Of a stretch of DNA of 64,000 bases, positions 1 through 64,000 are shown piece by piece. The position numbers and the translations under genes are program-made. How positions within the stretch are numbered: the stretch's first letter is position 1; each line of letters opens with the position of its first letter. Source of the stretch: an uncultured Acidimicrobiales bacterium (lineage in GTDB: Bacteria > Actinomycetota > Acidimicrobiia > Acidimicrobiales > CADCTF01); the NCBI GenBank assembly GCA_902805655.1, contig CADCTF010000087.1, positions 53,233 through 117,232 of the forward strand, given 5' to 3'. The notes beneath the pieces were generated by a model. The model searched no databases, was not told where the DNA came from, and saw only the letters and a list, made by a program, of their open reading frames with translations.

Positions 1-37
1 GTGACCCCCGGTGATGAAGGCTCGCATCGGGTCGACC

Positions 38-1192
38 CTATCGGGACGAGCCAGCGGCTCCGGAAGCGGAGTCCGCCACCGCCCGGTACACCGACTCGTG
101 AGCCGCCGCGGTGCGCTCCCAGGTGTACCGCGCCGCCACTTCGAGCCCGTACGACCGCCGGCTGGCGAGCCCGTCGTCGCGGCAGACCAGTCGGTCGAGG
201 GCGGCCGCCAGCGCCGCCATCTCGCCGAAGGGGACGGTCAGCGCCGCGCCGCCCGCCAGCTCGTCCATCACCGAGCCCGCGGTGGTGATGACGGGAGCAC
301 CGCAGGCGAGCGCCTCGAGCACGGGCAACCCGAAGCCCTCCTCGATGGCGGCGTACACCACGGCCTCGGACCGGCGGAAGAGGGCCGGCACGACGGCGTC
401 GTCCACGTACCCGGTGCGCACCACACGGTCGCGGTGACGGGCCGACGCGAGGGCCTCGCCCAGGGTGTCCGGGCCCCATCCTTGTCCCCCGGCGACGACC
501 AGCTGCAGCTGCGGGTGGTCGTCGGCGATCCGGTCGAACGCCCGCACCAGGGTGCCCACGTCCTTCCGGGGTTCGAGCGTGGCGGCGAAGGCCACGAAGG
601 GCGGCCGCGCGCCGAGCGGCTCGAGCAGGCGGGCGTCATCCGCTTCCTGGGCGTCGACGGTGAAGAGCCGATGGTCGATCCCGTGGGGGATCACGTGCAC
701 GGGGCACTGGGGGTCGAGCAGCTGCCGCAACCGGCGAGCCGTGGGCTCGCTGACGCAGACGAGAGCGTCGGCCCGCTTCACCGCCTGGGTGATGGCCCGC
801 TTGAAGATGGGCACCTTCAGGCGCTCGTGGTGCTCGGGGTGGTCGAAGAACGTCATGTCGTGGACGGTCACGACCTTGGGCACCTTGGTGCGCTCCGGGG
901 TGGTGTAGTGCGGGCCGTGGTGGACGTCGATGCCCCAGCGGTCGACGAAGCTCGGGCCCCGGGTCTGCTCCCACACCATCCGGCGGCCCCGGTCGTCCGG
1001 CACCACCGCGTCGACCCGGGCACCGCCGGCGATGTCGACCCAGCGGCTGCGATCGCTCCGGCGGCTCTCGAGTCGCAGGTCGATCTGGTCACGCGCATGC
1101 AAGGCCCGTACGAGCTCGACGATGTACCGCCCGGCGCCGCGAGGCTGCGCCGGCACCGCGCTGACGTCGATGCCGACGATGGGCCGCGTCAT
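38..1192 (-). CDS. GT4 glycosyltransferase (MtfB/WbdB-like)
   Basis: Starts MTRPIVGIDVSAVP..GAGRY; VTVHDM, TLEPRKD, EEGFGLPVLEALACG (EX7E motif). ATG overlaps stop of the upstream gene. Confidence 0.9.
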   Translation of the reverse strand: MTRPIVGIDVSAVPAQPRGAGRYIVELVRALHARDQIDLRLESRRSDRSRWVDIAGGARVDAVVPDDRGRRMVWEQTRGPSFVDRWGIDVHHGPHYTTPERTKVPKVVTVHDMTFFDHPEHHERLKVPIFKRAITQAVKRADALVCVSEPTARRLRQLLDPQCPVHVIPHGIDHRLFTVDAQEADDARLLEPLGARPPFVAFAATLEPRKDVGTLVRAFDRIADDHPQLQLVVAGGQGWGPDTLGEALASARHRDRVVRTGYVDDAVVPALFRRSEAVVYAAIEEGFGLPVLEALACGAPVITTAGSVMDELAGGAALTVPFGEMAALAAALDRLVCRDDGLASRRSYGLEVAARYTWERTAAAHESVYRAVADSASGAAGSSR

Positions 1193-2271
1193 CCCTGCGC
1201 CTCCCAGAGCTCCACGTGGCGCCGGGCGCATGCCTTCCAGGTCAGCTCGGCGGCACGGCCGAGGCCGGCGGTGACCAGCTGCGAGCGAACCGGCTCGTCG
1301 CTCGACGCGGTGACCAGAGCGGCGGCGATGGCGGCCACGTCGGACGGGTCGACCTCCAGCACGGCGTCGCCCGAGCTCGTGCTGGGCAGCGGGCTGGCCA
1401 CGACCGGCGTGCACTCCTGCATCGCCTCCAGCGGTGGAAGGCCGAAGCCCTCCACCAGGGGGACGTATGCGAAGCAGCGGGCTCTGCGGTACAGGCCGGT
1501 CAGCGCGCCGCCCTGCACCGGTCCGGCCAGCACCGCGCCATGCGGCACGGAGCCCTGCAACGCATCGCCCCAGCCCTTGGCGCCGACGACCACGAGCGGC
1601 CACGGCTCGGGGAGCTTGGGCCGCGCGCGCGCGTAGGCCTCCAGCAGGCGAGGCAGGTTCTTGCGGGGCTCGAGGGTGCTCACCGTCAGCAGGAAGGGCC
1701 CGGTGACGCCGACACGGGCCAGCAGCCGGTCGGTGGCCGCGTCGTCGACCGGAGCGAGGTGGTCGCAGCCGTGGGGCACCACCTCGACCTTCGCAGCATC
1801 GACACCCGCCGCCACGAGGAGGCCGGCCGTCCGCCTCGACGGCACCACCATCAGATGCCCGGCAGCGACGGCTCGCCGGAGCGACGCCTCGTGCCACCGC
1901 CGACCCCGGGCGGGGAAGGTCTCCGGCACCTCCCGCCAGGCCACGTCGTGCACCATGAGCGAGCCCCTGCCGGATCGCACCGGAGGCATGGCCTGGGAGA
2001 CGCTGTGCACGATGTCGTAGCCGGACGGCGCAGCCAGGAGGCCCCGATCCCAGGCCCGGGTGAGCAGCGGTGCCGGCAACGGCGACGATCGGATCGGAAG
2101 ACCGAGCTCCTGCAGGGGATCCGGGGCTGACGGCGGTCGGCTGGCGAGCAGCTCCACGTCGGGCCGGTCCTCGTCCAGCCAGGACATGCCGAGCAGCAGC
2201 CCACGCGCGTAGGTAGAGATGCCATCCGCCAGCCCACGCCGCAGCTGCTCCACGGCGACCAGGACGCGCAC
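1189..2271 (-). CDS. GT4 glycosyltransferase (MtfB-like)
   Basis: GTG start VRVLVAVEQL..GISTY; MVHDV, TLEPRKNL, EGFGLPPLEAM. Confidence 0.9.
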   Translation of the reverse strand: MRVLVAVEQLRRGLADGISTYARGLLLGMSWLDEDRPDVELLASRPPSAPDPLQELGLPIRSSPLPAPLLTRAWDRGLLAAPSGYDIVHSVSQAMPPVRSGRGSLMVHDVAWREVPETFPARGRRWHEASLRRAVAAGHLMVVPSRRTAGLLVAAGVDAAKVEVVPHGCDHLAPVDDAATDRLLARVGVTGPFLLTVSTLEPRKNLPRLLEAYARARPKLPEPWPLVVVGAKGWGDALQGSVPHGAVLAGPVQGGALTGLYRRARCFAYVPLVEGFGLPPLEAMQECTPVVASPLPSTSSGDAVLEVDPSDVAAIAAALVTASSDEPVRSQLVTAGLGRAAELTWKACARRHVELWEAQG

Positions 2272-2275
2272 CCGT

Positions 2276-3373
2276 TCAGCCCTTCCCCGCGATGGCCGCG
2301 GCGTAGAGGCGGACGAGCCCGTCCGCACAGGAGTCCCAGCTGAACCCGGCCACCCGGCGACGTCCCCGCTCCACCATCGTCGTCGCGAAGGCGGTGTCGT
2401 CGAGCACTCGGGCCAGCCCGCCGGCGAGGGCGTCGACGTCGCCCACGGGCACGACCACGGCCGCATCCCCCACCACCTCGACGAGGGCGGCCGCGGCGGT
2501 GGTGACGACGGGGACCCCTGCGGCCATGGCCTCGAGCGTGGGCAGCCCGAAGCCCTCATAGCGCGACGGGTAGGCGAACGCGGCGGCTCCGTGGAGAAGC
2601 GCGTCTCGGTCGGGGACGGAGACGTGGTCCAGCCGGAGGACCCGGTGTGACGCCGGGGACGCGTCGATCCGGTCCCGGAGCTCGTCCTCCGCCCAGCCGG
2701 CGGGCCCGGCCACCACGAGCCGGAGATCGGGCCGGTCCGCCGCCAGCCGGGTGAACGCGTCCACCAGGTCGGGCAGCGACTTCCGAGGTTCCACCGTGCC
2801 GAGAGCCAGCACGTACCGGCCGCTCACCGGTGACGGACCGCGGGGCTTCGGCGCGTCGACGCCATGGGGCACCACCGCCACCCGCTCGGCCGGTGCCCCC
2901 AACATCTCGACGACCTCCGCGGCCACCGCCGCGGAGGGTGTGTGGACCCACGCTCCTCGCCCGACCGCCCGGCGCACCAGGCCCGGATATCGGCGGCTGG
3001 TCGGCGTGCAGAGCTCGGGGAAGCGCACGGCGGTCAGGTCGTGCACGGTGACCACGGCCGCCGCCCGGCGGGTGGGCGGCACCACGAAGTTGGTGCCGTG
3101 CACCACGTCCACCGCACCGGTCCAGAGCTCGGCCGGGAACAGGCCGGTGCGGGACCAGATTCGCAGCAGCGGTGCCGCCACCATGGGGCGCGAGACCACC
3201 CGCACGGATGCCGGCACCACGGCCGGCAGCGCGCTCCGTCCCCGCCAGCTGAAGGCGTACGCGGCCGCCTCCACGTCGCTGCGATCGCACACCGCTCCCA
3301 GCGCGCCCCGGGTGAAGGTGGCGACACCGGTACCCGTGCCGAGCAGGGGCGTGGCGTCGAAGGCGAGTCGCAC
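2276..3373 (-). CDS. GT4 glycosyltransferase (MtfB-like)
   Basis: GTG start VRLAFDATPLLG..TGVATF; VTVHDL, GTVEPRK, YPSRYEGFGLPTLEAMAAG. Confidence 0.9.
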   Translation of the reverse strand: MRLAFDATPLLGTGTGVATFTRGALGAVCDRSDVEAAAYAFSWRGRSALPAVVPASVRVVSRPMVAAPLLRIWSRTGLFPAELWTGAVDVVHGTNFVVPPTRRAAAVVTVHDLTAVRFPELCTPTSRRYPGLVRRAVGRGAWVHTPSAAVAAEVVEMLGAPAERVAVVPHGVDAPKPRGPSPVSGRYVLALGTVEPRKSLPDLVDAFTRLAADRPDLRLVVAGPAGWAEDELRDRIDASPASHRVLRLDHVSVPDRDALLHGAAAFAYPSRYEGFGLPTLEAMAAGVPVVTTAAAALVEVVGDAAVVVPVGDVDALAGGLARVLDDTAFATTMVERGRRRVAGFSWDSCADGLVRLYAAAIAGKG

Positions 3374-3440
3374 GGGGGGCGCAGTCTCGCACCGCGACGA
3401 CGCTGGGGTGGCGCAGCGCCGCCTAACGTGACCAGCCGCC

Positions 3441-4505
3441 ATGACCGACCTGGACCTCAAGCAGGTGCTCGCCGAGATCGAAGCGGAGGTCCGCCTGCGC
3501 CGGGCCAGTGGCCAGTTCACGCTGGCCATGGAGCGAGAGCTCGACGACACGTTCGAGGCGCTCACCCCCACCGCACGCCGCGCGCAGGACTTCCAGTCGG
3601 CGCTGGAAGAGGTCGAGGAGGCGGCGTTCATCGACGTCGACCTGCCGGTCGCCTCGAACGCGCCGGGGGGCACCCAGGCCAAGCTGGCGCTCGGCCGCCT
3701 GATGACGTGGGCGCTGCGGCACGTCGCGCAGCAGACGACCACGTTCGCGGGCACGACGGCCCGTGCCCTTCGGGTGCTCTCGTCCCGCATCGACGCGCTG
3801 GACGACGAGGTGCGTCGGGTGGAGGCGCTGCTCAGCGACAGGAGCGAGGAGGCCGACGCCGAACGGCAGCTGCACATCGCAGAGCTGGAGATCGGCGCGT
3901 GGCACGACCGGCTCGCGCTGGCCTTCGCCGGCTCCACCGGGCGCGTGCTCCATGCCGACTGCGGATCGGGAGGACTGGTGGCGCTGCTCGAGTCGAGCGG
4001 CATCGACGCGTACGGTGTCGAGCCCCTGCCGCGCCTGGCGGATGTGGCCGTGGCCAACCGGATCGAGGTGCGCCTCGACTCGGTGGCCGCCCACCTGGCA
4101 CGCGTGCCCGACGAAGCCCTGGCCGGCATCGTGCTGTCGGGCTGCGTCGACCGCCTGGTGCCGCCCGACCTCATCCGCCTGGCCAACGCCGTGACCCGAG
4201 TGCTGCAGCCGGGCGGACGGCTGGCCATCGTCTCCTCCACGCCGGCCGGATGGATGGCCACCACCACCCCGGTCATCGCCGACCTGTCGGGTGGCCGGCC
4301 GGTGCACCCCGAGACGTGGCTGACCCTTCTGGCCCAGCGCGGCTTCGTGGACCCCGTCCACGAGCCCGGCCGGGCCCGGTCGCCACTGGAGCCGCTGCCC
4401 TCGTCGGTGGTCGGCGCCGACGAGCTCGAGCCGCGCCTCGCCGCCCTGTTCGCCGCCGCCTTCCCTCCCACCGACTACCTCGTGCTGGCCGACCGGGGCT
4501 CGTGA
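3441..4505 (+). CDS. Coiled-coil + class I SAM-dependent methyltransferase-like protein
   Basis: N-terminal helical/heptad region (RIDALDDEVRRVEALL); divergent motif I VLHADCGSGG, AYGVE, RVLQPGGRLAI, RPVHPET. Confidence 0.7.
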   Translation: MTDLDLKQVLAEIEAEVRLRRASGQFTLAMERELDDTFEALTPTARRAQDFQSALEEVEEAAFIDVDLPVASNAPGGTQAKLALGRLMTWALRHVAQQTTTFAGTTARALRVLSSRIDALDDEVRRVEALLSDRSEEADAERQLHIAELEIGAWHDRLALAFAGSTGRVLHADCGSGGLVALLESSGIDAYGVEPLPRLADVAVANRIEVRLDSVAAHLARVPDEALAGIVLSGCVDRLVPPDLIRLANAVTRVLQPGGRLAIVSSTPAGWMATTTPVIADLSGGRPVHPETWLTLLAQRGFVDPVHEPGRARSPLEPLPSSVVGADELEPRLAALFAAAFPPTDYLVLADRGS

Positions 4506-5587
4506 CCTCGGTCCACCAGCTGGTGCCGAGCTTCGTCTCTCGCGATGCCGTCGGCGCCCACACCATCCGTGTGCAGGAGGTGCTGCGCGGCATGGGCCTC
4601 GACTCGGAGATCTACGCCGCCGACATCGGTGCGAAGGTCGGGGTGAAGGCCCGCCACTACCGGGCGCTGAACCGGCGGACGGGCGACCCGGACACCTGGC
4701 TGCTGTACCAGCTGTCGACCGGCAACCGCATGGCCGACTGGCTGCTCAAGCGGCCCGAGCGCAAGCTCGTGAACTACCACAACATGACGCCGGCCGACCT
4801 GTTGACCCCCTGGAACCCGAGCGTCGGTGCGGAGATCGAGCAGGGCCGCCGGCAGCTCCGGCGGCTCGCGCCGCACGTGGAGATGGCCATCGCCGTGTCC
4901 GAGTTCAACCGCGAGGAGCTGGTGGCCGCGGGGTACGAGCGCACCGAGGTCGTGCCGCTGTTCTCCGAGCTGGGCGGCGTCGAGCCGGCGTCGGCGTCAC
5001 CGTCCCCGACTGCGGCCGGCGGAGCCGCCGTCGGTGCGGGGGCGCGATGGCTGTTCGTCGGACGGGTCGTGCCCAACAAGTGCCAGCACGACCTGGTCAA
5101 GGCGCTCGCCGCCTACCGCCGCATCTACGACCCGAACGCTGAGCTCGTGCTCGTGGGAAAGCCCACCTTCGGGAACTACCTGGCTGCCGTCGAGGCCCTG
5201 GCCGTCGAGCTCGGCGTGGGCGATGCGGTGCACCTCCGGGGCTCGCTGACGCCGGCGGAGCTGGCCGCCGAGTACGAAGCGGCCGACGTGGTGGTGTCCC
5301 TCTCGGAGCACGAGGGCTACTGGGCCGTCGGGCTGGAAGCGATGGCCCACGGGGTGCCGGTGGTGGCCTATGCCGCGGCCGCCGTGCCCGAGACCGTCGT
5401 GGGTGCCGGCCTGGTGCTGCCCCACAAGGGCGCCACCTACGTCGCCGCGGCCGTGCACCGGGTGCTGCACGACGAGGTGCTCCGTGGCCACCTGATCTCC
5501 GGCGGACGTGCCCGTGCCGAGGAACGCTCGTCGGAGCGAACCGCCGAGCAGTTCCGCTCCGTCATCGCCACGGTGCTGTCGGGCTGA
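4502..5587 (+). CDS. GT4 glycosyltransferase
   Basis: GTG overlaps upstream stop; YHNMTP, LFVGRVVPNKCQ, SEHEGYWAVGLEAMAHG. Confidence 0.88.
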   Translation: MTSVHQLVPSFVSRDAVGAHTIRVQEVLRGMGLDSEIYAADIGAKVGVKARHYRALNRRTGDPDTWLLYQLSTGNRMADWLLKRPERKLVNYHNMTPADLLTPWNPSVGAEIEQGRRQLRRLAPHVEMAIAVSEFNREELVAAGYERTEVVPLFSELGGVEPASASPSPTAAGGAAVGAGARWLFVGRVVPNKCQHDLVKALAAYRRIYDPNAELVLVGKPTFGNYLAAVEALAVELGVGDAVHLRGSLTPAELAAEYEAADVVVSLSEHEGYWAVGLEAMAHGVPVVAYAAAAVPETVVGAGLVLPHKGATYVAAAVHRVLHDEVLRGHLISGGRARAEERSSERTAEQFRSVIATVLSG

Positions 5588-6708
5588 TGCGGGCGGTCCA
5601 CCAGTTCGTGCCCTACCTCAACCCGGGGGCGGTCGGCAGCCACCTGCTGGAGATCCAGCGAATCGTTCGGAGCCTCGGTCGCGAGTCGGAGGTGTTCGCC
5701 GGTGAGCCTGCGCGGGCTCCCCTCTCCGGGCTGGCCCGCCTCTATACGGACTACGGCACCACGTACCCCGGGCGAAGCGACGACGTGCTGCTCTACCACC
5801 TGGCGCTGGGCTCCCCCATGGCCCGGTGGCTGATGCACCAACCGAGGTTCCTGGCCGTCGACTACCACAACATCACGCCGTTCGAGTTCTTCGAGCCCTG
5901 GCACGAGCGGCTCACGGAGGAGACGGCGCTCGGCCGGCTGGAGATGCACCAGCTGGCCGCCCACACCGGGTTCGCCATGGCCGACTCGACGTACAACGCC
6001 GAGGATCTCGTGCGGGCCGGCTACTCCGCTCCGACGGTGGTGCCCATCCTCCTCGACCTGTCCGACCTGGCGACCGAGCCCGACCCGGCCACCCTTCGTC
6101 GCCTGCGGCAGGTGAAGGCGGGCGGTGGCAGCGACTGGCTGTTCGTCGGTCGGATGGCGCCCAACAAGTGCCAGCACCACCTCGTCGCCGCGTTCGCCAC
6201 CTACCGGCGGCTCTACGACCCGCTCGCCCGCCTGCACCTGGTGGGCGGACCGTCCCCCGACTCGTACTTCGACGCAGTGGTGTCCTACGCCCGCGGTCTG
6301 GGAGTGGCCGGCCACGTCGAGATCAGCGGCTCCGTGTCGGCCGCCGAGATGAGCGCGCAGTACCAGGCGGCGGATGTGCTGATCGGTCTCTCGGAGCACG
6401 AGGGCTTCTGGGTGCCGCCGCTGGAGGCCTGGCACCACGGCGTGCCGGTCATCGCGTTCGCGTCCACCGCCGTGCCCGAGACCGTCGGAGACGGAGGGCT
6501 GCTCCTGCGGGACAAGAGCCCGGACCGTGTGGCGGCAGCCGCATGGCGGATGGCCAGTGACGCCGAGCTGCGGGCCACCGTCACCGCCGCGGGCCGGCGC
6601 AGGCTCGAGACCTTTGCGCTCGAGCACACCCGGGCCCGGTTCGTCGAGGCTCTGGCCCTGCTCGACCAAGCGGCCGGTGAAGGCGTCGAGGACGGGCCGC
6701 TGCCGTGA
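5587..6708 (+). CDS. GT4 glycosyltransferase (paralog of upstream gene)
   Basis: YHNITP, LFVGRMAPNKCQ, SEHEGFWVPPLEAW; TGATG coupling. Confidence 0.88.
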   Translation: MRAVHQFVPYLNPGAVGSHLLEIQRIVRSLGRESEVFAGEPARAPLSGLARLYTDYGTTYPGRSDDVLLYHLALGSPMARWLMHQPRFLAVDYHNITPFEFFEPWHERLTEETALGRLEMHQLAAHTGFAMADSTYNAEDLVRAGYSAPTVVPILLDLSDLATEPDPATLRRLRQVKAGGGSDWLFVGRMAPNKCQHHLVAAFATYRRLYDPLARLHLVGGPSPDSYFDAVVSYARGLGVAGHVEISGSVSAAEMSAQYQAADVLIGLSEHEGFWVPPLEAWHHGVPVIAFASTAVPETVGDGGLLLRDKSPDRVAAAAWRMASDAELRATVTAAGRRRLETFALEHTRARFVEALALLDQAAGEGVEDGPLP

Positions 6709-7874
6709 GGGTGGACTTCATCGTGCCCCGGTACGGGCCGTTCCCCGGTGGAGCCGAGGGCGCGTGCCGTTTGCTGGCCGAGCACCTCGCCCTGCGCCCC
6801 GGCTGGTCCGTTCGAGCGCTCAGCACCACCGCCGTCGACTCGGTGACCTGGCGTCCGCAGCTCGAACCCGGCACCACCACGGAGTCCGGGGTGACCGTCG
6901 AGCGCTTCGACTGTGAAGGGCGTGACCCGGAGTTCGGCGCCCTCTCCGAGCGGCTGTTGAGCGACCCGGAGCGCGTGTCCCCGGAGGACGAGGAGCTGTG
7001 GCTGGCCCAGCAGGGCCCCGTCTCCGCCGGGCTGCTGCAGGCGGTGGCCGACTCCGACGCCGACGTGATGGTCTTCACGCCGTACCTGTACCACCCGACG
7101 GTCGCCGGCATGGCCCGCTCGAGTGTGCCCAAGGTGCTGCAGCCCGCCACCCACGACGAGCCGCCGGCGTGGCTTCCCATGTTCCAGCCGGTGTACCGAT
7201 CGGCGCAGGGGCTCTGCTTCTACTCCGACGAGGAGCGCCGGGTCGCGCAGCGGCTGTACCCCATCGCCGCCAGCCGGCAGCTGGTGCTCGGCGTGGGGGT
7301 CGAGGCGGGGGACGGCGATGCGGAGGCGTTTCGGTCGGCGTACGAGCTCGGGAGCGACCCCTACCTCGTCGCCGTGGGCCGGGTGGAGGCCGGCAAGGGA
7401 AGCCCCCTGCTGGCCGAGCTCTTCGCCACCTACAAGCAGGAGCACCCCGGCCCGTTGAAGCTGGTGCTGGTCGGCCAGGTCGTGGAACCGCTCGCCGAGC
7501 ATCCCGACATCGTCTGCACGGGCATGGTCGACGAGCGGGCGAAGTGGGGGGCGGTGCGCGGTGCGCTGGCGCTCGTCTCGACATCGGTCAACGAGTCGTT
7601 CTCACTCGTGGTGCTGGAGGCCATGGCCGCGGCCACGCCCGTCCTCGTGACCTCACGGGCGGCGGTGACCAAGGCGCACGTCGAGCGTTCCGGTGGCGGC
7701 TTCGCGTTCTCCGCCTACGGCGAGTTCGCACCCCAGGTCACCGCGCTGCTCCGGAGCGACAGCGCTCGGGCCGTGCTGGCTCGGCGGGCGCGCGAGTACG
7801 CGCAGACTCGCTACTCGTGGAGCGCGGTCACCGACCGGTACGCCCGCTTCCTCGAGCAGGTCGCACGGGGATGA
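6705..7874 (+). CDS. GT4 glycosyltransferase
   Basis: PRYG..GGAE, FTPYLY, HDEP, VGRVEAGKG, NESFSLVVLEAM. Confidence 0.88.
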   Translation: MRVDFIVPRYGPFPGGAEGACRLLAEHLALRPGWSVRALSTTAVDSVTWRPQLEPGTTTESGVTVERFDCEGRDPEFGALSERLLSDPERVSPEDEELWLAQQGPVSAGLLQAVADSDADVMVFTPYLYHPTVAGMARSSVPKVLQPATHDEPPAWLPMFQPVYRSAQGLCFYSDEERRVAQRLYPIAASRQLVLGVGVEAGDGDAEAFRSAYELGSDPYLVAVGRVEAGKGSPLLAELFATYKQEHPGPLKLVLVGQVVEPLAEHPDIVCTGMVDERAKWGAVRGALALVSTSVNESFSLVVLEAMAAATPVLVTSRAAVTKAHVERSGGGFAFSAYGEFAPQVTALLRSDSARAVLARRAREYAQTRYSWSAVTDRYARFLEQVARG

Positions 7875-9217
7875 GCGGGCCGCCCCGCGTGCGGCTGGTG
7901 GTGGTGAACTACGAGGGCGGCGACATGACGCTGCGCTGCCTCGACAGCCTGGCTGCGCTCGAGTGGCCGTCGGAGTGCCTCGAGGTGGTGCTCGTGGACA
8001 ACGCCTCCGGTGACGGGATCGCCGATCGCGTCGAGCGCGACAGGCCGGCGGTGCGGGTGATCCGCAACGCGCGCAACCTCGGCTTCTCAGGTGGGTGCAA
8101 CGCCGGGTTCCGTGACCTCGAAGGCGTGGACTACGTGGGCATCGTCAACAACGACGCCGTCGTCGAGCCGTCGTGGCTCCGCCCGCTCGTGACCGCGATG
8201 GAGGCCGACCACCGGCTGGGAGCGGTGAACGGCAAGGTGCTGTTCCTGCCTCGCTTCTGCGCCGTCGATGTCTCCTGCCCCGAGACCTTCGTGCCCGGCA
8301 AGGGCGACACGCGCACCCTCGGGGTGCGACTGAGCGGCGTCGAGGTAGATGGTGGCGACCGCTGGGCCGGAGCCATCTACGGCAAGGGCTTCTGGCCTCA
8401 TGAGCAGGGCCCCGAACCCGAGCCTCGGTTCCGGTGGACGGCTGCCGAGGCGCGGCTCTGGGTGCCGGCCGACCCGGGCGGCGCTCGCCCGGAGTCGGCG
8501 CGCCTGCGCCTTGCCGGTCCCGCCCCCCGTCGGGTGCTCGTGGGTGGCGCCGAGCTCGCCGTCGGGGTCGAGCCGGGCTGGTTCGAGGTGGCGCTGCACG
8601 ACCCGTGGACCGATCTGGTGAACAGCACGGGCGGGGCGCTGCTGCCGTCGATGCACGGTGCGGACCGATCCTTCGAGCAGCCCGACGACGGCCGCCACGA
8701 CCAGCCGGGCGAGATCTTCGGGTGGACCGGTGCCGCCGTGCTCCTCCGACCGTCCTACCTGGCCGACGTCGGCGGCTTCGACGAGCACTTCTTCATGTAC
8801 TACGAGGACTTCGACCTGTCGTTCCGCGGTCGGGTTCGGGGATGGCGGTACGGCTACGTCCCCGAGGCGGTGGCGCGCCACGTGCACTCGGCCAGCAGCG
8901 GTGCCACGTCACCCTTCGTGCTTCACCACCTCGAGCGCAACCGGCTGCTCGCCCTCACCCGGTCCGCGCCAGTGCCCGTCGTCGCTCGCGTGCTGGGCGA
9001 GTTCCTGGCCACCACCGTCACTGCGTCGGGGCGGGAGCTGGCCAGCTCGGTCGGCGCCGGGAACGGCATCTCGACCAACGTGGTGCGCCAACGGCTCGGG
9101 GTCCTTCGCCAGTACCTTCGGCTGGTTCCCCGGGTCGTACGCCACCGGTTGGCCACCCGCAGCGGACGGCAGGTGTCCGCCGCTTCGGTGATGCGCCAGT
9201 GGGCTGCCGATCACTGA
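7871..9217 (+). CDS. GT2 glycosyltransferase (rhamnosyltransferase-like) with internal inserted domain
   Basis: VVVNY, VDNASGD, NLGFSGGCN, NNDA, GGFDEHFFMYYEDFDLSFR; ~120 aa insertion after KVLF. Confidence 0.88.
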   Translation: MSGPPRVRLVVVNYEGGDMTLRCLDSLAALEWPSECLEVVLVDNASGDGIADRVERDRPAVRVIRNARNLGFSGGCNAGFRDLEGVDYVGIVNNDAVVEPSWLRPLVTAMEADHRLGAVNGKVLFLPRFCAVDVSCPETFVPGKGDTRTLGVRLSGVEVDGGDRWAGAIYGKGFWPHEQGPEPEPRFRWTAAEARLWVPADPGGARPESARLRLAGPAPRRVLVGGAELAVGVEPGWFEVALHDPWTDLVNSTGGALLPSMHGADRSFEQPDDGRHDQPGEIFGWTGAAVLLRPSYLADVGGFDEHFFMYYEDFDLSFRGRVRGWRYGYVPEAVARHVHSASSGATSPFVLHHLERNRLLALTRSAPVPVVARVLGEFLATTVTASGRELASSVGAGNGISTNVVRQRLGVLRQYLRLVPRVVRHRLATRSGRQVSAASVMRQWAADH

Positions 9218-9268
9218 GAGCCGAGAAGGCGGCCGTTATGCTCGTCGTCTTTCCCCCGAGGTGTCGCC

Positions 9269-9976
9269 ATCCCCCTCCCGCTGCTCGTCGTGGTCCCTGC
9301 CCTGAACGAGGCCGAGTCGATCCGTGCGGTCGTCGAGGGTGCTCGCTCCGTGCTCGCCGCTCCCGTCGTCGTGGTCGATGACGGCTCCACCGATGCCACC
9401 TCCGACCTGGCGAGGGCCGCAGGCGCCACCGTCCTGCCGTTGCCCTTCAACCTGGGTGTCGGCGGCGCCATCCGCACCGGCATCCACTACGCCGTCGACC
9501 ATGGCTACCGGTGCGTCGTACAGCTCGATGGCGACGGCCAGCACGAGCCCAGCGAGGCCAAGCGGTTGCTCGAGGCACTCGAGCACGAACAGGCGGACAT
9601 GGTGGTCGGGTCCCGCTTCGCGGCCGGCTACGCGGTGTCCTGGCACCGCCGCGTCGCGATGCGGTGGCTCAGCTGGCTGGTGTCGCGCCGGCTCGGTACC
9701 CGGCTGACCGACACCACGAGCGGCTTTCGCGCCATGGGACCCCGCGCCCTCGATCTGTTCGCGCGCGACTACCCGCTCGACTACCTCAGCGACACCGTCG
9801 AGGCGCTGCTCATCGCAGCCGACGCCGGCCTCCGTGTGGTGGAGGTCGACGTGGTCATGCACAACCGCCAGGGCGGTAGGCCCTCGGCGAACCGGTTGTC
9901 GAGCGCGTTCCACCTGACCCGCTTGTTGCTGGTGATCTTCCTGCACAGCCTCCGTCGCCGTTCCGGGCCGGCGTGA
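9269..9976 (+). CDS. GT2 DPM1-like polyprenol-phosphate glycosyltransferase (start uncertain: ATC 9269, CTG 9281 or GTG 9290)
   Basis: VPALNE, VDDGSTD, FNLGVGGA, QLDGDGQH, VGSRF, DTTSGFRA. Confidence 0.85.
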   Translation: MPLPLLVVVPALNEAESIRAVVEGARSVLAAPVVVVDDGSTDATSDLARAAGATVLPLPFNLGVGGAIRTGIHYAVDHGYRCVVQLDGDGQHEPSEAKRLLEALEHEQADMVVGSRFAAGYAVSWHRRVAMRWLSWLVSRRLGTRLTDTTSGFRAMGPRALDLFARDYPLDYLSDTVEALLIAADAGLRVVEVDVVMHNRQGGRPSANRLSSAFHLTRLLLVIFLHSLRRRSGPA

Positions 9977-10368
9977 TGGAGGGGCGCCTCGAGATCGTCA
10001 TCGTCATGCTCACCCTCGTGAGCCTCGCCTTCATCCTCGAGCTCGTGCGGCGTCGTCAGCTCCGGGAGAAGTACGCCCTCCTCTGGCTGGCCGTGGGGGC
10101 CGTCGCCGTCGTCCTGGTGCTGGCGCGGCCGGTGCTCGACCGGCTCTCCTTGTTCCTCGGCATCACCTACGGGCCGACGACGCTGTTCCTCTTCGCCATC
10201 CTGTTCTTGCTGGCCATCGTCGGACACCTCTCGTGGGAGGTGTCCCGCCTGGAGGGGGAGACCCGCCACTTGGCCGAGGAGATCGCGCTGTTGAAGGCAC
10301 GCCCACCGACGAACGAGCCTTCGGAAGACGACGCACCGGGCCGGCCCCACGCCGCTCCCGAGCGCTAG
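9973..10368 (+). CDS. DUF2304 family small membrane protein
   Basis: Three hydrophobic helices, VRRRQLREKYALLW, LGITYG, C-terminal RLEGETRHLAEEIAL; coupled to DPM1-like GT2. Confidence 0.8.
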   Translation: MMEGRLEIVIVMLTLVSLAFILELVRRRQLREKYALLWLAVGAVAVVLVLARPVLDRLSLFLGITYGPTTLFLFAILFLLAIVGHLSWEVSRLEGETRHLAEEIALLKARPPTNEPSEDDAPGRPHAAPER

Positions 10369-10398
10369 CGGAGCTGTCGAAGGCAACCCGGCCGGGCA

Positions 10399-13300
10399 TC
10401 ACAGACGAAGGCCGACCAACCGCAAGAGCTTGCGCACCGCCCGCACGGCTGCGCTTCCGTTCAGCGCTGCGACTCGCCGGCTGAGCAGGTCGCGCTCTGT
10501 CTGGGCCTCGTGCAGCCCCCGCTCCAGCGCGTCTATGAGCCGAGCTCGCTCCTGCAGGAGGACCTCGGCGGCGTCGACTCGCTCACGCCAGCTCTGCTGG
10601 GAGGGTTCTGTGGGTTCCGGCGAGGCCATGGCGCGAGGCAGGGAGCCGCCGAGGTGAGCTGCCTTCCAGGACCACGGTGCCCGCACCACCCGGCCGACGA
10701 GCTGGCCTGAGCCGGCGCTACGGATGCCTGCGGCCAGCATGAGGCTGGCCGCCTGCGCCGCTGACAGGCGAGCAGGATCTGCGAGCAAGGCGCGCAGCGC
10801 GTCCACCACCCGGCCCGGGCGGGCCACCGACACGCCGCAACCATGGGCCTCCACGAGTGGGGCAGCCGGGTCCTCCGCAGTCACGACGAGCGCCGCCCCG
10901 GCCGCGACCGCATCCAGGGCCCACGTGGAGGAACCCAGCCGGGGGCCCGCGGCGATGCCCGTCGGCCGTACGACGATGGCCCCACTGACGAGCGGAGCGT
11001 CCGACGGGTCGGCCGTCGAGGTGCACACGACCTGCACGCCTGCCGCCCTCAGCTGCGGAACCTCGGCCAGCAGCTCCTGCGCCGCTCCGGAGTCGTCGCC
11101 GACACCCCTCAGGTCGAACACGACCACGGGCCGGGTCGAGGCCGGCTCGTCCCCGAGGTTGGGAGCCGGTGCCGTGTAGACCGTGTCGATCAGCCGCCGG
11201 AGCGAGCCGTCCGCTCGCTGCTCCTGCGGGAGCGGACGCCCGATGGCCGCGAGGTGGCCGAGCCAATGATCCCGCTGCGCCTCGCTGCCGACGAGGAAGG
11301 CGTCGCCGCGTCGCAGGACGAGGTGATCGGTCGAACCGGCAAGGGACGCCTCCCTCAGGTCCACCACGAGCGCGGCATCGGCAGTCGCGAGAGCGGGGCA
11401 CTCCCCCAGGGTCCTTGCCGGGACCACCACCACGTCCGCGTCCTCGGCCAGCCGGCGAAGGTGGTCGGCCGTCTCCCAGAGCACCACCTTCACGCCGTCC
11501 GGTGCACGGTCGAGCGGCTCGCGAGCAGCAAGGACGACGCTGCCGTCGATTCCTGCCAGTCGAGCCAGCTCGACGCTGTGCCGAACGCGACCGCCGTCCA
11601 CGACCACCAAGACGGAGGTCCCTCCGTCGGCTCGAGACGGGGAGCGCTCGAAGGCGGCACTGAGGCGCCGGGCGACCGGGTGGGCGCCGCGATCCCCCGT
11701 CGTCCCCGGCCGTCCGAAGCGCTCGAGGACCGTCTCGTCGCTGACCTGCCGGAGCCAGAGGAGCCCGTCCCGGCTGGAGAGCAAGCTGTCGAGGTCGGCG
11801 CCGAGGGCGGCGATGGCGTCGATGGCCTCTGGCGCCGCCCCGTCGCCAGTCCCCTCCTTGGCGAGGTGAGCCAGCGAGAGCACCTCCGCGCTCAACGCAG
11901 CAGCCAGGTTGGCCGGCTCGAGGTTCTTCACCAGCATGCGCAGCAGGTTGCGGGTCCAGTGGGGTGCCGTCAGGTCGTCACGGTGGTCGGCTTGCGCGCG
12001 GTGCACCACGGCGTCGCCGCGGGCGACTCGATACCCGAGGTTCGTGATCCGCCACCCGAAGTCCACGTCGTCGAGGACGCCTCCGAACGCGCCGTCGAAG
12101 CCACCGACGTCCAGGTACAGCCGGCGCTGCACCAACATGGCACCGGCCGGGGCGTAGAGCACCTCGTCGCCGTCCGCCCGGACGGAGCTCAGCACGGGGC
12201 ACCCGAGCAGGGGCTCCAGGTCGGCCGCCACGCACGACGTGCGAGTCGCAGGATCGAACTTGGCCGCGAGGGCTTCGACCAGGTCGGGCCCCACGCGCAG
12301 GGTGGGATCGAGGAGGAGGACGGCCTCTGCGCCCGCTTCGGCCACCCCCCGGTTCAGGCGCAGCACTGGGTCGGTGGACGCCTCCACCACGACCCGCAGA
12401 CCCGGGTGCTCGGCGGTGAGGTGATCGGCCGCCGACTCGGTGCTCACCACGACGACCACCTCGAGCGAGTCGGCCGGGTGCGTCTGGTCCCCCAGCTGTT
12501 CCAACACGGGGCTCACGGCCTGCCAGTCGTCGCCGTCGGCGACGAGCACGACCGCCACCCGGAGCGGCTCGGCCGGTGCGGCACCGAGCTGGCTCAGCGT
12601 CTGGTGAGCCCGGTCGAGCACGAGCTCGAGCGACTCCGCGAGCTCCTCGACGTCACCTCCGCGGTCGCGGGCGGCCCGGACCCAGCTGCGCAGCGCCGAA
12701 CCGGGATCGCTGAGGTCCTGACCGGCGGGCAGCACCGCCACCAGCTCCCAGCCGAGCGCCGTCAGCTCGGCGACCTGATCGGGCACGTCGGCTTGCTCCT
12801 CGACCCACATCGGAGCGACCGGTGCCCCGAGCGGGCGGATGACGACGGCCCTGCGATAGCCCGGCAGGCGGGCGTCGCGGGCTCGCAGCAGCTGGTTGCA
12901 GGCCGTGTCGATCGCCCGGTCGAGGGCGGCCATGCCTCCCGCCACCATGTGCGCCTTCATGAGCATGAGGGTCAACCAGTGGAAGAGCCACCCGTCACCG
13001 TGGACCTGACGCTCCACCCCGAGCCGGTCCAGGAACGTCTCTAGCTCGGCGAGAGGCGGCAACCCGCCCTCGCGGTGCTCGTCGAGTGGGTCGAGGGTGT
13101 GGCCCGTGCGGCTGACGTAGTAGGCGTTCACCATGGCTTCGCAGGCCGCCGTGCGAGGGTCGGCGAACGGAGCCACGAGCACGACCGGACCTGCGGAAAC
13201 TCGCACCAGCTCGGCGACGAACGCCTCTCGGCCGCCTACGGGAAGGTGCTCGTAGACGTCGTGGCTGGCGACGATGTCGAAGCTGGCATCCGGGAAGGGC

Positions 13301-13536
13301 AACGAGAAGCCGGAGCCGATGACATGCGGGTGCATCGCGGGATAGCCCCCGCGGCGGTCGGCGAACAGGTCGAGCGACACGGTGATGTCGTCCGGCAGGA
13401 ACCCGGTCAGGGTGCCGTAGGGGTCGCCCACGTCGAGCACACGCACCGGTGCTTCACCGAACCACTGGTCACGCACCCTGCGGAGGTACGAGTACCGCGC
13501 GAAGCGGTCGAAGCTGGTGCTGATCGGGGCTTCCAC
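10399..13536 (-). CDS. Multidomain methyltransferase / GT2-like / GT-B-like / coiled-coil protein (WsaE-like architecture)
   Basis: N-terminal VLDVG..LPFPDASFDIVASHDVYEH; central GT2-like (GGFDGAFGGVLDDVDFGWR); GT-B remnant (RGDAFLVGSEAQRDHWLG); C-terminal heptads. Confidence 0.75.
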   Translation of the reverse strand: MEAPISTSFDRFARYSYLRRVRDQWFGEAPVRVLDVGDPYGTLTGFLPDDITVSLDLFADRRGGYPAMHPHVIGSGFSLPFPDASFDIVASHDVYEHLPVGGREAFVAELVRVSAGPVVLVAPFADPRTAACEAMVNAYYVSRTGHTLDPLDEHREGGLPPLAELETFLDRLGVERQVHGDGWLFHWLTLMLMKAHMVAGGMAALDRAIDTACNQLLRARDARLPGYRRAVVIRPLGAPVAPMWVEEQADVPDQVAELTALGWELVAVLPAGQDLSDPGSALRSWVRAARDRGGDVEELAESLELVLDRAHQTLSQLGAAPAEPLRVAVVLVADGDDWQAVSPVLEQLGDQTHPADSLEVVVVVSTESAADHLTAEHPGLRVVVEASTDPVLRLNRGVAEAGAEAVLLLDPTLRVGPDLVEALAAKFDPATRTSCVAADLEPLLGCPVLSSVRADGDEVLYAPAGAMLVQRRLYLDVGGFDGAFGGVLDDVDFGWRITNLGYRVARGDAVVHRAQADHRDDLTAPHWTRNLLRMLVKNLEPANLAAALSAEVLSLAHLAKEGTGDGAAPEAIDAIAALGADLDSLLSSRDGLLWLRQVSDETVLERFGRPGTTGDRGAHPVARRLSAAFERSPSRADGGTSVLVVVDGGRVRHSVELARLAGIDGSVVLAAREPLDRAPDGVKVVLWETADHLRRLAEDADVVVVPARTLGECPALATADAALVVDLREASLAGSTDHLVLRRGDAFLVGSEAQRDHWLGHLAAIGRPLPQEQRADGSLRRLIDTVYTAPAPNLGDEPASTRPVVVFDLRGVGDDSGAAQELLAEVPQLRAAGVQVVCTSTADPSDAPLVSGAIVVRPTGIAAGPRLGSSTWALDAVAAGAALVVTAEDPAAPLVEAHGCGVSVARPGRVVDALRALLADPARLSAAQAASLMLAAGIRSAGSGQLVGRVVRAPWSWKAAHLGGSLPRAMASPEPTEPSQQSWRERVDAAEVLLQERARLIDALERGLHEAQTERDLLSRRVAALNGSAAVRAVRKLLRLVGLRL

Positions 13537-13576
13537 GGTCGCAGAGTAACTGCCGCCAGCGCGCTGACTCCCCTGG

Positions 13577-14626
13577 TCAGAGGAGGCGGCGGGCCACTCG
13601 CCAGTACGCAGCCAGGAGGGCGTCGAAGGGCCGGACGACCGGGGGCAGCGGGTAGTTGCCGGGATCCAGGTTCGCCACGAGGCGCCCAGCCAGGCTCCGG
13701 TCCGGCACGGTGCGCTCTTGCTGGAGCTGCCGCCGGCGAGTCGCTACCAGCCTCCGGTTGCGCAGCAGCCATCCCCAGCCGGCCACCTTCTCGCGTCCCC
13801 AGCCGCCGGCGAGCGCCATCGCGAAGGTCGCTCCCTCGGCCAGGAGCAGCGGCAGGAGCAGCACGGCCAGCGTGCGGGCCTGGTACAGGGTCAGCACGAG
13901 GAGGAGCCGGTTCCTCTCCAGGAGGTAGTACTTGCGTGGGTTCCGGCTGAACTCGTACCGGTGACGGACGAGCGCCTCCGGTACGTAGACGACCCGCAGG
14001 CCCCGCTGCCAGCAGCGGATGCTGAGCTCGGTGTCCTCCAGGTACGCGAAGTAGTCGTCGAGGAAGCCGCCGAGTTCGTCCCAGAGGGCACGACGCATCA
14101 CCATGGCCGCACCGCTTGCTCCCACCACCTCCGTCTCGACCAGGTGGTCGGCGACCGGCTCCCTGAAGCCGCCGGACCAACCGAAGCCCAGGAAGTGGAC
14201 GTCGCTGCCGCGGGAGTTCAGCAGGGATGGCTCGTCCGCCAGGGTGACGCACGCCGAAGCCACGCCGATGTCCGGGCGCTGAGCGGCCCGGGCCAGCGCC
14301 GCCATCGCGGTCGGCTGGGCGACGGCATCTCCGTTGAGCAGGGCGATGAGGTCCCCGGTGGCCACTGCCGCCCCCGCGTTGCACCCGCCGGCGAAGCCGA
14401 GGTTGCGCCCGGGACGCAGGACTCGAACGCCCGGCGTGCCGTCCAGGCGGTCGACGGCGCCATCCGTCGATCCGTTGTCGACCAGCACCACCTCCACGTC
14501 GACGCCGATCGAGGCCAGGGCCGAGCGCACCGACGCTTCCAGATCCGGCTCGTCGAGGTACGCCAGGATGACGACGCTCAGCCTCGGCGCCGACGGCTCC
14601 ACGGCGGCGCCGCCGGGACCCGTCAT
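13577..14626 (-). CDS. GT2 glycosyltransferase (rhamnosyltransferase-like)
   Basis: SVVILAY, VDNGSTD, NLGFAGGCN, LLNGDA, YFAYLEDTELSIR. Confidence 0.9.
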   Translation of the reverse strand: MTGPGGAAVEPSAPRLSVVILAYLDEPDLEASVRSALASIGVDVEVVLVDNGSTDGAVDRLDGTPGVRVLRPGRNLGFAGGCNAGAAVATGDLIALLNGDAVAQPTAMAALARAAQRPDIGVASACVTLADEPSLLNSRGSDVHFLGFGWSGGFREPVADHLVETEVVGASGAAMVMRRALWDELGGFLDDYFAYLEDTELSIRCWQRGLRVVYVPEALVRHRYEFSRNPRKYYLLERNRLLLVLTLYQARTLAVLLLPLLLAEGATFAMALAGGWGREKVAGWGWLLRNRRLVATRRRQLQQERTVPDRSLAGRLVANLDPGNYPLPPVVRPFDALLAAYWRVARRLL

Positions 14627-14630
14627 GGGT

Positions 14631-17030
14631 TCAGGACCGGCCGGCGAGGGAGTGCCTCACGCGCGAGGCGAGCTTCGCGGCCAGCTTGGGCACTCCACCC
14701 TCGCGGAGGTGCCGAGCGGCGATGGCGACATCCTCCCGAACCCCTCGGCCGCCCGAGCGCGCTGAGGTGCTCGGCCGAGCGAGCACCTCGGGCGAGAAGC
14801 CGTCATCCGTGCGGCTCCGGTGGTGCGGATCCACCAGGTCCGGGGCCCGTCGAGGGGTGCGGCAGAACTCCACGAGTGGTTGCAGCACGGTTTCCCACAC
14901 GAAGCGCGGTCGCACCACCGCGAGGTTCTTCCGGCACATCGCCGCCAGCTCGGCGTCGTCGAGCATCCGGTAGAGCGCCTGCTCGAGGGCCTCGACGTCG
15001 GCGGCCGGCACCGTGAGCCCGAGGTGCTCCATGTCGATCAGCTCGGCGAAGGAGTCGCCGGTGGTGGCGACGATCGGTAGACCGGCCCACAGGTAGTCGA
15101 GGATGCGGGTTCGGAAGGAGAAGGCCGTCTCGATGTGGTCCTGGTGCGTGCTCACCCCGACGTCCGCCTCCAGCAGGTACCTCTGCCGCTCGGCGTACGG
15201 GACCCAGCCCTCGTTGAAGAACGCATGGGTGCCAGTCAGGCCCAGCTCGTCGGACAGCCGCCGGGCCTCGATCGACATCCGCATCTCGTGCACGAGAGGG
15301 TTCGGGTGCTTCAGGCCGAGGAAGACGAGGCGCACCTGCGGCCGGCGGAGGCGGAGGCGGTCCACCGCCCGGAGCAGGGTGAGCGGGTCGAACCAGTTGT
15401 AGATCCCGCCGCCCCACAGGATGATCTCGTCCCCCTGCTCGATGCCGGGGATGACACCCCGCATGGCGGGCTCGTCGTGCACGGGCGGCGCCTCCGGCAA
15501 CCCGAACGGCACGATGCCGATGAGCGACTCGAGGTTCTCGTCGTCGTCGTAGGTCATGGGGTTGATCCGACCGACGCCCGAGAGCTGCCCGAGCCAGAAG
15601 TCCCGCTGCTTGGGGCTGGCGCAGATGAAGTAGTCGCCCCGTTCCAGCTGTTCGTTGAGCACGTCGGTCGCACCCTGCACGGTCATCCGCCGGGTCGCGG
15701 GGTCCTCCGCCCGGGCCAGCTCCAGCTGTTCCAGGTGCAAGGGGTCGTAGAGGTCGACCACGACCACCTTGCGGGTCCGTTGGAGGAACGGGTGGATGCG
15801 GAGGACGAAGCCCTGCACGACCACGACGTCACACCACGCCTCGAGGCGGCGCAGGGCGGCCTCGTCGACGGACGAGACCTCGAAGTCGGGCGAGGTGAGC
15901 TCGCACAGGTCCGCGGTCGTCGCCACGTGGACGTCGTGCTCGGCCGACAGGGCGGAGGCGATCTGCCACACGCGGATGGCCGGACCAGCCATCCGCTCCG
16001 CCAGCACGTCGACCGTGAGCACGAGCACCCGCCGTCGACGGCCGAACAGGGCGGTCGCACCGAGGGCGGCGGTGACGGCCTGCTCCGCATCCCCCAGCGG
16101 GCCGACGGGCTCGTCCAGCGGGTGGAAGAGTGCCGTCAGCTCGTGATCCCCCCGGAGCCGGGCCGCCTGGAGGGCGGCACGTGCAGGGCCCAGTCGGGGC
16201 AGGGCCGACACGAGGTCGGCGGAGGCCGCGGCCGCCGCCGACCTCGCGCCTGCACCTGCCTCGTCAGCCGATCGCGCCGCCATGGCCATGGCGCCCGCGA
16301 GGGCTACCGCCAGGCGGGCCTCCTCGTAGTGCCGGTAGACGTTCCGCAACGCGTTCCGCTCCTCTAGGAAGCGGCGGCGGTCGGGCTCGACGGCCGGCCC
16401 GCGCACCCTGCTGATCTCGACGTCGACGCCGAGCACACGGTGGCCGAGGAGGTTGCACCGCCAACCCAGGTCGACGTCCTCGCCGAAGCGGTCGAGCTCC
16501 TCGTCGAAGCCGCCCAGCGCACGGAACGCCTCCGATCGCACGACCATGGCCTCGCTGGGCGGGCAGAGGACGGCTCCCTCGGCCACGCCACGCGGCGCAG
16601 CGCGGTGCACCTGGTGGCCCGTGTAGTCAGGTGACGGAAACCGCCGCCCCCGGAAGCGTGGCGAGACGATGGTGACGGCCGGGTCGGCATCGAGCTCGGC
16701 CCCGGAGCGGACCAGCCAGTCGGCAGCCGGACGGGTCGCCACGTCCAGGAAGGCGACGTACTCGCTGGTGGCGCTCCAGGCGCCGCGGTTCCGGCCCGCG
16801 GCGAGGCCCATCCCGGCGAACCCGGCCACCACCTGGACGTCCGAGTGCCCGGCCCAGGCCCGAGGTCCGCGCTCGGACCCGGCATCGACGACGATCGTGC
16901 TCACGGCAGCCCCACCGCGGTCCTGGTGGGCCACAGTGGCAAGGGTCTCTCCGACCACCGGCTCGTCGTCGGTGTGGACGAGCACGACGGTGATCGCGCT
17001 CGAGGCCGACATCCGGGACATGGAGGACAT
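14631..17030 (-). CDS. GT2 + GT4-like fusion glycosyltransferase (start 17012-17048 uncertain)
   Basis: N-half GT2 (GRNRGA, GGFDEELDRFGEDVDLGWR); C-half GT-B (MAGPAIR, DLYDPLHLE, WGGGIYNWFDP, SFRTRILDY). Confidence 0.85.
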   Translation of the reverse strand: MSSMSRMSASSAITVVLVHTDDEPVVGETLATVAHQDRGGAAVSTIVVDAGSERGPRAWAGHSDVQVVAGFAGMGLAAGRNRGAWSATSEYVAFLDVATRPAADWLVRSGAELDADPAVTIVSPRFRGRRFPSPDYTGHQVHRAAPRGVAEGAVLCPPSEAMVVRSEAFRALGGFDEELDRFGEDVDLGWRCNLLGHRVLGVDVEISRVRGPAVEPDRRRFLEERNALRNVYRHYEEARLAVALAGAMAMAARSADEAGAGARSAAAAASADLVSALPRLGPARAALQAARLRGDHELTALFHPLDEPVGPLGDAEQAVTAALGATALFGRRRRVLVLTVDVLAERMAGPAIRVWQIASALSAEHDVHVATTADLCELTSPDFEVSSVDEAALRRLEAWCDVVVVQGFVLRIHPFLQRTRKVVVVDLYDPLHLEQLELARAEDPATRRMTVQGATDVLNEQLERGDYFICASPKQRDFWLGQLSGVGRINPMTYDDDENLESLIGIVPFGLPEAPPVHDEPAMRGVIPGIEQGDEIILWGGGIYNWFDPLTLLRAVDRLRLRRPQVRLVFLGLKHPNPLVHEMRMSIEARRLSDELGLTGTHAFFNEGWVPYAERQRYLLEADVGVSTHQDHIETAFSFRTRILDYLWAGLPIVATTGDSFAELIDMEHLGLTVPAADVEALEQALYRMLDDAELAAMCRKNLAVVRPRFVWETVLQPLVEFCRTPRRAPDLVDPHHRSRTDDGFSPEVLARPSTSARSGGRGVREDVAIAARHLREGGVPKLAAKLASRVRHSLAGRS

Positions 17031-17097
17031 AGGCCGACATGATGCCACCGGCCCCCGGCGGCGCCGACCACCCGCGCCGCTACCATCTCGACCCGCG

Positions 17098-19584
17098 ATG
17101 CGTCTACTTCTGGTGTCGTGCCACTACCCGCCCGACTTCATCAGCGGGGGCACGTTGCTCCCCCAGCGGCTGGCGCGTGGCCTGCACGCCAGGGGCCACG
17201 AGGTGAGCGTCTACGCCGGGTGGCTCGGCGATCTCGCCGCCGACCCATGGAGCGGACCCGCCGGAGCCCGGCCGCTCGAAGGCTGGACCGAGGTCGACGA
17301 GACGGGGCTACCGGTGCGCTGGGTGGTGTCCACGCCGTGGATCGGTTGGGACCTCCGGGAGAACTTCGACAACCCGGCCGTAGCCGCAGACTTCGCCGCC
17401 CACCTGGCTCGGGTGCAGCCGGACGTGGTGCACTTCCACTCGCTGCAGTCCCTCGGTGCCGGCCTCGTCGCGGTGGCCGCCGAGTCGGGGGCCAAGGTCG
17501 TCGTGACCATGCACGACTTCTGGTGGTGGTGCGGCCGCCAGTTCCTCGTCGACCTGGAGCACCGTCCGTGCCCGATGGTCGTGGCCTGCGGATCCTGTGG
17601 GTGCCAGGTCGACCGGCCGTGGCTCGAGGTCCGCACGGCGTTCCTCCAGGCCCAGCTGGCCCAGGCTGATGCGGTGCTGGCCGTCTCCCAGTCGGCCGCG
17701 ACTGTGTACCTCGCCAACGGCCTCGACCCCGCAGTGCTCGAGGTGGACGAGAACTCGCTGCCGCCGGTGGACGAGGCGCAAGGCCCTCGCCCTGGCGCGG
17801 CGGAGGCTGAGCGCCCGGAGGCCGACCCCTCCGGACCGGGTGCCACTGGGGCTCGTGACGATGCACCGCTCCGCTTCCGGTACGCGGGCGGTGCGGATCG
17901 CATGAAGGGCGTCCACGTGCTGCTCCACGCGGCCGGCGCTCTGGCCGACCTGCCCGGCTGGCGGCTCGTCGCCCACGGGGCCGGCTCCTACGTGCAGGCG
18001 GAGGGCGTCGACCTCGAGGGGGTGCCGGTGGAGCTGGCCGATCCGTTCCCACCCGACGAGCTCGACACCCTCCTCGCCCAGACCGACGTGCTGGTCGTTC
18101 CGTCGGTCATGCGGGAGACCTACTCCCTCGTCACCAGAGAGGCGCTCACCCGCGGGGTGCCGGTGCTCGTGACCGACACCCTGGGCCCGGAGGAGGTCGT
18201 CCACGACGGGGTCAACGGCCTGGTGGTGCCGGCCGGGGATGCGGACGCGCTGGCCGCAGCCATGCGGTCGCTCGTCCTGGACCGGGACAAGGTCGGCCGC
18301 ATGGCCGAGGCCTGCGGCAAGGTGCCCGTCCGTTCCCTGGACGACCAGCTGGACGGTCTGGAGCGTCGCTACCGTGCGCTGCTCGAGCCGGTGCCGGCCG
18401 AGGCCAGGACGTCGGTGGTGCCGGCTGTCCGCGACGTGCGATGGGTGCTGTTCCTCGTGGGCATCACGGGTGCCCCCCTCCGCTACCGGGTGCACCTGGC
18501 GACGGAGGGCCTCGCTCTGCTCGGGGTGCACTCCGACGTGCGCCACTACCGGCACCCGGAGGTCATCGACCTGGTGGAACGGGTGGACGCGGTGGTGGCC
18601 TACCGGGTGCCTGCCACCGTGCAGGTGCTCGACCTCCTCGAGCGGGCCCGGAACCGGGGCGTGCCCACGTTCTTCGACGTGGACGACCTCATCTTCGACC
18701 CGGACATCCGCCACGAGATCCCGGCCATGAACCTGCTGCCGCCCGACGAGGCGGAGCTCTGGATGCAGGGGGTCCGCCGGTACCGCACGACGATGGAGGC
18801 CTGCGATGCCTACATCGGTTCCACCGAGGCCCTGTGTCGTGCGGCCACGGACGTGGTGGGGCTGCCCGCCGAGCGGTTCGCCAACGGTGTCGGCATGGTG
18901 CTGGCTCGCGCCTCCGATGCGGAGCGGGCCCGTCCACGCGCCGACGGACCGCTCCGCATCGGCTACCTGAGCGGCACGACGACCCACGACGCCGACTGGG
19001 CCTTCGTCGAGCCGGCCGTCGTGAGGGCACTCGATGCCCACCCTGACGTCGAGGTCTGGCTCGGGGGGCCGGTGGCGCCGACCACTGCCCTCGACCGCTT
19101 CGGGGCCCGAGTGCAGCGCATCCCCTTCACCGACTGGTTGCGGCTGCCGGCCATCCTCCGGGACCTCGACGTCAACCTGGCACCCCTCGAACCGGGGAGC
19201 CGGTTCAACGAGGCCAAGAGCGCCATCAAGTGGCTGGAGGCAGCGCTCACGGCCACACCCACCGTCGCTTCACCGACCCAACCCTTCTGCGAGGCGATCG
19301 ACCACGGGGTCAACGGCTTCCTGGCCGAATCGGTCGACGACTGGTTCGAGCTCCTCGATCGGCTGCTCGCCGACCCCGTCCTGCGGGCCAGGACCGGCGC
19401 ACGGGCCTCCCGTGATGCGCTCCTTCGCTGGTCACCCCACCTCCAGGGCCGCCGCTACCTCGACATCCTCCAGGGCGGGATCCCGGCCCGACGCGCCGGC
19501 CAGTTCCCCCCCGAGGCGCTGGACGAGCCGTACGAGGCCGTGCCGGTCGACCTCTACCCCCTCCCCGCGAGCCCGCTCCGATGA
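17098..19584 (+). CDS. Two-domain GT4/GT-B glycosyltransferase
   Basis: MRLLLVSCHYPP..GG, VTMHDFW plus Cys cluster, PSVMRETYSLV; second domain LRYR, FDVDDLIFD, GYLSGTTTHDAD, FNEAKSAIKWLEAA. Confidence 0.85.
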   Translation: MRLLLVSCHYPPDFISGGTLLPQRLARGLHARGHEVSVYAGWLGDLAADPWSGPAGARPLEGWTEVDETGLPVRWVVSTPWIGWDLRENFDNPAVAADFAAHLARVQPDVVHFHSLQSLGAGLVAVAAESGAKVVVTMHDFWWWCGRQFLVDLEHRPCPMVVACGSCGCQVDRPWLEVRTAFLQAQLAQADAVLAVSQSAATVYLANGLDPAVLEVDENSLPPVDEAQGPRPGAAEAERPEADPSGPGATGARDDAPLRFRYAGGADRMKGVHVLLHAAGALADLPGWRLVAHGAGSYVQAEGVDLEGVPVELADPFPPDELDTLLAQTDVLVVPSVMRETYSLVTREALTRGVPVLVTDTLGPEEVVHDGVNGLVVPAGDADALAAAMRSLVLDRDKVGRMAEACGKVPVRSLDDQLDGLERRYRALLEPVPAEARTSVVPAVRDVRWVLFLVGITGAPLRYRVHLATEGLALLGVHSDVRHYRHPEVIDLVERVDAVVAYRVPATVQVLDLLERARNRGVPTFFDVDDLIFDPDIRHEIPAMNLLPPDEAELWMQGVRRYRTTMEACDAYIGSTEALCRAATDVVGLPAERFANGVGMVLARASDAERARPRADGPLRIGYLSGTTTHDADWAFVEPAVVRALDAHPDVEVWLGGPVAPTTALDRFGARVQRIPFTDWLRLPAILRDLDVNLAPLEPGSRFNEAKSAIKWLEAALTATPTVASPTQPFCEAIDHGVNGFLAESVDDWFELLDRLLADPVLRARTGARASRDALLRWSPHLQGRRYLDILQGGIPARRAGQFPPEALDEPYEAVPVDLYPLPASPLR

Positions 19585-19641
19585 GCACATCCCGCGCCTG
19601 GGAGCCGCCTACCGTGGCTCCCCAGTGACCGGACCTCCGCC

Positions 19642-20466
19642 ATGACGACACTGACTGAGTACCGCTCGACGAGCGAGCTCCTCGGCAACCTGACGCTGCG
19701 CGAGCTGCGGTCGAAGTACAAGCGCTCCGCGCTCGGCTGGGCATGGTCCCTGCTCAACCCGCTGGCCACGTTGCTGATCTTCAGCCTGGTGTTCCGGTTC
19801 TTCATGCGGGTCCAGCTGCCGCCGTCGGAGACCAGCGGGCTCCAGAACTACGCACTCTTCCTGAGCTGCGGGCTGCTGCCCTGGAACTACTTCACCAACT
19901 CCGTCAGCGGCTCGATCGGCACCTTGGTGGGGAACGCCAACCTCATCAAGAAGACGTACTTCCCGCGCGAGCTCCTGGTGTTCTCGAACGTCGCCTCGTG
20001 GAACGTCTCGCTGCTGATCGAGATGGGCATCCTGCTGCTCGTATTCCTCGCCTTCGGGAACATGGTGCTGCCCTGGATCCCCGCCTTGCTGGTGCTGATC
20101 GTGCTCCTCACCCTGTTCGTGGCCGGGCTGTCGCTCATCTTCAGCGTGCTGAACGTCTTCTTCCGAGACGTGCAGCACCTGGTGGGCATCGTCTTCCAGG
20201 CCTGGCTCTACCTGACCCCCGTCATCTACCCGATCACGCTGATCCCCGAGAGCCACGTCCTCTTCGGGGTCGACCTGCCGCTCCGCCGGATCTGGGAGCT
20301 GAACCCCATGGCCCGTTTCGTGGGTGCCTTCCGGGACGTGCTCTACGACCTCCGCTGGCCCGAGCTCAACGACATCGGGTACCTGGCGTTGGTGTCGGTG
20401 GCCACGTTCTTCATCGGTCTGACGGTGTTCAACCGCCTCAGCGGCCGTCTGGCGGAGGAGCTGTGA
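19642..20466 (+). CDS. wzm: Polysaccharide ABC exporter permease (Wzm/RfbA type)
   Basis: RELRSKYKRSALGWAWSLLNP, GLLPWNYF, NLIKKTYFPRE, FRDVQH, YLTPVIYP, LNPM. Confidence 0.92.
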   Translation: MTTLTEYRSTSELLGNLTLRELRSKYKRSALGWAWSLLNPLATLLIFSLVFRFFMRVQLPPSETSGLQNYALFLSCGLLPWNYFTNSVSGSIGTLVGNANLIKKTYFPRELLVFSNVASWNVSLLIEMGILLLVFLAFGNMVLPWIPALLVLIVLLTLFVAGLSLIFSVLNVFFRDVQHLVGIVFQAWLYLTPVIYPITLIPESHVLFGVDLPLRRIWELNPMARFVGAFRDVLYDLRWPELNDIGYLALVSVATFFIGLTVFNRLSGRLAEEL

Positions 20467-21677
20467 GCACCAGGCCGGCCGTCGTGGTGGACGACGTGTC
20501 CAAGCGCTTCCGTCTCTACCGGGAGCGCAACCAGTCGCTGAAGGCGGCGCTGATGCGCGGCCGCCGCGCCGTCGTCGAGGAGTTCTGGGCGCTCCAGGAC
20601 GTCTCGTTCGAGGTGCCCGAGGGCTCGACCTTCGGGCTGGTCGGCGAGAACGGGTCGGGCAAGTCCACCCTGATGAAGTGCATGGCCCGAATCCTCCAGC
20701 CCGACCGCGGCAGCGTGCGGGTGAACGGCAAGGTCTCGGCCCTCCTCGAGCTCGGCGCCGGCTTCCATCCCGAGCTCTCGGGCCGGGAGAACGTCTTCCT
20801 CAACGGCTCGATCCTCGGGCTCGGCCAGAAGGAGCTCGCCGCCAAGTTCGACGAGATCGTGGAGTTCGCCGGGCTCGGCCAGTTCATCGACCAGCCGGTG
20901 AAGAACTACTCCAACGGGATGTACGTGCGGCTCGGCTTCTCGGTCGCCATCAACGTCGACCCCGACGTGCTGCTGGTCGACGAGGTGCTGGCCGTCGGTG
21001 ACGAAGCCTTCCAGCGCAAGTGCAACGAGAAGTTCGCCGACCTCAAGGCGGCCGGCAAGACGATCGTGCTGGTGTCCCACAACCTCTCCGCGGTGCACAA
21101 CCTCTGCGACCGGGCGGCGTGGCTCGAGCACGGCGTGCTCAAGATGATCGCACCGGCCCGCCAGATCGTCGACGAGTACATGAGCACCGTGCAGATCGAC
21201 CGCGTGGAGGATGTGGAGACGGGCGGCAACCGCTGGGGTTCGGGTGAGGGCCGAATCGAGAAGGTGGAGCTGCTCGGCCCTTCGGGAGAGCCCGCCAGCA
21301 AGGTGCGCACGGGCGACCCCGTCACCATTCGCATCCACTACTGCATGGACGAGCCCATCCCACGCCCGGTCTTCGGGTTGGCCATCCACACGCTCGACGG
21401 CACCCACGTCACCGGGCCGAACACGCGGGACACCGAGAGCGTGCCGGACAAGCTCGAGGGCGAGGGCCACGTCGACCTCCGCATCGATCCCATCAGGCTC
21501 CTGCCGGGCACCTACGACATCACCGCGTCGCTGTACGACTACGCGTGCCTGCACCCGTACGACTTCCGGCACCACGTCCTGCGCTTCGACGTCGACCCCG
21601 GCGAGCCGCACGAGAGCTATGGCGTCGTCTCCCTCGGGGGTAGCTGGCGGGTGCCGGGAGTCGACCCGGCCGCGTGA
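20463..21677 (+). CDS. wzt: Polysaccharide ABC exporter ATPase with C-terminal carbohydrate-binding (Wzt_C) domain
   Basis: GENGSGKST, GAGFHPELSGRENV, YSNGMYVRL, LLVDEVLAVGD, VSH; ~150 aa beta-rich tail (LLPGTY). Confidence 0.92.
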   Translation: MSTRPAVVVDDVSKRFRLYRERNQSLKAALMRGRRAVVEEFWALQDVSFEVPEGSTFGLVGENGSGKSTLMKCMARILQPDRGSVRVNGKVSALLELGAGFHPELSGRENVFLNGSILGLGQKELAAKFDEIVEFAGLGQFIDQPVKNYSNGMYVRLGFSVAINVDPDVLLVDEVLAVGDEAFQRKCNEKFADLKAAGKTIVLVSHNLSAVHNLCDRAAWLEHGVLKMIAPARQIVDEYMSTVQIDRVEDVETGGNRWGSGEGRIEKVELLGPSGEPASKVRTGDPVTIRIHYCMDEPIPRPVFGLAIHTLDGTHVTGPNTRDTESVPDKLEGEGHVDLRIDPIRLLPGTYDITASLYDYACLHPYDFRHHVLRFDVDPGEPHESYGVVSLGGSWRVPGVDPAA

Positions 21678-23023
21678 CGTCGACGCTGCCGCGCCGCCGC
21701 ATCGTCGTGGCGACCTGCGATCCCGTCACCGACCGCATGGCGGGCCCGGCCATCCGGGCGTGGCACATGGCCGAGGCGCTGTCGGCCGAGCACGAGGTGC
21801 GCCTCGTCAGCATCGCCGAGGTCGATCGCCCGGCTCCCCTCGACGGCGCCTTCTCCGTCGACCACGTCGGCGCCGAGGACCTCGTTGCGCTCGAGCGCTG
21901 GATGGACGTGCTGGTCTTCCAGGGCGGCCTGCTGCGCATCCACCCGTACCTGGCGGAGAGCGACAAGGTGATCGTTGCCGACATCTACGACCCCTTCCAC
22001 CTGGAGAACCTGGAGCAGACGAGGGGGAGGCCGGAGGCCGAGCGCCACGAGGTGATCGAGCACCTCACCGGTGTGCTCAACGACCAGCTGCGCCGGGGCG
22101 ACTTCTTCCTGGCCGCGAGCCCGCGCCAGCGCGACTTCTGGATGGGCAGCCTGGCCGCGCTCGGCCGGGTGAACCCGAGCACCTACGAACAGGACCCCAC
22201 CATGAGCGGGCTGGTCGACCTGGTGCCGTTCGGCCTCCCTGCGAGCCCACCGGTGAAGCGTCGCCCGGTGCTGCGGGGGGTCGTGCCCGGCATCGGGCCG
22301 GACGACGTCGTGCTCCTCTGGGCCGGTGGCGTCTACAACTGGTTCGATCCGCTCACCCTGGTGCGCGCCGTCGACCGGCTGCGGGTGGACGAGCCGACCC
22401 TTCGACTGTTCTTCCTGGGGCTCCAGCACCCCAACCCGGACATCCCGGCCATGAGCATGGCCACCGAGCTGCGGACCCTCAGCGACGAGCTCGGTCTCAC
22501 CGGCGTGCACGTCTTCTTCAACGAAGGCTGGGTGCCGTACGACGAGCGGGCCGACTACCTGCTCGAAGCCGACGTCGGCGTGAGCACCCACCTCGACCAC
22601 GTCGAGACGGCGTACAGCTTCCGCACGCGCATCCTCGACTACATCTGGGCGTCGCTGCCCATCGTGACGACGCAGGGTGACGCCTTCGCCGAGCTGGTGG
22701 AGGCGAGGTCGCTCGGCGCCACGGCCGCCGCGGGCGACGTCGACGGCCTCACCGTGGCGCTGCGCTCTCTGGTGGCCGGTCCGGCCCGGCGGGCAGCCTG
22801 CCGGGCTCAGGTCGCCGCCGTGGCCCCGGACCTGGCTTGGGACGTGGCGCTCGCGCCGCTGCTGCGCTTCTGCCGAGCCCCTCGTCGTGCCGACGACCTG
22901 GTGCGTGCGTGCGCCGATGTCGCCCCGAATGCGACGCATCCCGCCACAGCTGCCGCCGGGATGCCCCAGCCGGGGGGCTGGCGCGCCGCGCTGCGCCAGG
23001 TCCGCAGCAAGCTCCCTCGTTGA
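21674..23023 (+). CDS. GT4-like glycosyltransferase, close paralog of the C-half of 14631..17030
   Basis: MAGPAIR, DIYDPFHLE, WAGGVYNWFDP, SFRTRILDY. Confidence 0.85.
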   Translation: MTSTLPRRRIVVATCDPVTDRMAGPAIRAWHMAEALSAEHEVRLVSIAEVDRPAPLDGAFSVDHVGAEDLVALERWMDVLVFQGGLLRIHPYLAESDKVIVADIYDPFHLENLEQTRGRPEAERHEVIEHLTGVLNDQLRRGDFFLAASPRQRDFWMGSLAALGRVNPSTYEQDPTMSGLVDLVPFGLPASPPVKRRPVLRGVVPGIGPDDVVLLWAGGVYNWFDPLTLVRAVDRLRVDEPTLRLFFLGLQHPNPDIPAMSMATELRTLSDELGLTGVHVFFNEGWVPYDERADYLLEADVGVSTHLDHVETAYSFRTRILDYIWASLPIVTTQGDAFAELVEARSLGATAAAGDVDGLTVALRSLVAGPARRAACRAQVAAVAPDLAWDVALAPLLRFCRAPRRADDLVRACADVAPNATHPATAAAGMPQPGGWRAALRQVRSKLPR

Positions 23024-23173
23024 GGCGCCTTCGCTGCGGTGGCCATCGACCACCTGGATGGATGCCGCTGACTACGCTCACTTGGTGCGCCGGCGGGAGC
23101 ACCTAGAGGGATATTTCTGAAGGTTCGGGCTCTGCTCGCTTCAGGAGGTCCTTTCGGAGCCGAGGAGAACACC

Positions 23174-25009
23174 ATGAGACGTGCCGTACAGGTGCTCGTC
23201 GCCGCGCTGGTCGTGCTGGCGAGCAGCGCCCTTCCCATCGAGACCGCCTGGGCCGAGCCGGAGGTTCGCCTGCAGGAGCTCCCGATCTCCTCGGATTCGC
23301 CGGCGAGCCTCGCTCACCCCACGTCGCACCTCGGGCTGCGCTGGACCGGTGACGAGGACGCTGTCATCGAGCTTCGTGCACGTCCGGGTCGCGGCCCATG
23401 GACGACATGGGAGCGGTTGGAGGTGGCCCACGACCTGGGGGACGAGGAGAGGCGTGAGGTCCGCACCGGCCTGGTGCTCGCCTCTGATGCGGTGACGGTC
23501 GAGGTGCGCGTGACGGCCGGCGAGGTCGCCGACCTCCGCCTGATCGCCATCGACACGCAGCACGGGCCGCGGAAGCTGGTGGTCGAGAGTGCAGGGCCCA
23601 GGGCCGCCGCGGCGCTCATCCCCGGCGCGACGGTGCCTCAGCCCCACATCGTCAGCCGAGGCGAGTGGGGAGCCGACGAGTCGCTGGTGAGCGGTACGCC
23701 GTCCTACGCTGCCGTGCGCCGGGTGTCGGTCCACCACACCGTCTCGCCGAACAACGACCCCAACCCCGAAGCGACGCTGCGGGCCATCCTCAGCTATCAC
23801 ACGAGGTCCAACGGGTGGGACGACGTCGGCTACAACTTTCTCGTCGACGCCTCCGGCCGGATCTACGAGGGCCGCTCGGCCCGCCAGGGAGCCGCTCCGG
23901 GCGAGGACCGCAACGGCAACCTCGTCGTCGGAGCGCACACGGCCAACAACAACTCCGGCACCGTCGGCGTCGCCCTGCTCGGCACCTTCACCGACCAGGG
24001 GCCGACGCCGGCCGCCATGGCGGCGCTCGAGCGGTTGCTGACCTGGGAGGCCGACCGCCACGGCGTCGACACGCTCGCCACGACCACATGGACCAAGGGC
24101 GGCCAGACCATCCGGCAGCCGACGCTCATCGGCCACCGCGACACCGTGGCGACCGCGTGCCCCGGCGGTGTGCTCTACGACCAGCTCCCTGCCCTGCGCC
24201 AGCGGATTGCGGACGCTCGCAGCACCGGCCGCTCCACCGACCCGACCCCCGGCTACTGGGTGCTGGGCCAGGACTCGGGCATCTACAGCTTCGGGGCGGC
24301 CGAGCCGCTGCCGCCATCGCCCTGGAGCGCACCGGCCAACCCGCCGGCCAGCTCCATGGCGAGCACTCCGAGCGGACGCGGGTACTGGGTGCTGTCGGGC
24401 AACGGACGGGTGACGGCCTTCGGAGATGCGTCGGTCCACGGGTCGACCGAGGGCATGTCGCTGAACGCCCCGGCCGTCCGCCTCGAACCGACGCGCACGG
24501 GTGACGGCTACTGGATCCTCGCGGCCGATGGGGGTGTGTTCTCCTTTGGCGATGCGTCGTTCTGGGGGTCCACCGGCGACCTGCGACTGAACGCACCCGT
24601 CATCAGCATGTCCGCCACCACCTCGGGTGGTGGCTACTGGCTCCTTGCCGCCGACGGCGGCGTGTTCACCTTTGGCGACGGCGGCTTCCACGGCTCCACC
24701 GGCTCGATGCGGCTCAACGCACCTGTGGTCTCGATGGCTCCGCATCCCTCCGGGTCGGGCTACTGGCTGCAGGCGGCCGACGGCGGCATCTTCTCCTTCG
24801 GTGCCGTGGAGTTCTGGGGCAGCGTGCCAGAGCTCCGGCTCGCGGCTCCGCCGCGCAGCGTGCAGATCCGGGTCACCCGCACGGGGGTGGGCTACTACGT
24901 GCTCGGGGCCGACGGCAGTGTCCGGCGCTTCGGCGACGCCATCGCCCACGGCTCCCCGCCGCCGCTGCGAGGCGGAGGCTCGGCCATCGACCTCGTGCTG
25001 CGTCCGTAG
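23174..25009 (+). CDS. Secreted N-acetylmuramoyl-L-alanine amidase (Amidase_2/PGRP-like) with six C-terminal repeats
   Basis: Signal peptide (..ETAWA); SRGEWGADES, VHHT, YH..GWDDVGYNFLVD, GAHT, GHRD...TACPG; RBS GAGGAG upstream. Confidence 0.9.
   Translation: MRRAVQVLVAALVVLASSALPIETAWAEPEVRLQELPISSDSPASLAHPTSHLGLRWTGDEDAVIELRARPGRGPWTTWERLEVAHDLGDEERREVRTGLVLASDAVTVEVRVTAGEVADLRLIAIDTQHGPRKLVVESAGPRAAAALIPGATVPQPHIVSRGEWGADESLVSGTPSYAAVRRVSVHHTVSPNNDPNPEATLRAILSYHTRSNGWDDVGYNFLVDASGRIYEGRSARQGAAPGEDRNGNLVVGAHTANNNSGTVGVALLGTFTDQGPTPAAMAALERLLTWEADRHGVDTLATTTWTKGGQTIRQPTLIGHRDTVATACPGGVLYDQLPALRQRIADARSTGRSTDPTPGYWVLGQDSGIYSFGAAEPLPPSPWSAPANPPASSMASTPSGRGYWVLSGNGRVTAFGDASVHGSTEGMSLNAPAVRLEPTRTGDGYWILAADGGVFSFGDASFWGSTGDLRLNAPVISMSATTSGGGYWLLAADGGVFTFGDGGFHGSTGSMRLNAPVVSMAPHPSGSGYWLQAADGGIFSFGAVEFWGSVPELRLAAPPRSVQIRVTRTGVGYYVLGADGSVRRFGDAIAHGSPPPLRGGGSAIDLVLRP
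24251..25006 (+). repeat. Six ~42-aa GYW..A.DGG.F.FG repeats in the amidase C-terminus
   Basis: ggctactgg at 24506, 24632 and 24758 gives an exact 126-bp period; six GY[WY] units counted. Confidence 0.9.
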
Positions 25010-25027
25010 TCCTCGTCAGAGGCGGGG

Positions 25028-27064
25028 TCAGAGCGGCCGAGCGGCGCCCACGGTGGGCTCCGGGTGGCCGTAGGTGCGGGGTCCGCCACCCGGCGACGCG
25101 TCACCGAACCCGTGGACCCGCCCCTCCCGCGTGACGATGAGATACCCCTCGCCGGACGGGCTGGCCACCAGAGCGACCGCTGTCTCCCCGATGCCCCGCT
25201 CCGGCAGGCTGCCGTGGTAGCCGGCGTCCCCGAAGGTGAAGATGCCGCCGTCGCTGGCCACCAGCCAGTAGCCGTTGCCACTCGGGGTCGCGGCCATGGC
25301 GAAGACCGGCTGGTTCAGCCGCAGGTCTCCCGTCGAGCCATGGAAGGCGACGTCGCCGAAGCTGAAGATGCCGCCGTCGCCGGCCACCAACCAGTAGCCG
25401 TTGCCACTGGGATGGGGTGACATGCCGACCACCGGCCGGTTGAGCCGGAGGGCACCGGTGGAGCCGTAGAAGCCGGCGTCCCCGAAGGTGAAGATGCCGC
25501 CGTCGCCGGCCACCTCCCAGTAGCCACGCCCGGTGGCCGTGGCGGCGAGGCCGACGACGGGCGACGTGAGGGGCTGGCCGCGCATCGACCCGTACCAGGG
25601 CGCACCGAAGCCGTAGACCTCTGCGTCCTCCCCCATCAACCAGTACCCCCCGTCGGCCCCCTCGGCCATGTCGCGGATCGGCGTCGGGATGCCGAGCTCC
25701 TTGGTGGAGCCGTGGTAGCTCGCGCCGCCGAAGCTGAAGACGGCGCCGTCGCGGGCGACCACGTGGTACGGGAAGGACGCGATGCCGGGAGGCTCCGGCG
25801 CATCGACCACGGCGAACCAGTCCGACCGGATGCCCGCACCCGTACCGCCGAGAGCCGACCGGATCTCCGAGTCGTTGTCGCGCAGCACCTGACCACCCGT
25901 GAAGACCAGGGTCATCGACCGGATGCGGCCACCGAAGTCACCGAGACCGTTTCGTGAGTTGATGCGGATGCCGAGGAGGGTGCCCAGGTTGAACCGGGTC
26001 TCGATGTCGGCCACCGCGATCCGTGTCGACCACCGGTGGTACGGGTTGCAGCCCTCGCCCGGGCATGGCCGGTCGCCGCCGTCGGGGACCGCCGGGAACG
26101 TGCCGCCGGCCGAGTGCCCGCCGGTGGACGACGAGAACTCGGTGCGGGCGAAGGCGTGGTTGCTCATGCGGCGCACCTGGCCGGCCGTGGTGGCGACGGC
26201 CACGTCCGTGTTGGCCTCCTCGCGGAGGGTCGTGCCCTGCATCTCGACGCCGCCGAAGACCTGACACGACTCGGTGTTGCAGGTGTCGGCCACGCCGGGG
26301 AAGCGGCCCCGGCCGCTGTTGGACGCCTTGTCCGCCCACGCGTAGCTGCGGGCCGCGACGGCCTGCGCCCGCAACGCCTCCATGCCTCGACCGCCTCCGA
26401 GCGATCCCCAGAACGCCGGCGACTCCCTGGGCACGACGCCCCGCAGGTACGACTCCATGGGCACCAGGTTGATGGCCCGGAACGTCGAGCCTTCCATCTG
26501 CGCCCGCACCACGCCCCGGTAGAAGCGGCTCCCGGACGGTGTGCAGACCAGCAGCATCCGGTCCCGGTCGTCACCCTGGTTCGGATCGCTGGGGGCGACG
26601 TCGGTGATCCCGGACGTCGACCCCACCGGGCTCCACGGCCCGGCGCAGGATGGCGCCACGTCGATGAAGAGCGGGTCGCCGCCCTGGCGGATGCGAGCCG
26701 CCTGGCCCCCCTGGAAGTGGACGAGGCCGACGGTGAAGGGCTGCGCGGACGTCACGATCATGTCGGGCAGGGCCGGGTCGAGCCGCACCCGGATCGTGTC
26801 GTCGGGAGTGGACCCGGCGTAGGTGTTCCCGTAGTAGTGCTGGAGGATGTCGTGGTGGTTCCAGCCCTGCAGGGCGTAGCCGAGCGATCCGTACTGGCCC
26901 ATCCCCCGCCCGTGGCCGAACCCCTTGCCGACCACGTCGATGTGAGTGCTCGGATAGGCAGCTGCCGGCTCGGCCCGGCCGACGTCGACCCCGATGCCGG
27001 CCAGCGGCGCCAAGAGGGCCAGGGCCAGCACGGCTGGAAGCGAACGGCGGCGAGAGTTGGTCAT
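25028..27064 (-). CDS. Secreted SpoIID/LytB-domain protein with six C-terminal repeats
   Basis: Signal peptide; GFGHGRGMGQYG, ESYLRGVVPRE, EALRAQAVAARSY, CQVFGG, FSSSTGG. Confidence 0.9.
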   Translation of the reverse strand: MTNSRRRSLPAVLALALLAPLAGIGVDVGRAEPAAAYPSTHIDVVGKGFGHGRGMGQYGSLGYALQGWNHHDILQHYYGNTYAGSTPDDTIRVRLDPALPDMIVTSAQPFTVGLVHFQGGQAARIRQGGDPLFIDVAPSCAGPWSPVGSTSGITDVAPSDPNQGDDRDRMLLVCTPSGSRFYRGVVRAQMEGSTFRAINLVPMESYLRGVVPRESPAFWGSLGGGRGMEALRAQAVAARSYAWADKASNSGRGRFPGVADTCNTESCQVFGGVEMQGTTLREEANTDVAVATTAGQVRRMSNHAFARTEFSSSTGGHSAGGTFPAVPDGGDRPCPGEGCNPYHRWSTRIAVADIETRFNLGTLLGIRINSRNGLGDFGGRIRSMTLVFTGGQVLRDNDSEIRSALGGTGAGIRSDWFAVVDAPEPPGIASFPYHVVARDGAVFSFGGASYHGSTKELGIPTPIRDMAEGADGGYWLMGEDAEVYGFGAPWYGSMRGQPLTSPVVGLAATATGRGYWEVAGDGGIFTFGDAGFYGSTGALRLNRPVVGMSPHPSGNGYWLVAGDGGIFSFGDVAFHGSTGDLRLNQPVFAMAATPSGNGYWLVASDGGIFTFGDAGYHGSLPERGIGETAVALVASPSGEGYLIVTREGRVHGFGDASPGGGPRTYGHPEPTVGAARPL
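25031..25772 (-). repeat. Six ~42-aa GYW..A.DGG.F.FG repeats in the SpoIID protein C-terminus
   Basis: PYHVVARDGAVFSFG, GYWLMGEDAEVYGFG, GYWEVAGDGGIFTFG, GYWLVAGDGGIFSFG, GYWLVASDGGIFTFG, GYLIVTREGRVHGFG. Confidence 0.9.
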
Positions 27065-27225
27065 CGGGAGGAAAGGGTAATGCCGGACGTTTCGCCCGCA
27101 TGCTCAGCCCTTCTCCTTTGCTTGTGTGACGCAATCCCCGGCGGGGATGGATCCCGTCACAGAAGCTCGGGTCTCGAGGGGCTGTGACACCGAGACCGCT
27201 GCGCTTGCGGCTCTAGGTTCGACGG

Positions 27226-28629
27226 GTGCAGTGCTGCGATGTGGCGGTCCTCGGTGCCGGCCCGGCCGGGCTGATGGCCGCTCGGCGGCTGGCCGGCGCG
27301 GGCCGCTCCGTGGTGGTGCTGGAGGCGGCGACATCCGTCGGCGGCATGGCCGGAAGCTTCGAGATCGCCGGGGTGCGGGTGGACTTCGGGAGCCACCGCC
27401 TCCACCCCACGTCGAGCCCGCACCTGCTGGCCGACCTGCAGGCCCTGCTCGGCGACGACCTCCAGACGCGCCGCCGGCACGGTCGCATCGCCCTGCAGGG
27501 CCGCTGGCTTCGCTTTCCGCTCCAGCTAGGCGACCTGGCCCGGAACCTTCCCAGGAGGTTCGTCGCAGGTGTCGCGGTGGACACGGCCCTGTCGCCGCTC
27601 CGGTCCGCCGCCCTGCGGTCGAGACAGGCGCCGAACGCAGTGCAGGCCATCGAGGCCCGACTCGGCCCGACGGTGGCCCGCAGCTTCTACACCCCGTATC
27701 TCACCAAGCTCTGGGGCACCGACCCGGAGCAGCTGGGCCGGGAGCTGGCCGACCGGCGGGTGTCAGCCCGAAGCCCCCTGGCTCTGGCCGCCAAGGCTCT
27801 CCGCACTCGGCGGGAAACCGACGGCGCCGGCACGTTCCGCTACCCGCGCCGGGGGTTCGGCCAGATCAGCGAGGCCGTCGCAGCCGCGGCCACCAACGCG
27901 GGCGCCGACATCCGGCTCGGTGCCGCCGTCACCCAGGTGGCCCTGGACGAGGCCGGAGCCACGATCACGCTCCCAGGTGGCCGTGTCGTGCGGGCCGCGG
28001 CGCTCCTGTCCTCCATCCCGGTCGCGGCGCTGGCCCACCTGGCCGGCGCGCCGAGCCCCGTGCTGGCCGCGGCCGGCCGCCTGCGCCACCGGGCGATGGT
28101 GCTGGCCTACCTGGTGCTGGACACCGACCGCCTCACGCCCTTCGACGCCCACTACTTCCCCGAGATGTCGACACCGGTGAGCCGGATGAGCGAGCCCAAG
28201 AACTACCGCGACGACCCGAAAGACCCGAGCGGGGTCACGGTGGTGTGCGCCGAGCTGCCGTGCTGGGAGGGCGACGACGTCTGGACGGCATCGGTCGACG
28301 AGCTCCGTGCTCTCGTCGTGTCGACCCTCGAGCCGTTGGGGCTCCGGTTCCCGAGGGTGCTCGACGTGCAGGTGCGCCGCATCCCGCGCTGCTACCCCGT
28401 CTACACCGGCTCGTACGAGGCCGATCTGGCCGGGATCGAGGACTGGGCGGCGCAGCAGCCCCGCCTCGTCACCTTCGGGCGCCAGGGCCTCTACAACCCC
28501 GACAACACCCACCACACGCTGGAGATGGGCGAGGAGGCCGCGGCTGCCGTGCGAGCCGACGGGACCATCGACCGGGTGCGGTGGGATGCCGCCCGCGAGC
28601 GCTTCCGCGCCAACGTCGTCGAGGACTGA
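27226..28629 (+). CDS. FAD-dependent oxidoreductase (HemY / UDP-galactopyranose mutase-like)
   Basis: GAGPAGL dinucleotide motif, VGGMAGS, DFGSHRLH, YPVY, FGRQGLY..DNTHH. Confidence 0.75.
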   Translation: MQCCDVAVLGAGPAGLMAARRLAGAGRSVVVLEAATSVGGMAGSFEIAGVRVDFGSHRLHPTSSPHLLADLQALLGDDLQTRRRHGRIALQGRWLRFPLQLGDLARNLPRRFVAGVAVDTALSPLRSAALRSRQAPNAVQAIEARLGPTVARSFYTPYLTKLWGTDPEQLGRELADRRVSARSPLALAAKALRTRRETDGAGTFRYPRRGFGQISEAVAAAATNAGADIRLGAAVTQVALDEAGATITLPGGRVVRAAALLSSIPVAALAHLAGAPSPVLAAAGRLRHRAMVLAYLVLDTDRLTPFDAHYFPEMSTPVSRMSEPKNYRDDPKDPSGVTVVCAELPCWEGDDVWTASVDELRALVVSTLEPLGLRFPRVLDVQVRRIPRCYPVYTGSYEADLAGIEDWAAQQPRLVTFGRQGLYNPDNTHHTLEMGEEAAAAVRADGTIDRVRWDAARERFRANVVED

Positions 28630-28654
28630 CGACCTGCTGCCATACGCTCCCCCG

Positions 28655-29580
28655 GTGATCACCGCTATCGCCGGAGGCGTCGGGGCGGCGCGCATGTTGC
28701 GAGGCCTGGTGAGCGTCGTGCCCGCGGAGGACGTCACCGCCGTGGTGAACACGGGTGACGACATCGTCCTGCACGGCCTGCACATCAGCCCGGATCTCGA
28801 CACCGTCACCTACACGCTCGCCTCGGCCATCGACCCTGTGCAGGGGTGGGGCCTCGAAGGTGAGACGTGGAACGCCATGGAGGCGCTGGACCGCTTCGGT
28901 GGCCAGACGTGGTTCCGCCTCGGCGACCGCGACCTGGCCACCCACCTCTATCGCACGCAACGCCTGTCGGAAGGCGCCGGTCTGGGCGACGTGACGGACG
29001 AGATCGTCCGTGCATGGGGCCTCCGGCTGCGGGTGCTGCCCATGACCAACGAGCGGGTGGAGACCCGTGTCACCCTCGCCGCCGACGGCACCGAAGTGGG
29101 CTTCCAGGAGTACTTCGTGGGCGAGCGGCACTCGGTGCCGGTTCGGTCGATCCGCTTCCACGGCATCGAGCAGGCCGCGCCGGCCCCCGGCGTGCTGGAC
29201 GCGATAGCCGCGGCCGATCGCGTCGTGGTCTGCCCCTCCAACCCGATCGTGTCGATCGGCCCGGTGCTCGCCGTGCCCGGCATCCTCGATGCCATCGCCG
29301 CCCGCCGGGACGACGTGGTGGCGATCTCCCCGATCATCGCCGGAGCGGCCCTCAAGGGACCAGCCGATCGCATGTTGGTCGAGCTCGGCCACGAGCCGTC
29401 GGTGCTCGGCGTGGCCCGCCTCTACGCCCCGTTCGCGTCCACCCTGCTGATCGACGTGGCCGACGAGGCGCTGGCCGGGGCGGTTGCCGCCGAGGGCGTC
29501 CGTCCGGTGGTCGTGCCCACGATCATGCGGGACGCAGAGACATCGGCCGCCCTCGCTCGCGCCGTCCTGGCCGCGTACAG

Positions 29581-29584
<4 letters not shown>
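28655..29584 (+). CDS. cofD: 2-phospho-L-lactate/PEP transferase (F420 biosynthesis)
   Basis: GGVGAAR, VNTGDD, ISPDLDT, WFRLGDRDLATH, FQEYFV, PSNPIVSIGP, KGPAD. Confidence 0.95.
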
Positions 29585-30524
<940 letters not shown>

Positions 30525-30528
<4 letters not shown>

Positions 30529-31607
30529 CCTTCGTTGCCCACCCTCGCACCGTGCAGGTCTGCGCCCTCGGGCACCTCGACCTCACCCTGCACCACCGAG
30601 AGGCCCGACAGCTTCGCCCCGCGCCCGATGACCGCGCCATCACCGACGATCGAACCGTCGACGTGCGCCTCGGCGCGGATGACCGCCCCGGCCAGCACCA
30701 CCGAGTCGTTCACGACGGCCCCTGCCTCGATCCGCGCACCTGCGCCGATCACCGAGGCGTGCACGGTGGCACCACTCGCGATGTAGGCCGCGTCCCCGAT
30801 CAGGGCCGGCCCGTCGACGTGGCCGTCGATGATCGCCGCGCCGAGCGTCCAGATGGCGTGCGTGCGCTGGCGGGCGTGGGGCGCAGGCGGCCCGTCCCGA
30901 CGCCCGGCGATCAGATCGAGGTTGGCCTGGAGGAACAGCTCCGGCGTGCCGGCGTCGGTCCAGTACGCGTCGGACTGCAGAGCGAACAGGGCGCCCTCGG
31001 CGGCCATGGCCGGGAACACCTGTGTCTCGATCTTGTACGGCTGCGCCACCGGGATGCGGTCGAGCACCGACGGCTCGAGCACGTAGAACCCGGCGTTGAT
31101 GTAGTTGGTGGGGGCATCGGCGGCCGCCGGCTTCTCGATGAAGGCGAGCACGCGGTTCTCGTCGTCGGTGGGCACCACCCCGAAGGCGGACGGGTCCTCG
31201 ACCGGGGTCAGGCCGATGGTGGCCTGTCCTCCCCGGGCCCGGTGCATGGCCACCAGCGCGCCGAGGTCGAGATCGGTCAGCACATCGCCGTTCACGGCGA
31301 TGAAGGTGTCGTCGATGCCGGCCGCTCGAGCCGCGAAGGCGATGCCGCCGGCGGTGTCGAGGGGCTCCGACTCCACGGCGTAGCTCAGCGGGACGCCGGC
31401 GCACCGCTCGTCCGGGAATGCCAGCCGGAAGGCATCCGGCTGGTACCCCATCGAGAGCACGACCTCGGTCACGCCGTGGGACCGGAGGTGGCCGACCACC
31501 CGCTCGATGATGGTGACCTCGGCCACGGCCAGCAGCTGCTTCGGCGTGCGGTAGGTCAACGGCCGGAGGCGGGTGCCCTTCCCGCCGACGAGGACGACGG
31601 CCCTCAT
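30525..31607 (-). CDS. NDP-sugar pyrophosphorylase (mannose-1-phosphate guanylyltransferase-like)
   Basis: LVGGKGTRLRPLT..PK, NGDVL, FIEKP, INAG, YWTDAGTP; C-terminal hexapeptide repeats. Confidence 0.88.
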
Positions 31608-32320
31608 GGTGCGACGGTGGTGCTGGGCGTGGTGCTGCCGTCGGCGGGCGGCGGGGTGGTGGTGGTCTCGGACGGTTCGGGTGCGAGCAGCTCGGTCCGC
31701 GGGTCGAGCCGGGCCAGGTTGCCGGCGGTGGGCGGATCGGGGAGCACGGCTCCCTTGGGCGCGAAGGCGATGGTGATCAGCGCGTTGTCGGTCAGCGGGA
31801 TGTCGCCCACGTTCTTGGTCACGATGTCGTCGTTGACCTTCACCATCACCTCACCGGGCTGCCCGTTGCACTGGGTGTCACCCTCCTTGAACGACTCCCC
31901 GCCCGGCATCCGGACCTCCGAGTCGGTGAGGGTCATGCCGACGGCGTCGGCGAACTCGGAGAGGACGGCGTTCTTGCCCGCCGCCCCGGTGACGAAGGGG
32001 TGGATGTGGATGAGGCCGTCGGCGTGGCTGTGGATGCCTCGCGGATCGGACTGGTCCTGGATCGGAGCCTGGAACGTGCCGCACAGCACGACCCCGTAAG
32101 CCGCGTGCCAGTGGTCCACGTTGGCCCTCGGCGGGCCGATCGTGGCCAGCACCGCGTCGCGGCGCTCGGTGCGACTGAACAGGATGCCCAGCGACCCGAT
32201 CAGGACGACCACGGCCAGCAGCGCCCACCACCGGTAGGGCTTGGGCCCCCCACCCTTGGTGCGGCCACCGCCGGTGCTAGCCGCACGCGACACCTTCTTG
32301 CTGGACGACGCTCTTCCCAT
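31604..32320 (-). CDS. Membrane-anchored hypothetical protein with His-rich motifs
   Basis: Basic N-terminus, one TM helix, DHWH and GIHSHADGLIHIHP motifs, Pro/Thr tail; stop overlaps the next ATG. Confidence 0.8.
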   Translation of the reverse strand: MGRASSSKKVSRAASTGGGRTKGGGPKPYRWWALLAVVVLIGSLGILFSRTERRDAVLATIGPPRANVDHWHAAYGVVLCGTFQAPIQDQSDPRGIHSHADGLIHIHPFVTGAAGKNAVLSEFADAVGMTLTDSEVRMPGGESFKEGDTQCNGQPGEVMVKVNDDIVTKNVGDIPLTDNALITIAFAPKGAVLPDPPTAGNLARLDPRTELLAPEPSETTTTPPPADGSTTPSTTVAP

Positions 32321-32374
32321 AAGTGCAAGTGACGATACTGGACGTAACGGGCACTCCCTGGGCGGGGGTCGTCG

Positions 32375-33256
32375 TCAGGACGACCGGCCGGCCCGCCCCT
32401 GCAGCCAGCGATGCGCCCACGCCAGGCCCGTGCGCGCCACCAGGCCGACCGCCACGACGGGCAGCAACGCCCGCTCGGGGTAGCGGGTGCTCCGCGCCGC
32501 GAAGCGCAGCAGCGCGCGGTGGTGCTCGACGATCATGCGGTAGGGGTGACGGTCGGCCGAGACCCCCTGCACGTGCATGATGACCGCCGCCGGCTCGTAG
32601 GCCACCTGCCAGCCGGCCCGGCCGACCCTCCAGCACAGGTCGACGTCCTCCGCGTACATGAAGTAGTCCTCGTCGAAGCCGCCGATCGCGTCCCACGCCC
32701 GTCGCCGCACGAGCATGCACGAGCCGGAGACCCAGTCCACCACGGCGTACGCGGCGTGGTCCCAGTCGAGCATGCGGTACCGCCGGGTGAAGCGGTTCCT
32801 CGGCGCCACCATGCCCAGGAAGCCGTGACCCACCGAGTCGATGAGCCGCGGGAACTCCCGGGCCGACGGGTACAGGCTGCCGTCGGGGTTCTCGATGCGC
32901 GGCCCGACGATGCCGAGGCGCGGGTTGTGGTCGAGCGCTTCGACGAGCACCTTGATCATGCCCGGCTGCACCACCGTGTCGGGGTTCAGCACGAGGAGCA
33001 GCTCGGTGTCGGTGAAGGCCGCCCCGCGGTTGGCCCCGCGGCCGTAACCCAGGTTGGCCCCCGTCTGCACCACGGTGACGTCGGGGTCCGCCCGCTCGAG
33101 CGCCTCGATCGACCCGTCCACCGACGCGTTGTCCACCACGATGACCTGCCGCACGCCCTCCAGGCGGAGGCTGGCGACACAGTCGGTCAGCAGGTCGCCG
33201 GCGTTGTAGTTGACGACCACCACCGACACGCGGGTGGCCGGGTCGTCAGCGGCCAC
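32375..33256 (-). CDS. GT2 WbbL-like rhamnosyltransferase
   Basis: [49 protein letters not shown]. Confidence 0.85.
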
Positions 33257-34196
33257 GGAAGTACTCGGCCGTGCGCTCCAGGCCCTCGCGCAGCTCGACG
33301 ACGGGTTCCCAGCCCAGTCGCTCGCGGGCGAGGGTGATGTCGGGACGGCGCTGCACCGGGTCGTCCACCGGCAACGGCTCGTGGACGATGGTCGAGGTCG
33401 AGCCCGTCACCTCGATCACCAGCTCGGCCAGCTGCTTGATGGTGAACTCGTTGGGGTTGCCGATGTTGATGGGGCCCACCTCGTCGCTGTCGAGCAGGGC
33501 CAGGAAGCCGCGGACCTCGTCGTCGACGTAGCAGAAGCTCCTCGTCTGCTCGCCGTCCCCGTAGATGGTGAGCGGCTCGCCGGCCAGGGCCTGCACGAGC
33601 AGGGTCGAGACGACCCGCCCGTCGCCCGGGCGCATGAACGGGCCGTAGGTGTTGAAGATGCGCACGATGCGGACGTCGACGCCGTGGTAGCGGTGGTAGG
33701 CCATGGCCATCGCCTCGCCGAACCGCTTGGCCTCGTCGTAGACCCCGCGGGGACCCACCGGGTTCACGTGCCCCCAGTACGTCTCGGTCTGCGGGTGCAC
33801 CTGCGGGTCGCCGTACACCTCGCTCGTCGACGCCAGGAAGAACGTGGCGCCCTTGTCCTTGGCCAGCCCGAGCAGGTTGTGGGTGCCGAGGCTGCCCACC
33901 TTCAGCGTCTGGATCGGCATCTCCAGGTAGTCCTTGGGCGACGCCGGGCTGGCGAAGTGCAGCACCGCGTCGACCGGCCCGGCCACGTGGACGAAGCTGC
34001 TCACGTCGTGGCGCTGGAACGAGAAGCAGTCATCTGCGAAGAGCGCCTCGATGTTGGCCAGGTCACCGGTGATGAGGTTGTCGATGCCGACGACCTCATC
34101 GCCCCGCGCCAGCAGGGCCCGGCAGATGTGCGACCCCAGGAACCCGGCCGCGCCGGTGACGACGATGCGCCTACCGCTGCGAGTGCCGCCGCTCAT
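33246..34196 (-). CDS. UDP-glucuronate decarboxylase family SDR
   Basis: [64 protein letters not shown]. Confidence 0.88.
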
Positions 34197-35044
34197 GCCG
34201 TCAGCTCCTTCACCAGGCGCTCGAGGGGCTCCGGCCACTCGGGCAGCAGCGGGATGCCCTGGAGGCGGAGGGCGGCGTTGTCGAGCACCGAGTACGCCGG
34301 CCGGGGGGCCGCCACCGGGTACTCGGCCGTGGTGATGGGGCGGATCTTCGCAGGGTCGAGGCCGGCGGCGTGCAGGGTGGCCGAGGCCAGCTCGAACCAG
34401 GTGGTCGGGCCCTGGTTGGTGACGTGGAAGGTGCCCGGGAGGCGGGCCACCACCAGCCGGCGGACCATGCCCGCCAGGTCATCGGTGAAGGTGGGGCAGC
34501 CCTGCTGGTCGGCCACCACGCCGATCTCGTCGCGCTCGCCGGCCAGGCGCAGCATCGTCTTCACGAAGTTCTTGCCCGCCGCACCGCAGACCCACGAGGT
34601 CCGCACGATGGTGGCTCCCGGGTCGAGCTCGCGCTCGCCGGCCAGCTTCGACCGGCCGTAGACCGTCTGCGGGTTCGGCGCGTCCCACTCCAGGTACGGC
34701 CGATCGGCCGTGCCGTCGAAGACGTAGTCGGTGGAGATGTAGCAGAGCCGGGCTCCGGTGATCCTGGCCCCTTCGGCCACGTGGCGGGTGCCGAGGGCGT
34801 TGACCTGGAATGCCAGGTCGACCTCGGTCTCGGCCGCGTCGACGGCGGTATAGGCGCCGGCGTGCACGACGACATCGGGCTGCACCGTGGTGATGACCTG
34901 GAGCGTCCGCTCGCGGTCACCCACGTCGAGGGTCGCCCGGTCGCACGCCACGACTTCGTGCGTCCTCCCGCCGTCCTCGAAGGCACGCACCAGGTCGTGG
35001 CCGAGCTGGCCGGCCGCGCCCGTGATGAGCACGCGCGTCGTCAC
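34193..35044 (-). CDS. rfbD: dTDP-4-dehydrorhamnose reductase
   Basis: [47 protein letters not shown]. Confidence 0.95.
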
Positions 35045-35069
35045 TGGCGCTCCGTTCCGGGGGCGGCGC

Positions 35070-36029
35070 TCACGCGGCGGCCTTCAGCGGCTCCCACCAC
35101 CAGCGGTTGTCCCGGTACCACGCCACCGTCTGGGCCAGGGCCTCGTCGAGGGTGCGGCGCCGCTGCCAGCCGAGCTCGGTGATCTTGGTGATGTCGACGG
35201 AGTAGCGGCGGTCGTGGCCCTTGCGGTCCTCCACGTACTGCACCCGGTCCTCACCGGCTTGGAGCAGGGCGAGGATCTTGTCGACGAGCACGCGGTTGGG
35301 CGTCTCGTTGCCGGCGCCGATGTTGTAGATCTCCCCCGGCGCCCCCTTCTGCAGGGCGAGGAGCACGGCCGCGCAGTGGTCGTCCACGTGCAGCCAGTCG
35401 CGCTCGTTCAACCCGTCGCCGTACAGCGGGATGGTGCCGCCGTCGAGCACGTTGGTGACGAAGAGCGGGATGGCCTTCTCCGGGAACTGGTAGGGCCCGA
35501 AGTTGTTGGTGCACCGGGTTACGACCACCGGCACGCCGTGGGTGTGGTGGTACGAGAGGGCCAGGAGGTCCGAGCCGGCCTTGGACGCCGAATAGGGCGA
35601 CCGGGGCTCGAGCGGGTCGGTCTCCTTCGACGAGCCCTGCTCCACGGACCCGTACACCTCGTCGGTGCTGACGTGCAGCACGCGCTCGACCCCGAGCCGG
35701 CGGGCCGTGTCCATCACGAGGTTGGTGCCGAAGCAGTTGGTGAGCACGAAGTCGTCCGACCCGGCGATCGAGCGGTCCACATGGCTCTCGGCCGCGAAGT
35801 GCACGACCGCGTCCTGGCCGGCCATGGCGTCCTCCAGCGTGCCGGGGTCGCAGATGTTGCCCTTCACGAACCGGTAGCGGGGGCTGTCGTCGACGTCGCG
35901 GAGCGTCGACAGGTTCCCGGCGTAGGTGAGGGCGTCGTAGACGGTGACCTCGTCATCCGTGTGGGCCAGCACGTGTCGCACGTAGTTGGAGCCGATGAAG
36001 CCGGCCCCGCCCGTGATGAGCTGCTTCAT
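35070..36029 (-). CDS. rfbB: dTDP-glucose 4,6-dehydratase
   Basis: GGAGFIGSN, LTYAGN, FAAESHVDRSI, STDEVYGS, YSASKA, DRKGHDRRY. Confidence 0.95.
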   Translation of the reverse strand: MKQLITGGAGFIGSNYVRHVLAHTDDEVTVYDALTYAGNLSTLRDVDDSPRYRFVKGNICDPGTLEDAMAGQDAVVHFAAESHVDRSIAGSDDFVLTNCFGTNLVMDTARRLGVERVLHVSTDEVYGSVEQGSSKETDPLEPRSPYSASKAGSDLLALSYHHTHGVPVVVTRCTNNFGPYQFPEKAIPLFVTNVLDGGTIPLYGDGLNERDWLHVDDHCAAVLLALQKGAPGEIYNIGAGNETPNRVLVDKILALLQAGEDRVQYVEDRKGHDRRYSVDITKITELGWQRRRTLDEALAQTVAWYRDNRWWWEPLKAAA

Positions 36030-36916
36030 GGCCGCCCAGGGTACTGACTGCCTTCGTCGGCCAGCCGCAGCACGTGGCGGCCGTAGGCCGAGCTGCGCAT
36101 GCCCTCACCCAGCCGGGCCAGCTGCTCGATGTCGATGAAGCCCATGCGCCACGCCACCTCCTCGATGCAGGCGATCTGCTCGCCTTGGCGGTGCTCGAGC
36201 ACCTGCACGAACTCGCTGGCCTGGAGCAGGCCCTCGGGCGTGCCGGTGTCGAGCCAGGCCATGCCCCGACCCAGGTGCACGAGCTGGGCCGCGCCCCGCT
36301 CGATGTAGTGGTTGTTCACGTCCGCGATCTCGATCTCTCCGCGAGCCGACGGCTTCACGTTGCGACTGATCTCGACGACGTCGTTGTCGTAGAAGTACAG
36401 CCCGGTGATGACGGTGGACGACTTGGGCTTCGCGGGCTTCTCCTCCACCGAGATCAGCCGTCCGCCGGCGTCGACCTCGGCCACCCCGTAGTCCTGGGGG
36501 TTGGTGACCGTGTAGCCGAACAGGGTGCAGCCCGACTGCAGGGCGGAGGCCTCCAGCACCAGCTCCTGCAGGCCGTGGCCATGGAAGACGTTGTCCCCCA
36601 GCACCAGGCAAGCCGTGTCCGAGCCGATGTGGTCCTCCCCCACGAGGAAGGCGTCGGCCAGGCCCTTCGGCTCGTGCTGCACGGCGTAGGTGAAGCTCAT
36701 GCCGAGCTGCGAGCCGTCACCGAGCAGTCGCTGGAAGAGCGGGACGTCCTGCGGGGTCGAGATGAGCAAGATGTCCCGGAGCCCCGCCAGCATCAGGACC
36801 GACAGCGGGTAGTAGATCATCGGCTTGTCGTACACCGGCAACAGCTGCTTGGAGACGGCCATGGTGGCCGGGTACAGCCGGGAGTTCTTGCCGCCGGCGA
36901 GGATGATGCCCTTCAT
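36026..36916 (-). CDS. rfbA: Glucose-1-phosphate thymidylyltransferase
   Basis: MKGIILAGG, SKQLLPVYDKPMIYYPL, LGDN, EEKP, PSARGE, WLDTGT; RBS GGAGGT. Confidence 0.95.
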   Translation of the reverse strand: MKGIILAGGKNSRLYPATMAVSKQLLPVYDKPMIYYPLSVLMLAGLRDILLISTPQDVPLFQRLLGDGSQLGMSFTYAVQHEPKGLADAFLVGEDHIGSDTACLVLGDNVFHGHGLQELVLEASALQSGCTLFGYTVTNPQDYGVAEVDAGGRLISVEEKPAKPKSSTVITGLYFYDNDVVEISRNVKPSARGEIEIADVNNHYIERGAAQLVHLGRGMAWLDTGTPEGLLQASEFVQVLEHRQGEQIACIEEVAWRMGFIDIEQLARLGEGMRSSAYGRHVLRLADEGSQYPGRP

Positions 36917-36967
36917 CGATCTACCTCCACGTCGGGGCCGCGCTGCTGCGTGCAGCACAGCGAACGT

Positions 36968-38419
36968 CTAGCACTGCTCCTCGGGCGGCGCGGCCGGCTC
37001 GGGCGGCGCAGCCGGGGACTGCGGGACCGAGGTGACCGGCGCGGCGGGATCCCCACCCGGTTCGCGCACCCCTCCGAAGTCGGCGCCCGTGGTGAGCACC
37101 ACGTCGACGCCCCGGAGGGTGGGGTCCTCCTTCAGCTCGGCCGGCGCACGGAGGTGGCTCTGCACCAGCAGGGCCTTGTCCCGCTGGCCCGCCCCGTAGG
37201 CCAGCGTCGACTTGGCGTTCCGGAACGACGCCGCGTCGCCCGCGCCGGCGACGTTGTAGCCGAGCGCCCGCAGGCCACCGGCGACCGCGGTGGCCTGCCC
37301 CTCGGCGCCCGAGCCGTTCCGCACCCGCACCCGCACACTGCTCGACGAGATCGCCGGGGGCGCCTCGGTCACCGTCTCGGCCGGCGCGGCCACTCCGTTG
37401 AACTGATCGATCACCGCCTGGGCGTCGGGTTGCTTCATGCGCAGCACCGATGCCCCACCGACGGTGGCCGGCACCGTCGGCATGGTGAGCATCTGAACGG
37501 CCGACGGCTCCAGGGACTTGAAGTGGTAGGCGAGCTTGGCCAGCTCTCCCGGCGAGAACCCGTCGTCGAGCACGACGTTCTGGATGCCGGTGCTCACCAA
37601 CCGGTTCACCGCCACCAGGTCGAGCCCCTTGGCCTTGCGGCCCGACTCGCGCACCACCCTGCGCACGAAGTCCTGCTGGCGCTCGATGCGCCCGATGTCA
37701 CCGCTGCCGTCCACCCGCCAACGGCCGCTCTCGAACTGCTCGTAGTTGCGGCTGCGGACGAAGGCGAGCGCCATCTCGCCGTCGAGCTCGACGCACCCCG
37801 CCTGCGGGATGTCGAGGCCCGACACCTTGTCACGAGCACGCGAGGGCACGTAGATGGGCACGCCGCCCACCGCGTCGACGATGCCGCGAAAGCCGTTGAA
37901 GTCCACCTGCATGTAGTGGTTGATGCCGATGCCGAGGCTCTCGCGGATCGTCAGGATCAGCTGCTCCGGTCCTTCGAGGAACGCGCTGTTGATGCGGTCC
38001 TGGCGCCGGGTGCCGGCGATGGGAAGGTACAGATCGCGAGGGATCGACAACATGGCGGCCTGCTTCGTCCTCGGGTCGACCCGCAGGATGATGATCGTGT
38101 CGCTGCGCTGACCGGTGACCTGGCGGGCGCTCCCGAAGGCCTCCGCCTCCTCCGGGGACAGCGTGGCACGTGTGTCGGACCCGACCAGCAGGACGTTCAT
38201 GACGTCGCCTGGGATCTCTTCGGCTTGGGTGCCGCCACCGCCCCCGAACACCCCGGCCAGGTCGGTGGTGTCGATGCGGCCGTACTGCATGCGCAGGTAC
38301 CCGTAGCCCACGCCGGTGGCGAGGACGCAGAGCGCGACGAAGATGTTGGCGGCGATGAGGAGCCGCCGGGGCCACCGTCGGCGGCGCGCCGGGGGCGCCT
38401 CCTCGAGGGGGTGGGCCAC
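36968..38419 (-). CDS. LCP (LytR-CpsA-Psr) glycopolymer-peptidoglycan ligase with C-terminal LytR_C domain
   Basis: TM anchor, NVLLVGSDTR, RSDT, SIPRD, RINSA, FVRSR, DIGRIERQQ; VRVRNGSG..G.A tail domain. Confidence 0.92.
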   Translation of the reverse strand: MAHPLEEAPPARRRRWPRRLLIAANIFVALCVLATGVGYGYLRMQYGRIDTTDLAGVFGGGGGTQAEEIPGDVMNVLLVGSDTRATLSPEEAEAFGSARQVTGQRSDTIIILRVDPRTKQAAMLSIPRDLYLPIAGTRRQDRINSAFLEGPEQLILTIRESLGIGINHYMQVDFNGFRGIVDAVGGVPIYVPSRARDKVSGLDIPQAGCVELDGEMALAFVRSRNYEQFESGRWRVDGSGDIGRIERQQDFVRRVVRESGRKAKGLDLVAVNRLVSTGIQNVVLDDGFSPGELAKLAYHFKSLEPSAVQMLTMPTVPATVGGASVLRMKQPDAQAVIDQFNGVAAPAETVTEAPPAISSSSVRVRVRNGSGAEGQATAVAGGLRALGYNVAGAGDAASFRNAKSTLAYGAGQRDKALLVQSHLRAPAELKEDPTLRGVDVVLTTGADFGGVREPGGDPAAPVTSVPQSPAAPPEPAAPPEEQC

Positions 38420-38483
38420 GGCGGAAACGCTACTCGCACCCCCCCGTGCGACTGCGGCACCCCCGCGCCTTAGGGTGGCCGGT

Positions 38484-39482
38484 GTGAGCAGCCCGCTGGC
38501 CGTGGTCGGGGGCCGGCTGGCCACCGATCTGGTCGACCTCACCTCCGACCTGAGCGCGCTCGACTCGCACGGCTTCTGGGTGGTCGTGCTGCCGTTCGCG
38601 GGCGAGCCGATCTGTGCTCGGTTCGCCACCGTGCGGCCGGCGCGTCCCTGGCCCGGACCGCGGTGGACGGGCCCGGGCCGCGAGGCGTGGACCACGTCGC
38701 TCGACGGCGAGGCCTTCCGGGCCGGGGTGTCCGCCGTGCGCGACGCGATCGCGGCCGGCGACGTCTACCAGGTCAACCTCTGCCGGATCATGTCCGCCCC
38801 GCTGCCGGACGGAGCCGACGTCGCCGCCCTCGGTGCCGTGCTGGAGCACGGGAACCCGGCGCCCTACGCCGCCGTGGTGCGCATCCCCGCCATCGGCATG
38901 CACGTTGCCTCTGCGTCCCCCGAGCGGTTCCTGCACCGGGCGGGCCGAGCGGTGGAGTCCCAACCCATCAAGGGCACCGCGGCGACAGTCGACGGCTTCC
39001 TCGAGAAGGACCGGGCTGAGAACGTGATGATCGTCGATCTCGTCCGCAACGACCTCGGGCGAGTGTGCGAGTGGGGCTCGGTCACCGTGCCGGGGCTGTG
39101 CGAGGTCGAGCCCCACCCGGGCCTCTTCCACCTGGTGTCGACGGTGCGGGGCCGGTTGCGGGAGGGGCTCGGCTGGCCCGAGCTGATCGGCGCCACCTTC
39201 CCCCCCGGGTCGGTGACGGGAGCCCCGAAGATCGCCGCCCTGCAGATGATCGACCGGCTGGAGCCCGTGCCTCGCGGCCCGTACTGCGGCGCCGTCGGCT
39301 GGGTCGACGCCGACCGGGACGAGGGCGACCTGAACGTGGCCATCCGCACCTTCTGGTTCGACGAGGGCCGGATCCACTTCGGCACGGGCGGCGGCATCAC
39401 TTGGGGGTCGTCGCCCGAAGGAGAGTGGGAGGAGACCGTGCTCAAGGCGCACCGCCTCCTGGGCGTAGCGTCGGCGCCATGA
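38484..39482 (+). CDS. Chorismate-binding protein (PabB/TrpE component I-like)
   Basis: GDVYQVN, SASPERF, PIKGT, KDRAENVMIVDLVRND, PPGSVTGAPK, VAIRT. Confidence 0.88.
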   Translation: MSSPLAVVGGRLATDLVDLTSDLSALDSHGFWVVVLPFAGEPICARFATVRPARPWPGPRWTGPGREAWTTSLDGEAFRAGVSAVRDAIAAGDVYQVNLCRIMSAPLPDGADVAALGAVLEHGNPAPYAAVVRIPAIGMHVASASPERFLHRAGRAVESQPIKGTAATVDGFLEKDRAENVMIVDLVRNDLGRVCEWGSVTVPGLCEVEPHPGLFHLVSTVRGRLREGLGWPELIGATFPPGSVTGAPKIAALQMIDRLEPVPRGPYCGAVGWVDADRDEGDLNVAIRTFWFDEGRIHFGTGGGITWGSSPEGEWEETVLKAHRLLGVASAP

Positions 39483-40300
39483 AGGTCTGGATCAACGGCT
39501 CCGTGCTCGACGAGGCCGACGCTCGCGTGTCGCCCTTCGACCATGGCCTGCTCACGGGTGACGGCGTGTTCGAGACGCTCAAGGTGGTCCGGGGCGGGCC
39601 TTTCGCCGCCCGGCGGCACCTCGAACGGCTCGCCGTGTCGTGTCGTGGCCTCGGCCTGCCCTGCCCCGACCCGGCCCAGATGCGTGAGGCCATGGCCGCC
39701 GTCATCGACGCCAACGGACTGGAGGACGCGCGGCTGCGCATCACGGTGACCGGCGGTCCCTCGCCCCTCGGCAGCGACCGTGGTGACGCCGGACCGATGG
39801 TGGTGGTGGCGGGGGGTCCGCTGGCCGGTTGGCCGGCGTCGACCGACGTGGTGCTGGCGCCCTGGCCCCGCAACGAGCGAGGCGCCCTGGTGGGCATCAA
39901 GACCACGTCCTACGGAGAGAACGTCGTCGCCCTGGCCTACGCCAAGGAGCGGGGCGCCGGCGAGGCCATCTTCGCCAACACGGCCGGCCACCTGTGCGAG
40001 GGCACCGGCAGCAACATCTTCCTGGCCAAGGGCGGCCGGCTCATCACACCGCCGCTCTCCGCCGGCTGCCTGGCCGGTGTCACCCGGGCGCTGGTGACCG
40101 AGACCGTCCACGTCGTGGAAGATTCGGTGCCACTGGCTGCGCTGCTGGAGGCGGACGAGGCGTTCCTCACGTCGAGCACCCGGGAGGTGCAGCCCATCCG
40201 GGCCGTGGACGGTGTCGTGCTGCCGGCGTGCCCCGGCCCCCAGACCCTGGCCGCGGCCGCCGCCTTCAAAGCGCTTGTCGCCCGCACAGTCGACCCGTAG
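39479..40300 (+). CDS. Class IV aminotransferase (4-amino-4-deoxychorismate lyase-like)
   Basis: DHGLLTGDGVFET, HLERL, KTTSY, EGTGSN, LAGVTR. Confidence 0.88.
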   Translation: MKVWINGSVLDEADARVSPFDHGLLTGDGVFETLKVVRGGPFAARRHLERLAVSCRGLGLPCPDPAQMREAMAAVIDANGLEDARLRITVTGGPSPLGSDRGDAGPMVVVAGGPLAGWPASTDVVLAPWPRNERGALVGIKTTSYGENVVALAYAKERGAGEAIFANTAGHLCEGTGSNIFLAKGGRLITPPLSAGCLAGVTRALVTETVHVVEDSVPLAALLEADEAFLTSSTREVQPIRAVDGVVLPACPGPQTLAAAAAFKALVARTVDP

Positions 40301-40358
40301 GATCGCCGGCCCTTTGCCGGCAGCCGGCCGGCGGGGGTAGCCGGAAGGGGGGGCGGGC

Positions 40359-41147
40359 GTGCGGTTGTACTGGGAGGTGCTGCGGCGCGGCTTCCGGCGC
40401 TACAGCACGTATCGGGCCGCCACCCTGGCCGGCCTCTTCACCAACACCGTCTTCGGCTTCCTGAAGGCCTACATCCTCCTGGCCGTCTACGAGCAGCGCG
40501 ACGTGGTGGGCGGCTTCGACGCCACCGACGCCGTCACGTTCAGCTTCGTGACCCAGGGGTTCTTCGTGATGCTGGGCGCAGGGCACCTGGAGCTGGCCGA
40601 CCGCATCCAGAGCGGTGACGTGGTCACCGACCTCTACCGCCCGGTCGACCTCCAGGCCTGGTGGCTGGCCCAGGACCTCGGCCGCATCGCGTTCCAGGTC
40701 GCGCTGCGCGGTTGCGTGCCCTTCCTCGTCGGCTCGCTGGTGTTCGACCTGGACATCACGTCGGACCCGGCGCTCATCGCCGCCTTCGCGCTCAGCGCGC
40801 TGCTCGGCATCGTCGTCAGCTTCGGGCACCGCTTCCTCGTCACGCTGACCACCTTCTGGCTCCTCGACTACCGGGGCACGAGCCAGGTCGCCACGGTCGT
40901 GACGATGTTCTTCTCCGGCATGATCCTGCCGATCGGGTTCTTCCCCGACTGGCTCGAGGCGCTGGCCCGCGCCCTGCCCTACGCAGCCATGCTGCAGCTG
41001 CCCGTCGAGGTCCTGCTGGGCAAGCACACCGGCAGCGACCTCCTGGCCCTGCTCGGAGTGCAGGTCCTGTGGGCGGTGCTGCTCCTCGCCGGCGGTCGGG
41101 TGCTGCTCTCCGCCGCGTCGCGCAAGCTGGTGATCCAGGGTGGCTGA
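40359..41147 (+). CDS. ABC-2 family permease
   Basis: Multi-TM, RIQSGDVVTDLYRP, FFSG..P, ends IQGG. Confidence 0.85.
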   Translation: MRLYWEVLRRGFRRYSTYRAATLAGLFTNTVFGFLKAYILLAVYEQRDVVGGFDATDAVTFSFVTQGFFVMLGAGHLELADRIQSGDVVTDLYRPVDLQAWWLAQDLGRIAFQVALRGCVPFLVGSLVFDLDITSDPALIAAFALSALLGIVVSFGHRFLVTLTTFWLLDYRGTSQVATVVTMFFSGMILPIGFFPDWLEALARALPYAAMLQLPVEVLLGKHTGSDLLALLGVQVLWAVLLLAGGRVLLSAASRKLVIQGG

Positions 41148-41952
41148 GCTGGCGACGACCCTGCACCTCTACCGCGTGCTGGCCGTGGCCAAGGTGCGAG
41201 CCGACTGGCAGTACCGCAGCCAGTTCCTGCTCTACATGACCACCCAGTTCTTCATCACCTTCCTCGACTTCCTACAGATCGCAGTCATCTTCGGCGCGGT
41301 CGACTCGCTGGCGGGCTGGTCGCTCCTGGAGGTGGTCTTCCTCTACGCCACGTCGGGCATGGCCTTCTACCTGGGTGACGCCTTCATCAGCCAGGTCGAG
41401 CGGGTGGGTGGCTACATCAAGGCCGGCACCTTCGACGCCCTGCTCATCCGGCCGGCCGGAACCCTCGTGCAGATCTGCGCCAACGACTTCGCCTTCCGCC
41501 GGCTCGGCAAGCTGCTCCAGGCCTCCATCGTGATGGTGATCGTCCTGGCGCGGCTCGACGTCGAGTGGACCCCTGGGCGGCTCGTGGTCTTCGCGCTGAT
41601 GATCCCGTCCGGCACGGTGATCTTCTCAAGCATCTGGGTGATCGGCGCGTCCATCACCTTCTGGACGGTGGACTCCGGCGAGCTGGCCAACACCTTCACC
41701 TATGGCGGCAACTTCGCCACGCAGTACCCGCTGGACATCCTCGGCACCTGGCTCCGCCGCTTCCTGACGCTCGTGGTGCCGACCGCCTTCGTCAACTACT
41801 TCCCCGCCCTCTACGTCCTCGGCAAGCCCGACCCGTTCGGTGCCCCTGGGTGGGTGCGCTTCATCTCGCCGCTCGTCGCCCTGACGATGGCGGTCGCCGC
41901 CCGAGCCGCCTGGACCGGTGCCGTCCGCCACTACCGCAGCACCGGGAGCTGA
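41140..41952 (+). CDS. ABC-2 family permease
   Basis: Multi-TM, GTFDALLIRP, YPLDI, ends YRSTGS. Confidence 0.85.
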   Translation: MAELATTLHLYRVLAVAKVRADWQYRSQFLLYMTTQFFITFLDFLQIAVIFGAVDSLAGWSLLEVVFLYATSGMAFYLGDAFISQVERVGGYIKAGTFDALLIRPAGTLVQICANDFAFRRLGKLLQASIVMVIVLARLDVEWTPGRLVVFALMIPSGTVIFSSIWVIGASITFWTVDSGELANTFTYGGNFATQYPLDILGTWLRRFLTLVVPTAFVNYFPALYVLGKPDPFGAPGWVRFISPLVALTMAVAARAAWTGAVRHYRSTGS

Positions 41953-41959
41953 GCTGCCC

Positions 41960-42916
41960 ATGACCGCCGTCATCGAGCTCGACCGGGTCTCCAAGGACTT
42001 CGTGGTGATGCGCAAGAAGGGCCGTCTGCGGCGCGAGCGGATGACGGTGGCGGCCGTCGACGACATCAGCCTGCGCATCGACACCGGTGAGCTGGTCGGC
42101 TACATCGGTCCCAACGGCGCCGGGAAGTCGACCACCATCAAGATGCTCACCGGCATCCTCGTGCCGTCGTCGGGGACGGTGCGGGTGGTCGGGCTCGATC
42201 CCCAACGGCGGCGGGTCGAGCTGGCCTCGCGGATCGGTGTCGTGTTCGGCCAGCGCACCCAGCTCTGGTGGGACCTGCCGCTGATCGACTCGTTCGACCT
42301 GCTGCGCCACGTCTACCGGGTGCCCGCCGACCGCCACCGGGCCAACCTCCGCCGCTTCGTCGACCTGCTCGAGCTCGAGCCGTTCCTGCACTCGCCCGTG
42401 CGCCAGCTGTCGCTCGGCCAGCGGATGCGCGGCGACCTGTGCGCCGCGCTGCTGCACGACCCGGCCATCCTCTACCTCGACGAGCCGACCATCGGGCTCG
42501 ACGTGGTCAGCAAGGCACGAGTGCGGGAGTTCCTCGCCCAGGTGAACCGCGACGAGGGCGTCACCATCCTGCTCACCACCCACGACCTCTCCGACGTCGA
42601 GCGGCTGTGCTCCCGCCTCGTCGTGATCGACCACGGCCACGTCATCCACGACGGCACCGTGGCCGAGATCAAGACCATGTTCGGCGACACCCGCACCGTC
42701 GTGGTCGACCTGGAGGAGGCCGGCCCGTCCCTCGTGGTGCCCGGAGCCGAGGTGGTCGAGGTGGACGGCCCTCGCCAGTGGCTGCGCTTCCGCCGATCGG
42801 AGGTCACTGCGGCCGAGGTCATCGCCGCCGTCGTGGGCCAGGCGCGGGTGCGCGACCTCAGCATCGAGGAGCCCGACATCGAGGACGTCGTCACCCGCAT
42901 CTACACGTCGGGCTGA
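41960..42916 (+). CDS. ABC transporter ATP-binding protein
   Basis: GPNGAGKST, FGQRTQLWWDLP, LSLGQ, LDEPT. Confidence 0.92.
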   Translation: MTAVIELDRVSKDFVVMRKKGRLRRERMTVAAVDDISLRIDTGELVGYIGPNGAGKSTTIKMLTGILVPSSGTVRVVGLDPQRRRVELASRIGVVFGQRTQLWWDLPLIDSFDLLRHVYRVPADRHRANLRRFVDLLELEPFLHSPVRQLSLGQRMRGDLCAALLHDPAILYLDEPTIGLDVVSKARVREFLAQVNRDEGVTILLTTHDLSDVERLCSRLVVIDHGHVIHDGTVAEIKTMFGDTRTVVVDLEEAGPSLVVPGAEVVEVDGPRQWLRFRRSEVTAAEVIAAVVGQARVRDLSIEEPDIEDVVTRIYTSG

Positions 42917-42938
42917 GCCCCTCGGTCGGGTGAGGTGC

Positions 42939-43610
42939 TCAGGCCGGCCGCAGGTGGACGACGTCGGCCGCCGTCACCTCGCGGATGCAGACGCCCACGT
43001 CCACCAACAGGTGCCCCTCGGCGGTCACGTCCGCCGCGACGCCGGTGAACGTCTCGTCGACCATCTCGACCCGGACGGCCCGGTCGAGGGTGGTGCAGGC
43101 GTCGCGATAGCCCTTGGCGATCTCGTCCCACCCAGCGTCGTACCACCGCGCGATGCCCTCGAGCAGGCGCTCCAGCACGTCGTCGCGTCGCACGTCCGGA
43201 CCCAGTCGAGCGGCGCCGGGCGGTGCCCAGGCGACGTTGATGCCGATGCCGACCACGACGGCCTCGTCGGTCACCTCGGCCAGCACGCCGGCGAGCTTCT
43301 CGTCGCCCACCATCACGTCGTTGGGCCACTTCAGGCCGGCCTCGACGCCGGCCGCCCCACGGCAGGCGTCGAGCGCGGCGAGCGACACACAGGCCACGAC
43401 GAGATGCGACACCCGGTCCGGCCGCAGCAGCACCGAGCACAGCACGTTGGCCCCCGGAGGCGCCTCCCAGGTGCGCCCCAGACGCCCCCGCCCGGCGGTC
43501 TGGACGTCGGCCACGGCCACCATGCCCTCAGGCGCCCCGGCCCGCGCCTGCGCCGTGAGCCAGGTGTTGGTGGAGTCGATCTCGGCGAAGCGGTGGACGT
43601 CCCAGCGCAT
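42939..43610 (-). CDS. birA: Biotin--[acetyl-CoA carboxylase] ligase (no N-terminal HTH)
   Basis: DSTN, QTAGRGRLGRTW, KWPND, KLAGVL, GIGIN. Confidence 0.93.
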   Translation of the reverse strand: MRWDVHRFAEIDSTNTWLTAQARAGAPEGMVAVADVQTAGRGRLGRTWEAPPGANVLCSVLLRPDRVSHLVVACVSLAALDACRGAAGVEAGLKWPNDVMVGDEKLAGVLAEVTDEAVVVGIGINVAWAPPGAARLGPDVRRDDVLERLLEGIARWYDAGWDEIAKGYRDACTTLDRAVRVEMVDETFTGVAADVTAEGHLLVDVGVCIREVTAADVVHLRPA

Positions 43611-43630
43611 CCGCTTACGATACGCAGGCC

Positions 43631-45430
43631 ATGTTCGGAAAAGTCCTCATCGCCAACCGCGGCGAGATCGCCGTGCGGGTCATCCGCACCTGCCGCGAGC
43701 TCGGAATCGCCACCGTCGCCGTGTACTCAGACCTCGATCGAGATGCGCTCCACGTGCGCCTGGCCGACGAGGCCTACGCCCTCGGCGGCACCACGGCCGC
43801 CGAGAGCTACCTCAACACCGAGAAGATCCTCGAGACCATCAAGCGCAGCGGGGCCGAGGCGGTGCACCCGGGCTACGGCTTCTTCTCGGAGAACACCGAC
43901 TTCGCCCGGGCCATCACCGACATGGGGGTCACCTTCATCGGCCCGCCCCCCGGGGCCATCGAGATCATGGGTGACAAGATCTCGAGCCGGGTGGCGGCCG
44001 AGGAGGCCGGCGTGTCGGGCGTGCCGGGCGACAACACGGTGCTCACCGACCCCCAGCAGGTCATCGACTTCGGCACCGCCCAGGGCTGGCCGGTCGCCAT
44101 CAAGGCCGCCTTCGGCGGCGGTGGACGCGGCATGCGGGTGGTGCACAGCGCCGAGGAGGCAGCGGGCGCGCTCGAGTCGGCGCAGTCGGAGTCGCTGAAG
44201 GGCTTCGGGCGCAGCGAGTGCTACGTCGAGCGCTACCTCACCTGGCCCCGCCACGTGGAGATGCAGGTGTTCGCCGACACCCACGGCAACACGATCTGGA
44301 TCGGCGAGCGCGACTGCTCGTGCCAACGCCGGCACCAGAAGCTCATCGAGGAGTCCCCCGCGCCCGACTTCCCCGACGAGATCCGCCAGGCGATGGGAGC
44401 GGCCGCGGTGAAGGTGGCGGAGGCGTGTGGCTACATCAACGCCGGCACCGTCGAGTTCCTCTACCAGGACGGTGAGTTCTTCTTCCTGGAGATGAACACG
44501 CGCCTCCAGGTGGAGCACCCCGTCACCGAGCTCACCGTCGGCCTCGACCTGGTCGAGCTGCAGCTGCGGGTGGCGGCCGGCGAGGCGATCCCCTACTCGC
44601 AGGACGAGATCGCCGCCCGGCGCAACGGCCACGCCATGGAGGCCCGCATCAACGCCGAGGACCCGGCCGGCGGCAGGTTCCTGCCGTCCCCCGGCAAGAT
44701 CACCCGGTTCCGCCGCCCCGACGGCTTCGGCGTGCGCACCGATGCCGGCTACGACGAAGGTGACGAGGTCAGCCAGTACTACGACAACCTGGTGGCCAAG
44801 CTCATCGTCTGGGGCACCGACCGTGACCAGGCCCGGCGCCGGCTGATCCGGGCCCTCGAGGAGACGGAGATCGAGGGCGTGGCCACCACGATCCCGGCCC
44901 ATCTCGCCATCCTCCGTCACCCCGACTTCGCCGCCGGTCAGCACTCCACCAAGTGGGTGGAGGACCGCCTCGACCTGTCGGGGATCGCCGCACCCGTTCT
45001 CGGGGGACCCGTCGAGGGCGCCGACGGCGAGACCAAGGTCCAGCGCGACGTCGACGTCGAGGTGGACGGGCGCCGCTACTCGGTGAAGGTCTGGGTGCCC
45101 GAAGGAGTGGCCGCAGCCGCACCGGTCGGCGCCGGGCCGGGCGCAGGTGGGAAGGCGGCCGGGGGCACGCGTCCGGCCCGTACCCGAGGTGCGGCGGCCG
45201 GCGGGGCTGCAGGCAGTGGCAACGTCACGGTGCCCATGCAGGGCACCATCGTCAAGGTCTTGGTGGCGGTGGGCGACACGGTCGAGGTCGGCCAACCCAT
45301 CTGCATCCTCGAGGCCATGAAGATGGAGAACCACGTGAACGCCGAGCGGGCGGGCACGATCAAGGAGATCCTGGCCGCCGCCGGTCAAGCCGTCGCCACC
45401 GGCGACGTGGTCGCGGTCATCGGCGACTGA
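43631..45430 (+). CDS. Acyl-CoA carboxylase alpha subunit (biotin carboxylase + BCCP)
   Basis: LIANRGEIA, HPGYGF, GGGGRGM, QRRHQK, EMNTRLQVEH, EAMKM. Confidence 0.95.
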   Translation: MFGKVLIANRGEIAVRVIRTCRELGIATVAVYSDLDRDALHVRLADEAYALGGTTAAESYLNTEKILETIKRSGAEAVHPGYGFFSENTDFARAITDMGVTFIGPPPGAIEIMGDKISSRVAAEEAGVSGVPGDNTVLTDPQQVIDFGTAQGWPVAIKAAFGGGGRGMRVVHSAEEAAGALESAQSESLKGFGRSECYVERYLTWPRHVEMQVFADTHGNTIWIGERDCSCQRRHQKLIEESPAPDFPDEIRQAMGAAAVKVAEACGYINAGTVEFLYQDGEFFFLEMNTRLQVEHPVTELTVGLDLVELQLRVAAGEAIPYSQDEIAARRNGHAMEARINAEDPAGGRFLPSPGKITRFRRPDGFGVRTDAGYDEGDEVSQYYDNLVAKLIVWGTDRDQARRRLIRALEETEIEGVATTIPAHLAILRHPDFAAGQHSTKWVEDRLDLSGIAAPVLGGPVEGADGETKVQRDVDVEVDGRRYSVKVWVPEGVAAAAPVGAGPGAGGKAAGGTRPARTRGAAAGGAAGSGNVTVPMQGTIVKVLVAVGDTVEVGQPICILEAMKMENHVNAERAGTIKEILAAAGQAVATGDVVAVIGD

Positions 45431-45479
45431 GCCGCCACACGCGCCGGTGGTCCGGAGCGGGTGGCGGGGCAGCACGGGC

Positions 45480-48011
45480 TCAGCCTGTGCTGATGGCGCG
45501 GAGCACGTCGAGCTTGGCGGCGCGGCGGGCCGGCCGGATGCCGGCCAGGACGCCGACCAGCGCGCCGACCACGAGCACGATGAGCAGCTGGCCGATCGGG
45601 GCCGCGAAGGCATTGAAGCCCTCGTCGGCCAGCGCCTTCACCACGGCCCAGGCGATGAAGAGGCCGATCGCCACGCCACCCAAGGTGCCGAAGACGGCGA
45701 TGATCACCGACTCCCAGCGCACCATCGAGCGGAGCTGGCCCCGGGTCTGGCCCACGGCCCGCAGGAGACCGAGCTCACGCGTGCGCTCGTGCACCGACAG
45801 CGAGAGCGTGTTGGCGATGCCCATCAGGGCGATGACGATGGACAAGGCGAGCAGCACGTAGACGACCGTGAGGAACTGGTTGATCTGCCCGGCGATGGAG
45901 TCGACGTACTCGTCCCGGTCGAGCACCTTCGGAGTTCCGTACTCGTCGGCCACGACCTGCACCGCGGCCTGGCCCCGATCGATGCTCACGCCGTCGTTGA
46001 GCGTGAGGATGATGGTGGTGATGACCGGGCGGGCGATGTGGGGCTCCAAGGCGGCGGCCGGCAGCACGAGCGGCCCGGTGATCTCGGCCGACCCGTAGAT
46101 CGCCCCCACCGTGAGCTCGGCGCTGACGCCGTCGGGGAACGTCACCGGCACGCGGGTGCCCAGCTGCCAGCCCTTCTCCGTCGCCAGATCGTCGAACACC
46201 GCGAACTGGTCCGGACGGAGACCGACGAGAGAGCCTTCGGTCACGCCGATGTCGAGCACCTGGGCCAGCTCCGCAGGGTTCACCGCGGTGAGCAGCCGGT
46301 CCTCCCCTGCGAGGCGGACGGGGCCGAAGCTCACCGCCGCCGCCGTGTCCACCTCCGGCAGCGCGTTCATGGCCACGACCGCGTCGGGACTGATGCCGCT
46401 GCCGCTGAAGTTGTTCGACGAGATGACGAGGTCGCCGGCGAAGGCCTGGGACACCGCATCGTCGATGGAGGACTTGATCGACGCACCGATGACCGTGAAG
46501 AGGGTGACGACGCCCACCCCGAGCATCAACGCAGTGGCCGTGCTGGCCGTGCGGCGCGGGTTGCGCATGGCGTTCTCGCGAGCCAGCCGGCCGGACATGC
46601 CCCGCGCCCGAAGGGGCGCACCGAGCACCCGACTCATCGGCTTGGCCACGACCGGTCCGGACACGACGACGCCGATGATGGTGAGCACCGCTCCCGGGCC
46701 CGCCGCGTTCAGCTCGGTGGCGAGCGCGGCATAGAGCACGAGGGCGACGCCGACCGCGGTGAGGGCGGCACCGAGCACCACTCGCACCTTGGAGGTGCCG
46801 GTGCGATCGATGGCCACATCGCGAAGGGCGGCCAGCGGTGCGACACCGGATGCCTTGATGGCCGGCACCAAGCTGGCCAGGAGGGTGACGACCACGCCGA
46901 CGACCAGGCTGGTGACGATGGTGGCCGGGGTGATGGCCAGCCCGCCGGGCGGGAGGCCGAAGCCGGCTGCGTCCATGGCGGCGCGGAGCGCTGACGCCAG
47001 GAGCACGCCGGCCACGATGCCCAGCACTGCCGCGACCACTCCGATCACGAGAGCCTCGATGGCGATGGAGAGCAGCACCTGACCGCGGGACGCGCCGATG
47101 GCCCGCAACAGCGCCGACTCCCGTGTGCGCTGGGCCAGGATCACCGAGAAGGTGTTGTAGATGCTGAAGGTGGCCACCAGCAGGGCCACGCCGGTGAAGA
47201 TGAGCAGGAAGGTCTCGAAGAAGCCGAGGAAGGCCTCGTTGATGTCGGTGTTGAGCTCCTCGGCCAGCGCCGCACCACTCAGCACCTCGCTGCCTTCCGG
47301 GAGCACCCCACGCAAGCGCTCGACGAGCACGTCCTGCTCGACGCCGTCATCGGCGCGGACGGCGAAGCTCGTGACCTGTCCCTCGCGGCGGAGCAACAGC
47401 TCCTGCGCCTGGTCCAGGGTGAGGCCGACGTAGGTGGTGCCGCCGAGGTTGTCCGCCTCCGCACCGAAGGTGGCGATGCCGACGATGGCCATCTGCACCG
47501 GATCAGGCGTCCGGATCTCGACCGAGCCGCCGAGCTGCAGCTTGCCGAGGTCGGCCGCGCCGCGGTCGATCACCACCTCGCCGGCTGCTCGGGGTTCTCG
47601 GCCCTCGGCGATGCGGTAGGGGTTCAGCGCCGGGTCGTTCACCCAGTTCCCGGCCAGCGTCGGTGGGCCCTGGCCGCCGATGGCCTGGCCGTCGGAGCCG
47701 ATGATCTGGGCCAGGCCCTCGGCCTGGGGCACCACCAGAGCCACCCCGTCCACTCGCTCCAGCTGGGACAGCAGCCCTTCACTGATGAGGCGGCGCTGCG
47801 TCCCCATCTCGGTGCTCACCGTCTCCACGCCGCGCACCACCGCATCGGTGCCCGCCGTGGCGTCGGCGAAGACCTTGTCGAAGCTGGCTCGGATCGTGTC
47901 GCCCAGCACGAGGGTGCCGGCCAGGAAGGCCACCCCGAGGAGGACGGCCGAGCAGGTGCCGAGCAGCCGGCGCTTGTGGGCGAGCAGGCCCTTGAGGCTC
48001 ACCTTCAACAT
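45480..48011 (-). CDS. FtsX/MacB-type ABC transporter permease
   Basis: Duplicated FtsX domains: NTFSVILAQRTRE..LLRAIGA and NTLSLSVHERTRELGLLRAVG. Confidence 0.9.
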   Translation of the reverse strand: MLKVSLKGLLAHKRRLLGTCSAVLLGVAFLAGTLVLGDTIRASFDKVFADATAGTDAVVRGVETVSTEMGTQRRLISEGLLSQLERVDGVALVVPQAEGLAQIIGSDGQAIGGQGPPTLAGNWVNDPALNPYRIAEGREPRAAGEVVIDRGAADLGKLQLGGSVEIRTPDPVQMAIVGIATFGAEADNLGGTTYVGLTLDQAQELLLRREGQVTSFAVRADDGVEQDVLVERLRGVLPEGSEVLSGAALAEELNTDINEAFLGFFETFLLIFTGVALLVATFSIYNTFSVILAQRTRESALLRAIGASRGQVLLSIAIEALVIGVVAAVLGIVAGVLLASALRAAMDAAGFGLPPGGLAITPATIVTSLVVGVVVTLLASLVPAIKASGVAPLAALRDVAIDRTGTSKVRVVLGAALTAVGVALVLYAALATELNAAGPGAVLTIIGVVVSGPVVAKPMSRVLGAPLRARGMSGRLARENAMRNPRRTASTATALMLGVGVVTLFTVIGASIKSSIDDAVSQAFAGDLVISSNNFSGSGISPDAVVAMNALPEVDTAAAVSFGPVRLAGEDRLLTAVNPAELAQVLDIGVTEGSLVGLRPDQFAVFDDLATEKGWQLGTRVPVTFPDGVSAELTVGAIYGSAEITGPLVLPAAALEPHIARPVITTIILTLNDGVSIDRGQAAVQVVADEYGTPKVLDRDEYVDSIAGQINQFLTVVYVLLALSIVIALMGIANTLSLSVHERTRELGLLRAVGQTRGQLRSMVRWESVIIAVFGTLGGVAIGLFIAWAVVKALADEGFNAFAAPIGQLLIVLVVGALVGVLAGIRPARRAAKLDVLRAISTG

Positions 48012-48016
48012 GGCGA

Positions 48017-48775
48017 CTACTCCCCGAGGGCCTTGATGCGGTCGAGGACGCGCTCGGCGGTGGGATCGTCCATGGTGTCGACGATCCGGCCGTCCGCCAG
48101 GAAGACGACCCGATCGGCGTAGCTGGCCGCCACCGGGTCGTGGGTGACCATCACGATCGACTGACCCATGTCCCGCACGGCGCGCTGCATGAACGCCAGG
48201 ATCTCCGAGCCGGCCTTCGAGTCCAGGTTGCCGGTCGGCTCATCGGCGAAGATGACCTGCGGCCGGCTGGCGAGCGCCCGGGCCACTGCGACCCGCTGCT
48301 GCTGACCGCCGGAGAGCTCGGAAGGGCGATGTGACAAGCGGTCGCGCAGGCCGACCGTGTCGATGACGCCGTCGAGCCAGGCAGCGTCGGCCTTGGCCCC
48401 GGCCAGGTCGATCGGCAGGGTGATGTTCTCGAGTGCGCTGAGCGTCGGGATGAGGTTGAACGCCTGGAAGACGAAGCCCACCTTCGTCCGGCGCAGGACG
48501 GTGAGCTCCTTGTCCGACAGTCGCCCGAGCTCGACGTCACCGATGAAGACGGAGCCCGACGTGAGGGTGTCCAACCCGGCGACGCAGTGCATGAGGGTGG
48601 ACTTGCCCGAACCGGAGGGGCCCATGATGGCGGTGAACCGCCCGGACGGGAAGTCGACGGAGACGTCGTCGAGGGCCCGAACAGCGGTGTCTCCCGAACC
48701 GTAGACCTTGACGGCGCCGGCGGCGCGGGCGGCGGTGGACGCCGTCGCCGGACGGTCGTCGATGGCGATGCTCAT
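48017..48775 (-). CDS. ABC transporter ATP-binding protein (LolD/MacB type)
   Basis: GPSGSGKST, GFVFQAFNL, LSGGQQQR, ADEPTGNLD. Confidence 0.93.
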   Translation of the reverse strand: MSIAIDDRPATASTAARAAGAVKVYGSGDTAVRALDDVSVDFPSGRFTAIMGPSGSGKSTLMHCVAGLDTLTSGSVFIGDVELGRLSDKELTVLRRTKVGFVFQAFNLIPTLSALENITLPIDLAGAKADAAWLDGVIDTVGLRDRLSHRPSELSGGQQQRVAVARALASRPQVIFADEPTGNLDSKAGSEILAFMQRAVRDMGQSIVMVTHDPVAASYADRVVFLADGRIVDTMDDPTAERVLDRIKALGE

Positions 48776-48927
48776 GACGCAGGTGCTCCTTCGTTCGCAG
48801 CGCGCAGCAGCCACCCGCCATGGACGACCGAGCGCGCGATCGTGGGTCGACACTAACCCCGGGCCATCAAGACGCTCACGCACGTTGTCTGCTCCCGCAC
48901 GAACGACGGGGTGGGTAGCGTCAGCCC

Positions 48928-50097
48928 ATGACCGCCGACGCCAAGACCGCTGCACGCACCACCGTCGACGGGGAGCACGAGGCGCTCGTCCAGCTGTCGC
49001 ACCGCATACATGCCTTTCCCGAGCTGGCCTTCGAGGAGGAGCAGTCATCGGCGTGGTGTGCGGAGGCGTTGACCGACGGCGGCTTCTCGGTCGAGGCCGG
49101 CGTCGCCGACCTGCCCACTGCGTTCGTGGCCACAGCCGGGTCTGGGCCGCTGACCATCGGGATCTGCGCCGAGTACGACGCCCTCCCGGCCGTCGGGCAC
49201 GCCTGCGGCCACAACGTCATCGCCGCCTCAGCGGTGGGCGCCGGCCTGGCCCTGGTGCCGCTGGCCGACGCGCTCGGCATCACCGTGAAGGTGTTCGGCA
49301 CTCCGGCCGAGGAGGGTGGCGGCGGCAAGATCCTCATGCTCGAGCGGGGCGCGTTCGACGGCGTCCACGCGGCGATGATGGTGCACCCGGCGCCCAACGA
49401 GTCCGACACCATGCCCTGCCTGGCCGTCGCCCACGACGACGTGCACTACACCGGCAAGGAGGCGCACGCGTCGGGGTTCCCCTCACAAGGGATCAACGCC
49501 GCCGACGCGCTCACCGTGGCTCAGGTGGCCATCGGCCTGCTTCGCCAGCACATCCCGGCGACCGGCCAGATCCACGGCATCGTGACCCACGGCGGCGACG
49601 CGCCGAACATCGTGCCCGCCCACACGTCGGGCAAGTGGTACGTGCGCGAGCGCACCCTCGAGCGGCTCGAGCGGCTGGTGCCCAAGGTGCACCGCTGCTT
49701 CGAGGCCGGCGCGCTGGCCACCGGCTGTGAGCTGCGCATCGAGCGCCAGGGCCCGATCTACAGCGAGATGCGCGACGACGCCGCCATGCGTGACATCTAC
49801 CGGGCCAACGCCGAGGCGCTGGGTCGTTCGTTCCCCGTTCCGGATGGCAAGTCTTCGTCCATGGGTGGTTCCACCGACATGGCCAACATCTCCCTCGCCA
49901 TCCCGACCATCCATCCCATGCTCGGCCTCGGCTCGTTCCCGATCAGCAACCACCAGCCCGAGTTCGCGGCGTTCTGCGCCACGCCGACCGCCGACCAGGC
50001 CGTCCGGGACGGAGCACTGGCCATGGCCTGGACCTCCATCGACCTGGCCACCGACCCGACGCAGCGCGACCGGCTGCTCGCCGGCGTACGCAGCTGA
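48928..50097 (+). CDS. M20 family amidohydrolase (ACY1L2/AmiB-like)
   Basis: PELAFEE, EYDALP, HACGHN, TPAEEGGGGK, STDMAN. Confidence 0.92.
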   Translation: MTADAKTAARTTVDGEHEALVQLSHRIHAFPELAFEEEQSSAWCAEALTDGGFSVEAGVADLPTAFVATAGSGPLTIGICAEYDALPAVGHACGHNVIAASAVGAGLALVPLADALGITVKVFGTPAEEGGGGKILMLERGAFDGVHAAMMVHPAPNESDTMPCLAVAHDDVHYTGKEAHASGFPSQGINAADALTVAQVAIGLLRQHIPATGQIHGIVTHGGDAPNIVPAHTSGKWYVRERTLERLERLVPKVHRCFEAGALATGCELRIERQGPIYSEMRDDAAMRDIYRANAEALGRSFPVPDGKSSSMGGSTDMANISLAIPTIHPMLGLGSFPISNHQPEFAAFCATPTADQAVRDGALAMAWTSIDLATDPTQRDRLLAGVRS

Positions 50098-50121
50098 ACC
50101 TGCGCAGCCCGTACGCGGCGG

Positions 50122-51483
50122 CTACTCGGCCGCGTCGGCCAGCGCCTCGGCCAGGGCCGGGTGCACGAGAAGGCTCTCCACGATGTCGGTGACCCGCAGG
50201 TTGGCCGTCACCGCCAGCGCGATGACAGAGATGAGCTCCGCCGCGCCGCGACCGACGATGGAGCCGCCGAGGACGATGCCGGTCGCCGGGTCGGACAGGA
50301 TCTTCACGAAGCCCCGGGTGTCGCCGTCGATGTGGGCCCGGGCGCTGGCTGCGAAGGGCACCTTGGTGACGCGGAGCTTGCGCCCGAGGGCGAACGCCTC
50401 CGCTTCCGGCAACCCGACGTCGGCGATCTCCGGCTCGGTGAAGATGGCCGAGGCGGCCTTCTCGTAGTCCAGGTGACGGTGCTCCCGGGTGTGCAGGCCC
50501 ATCACGTGCTCGGCCACCTTGCGGCCCTGCATCGACGCCACCGAGGCGAGGGGCAGCTTGCCGGAGAGGTCACCGGCGGCATAGATGTGCGGCACGTTGG
50601 ACTGGCAGTGCTGGTTCACCGGGACGTAGCCGCCGTTGGTCTCGACGCCCGCCGCGTCCAGGCCGAGGTTCTCCGAGTTGGGCACGGCGCCGATGGCCAA
50701 GAGCGCATGTGAGCCCCGGGCCACCCGGCCGTCGTCACAGCTCACCACCACCTCGTCGCCGATCCGCTCGATGCTCTCGGCCCGGGCCCCCTTGAAGAGC
50801 TTCACGCCCCGGGCCAGGAAGTCGTCCTCCAGCGCAGCCGCAACCTCAGGGTCCTTGCCGGGCAGCACCTGTTGCCGGCTGACGATCAAGGTCACCTGGC
50901 AGCCGTAGGCGCTGAACATGTGCACGAACTCCACGCCGGTGACGCCGGAGCCGATGACGATCAGGTGCGACGGGATCTCCGGTGGCGGGTACGCCTGGCG
51001 GGTCACCAGCACCCGCTCGCCGTCGATGTTGGCCCAGTCGGGCACGCGTGGCCGGCTCCCGGTGGCCACGAGCACGGCGTCGGCGTGCAGCTCGTCGACC
51101 CTTCCATCCGCGCCCTCGGCCACCACCGTGTTGGGGCCGGTGAGCCGGCCCGTGCCCGTGATGATCCGCACCGACTGGCTCTCCAGCAGCTCGCACACCG
51201 ACCGGTTCAACCGCTGCTCGATGGCCGCGATGCGCCCCCGAAGCGGATCGAGCTGCACGGCCGTCTCCAGCGGTGCCAGCCCCATGTTCTCCGCCCGACG
51301 AGCCTGGGACATCGTGGCGCCGGTGGCGATCATGGCCTTCGAGGGGATGCAGTCCCACAGGTTGGCGGCGCCGCCGACCACGTCACGCTCGACGATGGTG
51401 ACATCGGCCCCCAAGCGGGCGGCGTGGGACGCCGCCTGGATCCCAGCGGGTCCCCCACCGAGGATCACGAAGCGCACGGCCAT
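50122..51483 (-). CDS. NAD(P)H-quinone reductase (mycobacterial LpdA-like flavoprotein)
   Basis: GGGPAG, GGAANLWDCIPSK (one Cys only), GSGVTGVE, YAAGD, C-terminal VHPALAE. Confidence 0.82.
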   Translation of the reverse strand: MAVRFVILGGGPAGIQAASHAARLGADVTIVERDVVGGAANLWDCIPSKAMIATGATMSQARRAENMGLAPLETAVQLDPLRGRIAAIEQRLNRSVCELLESQSVRIITGTGRLTGPNTVVAEGADGRVDELHADAVLVATGSRPRVPDWANIDGERVLVTRQAYPPPEIPSHLIVIGSGVTGVEFVHMFSAYGCQVTLIVSRQQVLPGKDPEVAAALEDDFLARGVKLFKGARAESIERIGDEVVVSCDDGRVARGSHALLAIGAVPNSENLGLDAAGVETNGGYVPVNQHCQSNVPHIYAAGDLSGKLPLASVASMQGRKVAEHVMGLHTREHRHLDYEKAASAIFTEPEIADVGLPEAEAFALGRKLRVTKVPFAASARAHIDGDTRGFVKILSDPATGIVLGGSIVGRGAAELISVIALAVTANLRVTDIVESLLVHPALAEALADAAE

Positions 51484-51496
51484 GACTTCGGTCCGC

Positions 51497-53080
51497 TCAG
51501 TGAGACGGCGTGAAGGTGCCGAACTCGGCCCGCAGCACGTCGCTGACCTCGCCGAGCGTGGCCATGCGGCGCAACGCTTCCTTCATGGGCGGCAACAGGT
51601 TCGCCGTGCCCTGCGCAGCGGTGGTGAGGTCGGCCAGGGCAGCATCGACGGCCGACTGGTCACGCTCGGCCCGCACCCGCTTGGTGCGCTCGGCCTGGCG
51701 CCGCTGGCTCTCGGGGTCGATGGGGAACACGTCGACGGGCTCGGGCTGGTCGTCAACGAACTTGTTGACGCCCACCACCACCTTGTCCCCACGGTCCACG
51801 GCCTTGGTGTACTCGTAGGCCGCGGAGGCGATCTCGTCCTGCATGTAGCCGGCCTCGATGGCCGCCACCGCGCCGCCCATGGCCTCGATCTTCTCGAGGT
51901 ACTGGTAGGCCGCCCGTTCGATCTCGTCGGTGAGGGTCTCGACGAAGTACGAGCCGGCCAGGGGGTCGGTGGTGTCGACCACGCCCGACTCACTGGCGAT
52001 CACCTGCTGGGTGCGAAGAGCCAGCTTGGCCGCCTTGGGGGTGGGCAGGCCCAGGGCTTCGTCATAGCCGTTGGTATGGAGGGACTGCGTGCCGCCCAGC
52101 ACCGCCGCCAGCGCCTGCAGCGTCACCCGCATGAGGTTGTTCTCCGGCTGCTGGGCGGTGAGGGTCGACCCGCCCGTCTGGGTGTGGAAGCGGAGCAGCT
52201 TCGACTTCTCGCTCTTGGCCGCGAACCGGTCGGTCATGATCCGGTACCACATGCGTCGCGAGGCCCGGTACTTGGCGATCTCCTCGAAGAAGTTGTTGTG
52301 GGCGTTCCAGAAGAACGAGAGGCGGGGCGCGAACTCGTCGACATCGAGGCCCGCGTCCACCGCCGCCTGCACGTAGGCGATGCCGTTGGCGAGGGTGAAG
52401 GCGATCTCCTGCACCGCCGTCGAGCCGGCCTCACGGATGTGGTAGCCGGAGATGGAGATGGTGTTCCACTGCGGCAGGTGCTCCTGGCAGTAGGCGAAGA
52501 TGTCGGTGATGATCCGCATGGAGGGCCGTGGCGGGTAGATGTAGGTGCCCCGCGCCACGTACTCCTTGAGGATGTCGTTCTGGATCGTGCCGCCCAGCGA
52601 GGCGGGTGACACGCCGTTCTCCTCGGCGACCAGCTGGTAGAGCAGCAGGAGGATCGACGACGTGGCGTTGATGGTCATCGACGTCGTGATCTTGTCGAGC
52701 GGCATCTCGGCCAGCAGCAGTCGCATGTCGGCCAGCGAGTCGATGGCGACGCCCACCTTGCCGATCTCGCCCTCGGCCCGGGGATGGTCGGAGTCGTAGC
52801 CCATCTGGGTGGGCAGGTCGAAGGCGCAGGAGAGGCCCGTCGACCCGGAAGCCACGAGGTACTTCCACCGCTCGTTGGTGGCCTCGGCCGTGCCGTAGCC
52901 GGAGTAGGGCCGGATCGTCCACGGGCGGCCCCGGTACATCGTCGGGTAGACCCCGCGCGTGTAGGGCGGGCGCCCGGCCGGGCCGAGCTGCGTCTCGGCA
53001 TCCCACCCGTCCAGATCCTCGGGCCCGTAGACCGGCTTGATCTCGATGCCGGAATCGGTGGTGCGGCGGTCGTCGGCCAT
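51497..53080 (-). CDS. Methylmalonyl-CoA mutase family, substrate-binding subunit
   Basis: [46 protein letters not shown]; no DXHXXG B12 domain. Confidence 0.92.
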
Positions 53081-53139
53081 GGGGTTCATGCTACGAACCC
53101 CATGGCCCGTGTGGCGAAGCGACCGAACCCGGGTGGCGG

Positions 53140-54321
<1,182 letters not shown>

Positions 54322-54384
54322 GGCAAGGCTCCTCGAACGGTCGGTTCGGAAGGGTAAACCCTACCTGGGCGGTCAGGATTCCCG

Positions 54385-54924
54385 CTACCGAGGTCCGAGC
54401 TGGCCCCGCACCGCTCCGCCGGGATAGTCGGCGTTGTGGACGTTCACGTAGTAGCCCACCGGGTCGCCGGCGATGGTGGCCGCAAGAGTTCCCTCGGCCG
54501 ACACGCATCCCTGCGACGAGCCGTTCGTCGGAGCCGGCGTGAGCGGCACCACGATGTCACCGCTCTGCCCGATGCGGCCCCGGTGGATGTGGGCGGCCGT
54601 CGCCGCCCCGATGCCGGTGACGCTGAGCTCGAAGCAGATCTCGCGCTTCTGCTGATCGATCCGCAGCATGGCGGTGCCACGCCCATCGGGGTCACCCGGG
54701 CCCGGCACCTCGACCGCGCCGCTCAGCTCCGTCGTGAAGGTCGCCACGCCCTCGGGGGTCGTGGTGCTGCTCGCCTGGTCCCGCGCCAGGGTCGAAGGGG
54801 TCGACGGCGGCTGGGTGGTGGTCGTGACGTCGGCCGGAGCCACCCCGTCATCGCCGCCACACGCACCGAGGGCAAGTGACGCCGCCAGGAGGATCGCAGC
54901 GCCGGCACGTGGATGGCATCTCAT
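54385..54924 (-). CDS. CHRD-domain lipoprotein
   Basis: Lipobox LGAC; LSGAVEVPG, AAHIH, YVNVH..YPGGAVRGQL. Confidence 0.88.
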   Translation of the reverse strand: MRCHPRAGAAILLAASLALGACGGDDGVAPADVTTTTQPPSTPSTLARDQASSTTTPEGVATFTTELSGAVEVPGPGDPDGRGTAMLRIDQQKREICFELSVTGIGAATAAHIHRGRIGQSGDIVVPLTPAPTNGSSQGCVSAEGTLAATIAGDPVGYYVNVHNADYPGGAVRGQLGPR

Positions 54925-54950
54925 GATGTCCGCTTTACCCGGATCGGACC

Positions 54951-54966
54951 TGCACAAGATCTTCAC
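54951..54966 (+). promoter_or_regulatory. Putative OmpR-family direct-repeat operator TGCAC-N6-TTCAC
   Basis: tgcac aagatc ttcac, 11-bp period, between divergent CHRD gene and response regulator. Confidence 0.45.
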
Positions 54967-55011
54967 GACTCCTGCGGTACTTCTCGACACCCCGTTCGTA
55001 GTGTCGGCGCC

Positions 55012-55731
55012 ATGGAGCCCCCGCACGTTGTCGTCATCGAGGACGAGGGGATCATCGCCGCCGCGGTGGCGGCTCGCCTCCGGAGCGAGGGCTTCAGCGT
55101 CGACGTCGCCCACGACGGGCTGGACGGCGTGGACCTGGTGGAGCGCTGCCGGCCCGACCTGGTGGTGCTCGACCTCATGCTGCCCGGGCTCGACGGTCTC
55201 GAGGTGTGCAAGCGCATCCAGCGTCACCGGCCCGTCCCCGTCCTCATGCTGACCGCTCGCGAGTCGGAGGCCGACCTCCTGGTCGGGCTCGCCGTGGGCG
55301 CCGACGACTACATGACCAAGCCGTTCAGCCCGCGGGAGCTGGTGGCGAGGGTGCGGACGATCCTCCGCCGCGCCGAGCGGCAGGCCGAGCGAGAGGCGGA
55401 GCGGGCCGAAGGAATGGACGCCTCGGCCGCGACGACACCCGAGGTGCTGGAGGTCGGCGGGGTGCGGATCGATCTCGGCGGGCGTCGCGTCACGGCCGAC
55501 GGCGAGACGGTGCACCTCACGCCCACCGAGTTCGACCTCCTGGTGCAGCTGGCCCGACGGCCGGGGGTGGTCTTCACGCGCGAGCAGCTCCTCGGCGACG
55601 TCTGGGGCTACCGCGACGGCTCGGGTGCGAGGACGGTCGACTCCCACGTGCGCGCCCTGCGCCAGAAGCTCGGGGCCTCGCTCATCCGCACGGTGCACGG
55701 CGTCGGCTACTCGCTCGAGCGGTCGGTGTGA
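55012..55731 (+). CDS. OmpR-family response regulator
   Basis: IEDE, LDLMLPG, LTAR, GADDYMTKPF, LTPTEFDLL, TVHGVGY. Confidence 0.95.
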   Translation: MEPPHVVVIEDEGIIAAAVAARLRSEGFSVDVAHDGLDGVDLVERCRPDLVVLDLMLPGLDGLEVCKRIQRHRPVPVLMLTARESEADLLVGLAVGADDYMTKPFSPRELVARVRTILRRAERQAEREAERAEGMDASAATTPEVLEVGGVRIDLGGRRVTADGETVHLTPTEFDLLVQLARRPGVVFTREQLLGDVWGYRDGSGARTVDSHVRALRQKLGASLIRTVHGVGYSLERSV

Positions 55732-56729
55732 GGCCGCTCGACGGTCTGCGCTCGATCAAGCTCAAGCTGGGAGCGGCCATCGTCGCCTCCGTGGTGGTGA
55801 GCTCGCTGGTGAGCATCGCCGGCGTGGGTCTCGGCGTGCCGCTGCTGTGGTGGCCGGTCGTGTCCGCCGTCATCGCGCTGGGACTGGTGCAGGTGCTGGC
55901 CCACGGCATGACGTCGCCGTTGCGGGAGATGGCGGATGCGGCCCGGGCCATGGCCAAGGGCGAGCACGGCCGCCGCGTGCGAGCCACGGCCCAGGACGAG
56001 GTGGGTGACCTGGCTCGTGCCTTCAACGCCATGGCCGCGGAGCTGGAGTCGGTGGACCGGCTCCGACGCGACCTGGTGGCGAACGTGTCCCACGAGCTAC
56101 GGACGCCGATCAGCGCGCTGCAAGCCGTGCTCGAGAACGTCGTGGACGGGGTCGAGGCACCCGAGCCGGACGTCTTCCGCACCATGCTCCGCCAGACCGA
56201 GCGCCTCGGCCGCCTGGTCACCCAGCTCCTCGATCTCTCGCGACTCGAGTCCGGCTCGGTGCCGCTGCAGCGTTCGACCTTCCACCTCGGAAGCGTGATC
56301 GACGATGCCGTCGAGGAGTGCCGCCTCCACGGGCCCACCGTCGTCATCCGGGCCTCCTGCCCCGACGACCTCTGCGCCGACGCGGACCCCGAGCGGCTGC
56401 ACCAGGTGCTCGCCAACCTGCTCGAGAACGCGGTGCGACACTCACCGCCCGACGGCACGGTGGAGGTCCGCGCCTGGCGCGACGCGCACGCCGTCAGCCT
56501 GGAGGTGCTCGACGAGGGGCCCGGCATCCCTGAGGGCGACGCGGAGCGCGTCTTCGACCGCTTCTACCGAGCCGACGCCGCCCGTGCATCCGATCGGGGC
56601 GGGGCCGGGCTCGGCCTGGCCATCGCCCGCTGGATCGTCGACCTGCACGGCGGCGACATCCGACCCGAACGACGCCAACCACGCGGCTGCCGCATGGTCG
56701 TCGTCATACCTGATGGAGGACCCTCATGA
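55728..56729 (+). CDS. HAMP-domain sensor histidine kinase
   Basis: Two TM helices with almost no loop, HAMP, SHELRTP, NLLENA, DEGPGI, GAGLGLAI. Confidence 0.93.
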   Translation: MRPLDGLRSIKLKLGAAIVASVVVSSLVSIAGVGLGVPLLWWPVVSAVIALGLVQVLAHGMTSPLREMADAARAMAKGEHGRRVRATAQDEVGDLARAFNAMAAELESVDRLRRDLVANVSHELRTPISALQAVLENVVDGVEAPEPDVFRTMLRQTERLGRLVTQLLDLSRLESGSVPLQRSTFHLGSVIDDAVEECRLHGPTVVIRASCPDDLCADADPERLHQVLANLLENAVRHSPPDGTVEVRAWRDAHAVSLEVLDEGPGIPEGDAERVFDRFYRADAARASDRGGAGLGLAIARWIVDLHGGDIRPERRQPRGCRMVVVIPDGGPS

Positions 56730-58249
56730 CGTCACTGATCGGCTCCGGCTCCGGCCCCGCCGGGACGGTCACCCCGCCGCCGCCCGCGCTCGCGCTCGCG
56801 ATCGACCTCGACGTCGATCGGCCGGCGGACGCCAGGATCGTGGTGCTGTGCGTCGCCATCGGCCTGGCCGCCGACCTCGCCGTGCGCAGCGGCGTGGTCG
56901 GTCTGGCCGGCGCGCTTCTGCCCATCGCAGCCGCCGCGGCACTGTGGGCCACCCGGGCGGCCCACCGGCGCTCGGCGATGGTCGCGCTGGCCGGGGTGCC
57001 GCTCTTCGCCATCTGGCTGATGGCCCGTCGCAGCGAGTGGCTCCTGCCGTTGGACCTGCTGGCGGCGGCCAGCCTGTTGTGGATGGGGGCTTCCCTCGCG
57101 CGGGGCGGTCACGTCCTGGACCAGACCGTGTCGGGGCTCGTCACCAGAGCGGTAGAGGCGTTCGCCCACGGCGTGGCCGCGCCCGCGTTCCTCGCGCCTG
57201 TGCTCCGAGCTCGGCACAGCAGCCGCTCGTCGATCGCTCCGGTCGTGCGCGGACTGCTGTTGGTTGCACCCTTCCTGGTCCTCGTCACGGTGCTGCTCCG
57301 CTCGGCCGACGCGGTGTTCGCCGAGCTGGTGGAGATCCCGATGCCGGCGGACCTCGCCGGGCACGCCATCCTCGTGCTGGTCGGCGCCTGGACGATGGCC
57401 GGCCTCTTCCGCCTGGCGTCGGCCCGTCCCCTGGAGGTGCAGAGCTCCGGGCGGCGGTTGCTGGGCCCGACCGAAGCAGTGAGCGCGCTGGCCGCGCTGG
57501 TGGTGCTCTACGGCGCCTTCGTCCTCATCCAGGTCGTGGTGCTGGCCGGCGGAGAGGCCCACGTCCTTCAGACGACAGGGCTGACCTTCGCCGAGTACGC
57601 ACGATCCGGCTTCTTCCAGCTCCTCGCCGTCGCCGCCCTGACCCTGGTGCTGCTCTCGGCGCTGCGGGCGGTGGTGCGCGACGGATCGGCGTTCCAACGG
57701 AGCGCGTTCTTCTGGCTGGCCCAGGCGGCCATCGTGCTCACGGTGGCCATCGTCGCCGTCGCCGTGCGCCGGCTGCACCTCTACGAGCGGTCCTACGGCC
57801 TCACCATGCTGCGGCTGGCCAGCACTGCCTTCGCACTCTGGATCGGCGCGGTGTTCCTGCTCCTCGGGGCCAAGTACGCGGGTCTGCGGCGCGATCGGGA
57901 GTGGTTCGTGCCCGCCGCCCTGCTCGCCGCCGGCGCCGTGCTGCTCATCCTCAACGTCGTCAACCCGGAGGCTCTGGTCGTGCGGCGCAACGTCGCCAAC
58001 TTCGAGCAGACCGGCCGCTTCGATGCCTCCTACGCGACGAAGCTGTCCGATGACGCGGTGCCGGCCCTGGTGGCGGCCCTGCCCCGGCTCGCTCCGCAGG
58101 ACCAAAACACCGTGCTCGCCTCGGTGTGCCGGGACGAGAAGCAAGCAGAACGGGGGCTCTGGGCCTTCAACGCCGCCCGTGCTGCCGCCGAGGAAGCCCG
58201 CTCCTCGGTGTGCGGGGCCCGCTACGTCACCATCAGTACGGGCCGGTAG
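56726..58249 (+). CDS. DUF4153/DUF4173 membrane protein
   Basis: LRSADAVF, EYARSGFFQL, RLHLY..YGLTMLR, LSDDAVP; multi-TM. Confidence 0.82.
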   Translation: MTSLIGSGSGPAGTVTPPPPALALAIDLDVDRPADARIVVLCVAIGLAADLAVRSGVVGLAGALLPIAAAAALWATRAAHRRSAMVALAGVPLFAIWLMARRSEWLLPLDLLAAASLLWMGASLARGGHVLDQTVSGLVTRAVEAFAHGVAAPAFLAPVLRARHSSRSSIAPVVRGLLLVAPFLVLVTVLLRSADAVFAELVEIPMPADLAGHAILVLVGAWTMAGLFRLASARPLEVQSSGRRLLGPTEAVSALAALVVLYGAFVLIQVVVLAGGEAHVLQTTGLTFAEYARSGFFQLLAVAALTLVLLSALRAVVRDGSAFQRSAFFWLAQAAIVLTVAIVAVAVRRLHLYERSYGLTMLRLASTAFALWIGAVFLLLGAKYAGLRRDREWFVPAALLAAGAVLLILNVVNPEALVVRRNVANFEQTGRFDASYATKLSDDAVPALVAALPRLAPQDQNTVLASVCRDEKQAERGLWAFNAARAAAEEARSSVCGARYVTISTGR

Positions 58250-58272
58250 GCCCGACCGGCGACACTGGCGCC

Positions 58273-58890
58273 ATGGAGTTCCAGCAGGTGGTGCGGCGCC
58301 GTCACATGGTTCGCAGCTTCCACGACCGGCCGGTGCCGCCGGAGCTGCTCGATCGTGTGCTCGACAACGCCGTGCGGGCACCGTCTGCCGGCTTCAGCCA
58401 GGGCTGGGCCTTCCTCGTGCTCGAAGGGAGGGAGGAGACCGAGCGGTTCTGGGAGGCCACCTTCACGGGCGGCGACCGCTCCACCTTCCGTTGGCAGGGC
58501 CTCTTCCGCGCTCCCGTGATCATCGTGCCGCTGTCGCACAAGCAGAGCTACGTCGACCGCTACGCGGAGGCCGACAAGGGCGTGAACCCCGACCACGAAG
58601 GGTTCTGGCCCGTCCCCTACTGGGACATCGACACCGGCTTCGCCTCCATGCTGATGCTCCTCACGGCCGTCGACGCCGGTCTCGGCGCACTCTTCTTCGG
58701 CATCTTCCCCCCCCGGCTCCCCGCCTTTCGCGACGCCTTCGGCGTGCCGGACTCGCACACCCCCATCGGCGCCATCGCCCTCGGCTGGGCCGACCACGAC
58801 CACGACGAGCCCTCGCGCTCGGCCACGCGCGGTCGCCGGCCCATGGGCCAGGTCCTCCACCGGGGACACTGGCGAACGCCGACGGAGTAG
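58273..58890 (+). CDS. Nitroreductase family protein
   Basis: VRRRHMVRSF, RAPSAGFSQGW, GLGALFFG, IALG. Confidence 0.88.
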   Translation: MEFQQVVRRRHMVRSFHDRPVPPELLDRVLDNAVRAPSAGFSQGWAFLVLEGREETERFWEATFTGGDRSTFRWQGLFRAPVIIVPLSHKQSYVDRYAEADKGVNPDHEGFWPVPYWDIDTGFASMLMLLTAVDAGLGALFFGIFPPRLPAFRDAFGVPDSHTPIGAIALGWADHDHDEPSRSATRGRRPMGQVLHRGHWRTPTE

Positions 58891-58920
58891 CGAAGGACAC
58901 GCCGGCGCCGCCGCCGTCGG

Positions 58921-59670
58921 TCAGACGATGGCGGCCAGCACCTCGCTGATCGACCCGCGCAGCACCGAGTCGGCCAGGTGGTCGAAGGCGGTCGGCTCAC
59001 CGTTCACGATCACCAGCCGCGCGCCGCTCTGCACCGCCAGGGGGACGACACCGGCGACCGGGTACACGCCGAGGGTCGAGCCGACCGCCAGCAGCAGGTC
59101 GCACTCCAGCCCGGCCTGCTCCGCCCGCCGCAGGTCGGCCTCGACGAGCTGCTGGCCGAAGCTGATCGTGGCCGACTTGAGGATTCCGCCACAGGTGCGA
59201 CACGGCGGGTCTTCCTCACCGGCACGCACGCGTTCGAGTGCCCGCTCCATCGGGGCCCGCTCACCGCACGACAGACAGGCCACCTCCCGGATGGTGCCGT
59301 GGATCTCCACGACCTTGCCGGCACTCGAGCCGGCGGCCTGGTGCAGGCCGTCGATGTTCTGGGTGATGAGCGTGTGCAGCTTCCCCCGCCGTTCCAGCTC
59401 CACCAGGGCTCGGTGCCCGTCGTTCGGCTCCGCCGTCCACGCCGGTGAGTCGACGCGCCCACGCCATGCCCGCTTCCGTGTCTCCGGCTCGGATACGTAG
59501 TGCTGCAGCGTCGCAGTGCGCTCCGCCCCCGGGTTCTTCGTCCAGACACCGTTCGGCCCACGGAAGTCGGGAATTCCGGAGTCGGTGGAGATCCCCGCTC
59601 CGGTGAGGACGACGATGCGCTCGGCCTCGTCGATCCACCCCCGGACGTCGGCCAGGTCAGCACTCGGCAT
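58921..59670 (-). CDS. NAD-dependent protein deacylase (Sir2/CobB family)
   Basis: GAGISTDSGIPDFRG, TQNIDGLH, EIHG, CxxC...CxxC, GSTLGVYP. Confidence 0.93.
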   Translation of the reverse strand: MPSADLADVRGWIDEAERIVVLTGAGISTDSGIPDFRGPNGVWTKNPGAERTATLQHYVSEPETRKRAWRGRVDSPAWTAEPNDGHRALVELERRGKLHTLITQNIDGLHQAAGSSAGKVVEIHGTIREVACLSCGERAPMERALERVRAGEEDPPCRTCGGILKSATISFGQQLVEADLRRAEQAGLECDLLLAVGSTLGVYPVAGVVPLAVQSGARLVIVNGEPTAFDHLADSVLRGSISEVLAAIV

Positions 59671-59727
59671 GACCCGAGTCTCGCGCCGGGTGTGGGGTCG
59701 ATCGCAGTCCGGCCCTACCGTTGACGC

Positions 59728-60219
59728 ATGGAGATAGAAGTCATCGTCGAGATTCCCAAGGGTTCGAGGAACAAGTACGAGATCGACCACGAGAGCGGCG
59801 AGATCTGGCTGGACCGCACCCTCTTCACGGCCACCATGTATCCCTCGGACTACGGCTTCCTGCCGCACACGCTGGGCGAAGACGGTGACCCTCTCGACGC
59901 GCTGGTGCTGCTCGACGAGCGCACCTTCCCCGGCTGCCACATCCGGGCTCGGCCGGTGGGTGTCTTCTGGATGTCGGACGAGGCCGGGCCCGACGCCAAG
60001 GTGCTCTGCGTGCCGTCCACCGACCCTCGCTGGGCCCATGTCACCGAGCTCGAGCACCTGCAGGCCCACATCCTCGACGAGGTGGCCCACTTCTTCGACG
60101 TCTACAAGGCCCTCGAGCCCGGCAAGGACACCGAGACAGCACACTGGGACGGGCGTGAGGCGGCCGAGCGGGCCATCCTCGAGTCGCGGACGCGATACGT
60201 GCCGAACCTGCCGTCTTGA
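59728..60219 (+). CDS. ppa: Inorganic pyrophosphatase (family I)
   Basis: EIPKGSRNKYE, LDR, YGF, DGDPLD, DEAGPDAK, YKALE. Confidence 0.96.
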   Translation: MEIEVIVEIPKGSRNKYEIDHESGEIWLDRTLFTATMYPSDYGFLPHTLGEDGDPLDALVLLDERTFPGCHIRARPVGVFWMSDEAGPDAKVLCVPSTDPRWAHVTELEHLQAHILDEVAHFFDVYKALEPGKDTETAHWDGREAAERAILESRTRYVPNLPS

Positions 60220-60271
60220 CGCCCCGAGCGCGTGCGGGTAGACATGAAATGCACTGAGATGCCGTAGAGGC

Positions 60272-60313
60272 GAGTGCGGCTCTTCCCCCTCCACCCGCAC
60301 TCCCATCCGGAGG
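60272..60313 (+). promoter_or_regulatory. 5' leader hairpin with anti-Shine-Dalgarno loop
   Basis: GAGTGCGG(60272-79)/CCGCACTC(60295-302) 8-bp stem; loop CCTCC complementary to GGAGG at 60309-13. Confidence 0.45.
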
Positions 60314-60318
60314 CACCA

Positions 60319-60918
60319 ATGCGCTCAGCCCCCACCATCCCTGCCGTCTCGACCCTGTCCGTCCGCCCCCTGCCCGACCCCGTCATCGACGCGGTCGGCG
60401 AGGACCCGAGGTCCCCCTACGTCGAGCAGTTCTGGCTCGGCACCCTGGGCCCGTCCACGACGTGGTTGCTGCGACACATCGCCAACAGCCTGGACGAGTC
60501 CCCGGAGGGGTTCGACCTGGGCCTCGAGGAGACGGCCCGGCGCCTGGGGCTCGGCGACAAGGGTGGACGCCACTCCCCCTTCACCCGTGCGCTCACCCGG
60601 CTCGTGCAGTTCGACCTCGCCCAGCTGGAGGGCACGGCCACCTTGGCCGTGCGCCGGAAGGTGCCACCGCTCAACCGGCATCAGGTCGGGCGACTCAGCG
60701 AACCGCTGCAAGCGGCACACGAGCGGTGGCAGCAGAGCCAGGTCCGCACGCCCCCCGTCCAGCAGATGCGACAGCGCACCCGCGAGCTGGCCGCTTCCTA
60801 CGTCGCTGCCGGGCTCCAGCCCGCCGAGGCCGAGCGTGAGCTCATGCGCCTCGGGTTCCACCCGGCGCTGTGCGGCGAGGCGATGCGGTGGATCACCGAG
60901 CAGCAAGAGGCCGGCTGA
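60319..60918 (+). CDS. Hypothetical protein, possible winged-helix DNA-binding fold
   Basis: GGAGG RBS; DPRSPYVEQFWLGTLGPSTTWLLR, LEETARRLGL, RALTRLVQF. Confidence 0.75.
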   Translation: MRSAPTIPAVSTLSVRPLPDPVIDAVGEDPRSPYVEQFWLGTLGPSTTWLLRHIANSLDESPEGFDLGLEETARRLGLGDKGGRHSPFTRALTRLVQFDLAQLEGTATLAVRRKVPPLNRHQVGRLSEPLQAAHERWQQSQVRTPPVQQMRQRTRELAASYVAAGLQPAEAERELMRLGFHPALCGEAMRWITEQQEAG

Positions 60919-60948
60919 CGCGGCGGACTGGCCGTCTGAGTCGGCTGC

Positions 60949-61650
60949 TCAGGCGGAGGTGAGCCCGACGGCCGTGCCGCAGGCGCCACAGGAGAAGACC
61001 ACCACCTCGCGGCCGCCCCCTCCGACGCCCCGAGCCGTGACCACGCTGTAGGTCAGCTCGCTCTCCAGCCGGCGACCGCAGGACCGACAGACCGGCGAAG
61101 CCGCCGCCGTCACGGCGGCGGCTGTGGGCGCTACGGGCGGGGCGGCTGGGGCTGAGGGCACGGGAACAGCGAGCGGCTCGGGGCCGGCAGGAGAGTCGAG
61201 CCGCACCCGCAACGCTTCCGGCTCGACTCCGAGCCCCCGCAGCACCTGGCAGGCCGTGCCCTCGACGTCGAGGATCGCCAGCAACAGGTGCTGGGGGGCC
61301 ACGACGTCGGACCGGCACTGCCGGGAGAAGCGCAGCGAGCGGCCGAGGGCCCGCCCGGCTCGCATGGTGGTGGGAAGCGCGCCCGCCGGCACGCGTCCGG
61401 GAGACACCGGAAGCCCGACGGCCTCGCCGGCCTTGTCCCGGGCGGCCGCCAGGGTGACCCGGTCGTCCCCCACCAGCCGGCTGCCCTCGCCGTCCTCCAA
61501 CGCCAGCAGCCCGAGCAACAGGTGCTCGGTGCCGAGCCGTTCGTGGCCCAGGAGTCGGGCCTCTCCCTCGGCCAGGGTCACCGCTCGACGAGCGGTCGGG
61601 CCGAACCCCTCGAGCTCTCGACGCTCGGCCAGATCATCGCTCACGGCCAT
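60949..61650 (-). CDS. Stand-alone Clp N-terminal domain protein with C-terminal Cys4 motif
   Basis: AEGEARLLGHERLGTEHLLLGLL and PQHLLLAIL Clp repeats; Ala/Pro linker; CRSC...CGAC. Confidence 0.8.
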   Translation of the reverse strand: MAVSDDLAERRELEGFGPTARRAVTLAEGEARLLGHERLGTEHLLLGLLALEDGEGSRLVGDDRVTLAAARDKAGEAVGLPVSPGRVPAGALPTTMRAGRALGRSLRFSRQCRSDVVAPQHLLLAILDVEGTACQVLRGLGVEPEALRVRLDSPAGPEPLAVPVPSAPAAPPVAPTAAAVTAAASPVCRSCGRRLESELTYSVVTARGVGGGGREVVVFSCGACGTAVGLTSA

Positions 61651-61731
61651 CCATGCTGGCGTGTCGGACGTCCGCTGCGGTGCACCCCCTCCTTGACCGA
61701 CCTCGTGTTCACGGCTAGGACGCACTCGGCC

Positions 61732-62259
61732 TCAGCTCCGGCCGCGCCCTTCACCTCCCGGGACGGCCGGAGACGGGCGGCTCGACGCGCCGCGTCGCCG
61801 CCGCGCCACCCGGAGGCCGGCGCCGCCGACGAGCACCAGGGCGAAGACGGCCAGCGCCGCCCACGGGTCGGGCCAGCCCGAAGCGGCCAGCGCCGCGACC
61901 CCGAGGACACCCAGCATCGCGTTGCGCACGAGGTCGAGTGGCGAGATGGGATCGGTCCTTGCCGAGCCGAAGCACGCACACCCGGCGGCGACACCGGCCC
62001 GCAGGGCTTGCGCCAGCACGACCGAGAAGGCTCCGAGCAGCAACAGCGCAACCGTCGCGCCGGGCACCGGCACGACGATGAGCAGGGCCGCTGCCGCCAG
62101 CTCGAAGATCGGCACGCCCAGCGCGAGCGTCGCGGCGTACGGCAGCCCCAGCGCCGAGAACGAGGCCGCCGTGCTCTGCGGACGAGCGATCTTCGCCGCC
62201 CCGGCCCAGATGAAGATCACCGCGAGCGCGATGGCGGCGGCCGCGCCGAGGTCGCCCAC
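61732..62259 (-). CDS. MauE/DoxX family membrane protein
   Basis: FIWAGAAK, P..E, CACFG, LVRN; multi-TM. Confidence 0.8.
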   Translation of the reverse strand: MGDLGAAAAIALAVIFIWAGAAKIARPQSTAASFSALGLPYAATLALGVPIFELAAAALLIVVPVPGATVALLLLGAFSVVLAQALRAGVAAGCACFGSARTDPISPLDLVRNAMLGVLGVAALAASGWPDPWAALAVFALVLVGGAGLRVARRRRGASSRPSPAVPGGEGRGRS

Positions 62260-62277
62260 CTCCAGCGGACCGAGCGC

Positions 62278-63747
62278 TCAGGCCGTCGGCACGGAGTCGG
62301 AGTAGCCGGAGATCAGCTCGACGAGGGTGCGCACCCCGAACCCGGTGCCGCCCTTGGGGACGTAGCCGTCCACCTCGGAGGCGAAGGCGGGCCCGGCGAT
62401 GTCGAGGTGGGCCCACGGCACGCCGTCGACGAACTCCTGCAGGAACAGGCCGGCGGCCAGCGTTCCGGCCTGGCCCGCCGCCCCCATGTTCTTGAGGTCG
62501 GCCACCTCTGAGTCGATGTGCTTGCGATAGCGGGATGGCAGTGGCAGCGGCCACAGCTCCTCGCCCGCTCGCTCCGACGCGGCGCGCACCTGGTCGAGCA
62601 GCACGTCGTCGTTGCCCATGATCCCGGCGATGTCCCGCCCCAGGGCCACGATGCAGGCCCCGGTGAGGGTAGCCAGGTCGATGATGGCATCGGGCTGCAT
62701 CTCGGCGGCGATCGAGAGCGCATCGGCCAGGACCAGCCGGCCCTCGGCATCGGTGTTGAGCACTTCCACCGTCTTGCCGTTGCGGATGGTCAGCACGTCA
62801 CCCGGTCGCGTGGCCGTGCCGCTCGGCATGTTCTCCGTGCACGCGGCCAGAGCCACGACCTTGACGCCCGGCGAGAGCACCGGCACCACCGACATGGCGG
62901 CCAGCACCGCGGCGGCGCCGCCCATGTCGCACTTCATGGTCATCATGCCCTCGCCGGTCTTGAGGCTCAGGCCTCCGGAGTCGAAGGTGATGCCCTTGCC
63001 CACGATGACGACGGTCGCCGTGGCGCCCGGAGGGTCGTAGGTCAGCTGCAACAGGCGGGGCGGCTCCTCCGAGCCCGCCGCCACACCCAGCAGGCCGCCC
63101 ATGCGCTCCTCGGCCAGACGCACCTCGTCCCACACCGTCAGCTCGAGCCCGTGCTCGTCGGCGACCGCCCGGGCCACCTCTTCGAGAACGCGAGGCGTCA
63201 TGTCGCGCGCCGGTGTGTTGACGAGATCCCTTGCCAGGCACACCGCCCGGCCAATGGCCGCTCCCCGGTCGAGCCCCGCCTGCACGTCCGCCTCCGGGCC
63301 CCCGCCGAGGACCACGACCGACTCGACCGAGCACGGCTTGGCGTCGGACTTGTAGGCGGAGAACTGGTAGCTGCCGAGCACCACGCCTTCGGCCAGCGCC
63401 TGAGCCGCCTCTTCGACATCCACCGTGCCCGCTGCCGCATCGAGGAGAGCGAGGGCCAGCGTGGTGGCGCCCGACGCAGCCTTCACCGCGGCCGAGGCCG
63501 CACGACGGATGCGGTCGAGGTCGACGTCGGACGCAGACCCCATGCCCACGGCCAGCACCGTCGTGCCGTCGTCGGCCATCACCGGCAACGTCTCCCCCAC
63601 CTTGCCCGCGAAGGATCGGGCCTCCAGGAAGCCCATGTTCAGCTCGACCGGTGCACCGTCCACCGTCTCACGGTCGGAGAACACCGCCACGGCGAGCACC
63701 GCGGCATCGGACGGCACCTCGGCGGCCACGGAGAAGGAGATCGGCAT
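62278..63747 (-). CDS. pepA: Leucyl aminopeptidase (M17)
   Basis: GKGITFDSGG, MKCDMGGAA, NTDAEGRL, ATLTGA, HLDIAG. Confidence 0.95.
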   Translation of the reverse strand: MPISFSVAAEVPSDAAVLAVAVFSDRETVDGAPVELNMGFLEARSFAGKVGETLPVMADDGTTVLAVGMGSASDVDLDRIRRAASAAVKAASGATTLALALLDAAAGTVDVEEAAQALAEGVVLGSYQFSAYKSDAKPCSVESVVVLGGGPEADVQAGLDRGAAIGRAVCLARDLVNTPARDMTPRVLEEVARAVADEHGLELTVWDEVRLAEERMGGLLGVAAGSEEPPRLLQLTYDPPGATATVVIVGKGITFDSGGLSLKTGEGMMTMKCDMGGAAAVLAAMSVVPVLSPGVKVVALAACTENMPSGTATRPGDVLTIRNGKTVEVLNTDAEGRLVLADALSIAAEMQPDAIIDLATLTGACIVALGRDIAGIMGNDDVLLDQVRAASERAGEELWPLPLPSRYRKHIDSEVADLKNMGAAGQAGTLAAGLFLQEFVDGVPWAHLDIAGPAFASEVDGYVPKGGTGFGVRTLVELISGYSDSVPTA

Positions 63748-64000
63748 CAGTGCCCTTTCGACGGCGAGCTGGAGAACGTGGAGGGGACCTTGGCCGGCAC
63801 CGCGCCACCGTCCTGCCACCGGGCCATGGCCCAGAGGAGGCTGGAGAGCCGGTTGAGGTACGGGATCACGTGCGAGCCCTCGACGGCCACGGCCACGCTG
63901 CGGCGCTCGGCTCGCCGCACCACCGTGCGGGCCACCTCGAGCGAGGCGGAGCACGGGTTCTGGCCGGGGAGCACGAACTCGGTCGGCATCGGGAAGCGGG
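63747..64000 (-). CDS. PduO-type cob(I)alamin adenosyltransferase, C-terminal part (5' end outside window)
   Basis: FVLPG, ARTVVRRAER, YLNRLSSLLW. Confidence 0.88.
   Translation of the reverse strand, partial: RFPMPTEFVLPGQNPCSASLEVARTVVRRAERRSVAVAVEGSHVIPYLNRLSSLLWAMARWQDGGAVPAKVPSTFSSSPSKGH

Follow-up and report, generated by a model that had tools for sequence, protein, structure and literature searches.

The two secreted peptidoglycan enzymes encoded in a wall-polysaccharide locus of this acidimicrobial genome carry the same tail of six repeats, predicted to form a beta-propeller, and we propose that this tail probably represents a novel type of tag for retaining secreted proteins at the cell surface. 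Among related genomes, the amidase/SpoIID pair keeps its place in the wzm/wzt locus, and its common tail is exchanged pairwise between lineages. We consider it likely that the tail is a lineage-specific module for envelope targeting or retention, which places secreted enzymes on one common wall component. That this component is the LCP-attached polysaccharide of the same locus is plausible but a more tentative suggestion; peptidoglycan or a surface protein are possible alternative ligands. Taken together with the locus, the propeller and the tail swap, the claim of a general anchor is, in our judgement, slightly favoured.

Genes were called by GC3 log-odds and domains assigned by Pfam and NCBIfam scans in positions 38-38419 of the window (the whole stretch of 64,000 nucleotides that was analysed). 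This segment is an ABC-exported (Wzm/Wzt), LCP-attached wall-polysaccharide locus with the following genes:

38-1192, minus strand: GT4 glycosyltransferase GT4_a (Pfam Glycos_transf_1, 87.1 bits)
1189-2271, minus strand: GT4 glycosyltransferase GT4_b (Pfam Glyco_trans_1_4, 59.1 bits)
2276-3436, minus strand: GT4 glycosyltransferase GT4_c, start approximate (Pfam Glycos_transf_1, 106.1 bits)
3441-4505, plus strand: MT354, methyltransferase with a coiled-coil-like N-terminal half (Methyltransf_23 and Methyltransf_11, residues 150-266)
4502-5587, plus strand: GT4 glycosyltransferase GT4_d (Pfam)
5587-6708, plus strand: GT4 glycosyltransferase GT4_e (Pfam)
6705-7874, plus strand: GT4 glycosyltransferase GT4_f (Pfam)
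7871-9217, plus strand: GT2 (Pfam Glycos_transf_2, 64.8 bits)
9290-9976, plus strand: GT2 (Pfam Glycos_transf_2, 76.9 bits)
9973-10368, plus strand: small DUF2304 membrane protein (DUF2304, 84.4 bits)
10399-13536, minus strand: 1045-aa protein with an N-terminal methyltransferase (Methyltransf_11, 26 bits), a central GT2-like region and a coiled-coil-like C-terminus
13577-14602, minus strand: GT2 (Pfam)
14631-17030, minus strand: GT2+GT4 fusion of 799 aa (Pfam)
about 17118-19584, plus strand: double GT4 (Pfam), start uncertain (16669 or about 17118)
19642-20466, plus strand: Wzm, ABC-2 permease (ABC2_membrane, PF01061, 55.5 bits)
20463-21677, plus strand: Wzt, ABC ATPase (ABC_tran, 77.6 bits) with a C-terminal Wzt_C domain (103.4 bits, cut-off 30.4)
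21674-23023, plus strand: GT4-like protein of 449 aa (Glyco_trans_1_4, 36.2 bits)
23174-25009, plus strand: secreted N-acetylmuramoyl-L-alanine amidase of 611 aa with the propeller tail (Amidase_2, 61.5 bits)
25028-27064, minus strand: secreted SpoIID/LytB protein of 678 aa with the propeller tail (SpoIID, 70.5 bits; TIGR02669, 112.1 bits, cut-off 83.3)
27226-28629, plus strand: FAD-dependent oxidoreductase (Amino_oxidase, 92.2 bits)
28655-29584, plus strand: CofD-family protein (CofD, 180.4 bits)
29581-30528, minus strand: NAD-dependent epimerase, sugar-nucleotide supply (Epimerase, 195.4 bits)
30525-31607, minus strand: NTP-transferase with a hexapeptide-repeat C-terminus, sugar-nucleotide supply (NTP_transferase, 160.3 bits)
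31604-32320, minus strand: conserved membrane-anchored protein (N-terminal hydrophobic segment)
32375-33256, minus strand: GT2 adjoining rmlD, WbbL-like by position only (Glyco_tranf_2_3, 81 bits)
33246-34196, minus strand: epimerase/dehydratase (Pfam)
34193-35044, minus strand: RmlD (RmlD_sub_bind, 318.5 bits)
35070-36029, minus strand: RmlB-like dehydratase (GDP_Man_Dehyd, 240.8 bits)
36026-36916, minus strand: RmlA (NTP_transferase, 223.8 bits)
36968-38419, minus strand: LCP-family glycopolymer ligase (LytR_cpsA_psr, 122.9 bits) with LytR_C (48.1 bits)

This content supports the locus type proposed in the first-pass annotation, and confirms its inventory of NDP-sugar genes, about 14 glycosyltransferases, two methyltransferases, Wzm/Wzt and an LCP protein. 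By Pfam/NCBIfam, exactly 14 genes have a GT domain: six single GT4, four single GT2 and four composite or weak ones (the 1045-aa methyltransferase+GT2-like protein, the 799-aa GT2+GT4 protein, the double GT4 and the weak 449-aa GT4-like protein). The two methyltransferases are encoded at 3441-4505 and 10399-13536, but the coiled coils ascribed to them (residues 90-147 of MT354 and 979-1035 of the 1045-aa protein) are flagged only by a crude heptad scan, a weak check. The EpsD-like glycosyltransferase family of NCBIfam matches the latter protein at 51.7 bits, below its cut-off. Sugar-nucleotide supply comprises RmlA, the RmlB-like protein and RmlD for dTDP-rhamnose, two further epimerases and the NTP-transferase with an LbH domain, while RmlC is encoded outside the block, elsewhere in the same genome. 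The glycosyltransferase previously described as WbbL-like is indeed a GT2 beside rmlD, but it scores only 46.5 bits against the NCBIfam rhamnosyltransferase TIGR01556, under the cut-off of 200.55, and therefore the label denotes resemblance only. The LCP ligase exceeds the cut-off of TIGR00350 (116.4 bits, NCBIfam); its start is at 38419 or upstream as far as 38695, and in the long ORF residue 93 is followed by an arginine-rich stretch and then a hydrophobic segment. Near the start of GT4_c the coding frame shifts at about 3240-3440. Several genes have orthologs in similar surroundings: those of GT4_a adjoin wzm in G005, G006 and G008 (~60% identity), those of GT4_b are syntenic (59-61% identity), and the 449-aa protein has a 65% identical ortholog near wzt in G022. 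The membrane-anchored protein at 31604-32320, which matched no Pfam or NCBIfam family, has syntenic orthologs in G006 (61% identity) and G024 (43%). CofD orthologs (65-70% identity) are kept beside the locus in G006, G024, G028, G201, G215 and G217.

The first-pass annotation had also recognized two secreted peptidoglycan enzymes with the same six-repeat tail, and this is borne out by the Amidase_2 and SpoIID proteins. The former, of which the database holds 88% identical 611-aa homologs, begins with the signal peptide MRRAVQVLVAALVVLASSALPIETAWA and has six tandem repeats at 24215-24979; the latter also has a signal peptide, with six repeats at about 25058-25807. An HMM built from the 12 repeat units matches them at E = 7e-114 and 4e-105, respectively, well outside what chance would give. 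The AF2 model of the tail (six repeats of about 42 aa) is all-beta, with three strands per repeat (pLDDT 87.8, pTM 0.85), i.e. the repeats are predicted to fold as the six three-stranded blades of a beta-propeller. The repeat corresponds to no family in the Pfam and NCBIfam copies searched and exhibits only a faint RCC1-like signal. Nonetheless, the family is large: in a 50%-identity library 21,280 representatives match at E <= 0.001 and 11,319 at E <= 1e-30, and 7,952 of 8,000 scored candidates match the propeller at E <= 0.001. Partner domains among the candidates include SpoIID, amidases, L,D-transpeptidases, S8 proteases, GH43 and CAP, as well as sulfatase- and cellulase-annotated families.

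Among 33,630 six-frame ORFs of this genome, the 12-unit HMM identified 17 multi-repeat ORFs and one single-repeat fragment, with the next hit at E = 2.1. It had been predicted that carriers across the genome would have signal peptides and varied catalytic partners, and stated beforehand that repeats mainly in cytoplasmic proteins would speak against an anchor; a clear N-terminal signal-like sequence is present in at least 14 of the 17, and the partners range widely. Amidase_2, SpoIID, YkuD+PG_binding_1, VanY, GH43, GDSL, Malectin, a squalene-cyclase-like domain, DUF5122 and NHL occur on one carrier each, Peptidase_M10 on two, and five carriers (e.g. L004) have no Pfam partner. The propeller is a promiscuous module of extracytoplasmic proteins. 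As four of the 17 carriers have it in the N-terminal half of the ORF, it is not a C-terminal sorting signal.

For comparison we used 91 genomes of the order, of which 41 contain the propeller (module-bearing) and 50 do not (module-less); as these genomes share kinship, all cross-tabulations given here overstate independence. The distribution of the propeller is patchy within this one order, and only 6 of 150 other genomes in the phylum-wide sample possess it, so that, contrary to the earlier assumption, the propeller is not general to Acidimicrobiia. A Wzt_C match is found in 36 of the 50 module-less genomes (and in nine of ten module-less close relatives), and three module-bearing genomes (G196, G223 and G245, with assemblies 90-99% complete) lack it. 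Almost the whole order has Wzt_C-type export, and therefore the glycan system neither needs nor predicts the propeller.

The expected co-occurrence and synteny with the glycan locus hold in part. The genes for SpoIID and amidase with a propeller tail remain syntenic with wzm/wzt and GT/MT genes across many families, and MT354 orthologs are concentrated in module-bearing genomes (see below), but Wzt_C is common in module-less genomes and only two of the 17 carriers are encoded inside the locus. SpoIID matches occur in 47 of the 91 genomes and share a contig with a Wzt_C match in 22, at a distance of <= 13 kb in 20 of these; in four more (G187, G244, G022 and G221) SpoIID is 4-11 kb from the MT354 ortholog. 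G005, G006 and G008 have the amidase-propeller gene in the same locus, which in G006 and G008 also contains the SpoIID-propeller gene; in G005 the latter is on another contig, and in G030 and G019 it directly follows wzm-wzt. In nine genomes the amidase/SpoIID pair is found within the locus though SpoIID has no propeller, and therefore the linkage is partly a property of the enzymes, not of the tail. Depending on the lineage within the order, the tail shared by the pair is the propeller, DUF4214, "GDWNGDG" repeats or another repeat. A non-propeller tail is common to the locus amidase and SpoIID in G247 (DUF4214 on both), G225 and G234, with 36-45% identity over 200-340 aa. G247 and G027, both with 0 propeller matches, have 61 and 83 DUF4214 matches, respectively, against 0 in G000; DUF4214 has thus expanded in a propeller-less family as the propeller has in this genome. 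The tail repeat of G225 is present on about five ORFs, all <= 30 kb from wzt. In other module-less genomes, one SpoIID copy has a C-terminal hydrophobic anchor (G016) or SpoIID has a lysine-rich tail (G029).

MT354 is a candidate chain-capping methyltransferase. The block MT354-GT4_d-GT4_e-GT4_f is kept after wzm-wzt in G201, G212, G205 and G232, where the MT354 ortholog adjoins wzt. Orthologs of MT354 were found in 24 of the 91 genomes, 22 of them module-bearing, i.e. in 22 of 41 module-bearing versus 2 of 50 module-less genomes (Fisher p = 7e-8, kinship ignored); the remaining 19 module-bearing genomes have none at E <= 1e-25. The Wzm and Wzt proteins of G005, G006 and G008 share only 33-45% identity with those described here, and the large MT/GT genes were not found in the loci of these genomes. 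GT and MT content varies even inside a family, while the propeller sequence is highly conserved, and therefore a glycan ligand would need a conserved substructure. We envisage that the propeller would place secreted enzymes, above all the autolysin pair of amidase and SpoIID, on one wall component. More tentatively, the ligand could be a conserved feature of the locus polysaccharide, e.g. a methyl-capped chain assembled by the MT354/GT4 block.

A rival reading takes peptidoglycan itself (glycan strands or stem peptides) as the ligand, with the propeller a domain that directs wall enzymes to their substrate and that other exoproteins borrowed later, and with the glycan locus a mere neighbour. 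Conservation of the propeller despite the variable glycan genes agrees with this view, as does the SpoIID homolog of the module-less G018, with two copies of PG_binding_1 in the propeller's place. G245 has its sole propeller copy on SpoIID and lacks both a Wzt_C match and an MT354 ortholog, and in another class (family f25), with one or two propeller matches per genome, the propeller of the G121, G107 and G163 loci belongs to a secreted protein that, by eye, resembles a LAS-type peptidase in its N-terminal domain (Pfam matched neither of the two scanned, from G163 and G121). However, the L,D-transpeptidase carries PG_binding_1 in addition to the propeller, and therefore the two domains are not redundant. 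Moreover, the pairwise swapping of the tail between lineages is more easily explained by a lineage-specific ligand than by one as conserved as peptidoglycan. The association with the capping-type methyltransferase MT354 and the scarcity of peptidoglycan enzymes among the partners (SpoIID 3, Amidase_3 1 and M23 1 in 76 high-scoring family members, among the 25 of 51 families listed) likewise make a peptidoglycan ligand rather unlikely, although this scarcity also counts against our own reading.

Alternatively, the propeller could be a protein-protein module that docks to a surface layer or membrane complex, co-assembles the amidase with SpoIID, or, in the manner of BLIP-II-type propellers, binds and regulates another wall enzyme. 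The secreted propeller BLIP-II has three-stranded blades, as does our model, and the sole relatives of solved structure are RCC1-like protein-binding propellers (HERC2, E = 1.2e-3); free-standing secreted propellers, such as the five carriers without a Pfam partner, are also compatible with this role, and a tail common to two cooperating enzymes fits co-assembly equally well. Nevertheless, PDB profile searches at E <= 10 gave no match to BLIP-II itself, and a search for SLH and CW_binding_2, positive in 0 of 5 genomes, yielded no candidate gene for a surface layer. The propeller also occurs on 17 carriers that are unrelated to each other in this genome, and other genomes have dozens of copies each, which rules out a device specific for pairing amidase and SpoIID; altogether, we regard a protein ligand as unlikely. 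It is quite improbable that the propeller does not anchor at all and instead binds carbohydrates of the environment, as a general lectin or similar domain, or serves as an inert stabiliser, with the position of the two enzymes in the locus due to shared envelope regulation alone. Partners such as GH43, the GDSL esterase and Malectin, the sulfatase- and cellulase-annotated families, the 15 carriers outside the locus and the presence of Wzt_C with or without the propeller would suit such a role, but the carriers include enzymes that act on the wall of the producing cell (amidase, SpoIID, L,D-transpeptidase and VanY), module-less homologs bear recognised tethers instead, and neither the paired tail swapping on the locus enzymes in several lineages nor the association with MT354 would be expected.

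The proposed arrangement finds its closest precedent in the lytB/lytC pair of the Bacillus subtilis teichoic-acid cassette, whose proteins bear repeats where those of the locus described here bear the propeller. According to the gene arrangement given in PMC8753576, lytC (amidase), lytB (SpoIID/LytB domain) and tagU (LCP) stand side by side in the wall teichoic acid cassette of that species.

The region between position 38 and about 38419 of the window is an ordinary member of the known ABC-transporter-dependent type of polysaccharide pathway. Genes of the window, whose G+C content is 72%, were called by a log-odds score of third-position G+C and named from Pfam and NCBIfam; by these assignments nearly all genes of the block serve polysaccharide synthesis and 14 of them contain a glycosyltransferase (GT) domain. 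The gene of a chorismate-binding enzyme at 38484 marks its boundary.

Features of the locus and of the adjoining stretch
3441-4505 (+): second methyltransferase, 354 aa (MT354)
23174-25009: Amidase_2 protein, 611 aa (Amidase_2, 61.5 bits)
25028-27064: SpoIID/LytB protein, 678 aa (TIGR02669, 112.1 bits)
27226-29584 (+): FAD-dependent oxidoreductase and CofD-family gene, directly adjoining the amidase/SpoIID pair
31604-32320 (-): membrane-anchored protein, 238 aa, with histidine-rich motifs
in the block: single-domain GT genes, six GT4 and four GT2
in the block: other GT-containing genes, namely a 1045-aa methyltransferase plus GT2-like protein, a 799-aa GT2+GT4 fusion, a double GT4 and a weak GT4-like gene
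in the block: RmlA, RmlB-like protein, RmlD, two further epimerases, and an NTP-transferase with a hexapeptide-repeat tail
in the block: GT2 adjoining rmlD
in the block: DUF2304 membrane protein
in the block: LCP+LytR_C ligase
40359-48011: downstream stretch past the locus, with a three-gene ABC-2 transporter (40359-42916), a biotin ligase, an acyl-CoA carboxylase alpha subunit and an 843-aa FtsX/MacB-type permease (45480-48011)

The exporter genes overlap by 4 nt and encode Wzm (ABC2_membrane, 55.5 bits) and Wzt (ABC_tran, 77.6 bits), the latter with a C-terminal Wzt_C domain that scores 103.4 bits against a cut-off of 30.4. The LCP protein exceeds the cut-offs of both PF03816 (122.9 bits) and TIGR00350 (116.4 bits), and an arginine-rich stretch together with a hydrophobic segment in its translation mark an N-terminal membrane anchor. 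The dTDP-L-rhamnose set is complete genome-wide, with RmlA, the RmlB-like protein and RmlD in the block and two copies of RmlC (PF00908) elsewhere. The block contains no polyprenyl-phosphate sugar-1-phosphate initiating transferase; the genome has two PF00953 genes, both located outside it. Both methyltransferases of the locus display coiled-coil-like stretches, detected only by a crude heptad scan. The scan of positions 19400-27400 for promoters and terminators revealed nothing above the shuffled expectation.

Some genes of the locus fall outside this scheme. The histidine-rich 238-aa protein matches no Pfam or NCBIfam family, and orthologs occupy the same position in the related genomes G006 (61% identity) and G024 (43%). 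Orthologs of the CofD-family protein, with 65-70% identity, stay beside the wzm/wzt locus in G006, G024, G028, G201, G215 and G217; this gene and the oxidoreductase may belong either to F420 biosynthesis or to modification of the glycan.

The amidase and SpoIID genes are convergent neighbours, located between wzt and the sugar-nucleotide and LCP genes, and each product has a signal peptide and six C-terminal units of about 42 aa. The first-pass annotation had described a glycan locus that includes two secreted peptidoglycan enzymes with the same six-repeat tail, and the gene calls, the Pfam and NCBIfam assignments and the repeats confirm this description. As in a LytC/LytB-type pair, an amidase and a SpoIID/LytB protein occur together, share one repeat module and reside in a wall-polymer cassette; wall binding by the repeats is a putative property.

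The consensus of 43 units is PVVxMAxTPSGxGYWLVAxDGGIFxFGDAxFxGSTGxxRLNx, with G-Y-W, D-G-G and G-S as invariant positions; in the amidase the propeller occupies residues ~340-605. An AlphaFold2 model built from an alignment of 14 tails (pLDDT 87.8, pTM 0.85) is all-beta, with six units of three strands each, and predicts a six-bladed beta-propeller. Foldseek comparison of the tail with the PDB returned only propellers, of generic seven-bladed WD40 types (TM 0.5-0.63), and no informative lectin or wall-binding match. When isolated tails were compared with Pfam and NCBIfam, no family reached its cut-off; RCC1_2 scored 16.6 and 13.0 bits against a cut-off of 22, which leaves the tails outside the RCC1/RCC1_2 families (PF00415, PF13540). 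The sole match in PDB profile searches was the RCC1-like domain of HERC2 (E = 1.2e-3 to 1.4e-3), and 29 of the 30 nearest clusters in the ESM Atlas have no common Pfam family. The tail is therefore probably a distant RCC1-like propeller that forms an unnamed family in the libraries searched. P0016, a homolog with 88% identity, carries a precomputed match to PF27503.1, a model absent from the Pfam library used here, which may cover either the tail repeat or some other part of P0016.

The module is promiscuous. Among 33,630 six-frame ORFs of the source genome, an HMM of the unit detected 17 multi-repeat ORFs and one single-repeat fragment, with the next match at E = 2.1. The fragment is a 122-aa ORF outside the window (L016:7001-7366, G000:C87:21287-21652) with one unit at E = 6.6e-14, possibly a piece of a gene or a carrier disrupted by a frameshift. 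The partners that act on the wall are Amidase_2, SpoIID, YkuD+PG_binding_1 and VanY; further partners are GH43, GDSL, Malectin, two Peptidase_M10, a squalene-cyclase-like domain, DUF5122 and NHL, while five of the 17 carriers contain no partner family. A signal peptide is clear in 14 carriers; of the other three, one has a hydrophobic segment at its N terminus, one is truncated by the contig end, and one is ambiguous. The check proposed in the first-pass annotation, to build a repeat HMM, count the carriers genome-wide and look for signal peptides and varied partners, thus came out in favor of an exported module with many partner families. That the repeats are a C-terminal sorting signal was rejected, since four of the 17 carriers have the module in the N-terminal half.

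Only two of the 17 carriers are encoded in the locus. The neighbourhoods of the other 15 contain no GT or LCP paralogs, the sole exception being a second sugar-nucleotide cluster near the Malectin carrier. This cluster (L010, G000:C1:114477-124133) includes an NTP-transferase, RmlC, a dehydratase and a dehydrogenase-like gene, located 4-7 kb from the Malectin + propeller gene (~870 aa) at a contig end.

A profile search of protein databases retrieved 21,280 representatives at 50% identity, 11,319 of them at E <= 1e-30, and a word-indexed search gave 7,952 matches among the 8,000 candidates scored; the named sources are Acidimicrobiia, Acidimicrobiales or Actinomycetota. Partners among the 120 hits listed include SpoIID, amidases, L,D-transpeptidases, S8 proteases, GH43 and CAP. 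About 30 of these 120 act on peptidoglycan, as judged by reading, a count that includes accessions taken to be CHAP and GH25. A second sample comprised 76 of 146 retrieved high scorers (up to 800 aa, in listing order, up to 49,000 residues) and contained 51 different families, with adhesin-like domains foremost and few peptidoglycan enzymes among the 25 families shown. Therefore the propeller is a general exoprotein module, in which wall enzymes are a notable but minor share of partners. Several propeller-tailed proteins (P0023, P0075, P0084) have been named 'ribosomal protein L24E' by JGI; Pfam Ribosomal_L24e gives only a weak spurious match to the repeat (E = 0.77), and the naming is an artefact.

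The range of the module is patchy. Among 30 close relatives it is found in all 12 genomes of the same family and in 8 of 18 from the order's other families, typically giving tens of matches, and in the order sample it is found in 41 of 91 genomes. The phylum-wide sample yielded six positives among 150 other genomes (two of the six flagged as unpublished); five come from a single family in a different class and show one or two matches apiece, and one lineage has 34 matches. The proposal that the module characterizes Acidimicrobiia as a whole was hence not borne out, and what is seen is an expansion restricted to certain lineages. The secreted carriers from the other class (L040-L042 in G121, G107 and G163; one locus each, ~440-530 aa) have the N-terminal motifs SEHKEGRAWDW and HxDHVHFSF, which look LAS-peptidase-like by eye; Pfam found no family in the carriers from G163 and G121.

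Three further members of the family have the amidase-propeller gene in this locus; two of them have the SpoIID-propeller gene there as well, and in G005 the SpoIID gene lies on a separate contig. In two other families the SpoIID-propeller gene directly follows wzm-wzt. Across the order sample, SpoIID was matched in 47 genomes: in 22 it shares a contig with Wzt_C, and the distance is at most 13 kb in 20 of these, the exceptions being 31 kb and 533 kb; in 19 Wzt_C is on a different contig, and six have no Wzt_C match. In four of the genomes with split contigs SpoIID lies 4-11 kb from an ortholog of MT354. On the other hand, Wzt_C itself is present in 30 of 31 close relatives, in 74 of 91 genomes of the order and in 36 of the 50 without the module, and three module-bearing genomes lack a Wzt_C match. 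Of the expected co-occurrence and synteny with the export genes, the synteny was thus upheld, and the co-occurrence says little: a gene that is nearly universal with or without the module is close to uninformative as evidence of a link. The linkage is also independent of the propeller, since in nine genomes the SpoIID encoded in the locus lacks it. Orthologs of MT354 are more discriminating: they occur in 22 of 41 genomes with the module and in 2 of 50 without it (Fisher p = 7e-8, with no correction for phylogeny), and MT354 with three GT4 genes comes after wzt in several families.

Two individual genomes deserve mention. In G212, a propeller-tailed S8 protease, Amidase_2 and SpoIID form a row on one strand after wzm-wzt, the methyltransferase and three GT4 genes (L053:8020-13927, G212:C40), which looks like an operon. 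In G245, a 1.8-Mb genome in a single contig, the only propeller match is a SpoIID ORF (734 aa, G245:C1:953942-955939), and neither a Wzt_C match nor an MT354 ortholog was found there.

Related lineages have exchanged the tail in the amidase and SpoIID as a pair. Both proteins of the locus carry DUF4214 in G247 (e.g. L056:5183-9909), 'GDWNGDG'-type repeats in G225 and another repeat of about 100 aa in G234, and within each of these genomes the two tails are 36-45% identical over 200-340 aa. DUF4214 has 61 and 83 matches, on dozens of ORFs, in two genomes of the family of G247 (f16; G247 and G027), neither of which has a propeller match, while the source genome has no DUF4214 match; the two unrelated modules thus fill an equivalent genomic role in separate families. 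The repeat of G225 is limited to about five ORFs around its wzt. The amidase of G247 contains degenerate propeller-like repeats before its DUF4214 tail. Where relatives lack both the module and the linkage, their SpoIID carries different tethers: two copies of PG_binding_1 (G018), a C-terminal hydrophobic anchor (one copy in G016) or a lysine-rich tail (G029). We considered whether PG_binding_1 counts complement the module, and rejected this, as genomes with and without it have 2 to 9 matches in no pattern.

Because the tail is always common to two cooperating autolysins, is replaced in both at once and is spread over the exoproteome of each lineage, we think it probable that it is a targeting or retention module for one component of the envelope. 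The propeller would hold the amidase, the SpoIID autolysin and other exoproteins on that component. The alternative that the module does no anchoring seems very improbable.

With regard to the ligand, we tentatively propose that it might be the glycan made by the locus. The placement of the autolysin genes and the association of MT354 with the module argue for this, as does the lineage-specific swapping of tails, since wall glycans vary and peptidoglycan is constant, a point that equally weakens the case for peptidoglycan as the ligand. However, the module is conserved while the GT content varies within the family, few of the carriers are encoded in the locus, and some module-bearing genomes lack a Wzt_C match or an MT354 ortholog, including G245, where SpoIID bears the only copy. 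It also speaks against the locus glycan that the SpoIID of G018 has PG_binding_1 at the equivalent position, as would befit binding to peptidoglycan; on balance we regard peptidoglycan as an unlikely ligand. A protein partner, too, we judge improbable.

Starting from the locus glycan as the ligand, one can go further and imagine the propeller as the first of a new structural class of secondary-wall-polysaccharide lectin anchors, which docks tens of proteins per genome on a methyl-capped, LCP-attached glycan. In related lineages the chemistry of the glycan and the anchor would have changed hand in hand, with DUF4214 and 'GDWNGDG' repeats as counterparts of the propeller in a matched ligand-anchor series and the amidase and SpoIID as the ancestral client. 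We find this extended scenario rather doubtful.

Cassettes for wall polymers that include two autolysins with a common wall-binding module are already known. What appears to be new is the module itself, which forms a large propeller family without a name, the way it has expanded within part of a single acidimicrobial order, and the apparent vicarious role of DUF4214 and other repeat types among sister lineages. Full-text literature searches listed no paper on the repeat, on propeller-type wall anchors in Acidimicrobiia or on vicarious tails, and to our knowledge very little is known about surface retention of enzymes in Actinomycetota beyond the model genera. If our reading is true, the more than 20,000 database representatives of a family that has no model in the libraries searched gain a function, DUF4214 gains its first functional hypothesis, and autolysin targeting by wall polymers applies to Acidimicrobiia as well as to Firmicutes. 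Tails swapped in pairs offer a ready comparative design to ask whether binding tracks the glycan. Should the ligand be peptidoglycan or a protein, the module would still be a large new extracytoplasmic domain family whose structure is worth determining.

Among known systems, the non-covalent anchors of Firmicutes include CWB2, which binds PSII (the cwp locus of C. difficile), and SLH, which binds pyruvylated SCWP (B. anthracis). The propeller resembles them as a promiscuous repeat module of many secreted proteins, some encoded near polymer genes, and differs in its unrelated fold, its putative ligand and the small share of carriers in the locus; SLH (PF00395) and CW_binding_2 (PF04122) each gave no match in the five genomes searched, the source genome among them. 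With RCC1 and BLIP-II, whose blades in the case of BLIP-II consist of three strands, it shares short repeats, the 'hydrophobic strand - DG-x-V/I-x-x-x-G' signature and, in the predicted model, three strands per blade. In contrast to them it has six blades of 42 aa rather than seven, is fused to secreted enzymes, scores below the Pfam cut-off and gives no match to BLIP-II.

The polymannose O9a antigen of E. coli is made with Wzm and a Wzt whose C-terminal domain binds the cap, the coiled-coil methyltransferase WbdD as terminator, and the GT4 enzymes WbdA/B/C. Our locus likewise has Wzm, a Wzt with Wzt_C, a coiled-coil-like methyltransferase adjoining a row of GT4 genes, and an NTP-transferase of the mannose-1-phosphate guanylyltransferase type; unlike in O9a, no kinase domain is seen and the product is presumably attached by LCP to peptidoglycan rather than to lipid A-core. 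In mycobacteria an LCP gene (Lcp1) stands beside the rmlD-wbbL genes of the linker unit, and here too the LCP gene adjoins rml genes and a GT2, although this GT2 falls below the cut-off of the rhamnosyltransferase model and the PF00953 initiating transferases lie elsewhere. The LCP+LytR_C architecture recurs in CglA of Streptomyces (PMC11481543).

The closest precedent is lytABC of B. subtilis, located in the wall teichoic acid cassette with the TagGH ABC exporter. LytB and LytC of this bacterium have the same wall-binding repeats. A report on the cassette lists lytC (amidase), lytB (SpoIID/LytB) and the LCP gene tagU as neighbours (PMC8753576). The Acidimicrobiales locus, known from genes alone and from another phylum, has Amidase_2 instead of Amidase_3, a six-bladed propeller instead of CW_binding_2 as the common module, and a GT-built, presumably rhamnose-linked polymer instead of teichoic acid; it agrees with lytABC in placing an amidase gene and a SpoIID/LytB gene side by side in the cassette of an ABC-exported, LCP-attached wall polymer.

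Follow-up and report, generated by a model that had tools for sequence, protein, structure and literature searches.

Convergent genes for two putative wall hydrolases of an uncultured Acidimicrobiales bacterium share a predicted six-bladed propeller, a candidate cell-wall-binding module

The window analyzed here, a 64,000-nucleotide stretch of DNA from an uncultured soil actinobacterium (Acidimicrobiales), contains two convergent genes whose products end in the same kind of repeat. Gene A (611 aa; positions 23174-25009, plus strand) was defined by its ORF and translation, and gene B (678 aa; 25028-27064, minus strand) additionally by Pfam and NCBIfam matches. An 18-bp spacer (25010-25027) lies between the two convergent stop codons, so the ORF coordinates bear out the arrangement given in a preliminary description of this DNA. 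The claim made there of two different wall enzymes also agrees with the Pfam matches, Amidase_2 in A and SpoIID in B. Among 10 loci from relatives, 5 retain the convergent pair.

The A protein comprises a signal-peptide-like N-terminus (recognized on inspection and with a crude heuristic), an unassigned N-terminal region, a PGRP-type amidase, and six repeat units predicted to form a propeller. The Amidase_2 domain (N-acetylmuramoyl-L-alanine amidase; aa 179-331; 23708-24166, plus strand) matched Pfam PF01510 with an E-value of 1.3e-16 and a score of 61.5 bits, the cut-off being 26. Among solved structures, the closest is the PGRP domain 4zxm_A (E 2e-21), which aligns with A across the HH and GHRD...TACPG motifs; we take the HH and GHRD...C residues to be the zinc ligands. 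The six units of about 42 aa follow at aa 343-596 (24200-24961, plus strand), as located by a unit HMM, unit alignment, 126-nt spacing, and G-Y-W anchors at aa 360, 403, 445, 487, 529, and 573. The chain ends in a lone strand (aa 603-611; 24980-25006, plus strand).

The B protein likewise begins with a signal-peptide-like N-terminus, here containing an RRR motif, followed by a SpoIID/LytB domain and six repeat units. The catalytic region (aa 40-388; 25901-26947, minus strand) was identified by Pfam SpoIID (aa 193-297; E 2e-19; 70.4 bits against a cut-off of 23) and by NCBIfam TIGR02669 SpoIID/LytB (112.1 bits against 83.3), and carries a GHG-x-GM-x-QYG segment at its N-terminus (nt 26888-26923). 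The order of the SpoIID segments is permuted relative to the solved SpoIID 4rwr_A. An assignment of B as the sporulation equivalog was rejected, as TIGR02870 scored 72 against a cut-off of 234.75. The repeat units occupy aa 419-663 (25076-25810, minus strand; unit HMM, AlphaFold2 model, and TRF period 126), with G-Y-W anchors at aa 473, 514, 556, 598, and 640, and the chain again ends in a lone strand (aa 671-678; 25031-25054, minus strand).

In each protein the unit HMM found six units, each about 42 aa long, which is the number read earlier from the sequence. The core motif is G-Y-W-L-V-A-x-D-G-G-I-F-x-F-G-D-A. The G-Y-W of the consensus proposed earlier is present in all units of A and in units 2-6 of B, but is missing from the degenerate first unit of B, which has P-Y-H at aa 431-433. 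An exact 126-bp core period was confirmed by TRF at 25211-25562; the 126-nt spacing is seen in three copies in B and in four 62-nt copies in A. Units 3-5 are the best conserved, as had been noticed: in A and B their consensus identity is 0.64-0.79, while units 1, 2, and 6 reach 0.24-0.45, and the same gradient was found in 41 family members (column identity 0.70-0.74 compared with 0.46-0.56). The two modules are 48% identical (E 8e-64), far beyond chance. The imperfect inverted repeat reported in the DNA, whose arms are 71-82% complementary, arises because two homologous coding regions face each other. Six is the conserved unit number: exactly six units occur in 12 of the 18 repeat-bearing ORFs of the genome, and in 41 of 49 ORFs from this and related loci.

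The last 258 aa of B were modeled with AlphaFold2 from an alignment of 41 rows, which gave a mean pLDDT of 95.2 and a pTM of 0.91. DSSP assigned three strands per unit, only the last two of them in unit 1 (model residues 13-17 and 22-25), and a lone confident strand (251-255; block pLDDT 95-97) at the chain end. Both the mid-unit start and the lone end strand that had been described are thus present in the model of B. The strand pattern, together with structural alignments reaching residue 258, suggests that the C-terminal strand pairs with blade 1. The lone strand of A aligns with the first-strand position of the unit and, by analogy with the B model, is proposed to close blade 1 in the same manner. 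A single-sequence structure run on the A module gave a pLDDT of 36; its identity to the B module suggests that it adopts the same propeller fold.

A Foldseek-independent structure search of 48,161 PDB representatives with the B model returned six-bladed propellers as 20 of the 22 best-scoring entries (Z 14.8-16.9), and a second structure search agreed. The best match was the YWTD propeller of LRP4 (3v65_B; Z 16.9, rmsd 3.7, 225 aligned), and about 225 of the 258 residues were aligned to the best neighbors in general. Further YWTD neighbors were ApoER2, nidogen, LRP6, and LDLR; the NHL propellers TRIM2 (Z 16.1) and PknD (Z 15.6), the lectin RSL (Z 15.0), and TolB (Z 14.8) also matched. The two entries that are not six-bladed, a Cu/Zn-SOD (9m58_A) and a seven-bladed design (7bid_A), both scored Z 14.8, and the gap between six-bladed (15-17) and seven-bladed (13-14) neighbors is modest. 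The B module is modeled neither as a solenoid nor as an unstructured region, and its model and its six-bladed neighbors support the propeller postulated in the preliminary description. We conclude that the C-terminal modules are predicted to form closed six-bladed propellers.

The repeat has no name in Pfam-A, NCBIfam, or PDB sequence searches, and these searches found no unrelated function for it. The Pfam models Ldl_recept_b and NHL did not match A or B at E-values up to 1. The sole sequence hint was weak and pointed to RCC1-like repeats: RCC1_2 scored 13.5 bits (E 0.065), below the Pfam cut-off of 22 bits, and the RCC1 and RCC1_2 models (PF00415, PF13540) had no match genome-wide despite 17 carriers of the repeat. 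Compared with the PDB, the family profile reached the HERC2 RLD (4l1m_A, E 0.0052) and RPGR (E 0.11-0.26), and two viral ORFs out of 77 had a WD40_RLD match (best E 2.2e-4).

Some structural neighbors raise the question of whether the propeller is itself an enzyme, as in the six-bladed hydrolases and lactonases of the SMP-30/PON type, or a ligand sensor such as PknD. Drp35 and a beta-propeller lactonase lie at Z 13-14.5 and the PknD sensor at Z 15.6, and each blade has invariant Asp and Gly motifs. However, the conserved residues are identical in each blade, as expected of a structural core and not of a single active site, two-blade and three-blade versions exist, the module is always joined to a separate catalytic domain, and no enzyme family was matched in Pfam or NCBIfam. 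We therefore consider a catalytic or sensory role very improbable, and favor a non-catalytic module with a role in cell-wall binding.

Clustering at 50% identity divides the repeat family into 18,959 clusters or more. The genome alone has 17 repeat genes (18 ORFs, counting a one-unit fragment), with a signal-peptide-like N-terminus in 13 of 17 by the crude heuristic; the module is C-terminal in most carriers and N-terminal in four. Wall-related Pfam partners in the genome are Amidase_2, SpoIID, YkuD with PG_binding_1, and VanY, and the others are two M10, GH43, GDSL, NHL, Malectin, DUF5122, and a terpene-cyclase-like domain; several of the 17 carriers have no Pfam partner. Database matches add S8, S53, GH43, GH18, GH3, CHAP, M23, VanY, YkuD, 3D, sialidase, and others, and FG-GAP and PQQ also occur beside the module. 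The preliminary description saw wall enzymes only, whereas the partners are many kinds of secreted enzymes. For comparison with the 17 propeller genes, other anchors in the genome amount to no SLH, two LysM, and two PG_binding_1 proteins. Other anchoring routes exist, since the genome has three sortase genes.

The repeat also occurs in phages. From 80 loci of IMG/VR, whose contigs can contain misassigned host DNA, 77 ORFs with the repeat made up the viral set; the partners were Amidase_2 in 55 of the 77, and GH25 and PG_binding_1 in one each. In the viral Amidase_2 lysins the repeat forms two or three blades C-terminal to the enzyme, the position of the wall-binding domain in Gram-positive endolysins. 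Phage context was examined in two loci, and one carrier locus adjoins major-tail and tail-fibre genes; in the GenBank phage MK557849, the repeat lies within a protein annotated as GH25. The blade number in 80 viral ORFs was two (40), three (30), six (5), 11 or 12 (2), or one (3).

The partners bear on the nature of the ligand. The propeller may instead be a general carbohydrate-binding module, a CBM-like lectin for environmental polysaccharides or foreign surfaces and not for the cell's own wall. Its fusion partners include GH43, GH18, GH3, sialidase, Malectin, and GDSL esterase domains, its fold resembles the fucose lectins RSL (Z 15.0) and AAL (Z 13.2), and actinobacterial propeller lectins target wall polymers of other species. 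On the other hand, most viral carriers belong to the Amidase_2 lysins, enzymes whose target is the wall of the host itself, and the housekeeping wall enzymes SpoIID, YkuD, and VanY carry the module as well. Even between carriers with very different partners, the blades remain strongly conserved in sequence, which speaks for one common ligand rather than many substrates. We regard the lectin explanation as unlikely, and attachment to the cell's own wall as the better account. The non-wall partners (S8, S53, GH43, GDSL, FG-GAP, and PQQ) fit surface retention and a general glycan-binding or docking role equally well.

Structure prediction for three copies of a two-blade lysin tail gave a head-to-tail ring with an ipSAE of 0.93 in all three runs. 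In a calibration made with two copies, not three, and with its own alignments, 20 of 30 solved homo-pairs attained that mark, as did 1 of 23 solved single chains. The runs shared at least 84% of contacts with a partner pLDDT of at least 87, and the best of three controls scored 0.00; propeller fragments may score high through likeness to solved oligomeric propellers. This two-blade lysin tail is thus predicted to close into a six-blade ring as a trimer. Such self-assembly of blade fragments would also suit a protein docking or oligomerization module, attached for example to an S-layer or scaffold protein and having no direct affinity for wall glycans. The dockerin-like range of partners and the binding of proteins or peptides by YWTD, NHL, and TolB propellers point the same way. 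However, the ring is already closed in single-chain six-blade forms, no conserved partner gene was seen next to the carriers, and lysins, whose attack on the wall comes as the infection ends, have no obvious gain from binding a surface protein. Docking is in our opinion improbable, and wall binding is the reading that we follow below.

We propose that A and B are exported peptidoglycan hydrolases and that their predicted six-bladed propeller, made of roughly the last 260 aa, is a non-catalytic module most likely binding the cell wall, with a probability of roughly 0.6. We infer wall binding from the fusion partners and from the position of the module beside the catalytic domain, both in phage lysins and in host Amidase_2, SpoIID, YkuD, and VanY proteins. 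The propeller would start mid-blade, and the last strand of the chain would complete blade 1. Its ligand may be peptidoglycan or an attached wall glycopolymer of Acidimicrobiales, and such binding would keep the enzyme attached there. A would strip the stem peptides, and B, as a SpoIID-type lytic transglycosylase, would cut the stripped glycan strands, the shared propeller bringing both to the same substrate. The same module may retain many other exoenzymes of Acidimicrobiales. In phages of the lineage, two or three blades may form the wall-binding end of lysins, oligomerized into a six-blade ring. More tentatively, and at somewhat less than even odds, the repeat would constitute a new, very large family of wall-binding propellers that is the main surface display of Acidimicrobiales, in which the two- and three-blade phage lysins must trimerize and dimerize, respectively, so that the blades complement one another into a full ring of six.

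If this proposal is true, it would give a fold and a job to one of the largest domain families absent from the curated catalogs, and thousands of secreted proteins of Acidimicrobiia from soil and peat, now listed as "hypothetical", would gain an annotation. The proposal would also account for the way in which a poorly cultured lineage keeps exoenzymes on the cell, and suggests how the amidase A and the glycan cutter B could meet the same substrate without a membrane scaffold. The closed propeller would be a structurally new wall-binding class for endolysin engineering. The phage versions, with two or three blades, amount to a natural experiment on how fragments assemble into propellers; if they form rings, these endolysins would be multi-headed, with assembly and wall binding as one step.

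The wall-binding domains of Gram-positive endolysins and autolysins include choline-binding CW_binding_1, SH3b, LysM, CW_7, SLH, and CWB2. Like these, the module is a non-catalytic repeat beside varied catalytic domains on secreted proteins, is common to host autolysins and phage lysins, and would be multivalent through repeats or oligomers. It differs in having no sequence match to any of them in Pfam or NCBIfam, and in its predicted fold, which is a closed propeller and neither a solenoid nor of the SH3 or LysM type. With YWTD and NHL propellers, including Mycobacterium tuberculosis PknD, it shares six blades of about 42 aa whose second strand bears an aromatic Y-W pair. This likeness is structural (Z 15.6-17.2, rmsd 3.4-3.7 over 206-228 residues), with a sequence identity of 5-11%, and YWTD and NHL propellers, unlike the proposed wall module, are protein binders or parts of eukaryotic receptors. 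RCC1-like repeats (HERC2, RPGR) share the D-G-x-V/I-x-x-F/W-G turn. RCC1 domains, however, have seven blades of about 50-60 aa, whereas the module has six of 42 aa.

Two lectin systems offer further parallels. UmbA4, a six-bladed propeller lectin of Streptomyces coelicolor, is reported to bind wall teichuronic acid (bioRxiv 10.1101/2025.04.24.650519); the module is likewise predicted to be an actinobacterial six-bladed propeller, for which binding to a wall glycopolymer, demonstrated for UmbA4, is presumed. PropLec6A lectins are described as reaching six blades only by oligomerization (PMC11186620). Among PropLec6A, AAL is a six-blade single chain, while RSL and BambL combine two blades from each of three chains; the module family similarly has single-chain six-blade forms and few-blade forms, the latter predicted to be oligomeric. 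Unlike PropLec6A and UmbA4, to which it has no sequence relation, the module is an enzyme appendage, not a free lectin or a toxin-particle spoke.

The A-B locus, which encodes an amidase and a SpoIID-family enzyme together, resembles the SpoIID-SpoIIP (DMP) system of Bacillus subtilis. SpoIID cuts glycan strands without stem peptides, after the amidase SpoIIP has removed them (PMC9600426). The amidase of A is of the Amidase_2 (PGRP) type, not SpoIIP, and the SpoIID domain of B is permuted. In contrast to DMP, A and B have no SpoIIM scaffold or membrane anchor, and their co-localization would come from the shared propeller.

The amidase gene A (23174-25009, + strand) encodes a 611-aa protein with a signal-peptide-like start and an Amidase_2 domain at aa 179-331 (Pfam, E 1.3e-16), and gene B (25028-27064, - strand) encodes a 678-aa protein with an RRR-containing signal-like peptide at its N-terminus. 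The closest solved relatives of the A amidase are PGRP domains (4zxm_A, E 2e-21), and the HH and GHRD...TACPG motifs, which contain the zinc ligands, are aligned. B matches Pfam SpoIID (E 2e-19) and the NCBIfam SpoIID/LytB family TIGR02669 (112.1 bits, cut-off 83.3), but falls short of the sporulation equivalog TIGR02870 (72 bits, where NCBIfam requires 234.75). Because of the Amidase_2 match in A and the SpoIID and TIGR02669 matches in B, the two are unrelated peptidoglycan enzymes, as the preliminary description had claimed; the genes are also convergent as described, with an 18-bp spacer at 25010-25027.

The SpoIID domain of B (25901-26947, - strand) looks like a circular permutation of the solved SpoIID protein 4rwr_A: aa 42-80, including the GHG-x-GM-x-QYG segment (26888-26923, - strand), align to chain positions 276-314, while aa 196-385 align to 61-240. 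The motif is likewise N-terminal in all five B-orthologues checked and in two of three other SpoIID-propeller proteins. No Pfam family matched the approximately 150 aa between the signal peptide and the amidase of A (23255-23707, + strand). The neighboring genes encode a GT1-type glycosyltransferase (21674-23023, + strand), a flavin amine-oxidase-like protein (27226-28629, + strand), and CofD (28307-29584, + strand), which do not form an obvious wall cluster. The CofD ORF as listed overlaps the oxidase gene, so its true start is probably downstream.

Both proteins carry six C-terminal units, each about 42 aa long, and identity between the two modules is 48% (E 8e-64). The architecture claimed in the preliminary description was recovered: six units in each protein, a 126-nt period kept exactly within the core of both genes, and arrays that begin mid-unit, the first unit lacking its first strand and one extra strand-like segment ending each protein. 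As had been noted, conservation peaks in units 3-5 and is lowest in units 1, 2, and 6; the gradient belongs to the family as a whole, being present in A, in B, and across 41 family members. The inverted repeat also exists at the DNA level, with arms 71-82% complementary, and simply reflects that two homologous coding regions lie on opposite strands.

The preliminary description had raised the question of whether the repeat is already named. No name for it exists in Pfam-A (2025 copy) or NCBIfam 20, nothing over threshold being found; the sole Pfam trace was RCC1_2, whose 13.5 bits fall below the cut-off of 22. The RCC1 and RCC1_2 models had no match in the whole genome of the window, although 17 proteins there carry the module. 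A PDB sequence search with the B module gave a best E of 0.85. The family profile matched the RCC1-like domain of HERC2 (E 0.0052) and RPGR (E 0.11-0.26), no more than a weak sequence-level hint that RCC1-like repeats may be distant relatives. Neighbors of the module in the ESM Atlas were just unnamed actinobacterial clusters, in one of which 16% of members bore RCC1_2. Our literature search listed no paper on the 42-aa repeat. Some public homologues (P0032 and P0098) bear the JGI label “ribosomal protein L24E”, apparently an automatic mislabel. The module represents a genuine domain family, unnamed in the libraries and papers searched.

The fold was modeled from an alignment of 41 six-unit modules, comprising A, B, 9 of their paralogues in the same genome, and 30 modules of related genomes; these are all the six-unit ORFs found in the own and related loci scanned. 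The AlphaFold2 model of the last 258 aa of B had a mean pLDDT of 95.2 and a pTM of 0.91, and DSSP assigned it three strands per unit, two in the first unit, and a lone confident strand (251-255) at the chain end. Foldseek against the PDB gave no close match, returning mainly seven-bladed WD40 and RCC1-like chains (TM 0.46-0.60), and a BFVD search returned just generic WD40 and RCC1-like viral proteins and no lysin-like match. A wide, Foldseek-independent alignment against 48,161 PDB representatives was more informative, and ranked six-bladed propellers first: the YWTD propellers of LRP4 (3v65_B, Z 16.9, rmsd 3.7, 225 residues aligned), ApoER2, nidogen, LRP6, and LDLR; the NHL propellers of TRIM2 (Z 16.1) and PknD (Z 15.6); the monomeric RSL lectin (Z 15.0); and TolB (Z 14.8). 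A re-check over the top 1000 Foldseek chains concurred (megalin YWTD, Z 17.2; designed Pizza6, Z 15.3). Seven-bladed chains scored Z 13-14, so that the margin for six blades is real but modest, and sequence identity to the structural neighbors was 5-13%. The model and its nearest PDB structures thus support the propeller proposed for B in the preliminary description, and the module belongs to a known fold class. The strand pattern, together with alignments reaching residue 258, suggests that the C-terminal strand would close the ring.

Searched exhaustively, 1.84 billion cluster representatives yielded 18,959 proteins at E <= 1e-3 and 8,673 at E <= 1e-30, and a word-indexed search gave at least 8000 matches, all 8000 scored candidates having passed. 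Among the matches listed, the named homologues and B-orthologues came from MAGs labeled Acidimicrobiales, Acidimicrobiia, Acidimicrobiaceae, or Actinomycetota, with one cultured carrier, Acidithrix ferrooxidans PY-F3, whose homologue (L171) is 52% identical. The unit HMM matched 18 ORFs in the genome of the window (3.2 Mb, 160 contigs), with six units in 12, five in 3, seven in 1, three in 1 at a contig end, and a fragment in 1. Copies are numerous in every one of the 12 genomes sampled from the same family (40-80 matches each); outside that family but within the order, a match was found in only two of eight genomes, and an even sample of the phylum gave matches in 13 of 301 genomes at E <= 1e-10, counting the unpublished G167, G021, and G245. 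Therefore, the module is lineage-restricted and hugely expanded where present.

The convergent amidase/SpoIID pair, each gene with its own propeller, was kept in 5 of 10 loci of relatives, across four genera (L035 of genome G004, L040 of G003, L041 of G009, L042 of G007, and L043 of G002); the remaining five had no A-like ORF within the 1.5-kb flank. The A-orthologues share 59-66% identity with A over stretches including the module, while their modules are just 44-54% identical to that of B. From these identities and the arms being only 71-82% complementary, the A and B modules diverged before the family radiated, and the two types of propeller have diverged separately. Gene conversion between the inverted arrays was rejected on the same grounds, no sign of it being seen.

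The partners of the module in the same genome include the wall-type domains Amidase_2, SpoIID, YkuD with PG_binding_1, and VanY, together with two M10-like peptidases, GH43, a GDSL esterase, an NHL propeller, Malectin, DUF5122, and a terpene-cyclase-like domain; for several carriers Pfam gave no partner domain. Most carriers have the module at the C-terminus and four at the N-terminus, and 13 of 17 have a signal-peptide-like start by a crude heuristic. Elsewhere, the partners among the matches listed were S8 and S53 peptidases, GH43, GH18, GH3, CHAP, M23, 3D, sialidases, FG-GAP, and PQQ propellers. Other candidate anchoring routes in the genome comprise two LysM proteins, two PG_binding_1 proteins, and three sortases, with no SLH match. 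One paralogue (G000:C98:25086-26606, - strand, outside the window) combines an N-terminal propeller (seven HMM matches) with PG_binding_1 and a YkuD L,D-transpeptidase, and thus has two putative wall-binding modules in one protein. A Malectin carrier (G000:C1:121456-122058, - strand, also outside the window) has an in-frame TGA within its array, which may mark a pseudogene or come from a frameshift or an error of assembly.

The repeat is also found in phages. A pattern scan of IMG/VR gave 87 contigs encoding a relative, from which 80 loci were kept. The unit HMM counted two blades in 40, three in 30, six in 5, 11-12 in 2, and one in 3 of 80 viral ORFs (79 loci). A Pfam scan of 77 of these, omitting two truncated at contig ends and the second L072 ORF, found Amidase_2 in 55, GH25 in 1, and PG_binding_1 in 1. 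The usual viral carrier has approximately 260 aa, with an N-terminal amidase and two or three blades at the end; an amidase first and a binding part last is the layout of Gram-positive endolysins. A general module for binding glycans of external substrates would fit the glycosidase partners, but does not fit such lysins. A catalytic or sensor propeller is unlikely because two-blade forms exist and the same conserved residues recur in every blade.

In the two loci whose context was examined, L102 adjoins major-tail and tail-fiber genes and L076 adjoins helicase and polymerase-like phage genes. The repeat also occurs in one record among the deposited phage genomes (MK557849, mangrove soil), matching at 7 places in a 1304-aa protein annotated as GH25 (L062:2636-6550); this protein adjoins a minor tail protein and may be a propeller-bearing, virion-associated lysin instead of an endolysin. 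Two IMG/VR ORFs of approximately 1,000 aa (L065:2906-6037 and L066:2711-5776) have 11-12 units, which by their number would make two tandem propellers, and L072 and L081 have six units within large proteins.

The usual viral blade counts, two and three, are divisors of six. Three copies of a two-blade tail, predicted from an alignment (A3) headed by L101 and comprising 31 of the 40 two-unit ORFs, gave an ipSAE of 0.93 in 3/3 runs, while the best of three controls scored 0.00; the runs had at least 84% of contacts in common, and partner pLDDT was at least 87. The predicted contacts run head-to-tail round a ring, blade 1 of one copy meeting blade 2 of the next. The ipSAE mark was reached by 20/30 solved homo-pairs and 1/23 solved single chains, counts that are only rough for a trimer because the calibration used two copies and their own alignments. 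PropLec6A propeller lectins need oligomerization to reach six blades (PMC11186620); since such rings are already known, the result may partly reflect likeness to solved structures. The prediction supports, but does not show, that two-blade phage tails form a six-blade ring by trimerizing. A module for protein docking or oligomerization is a less likely rival to wall binding.

Wall binding of the module is probable but unproven. We infer this role, the ligand, and cooperation between A and B as follows: both proteins would be exported, and the propeller would bind a wall component, keeping the catalytic domain on the wall; A would remove stem peptides, and B, as a SpoIID-type lytic transglycosylase, would then cut the stripped glycan. 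SpoIIP and SpoIID are described as dividing their labor in this order, from stem-peptide removal to cutting of the stripped glycan (PMC9600426). A and B would follow the same split, with a shared address label replacing the membrane scaffold of Bacillus. A six-bladed propeller lectin of Streptomyces binds wall teichuronic acid (bioRxiv 10.1101/2025.04.24.650519), and is a direct functional precedent for the module in the same phylum.
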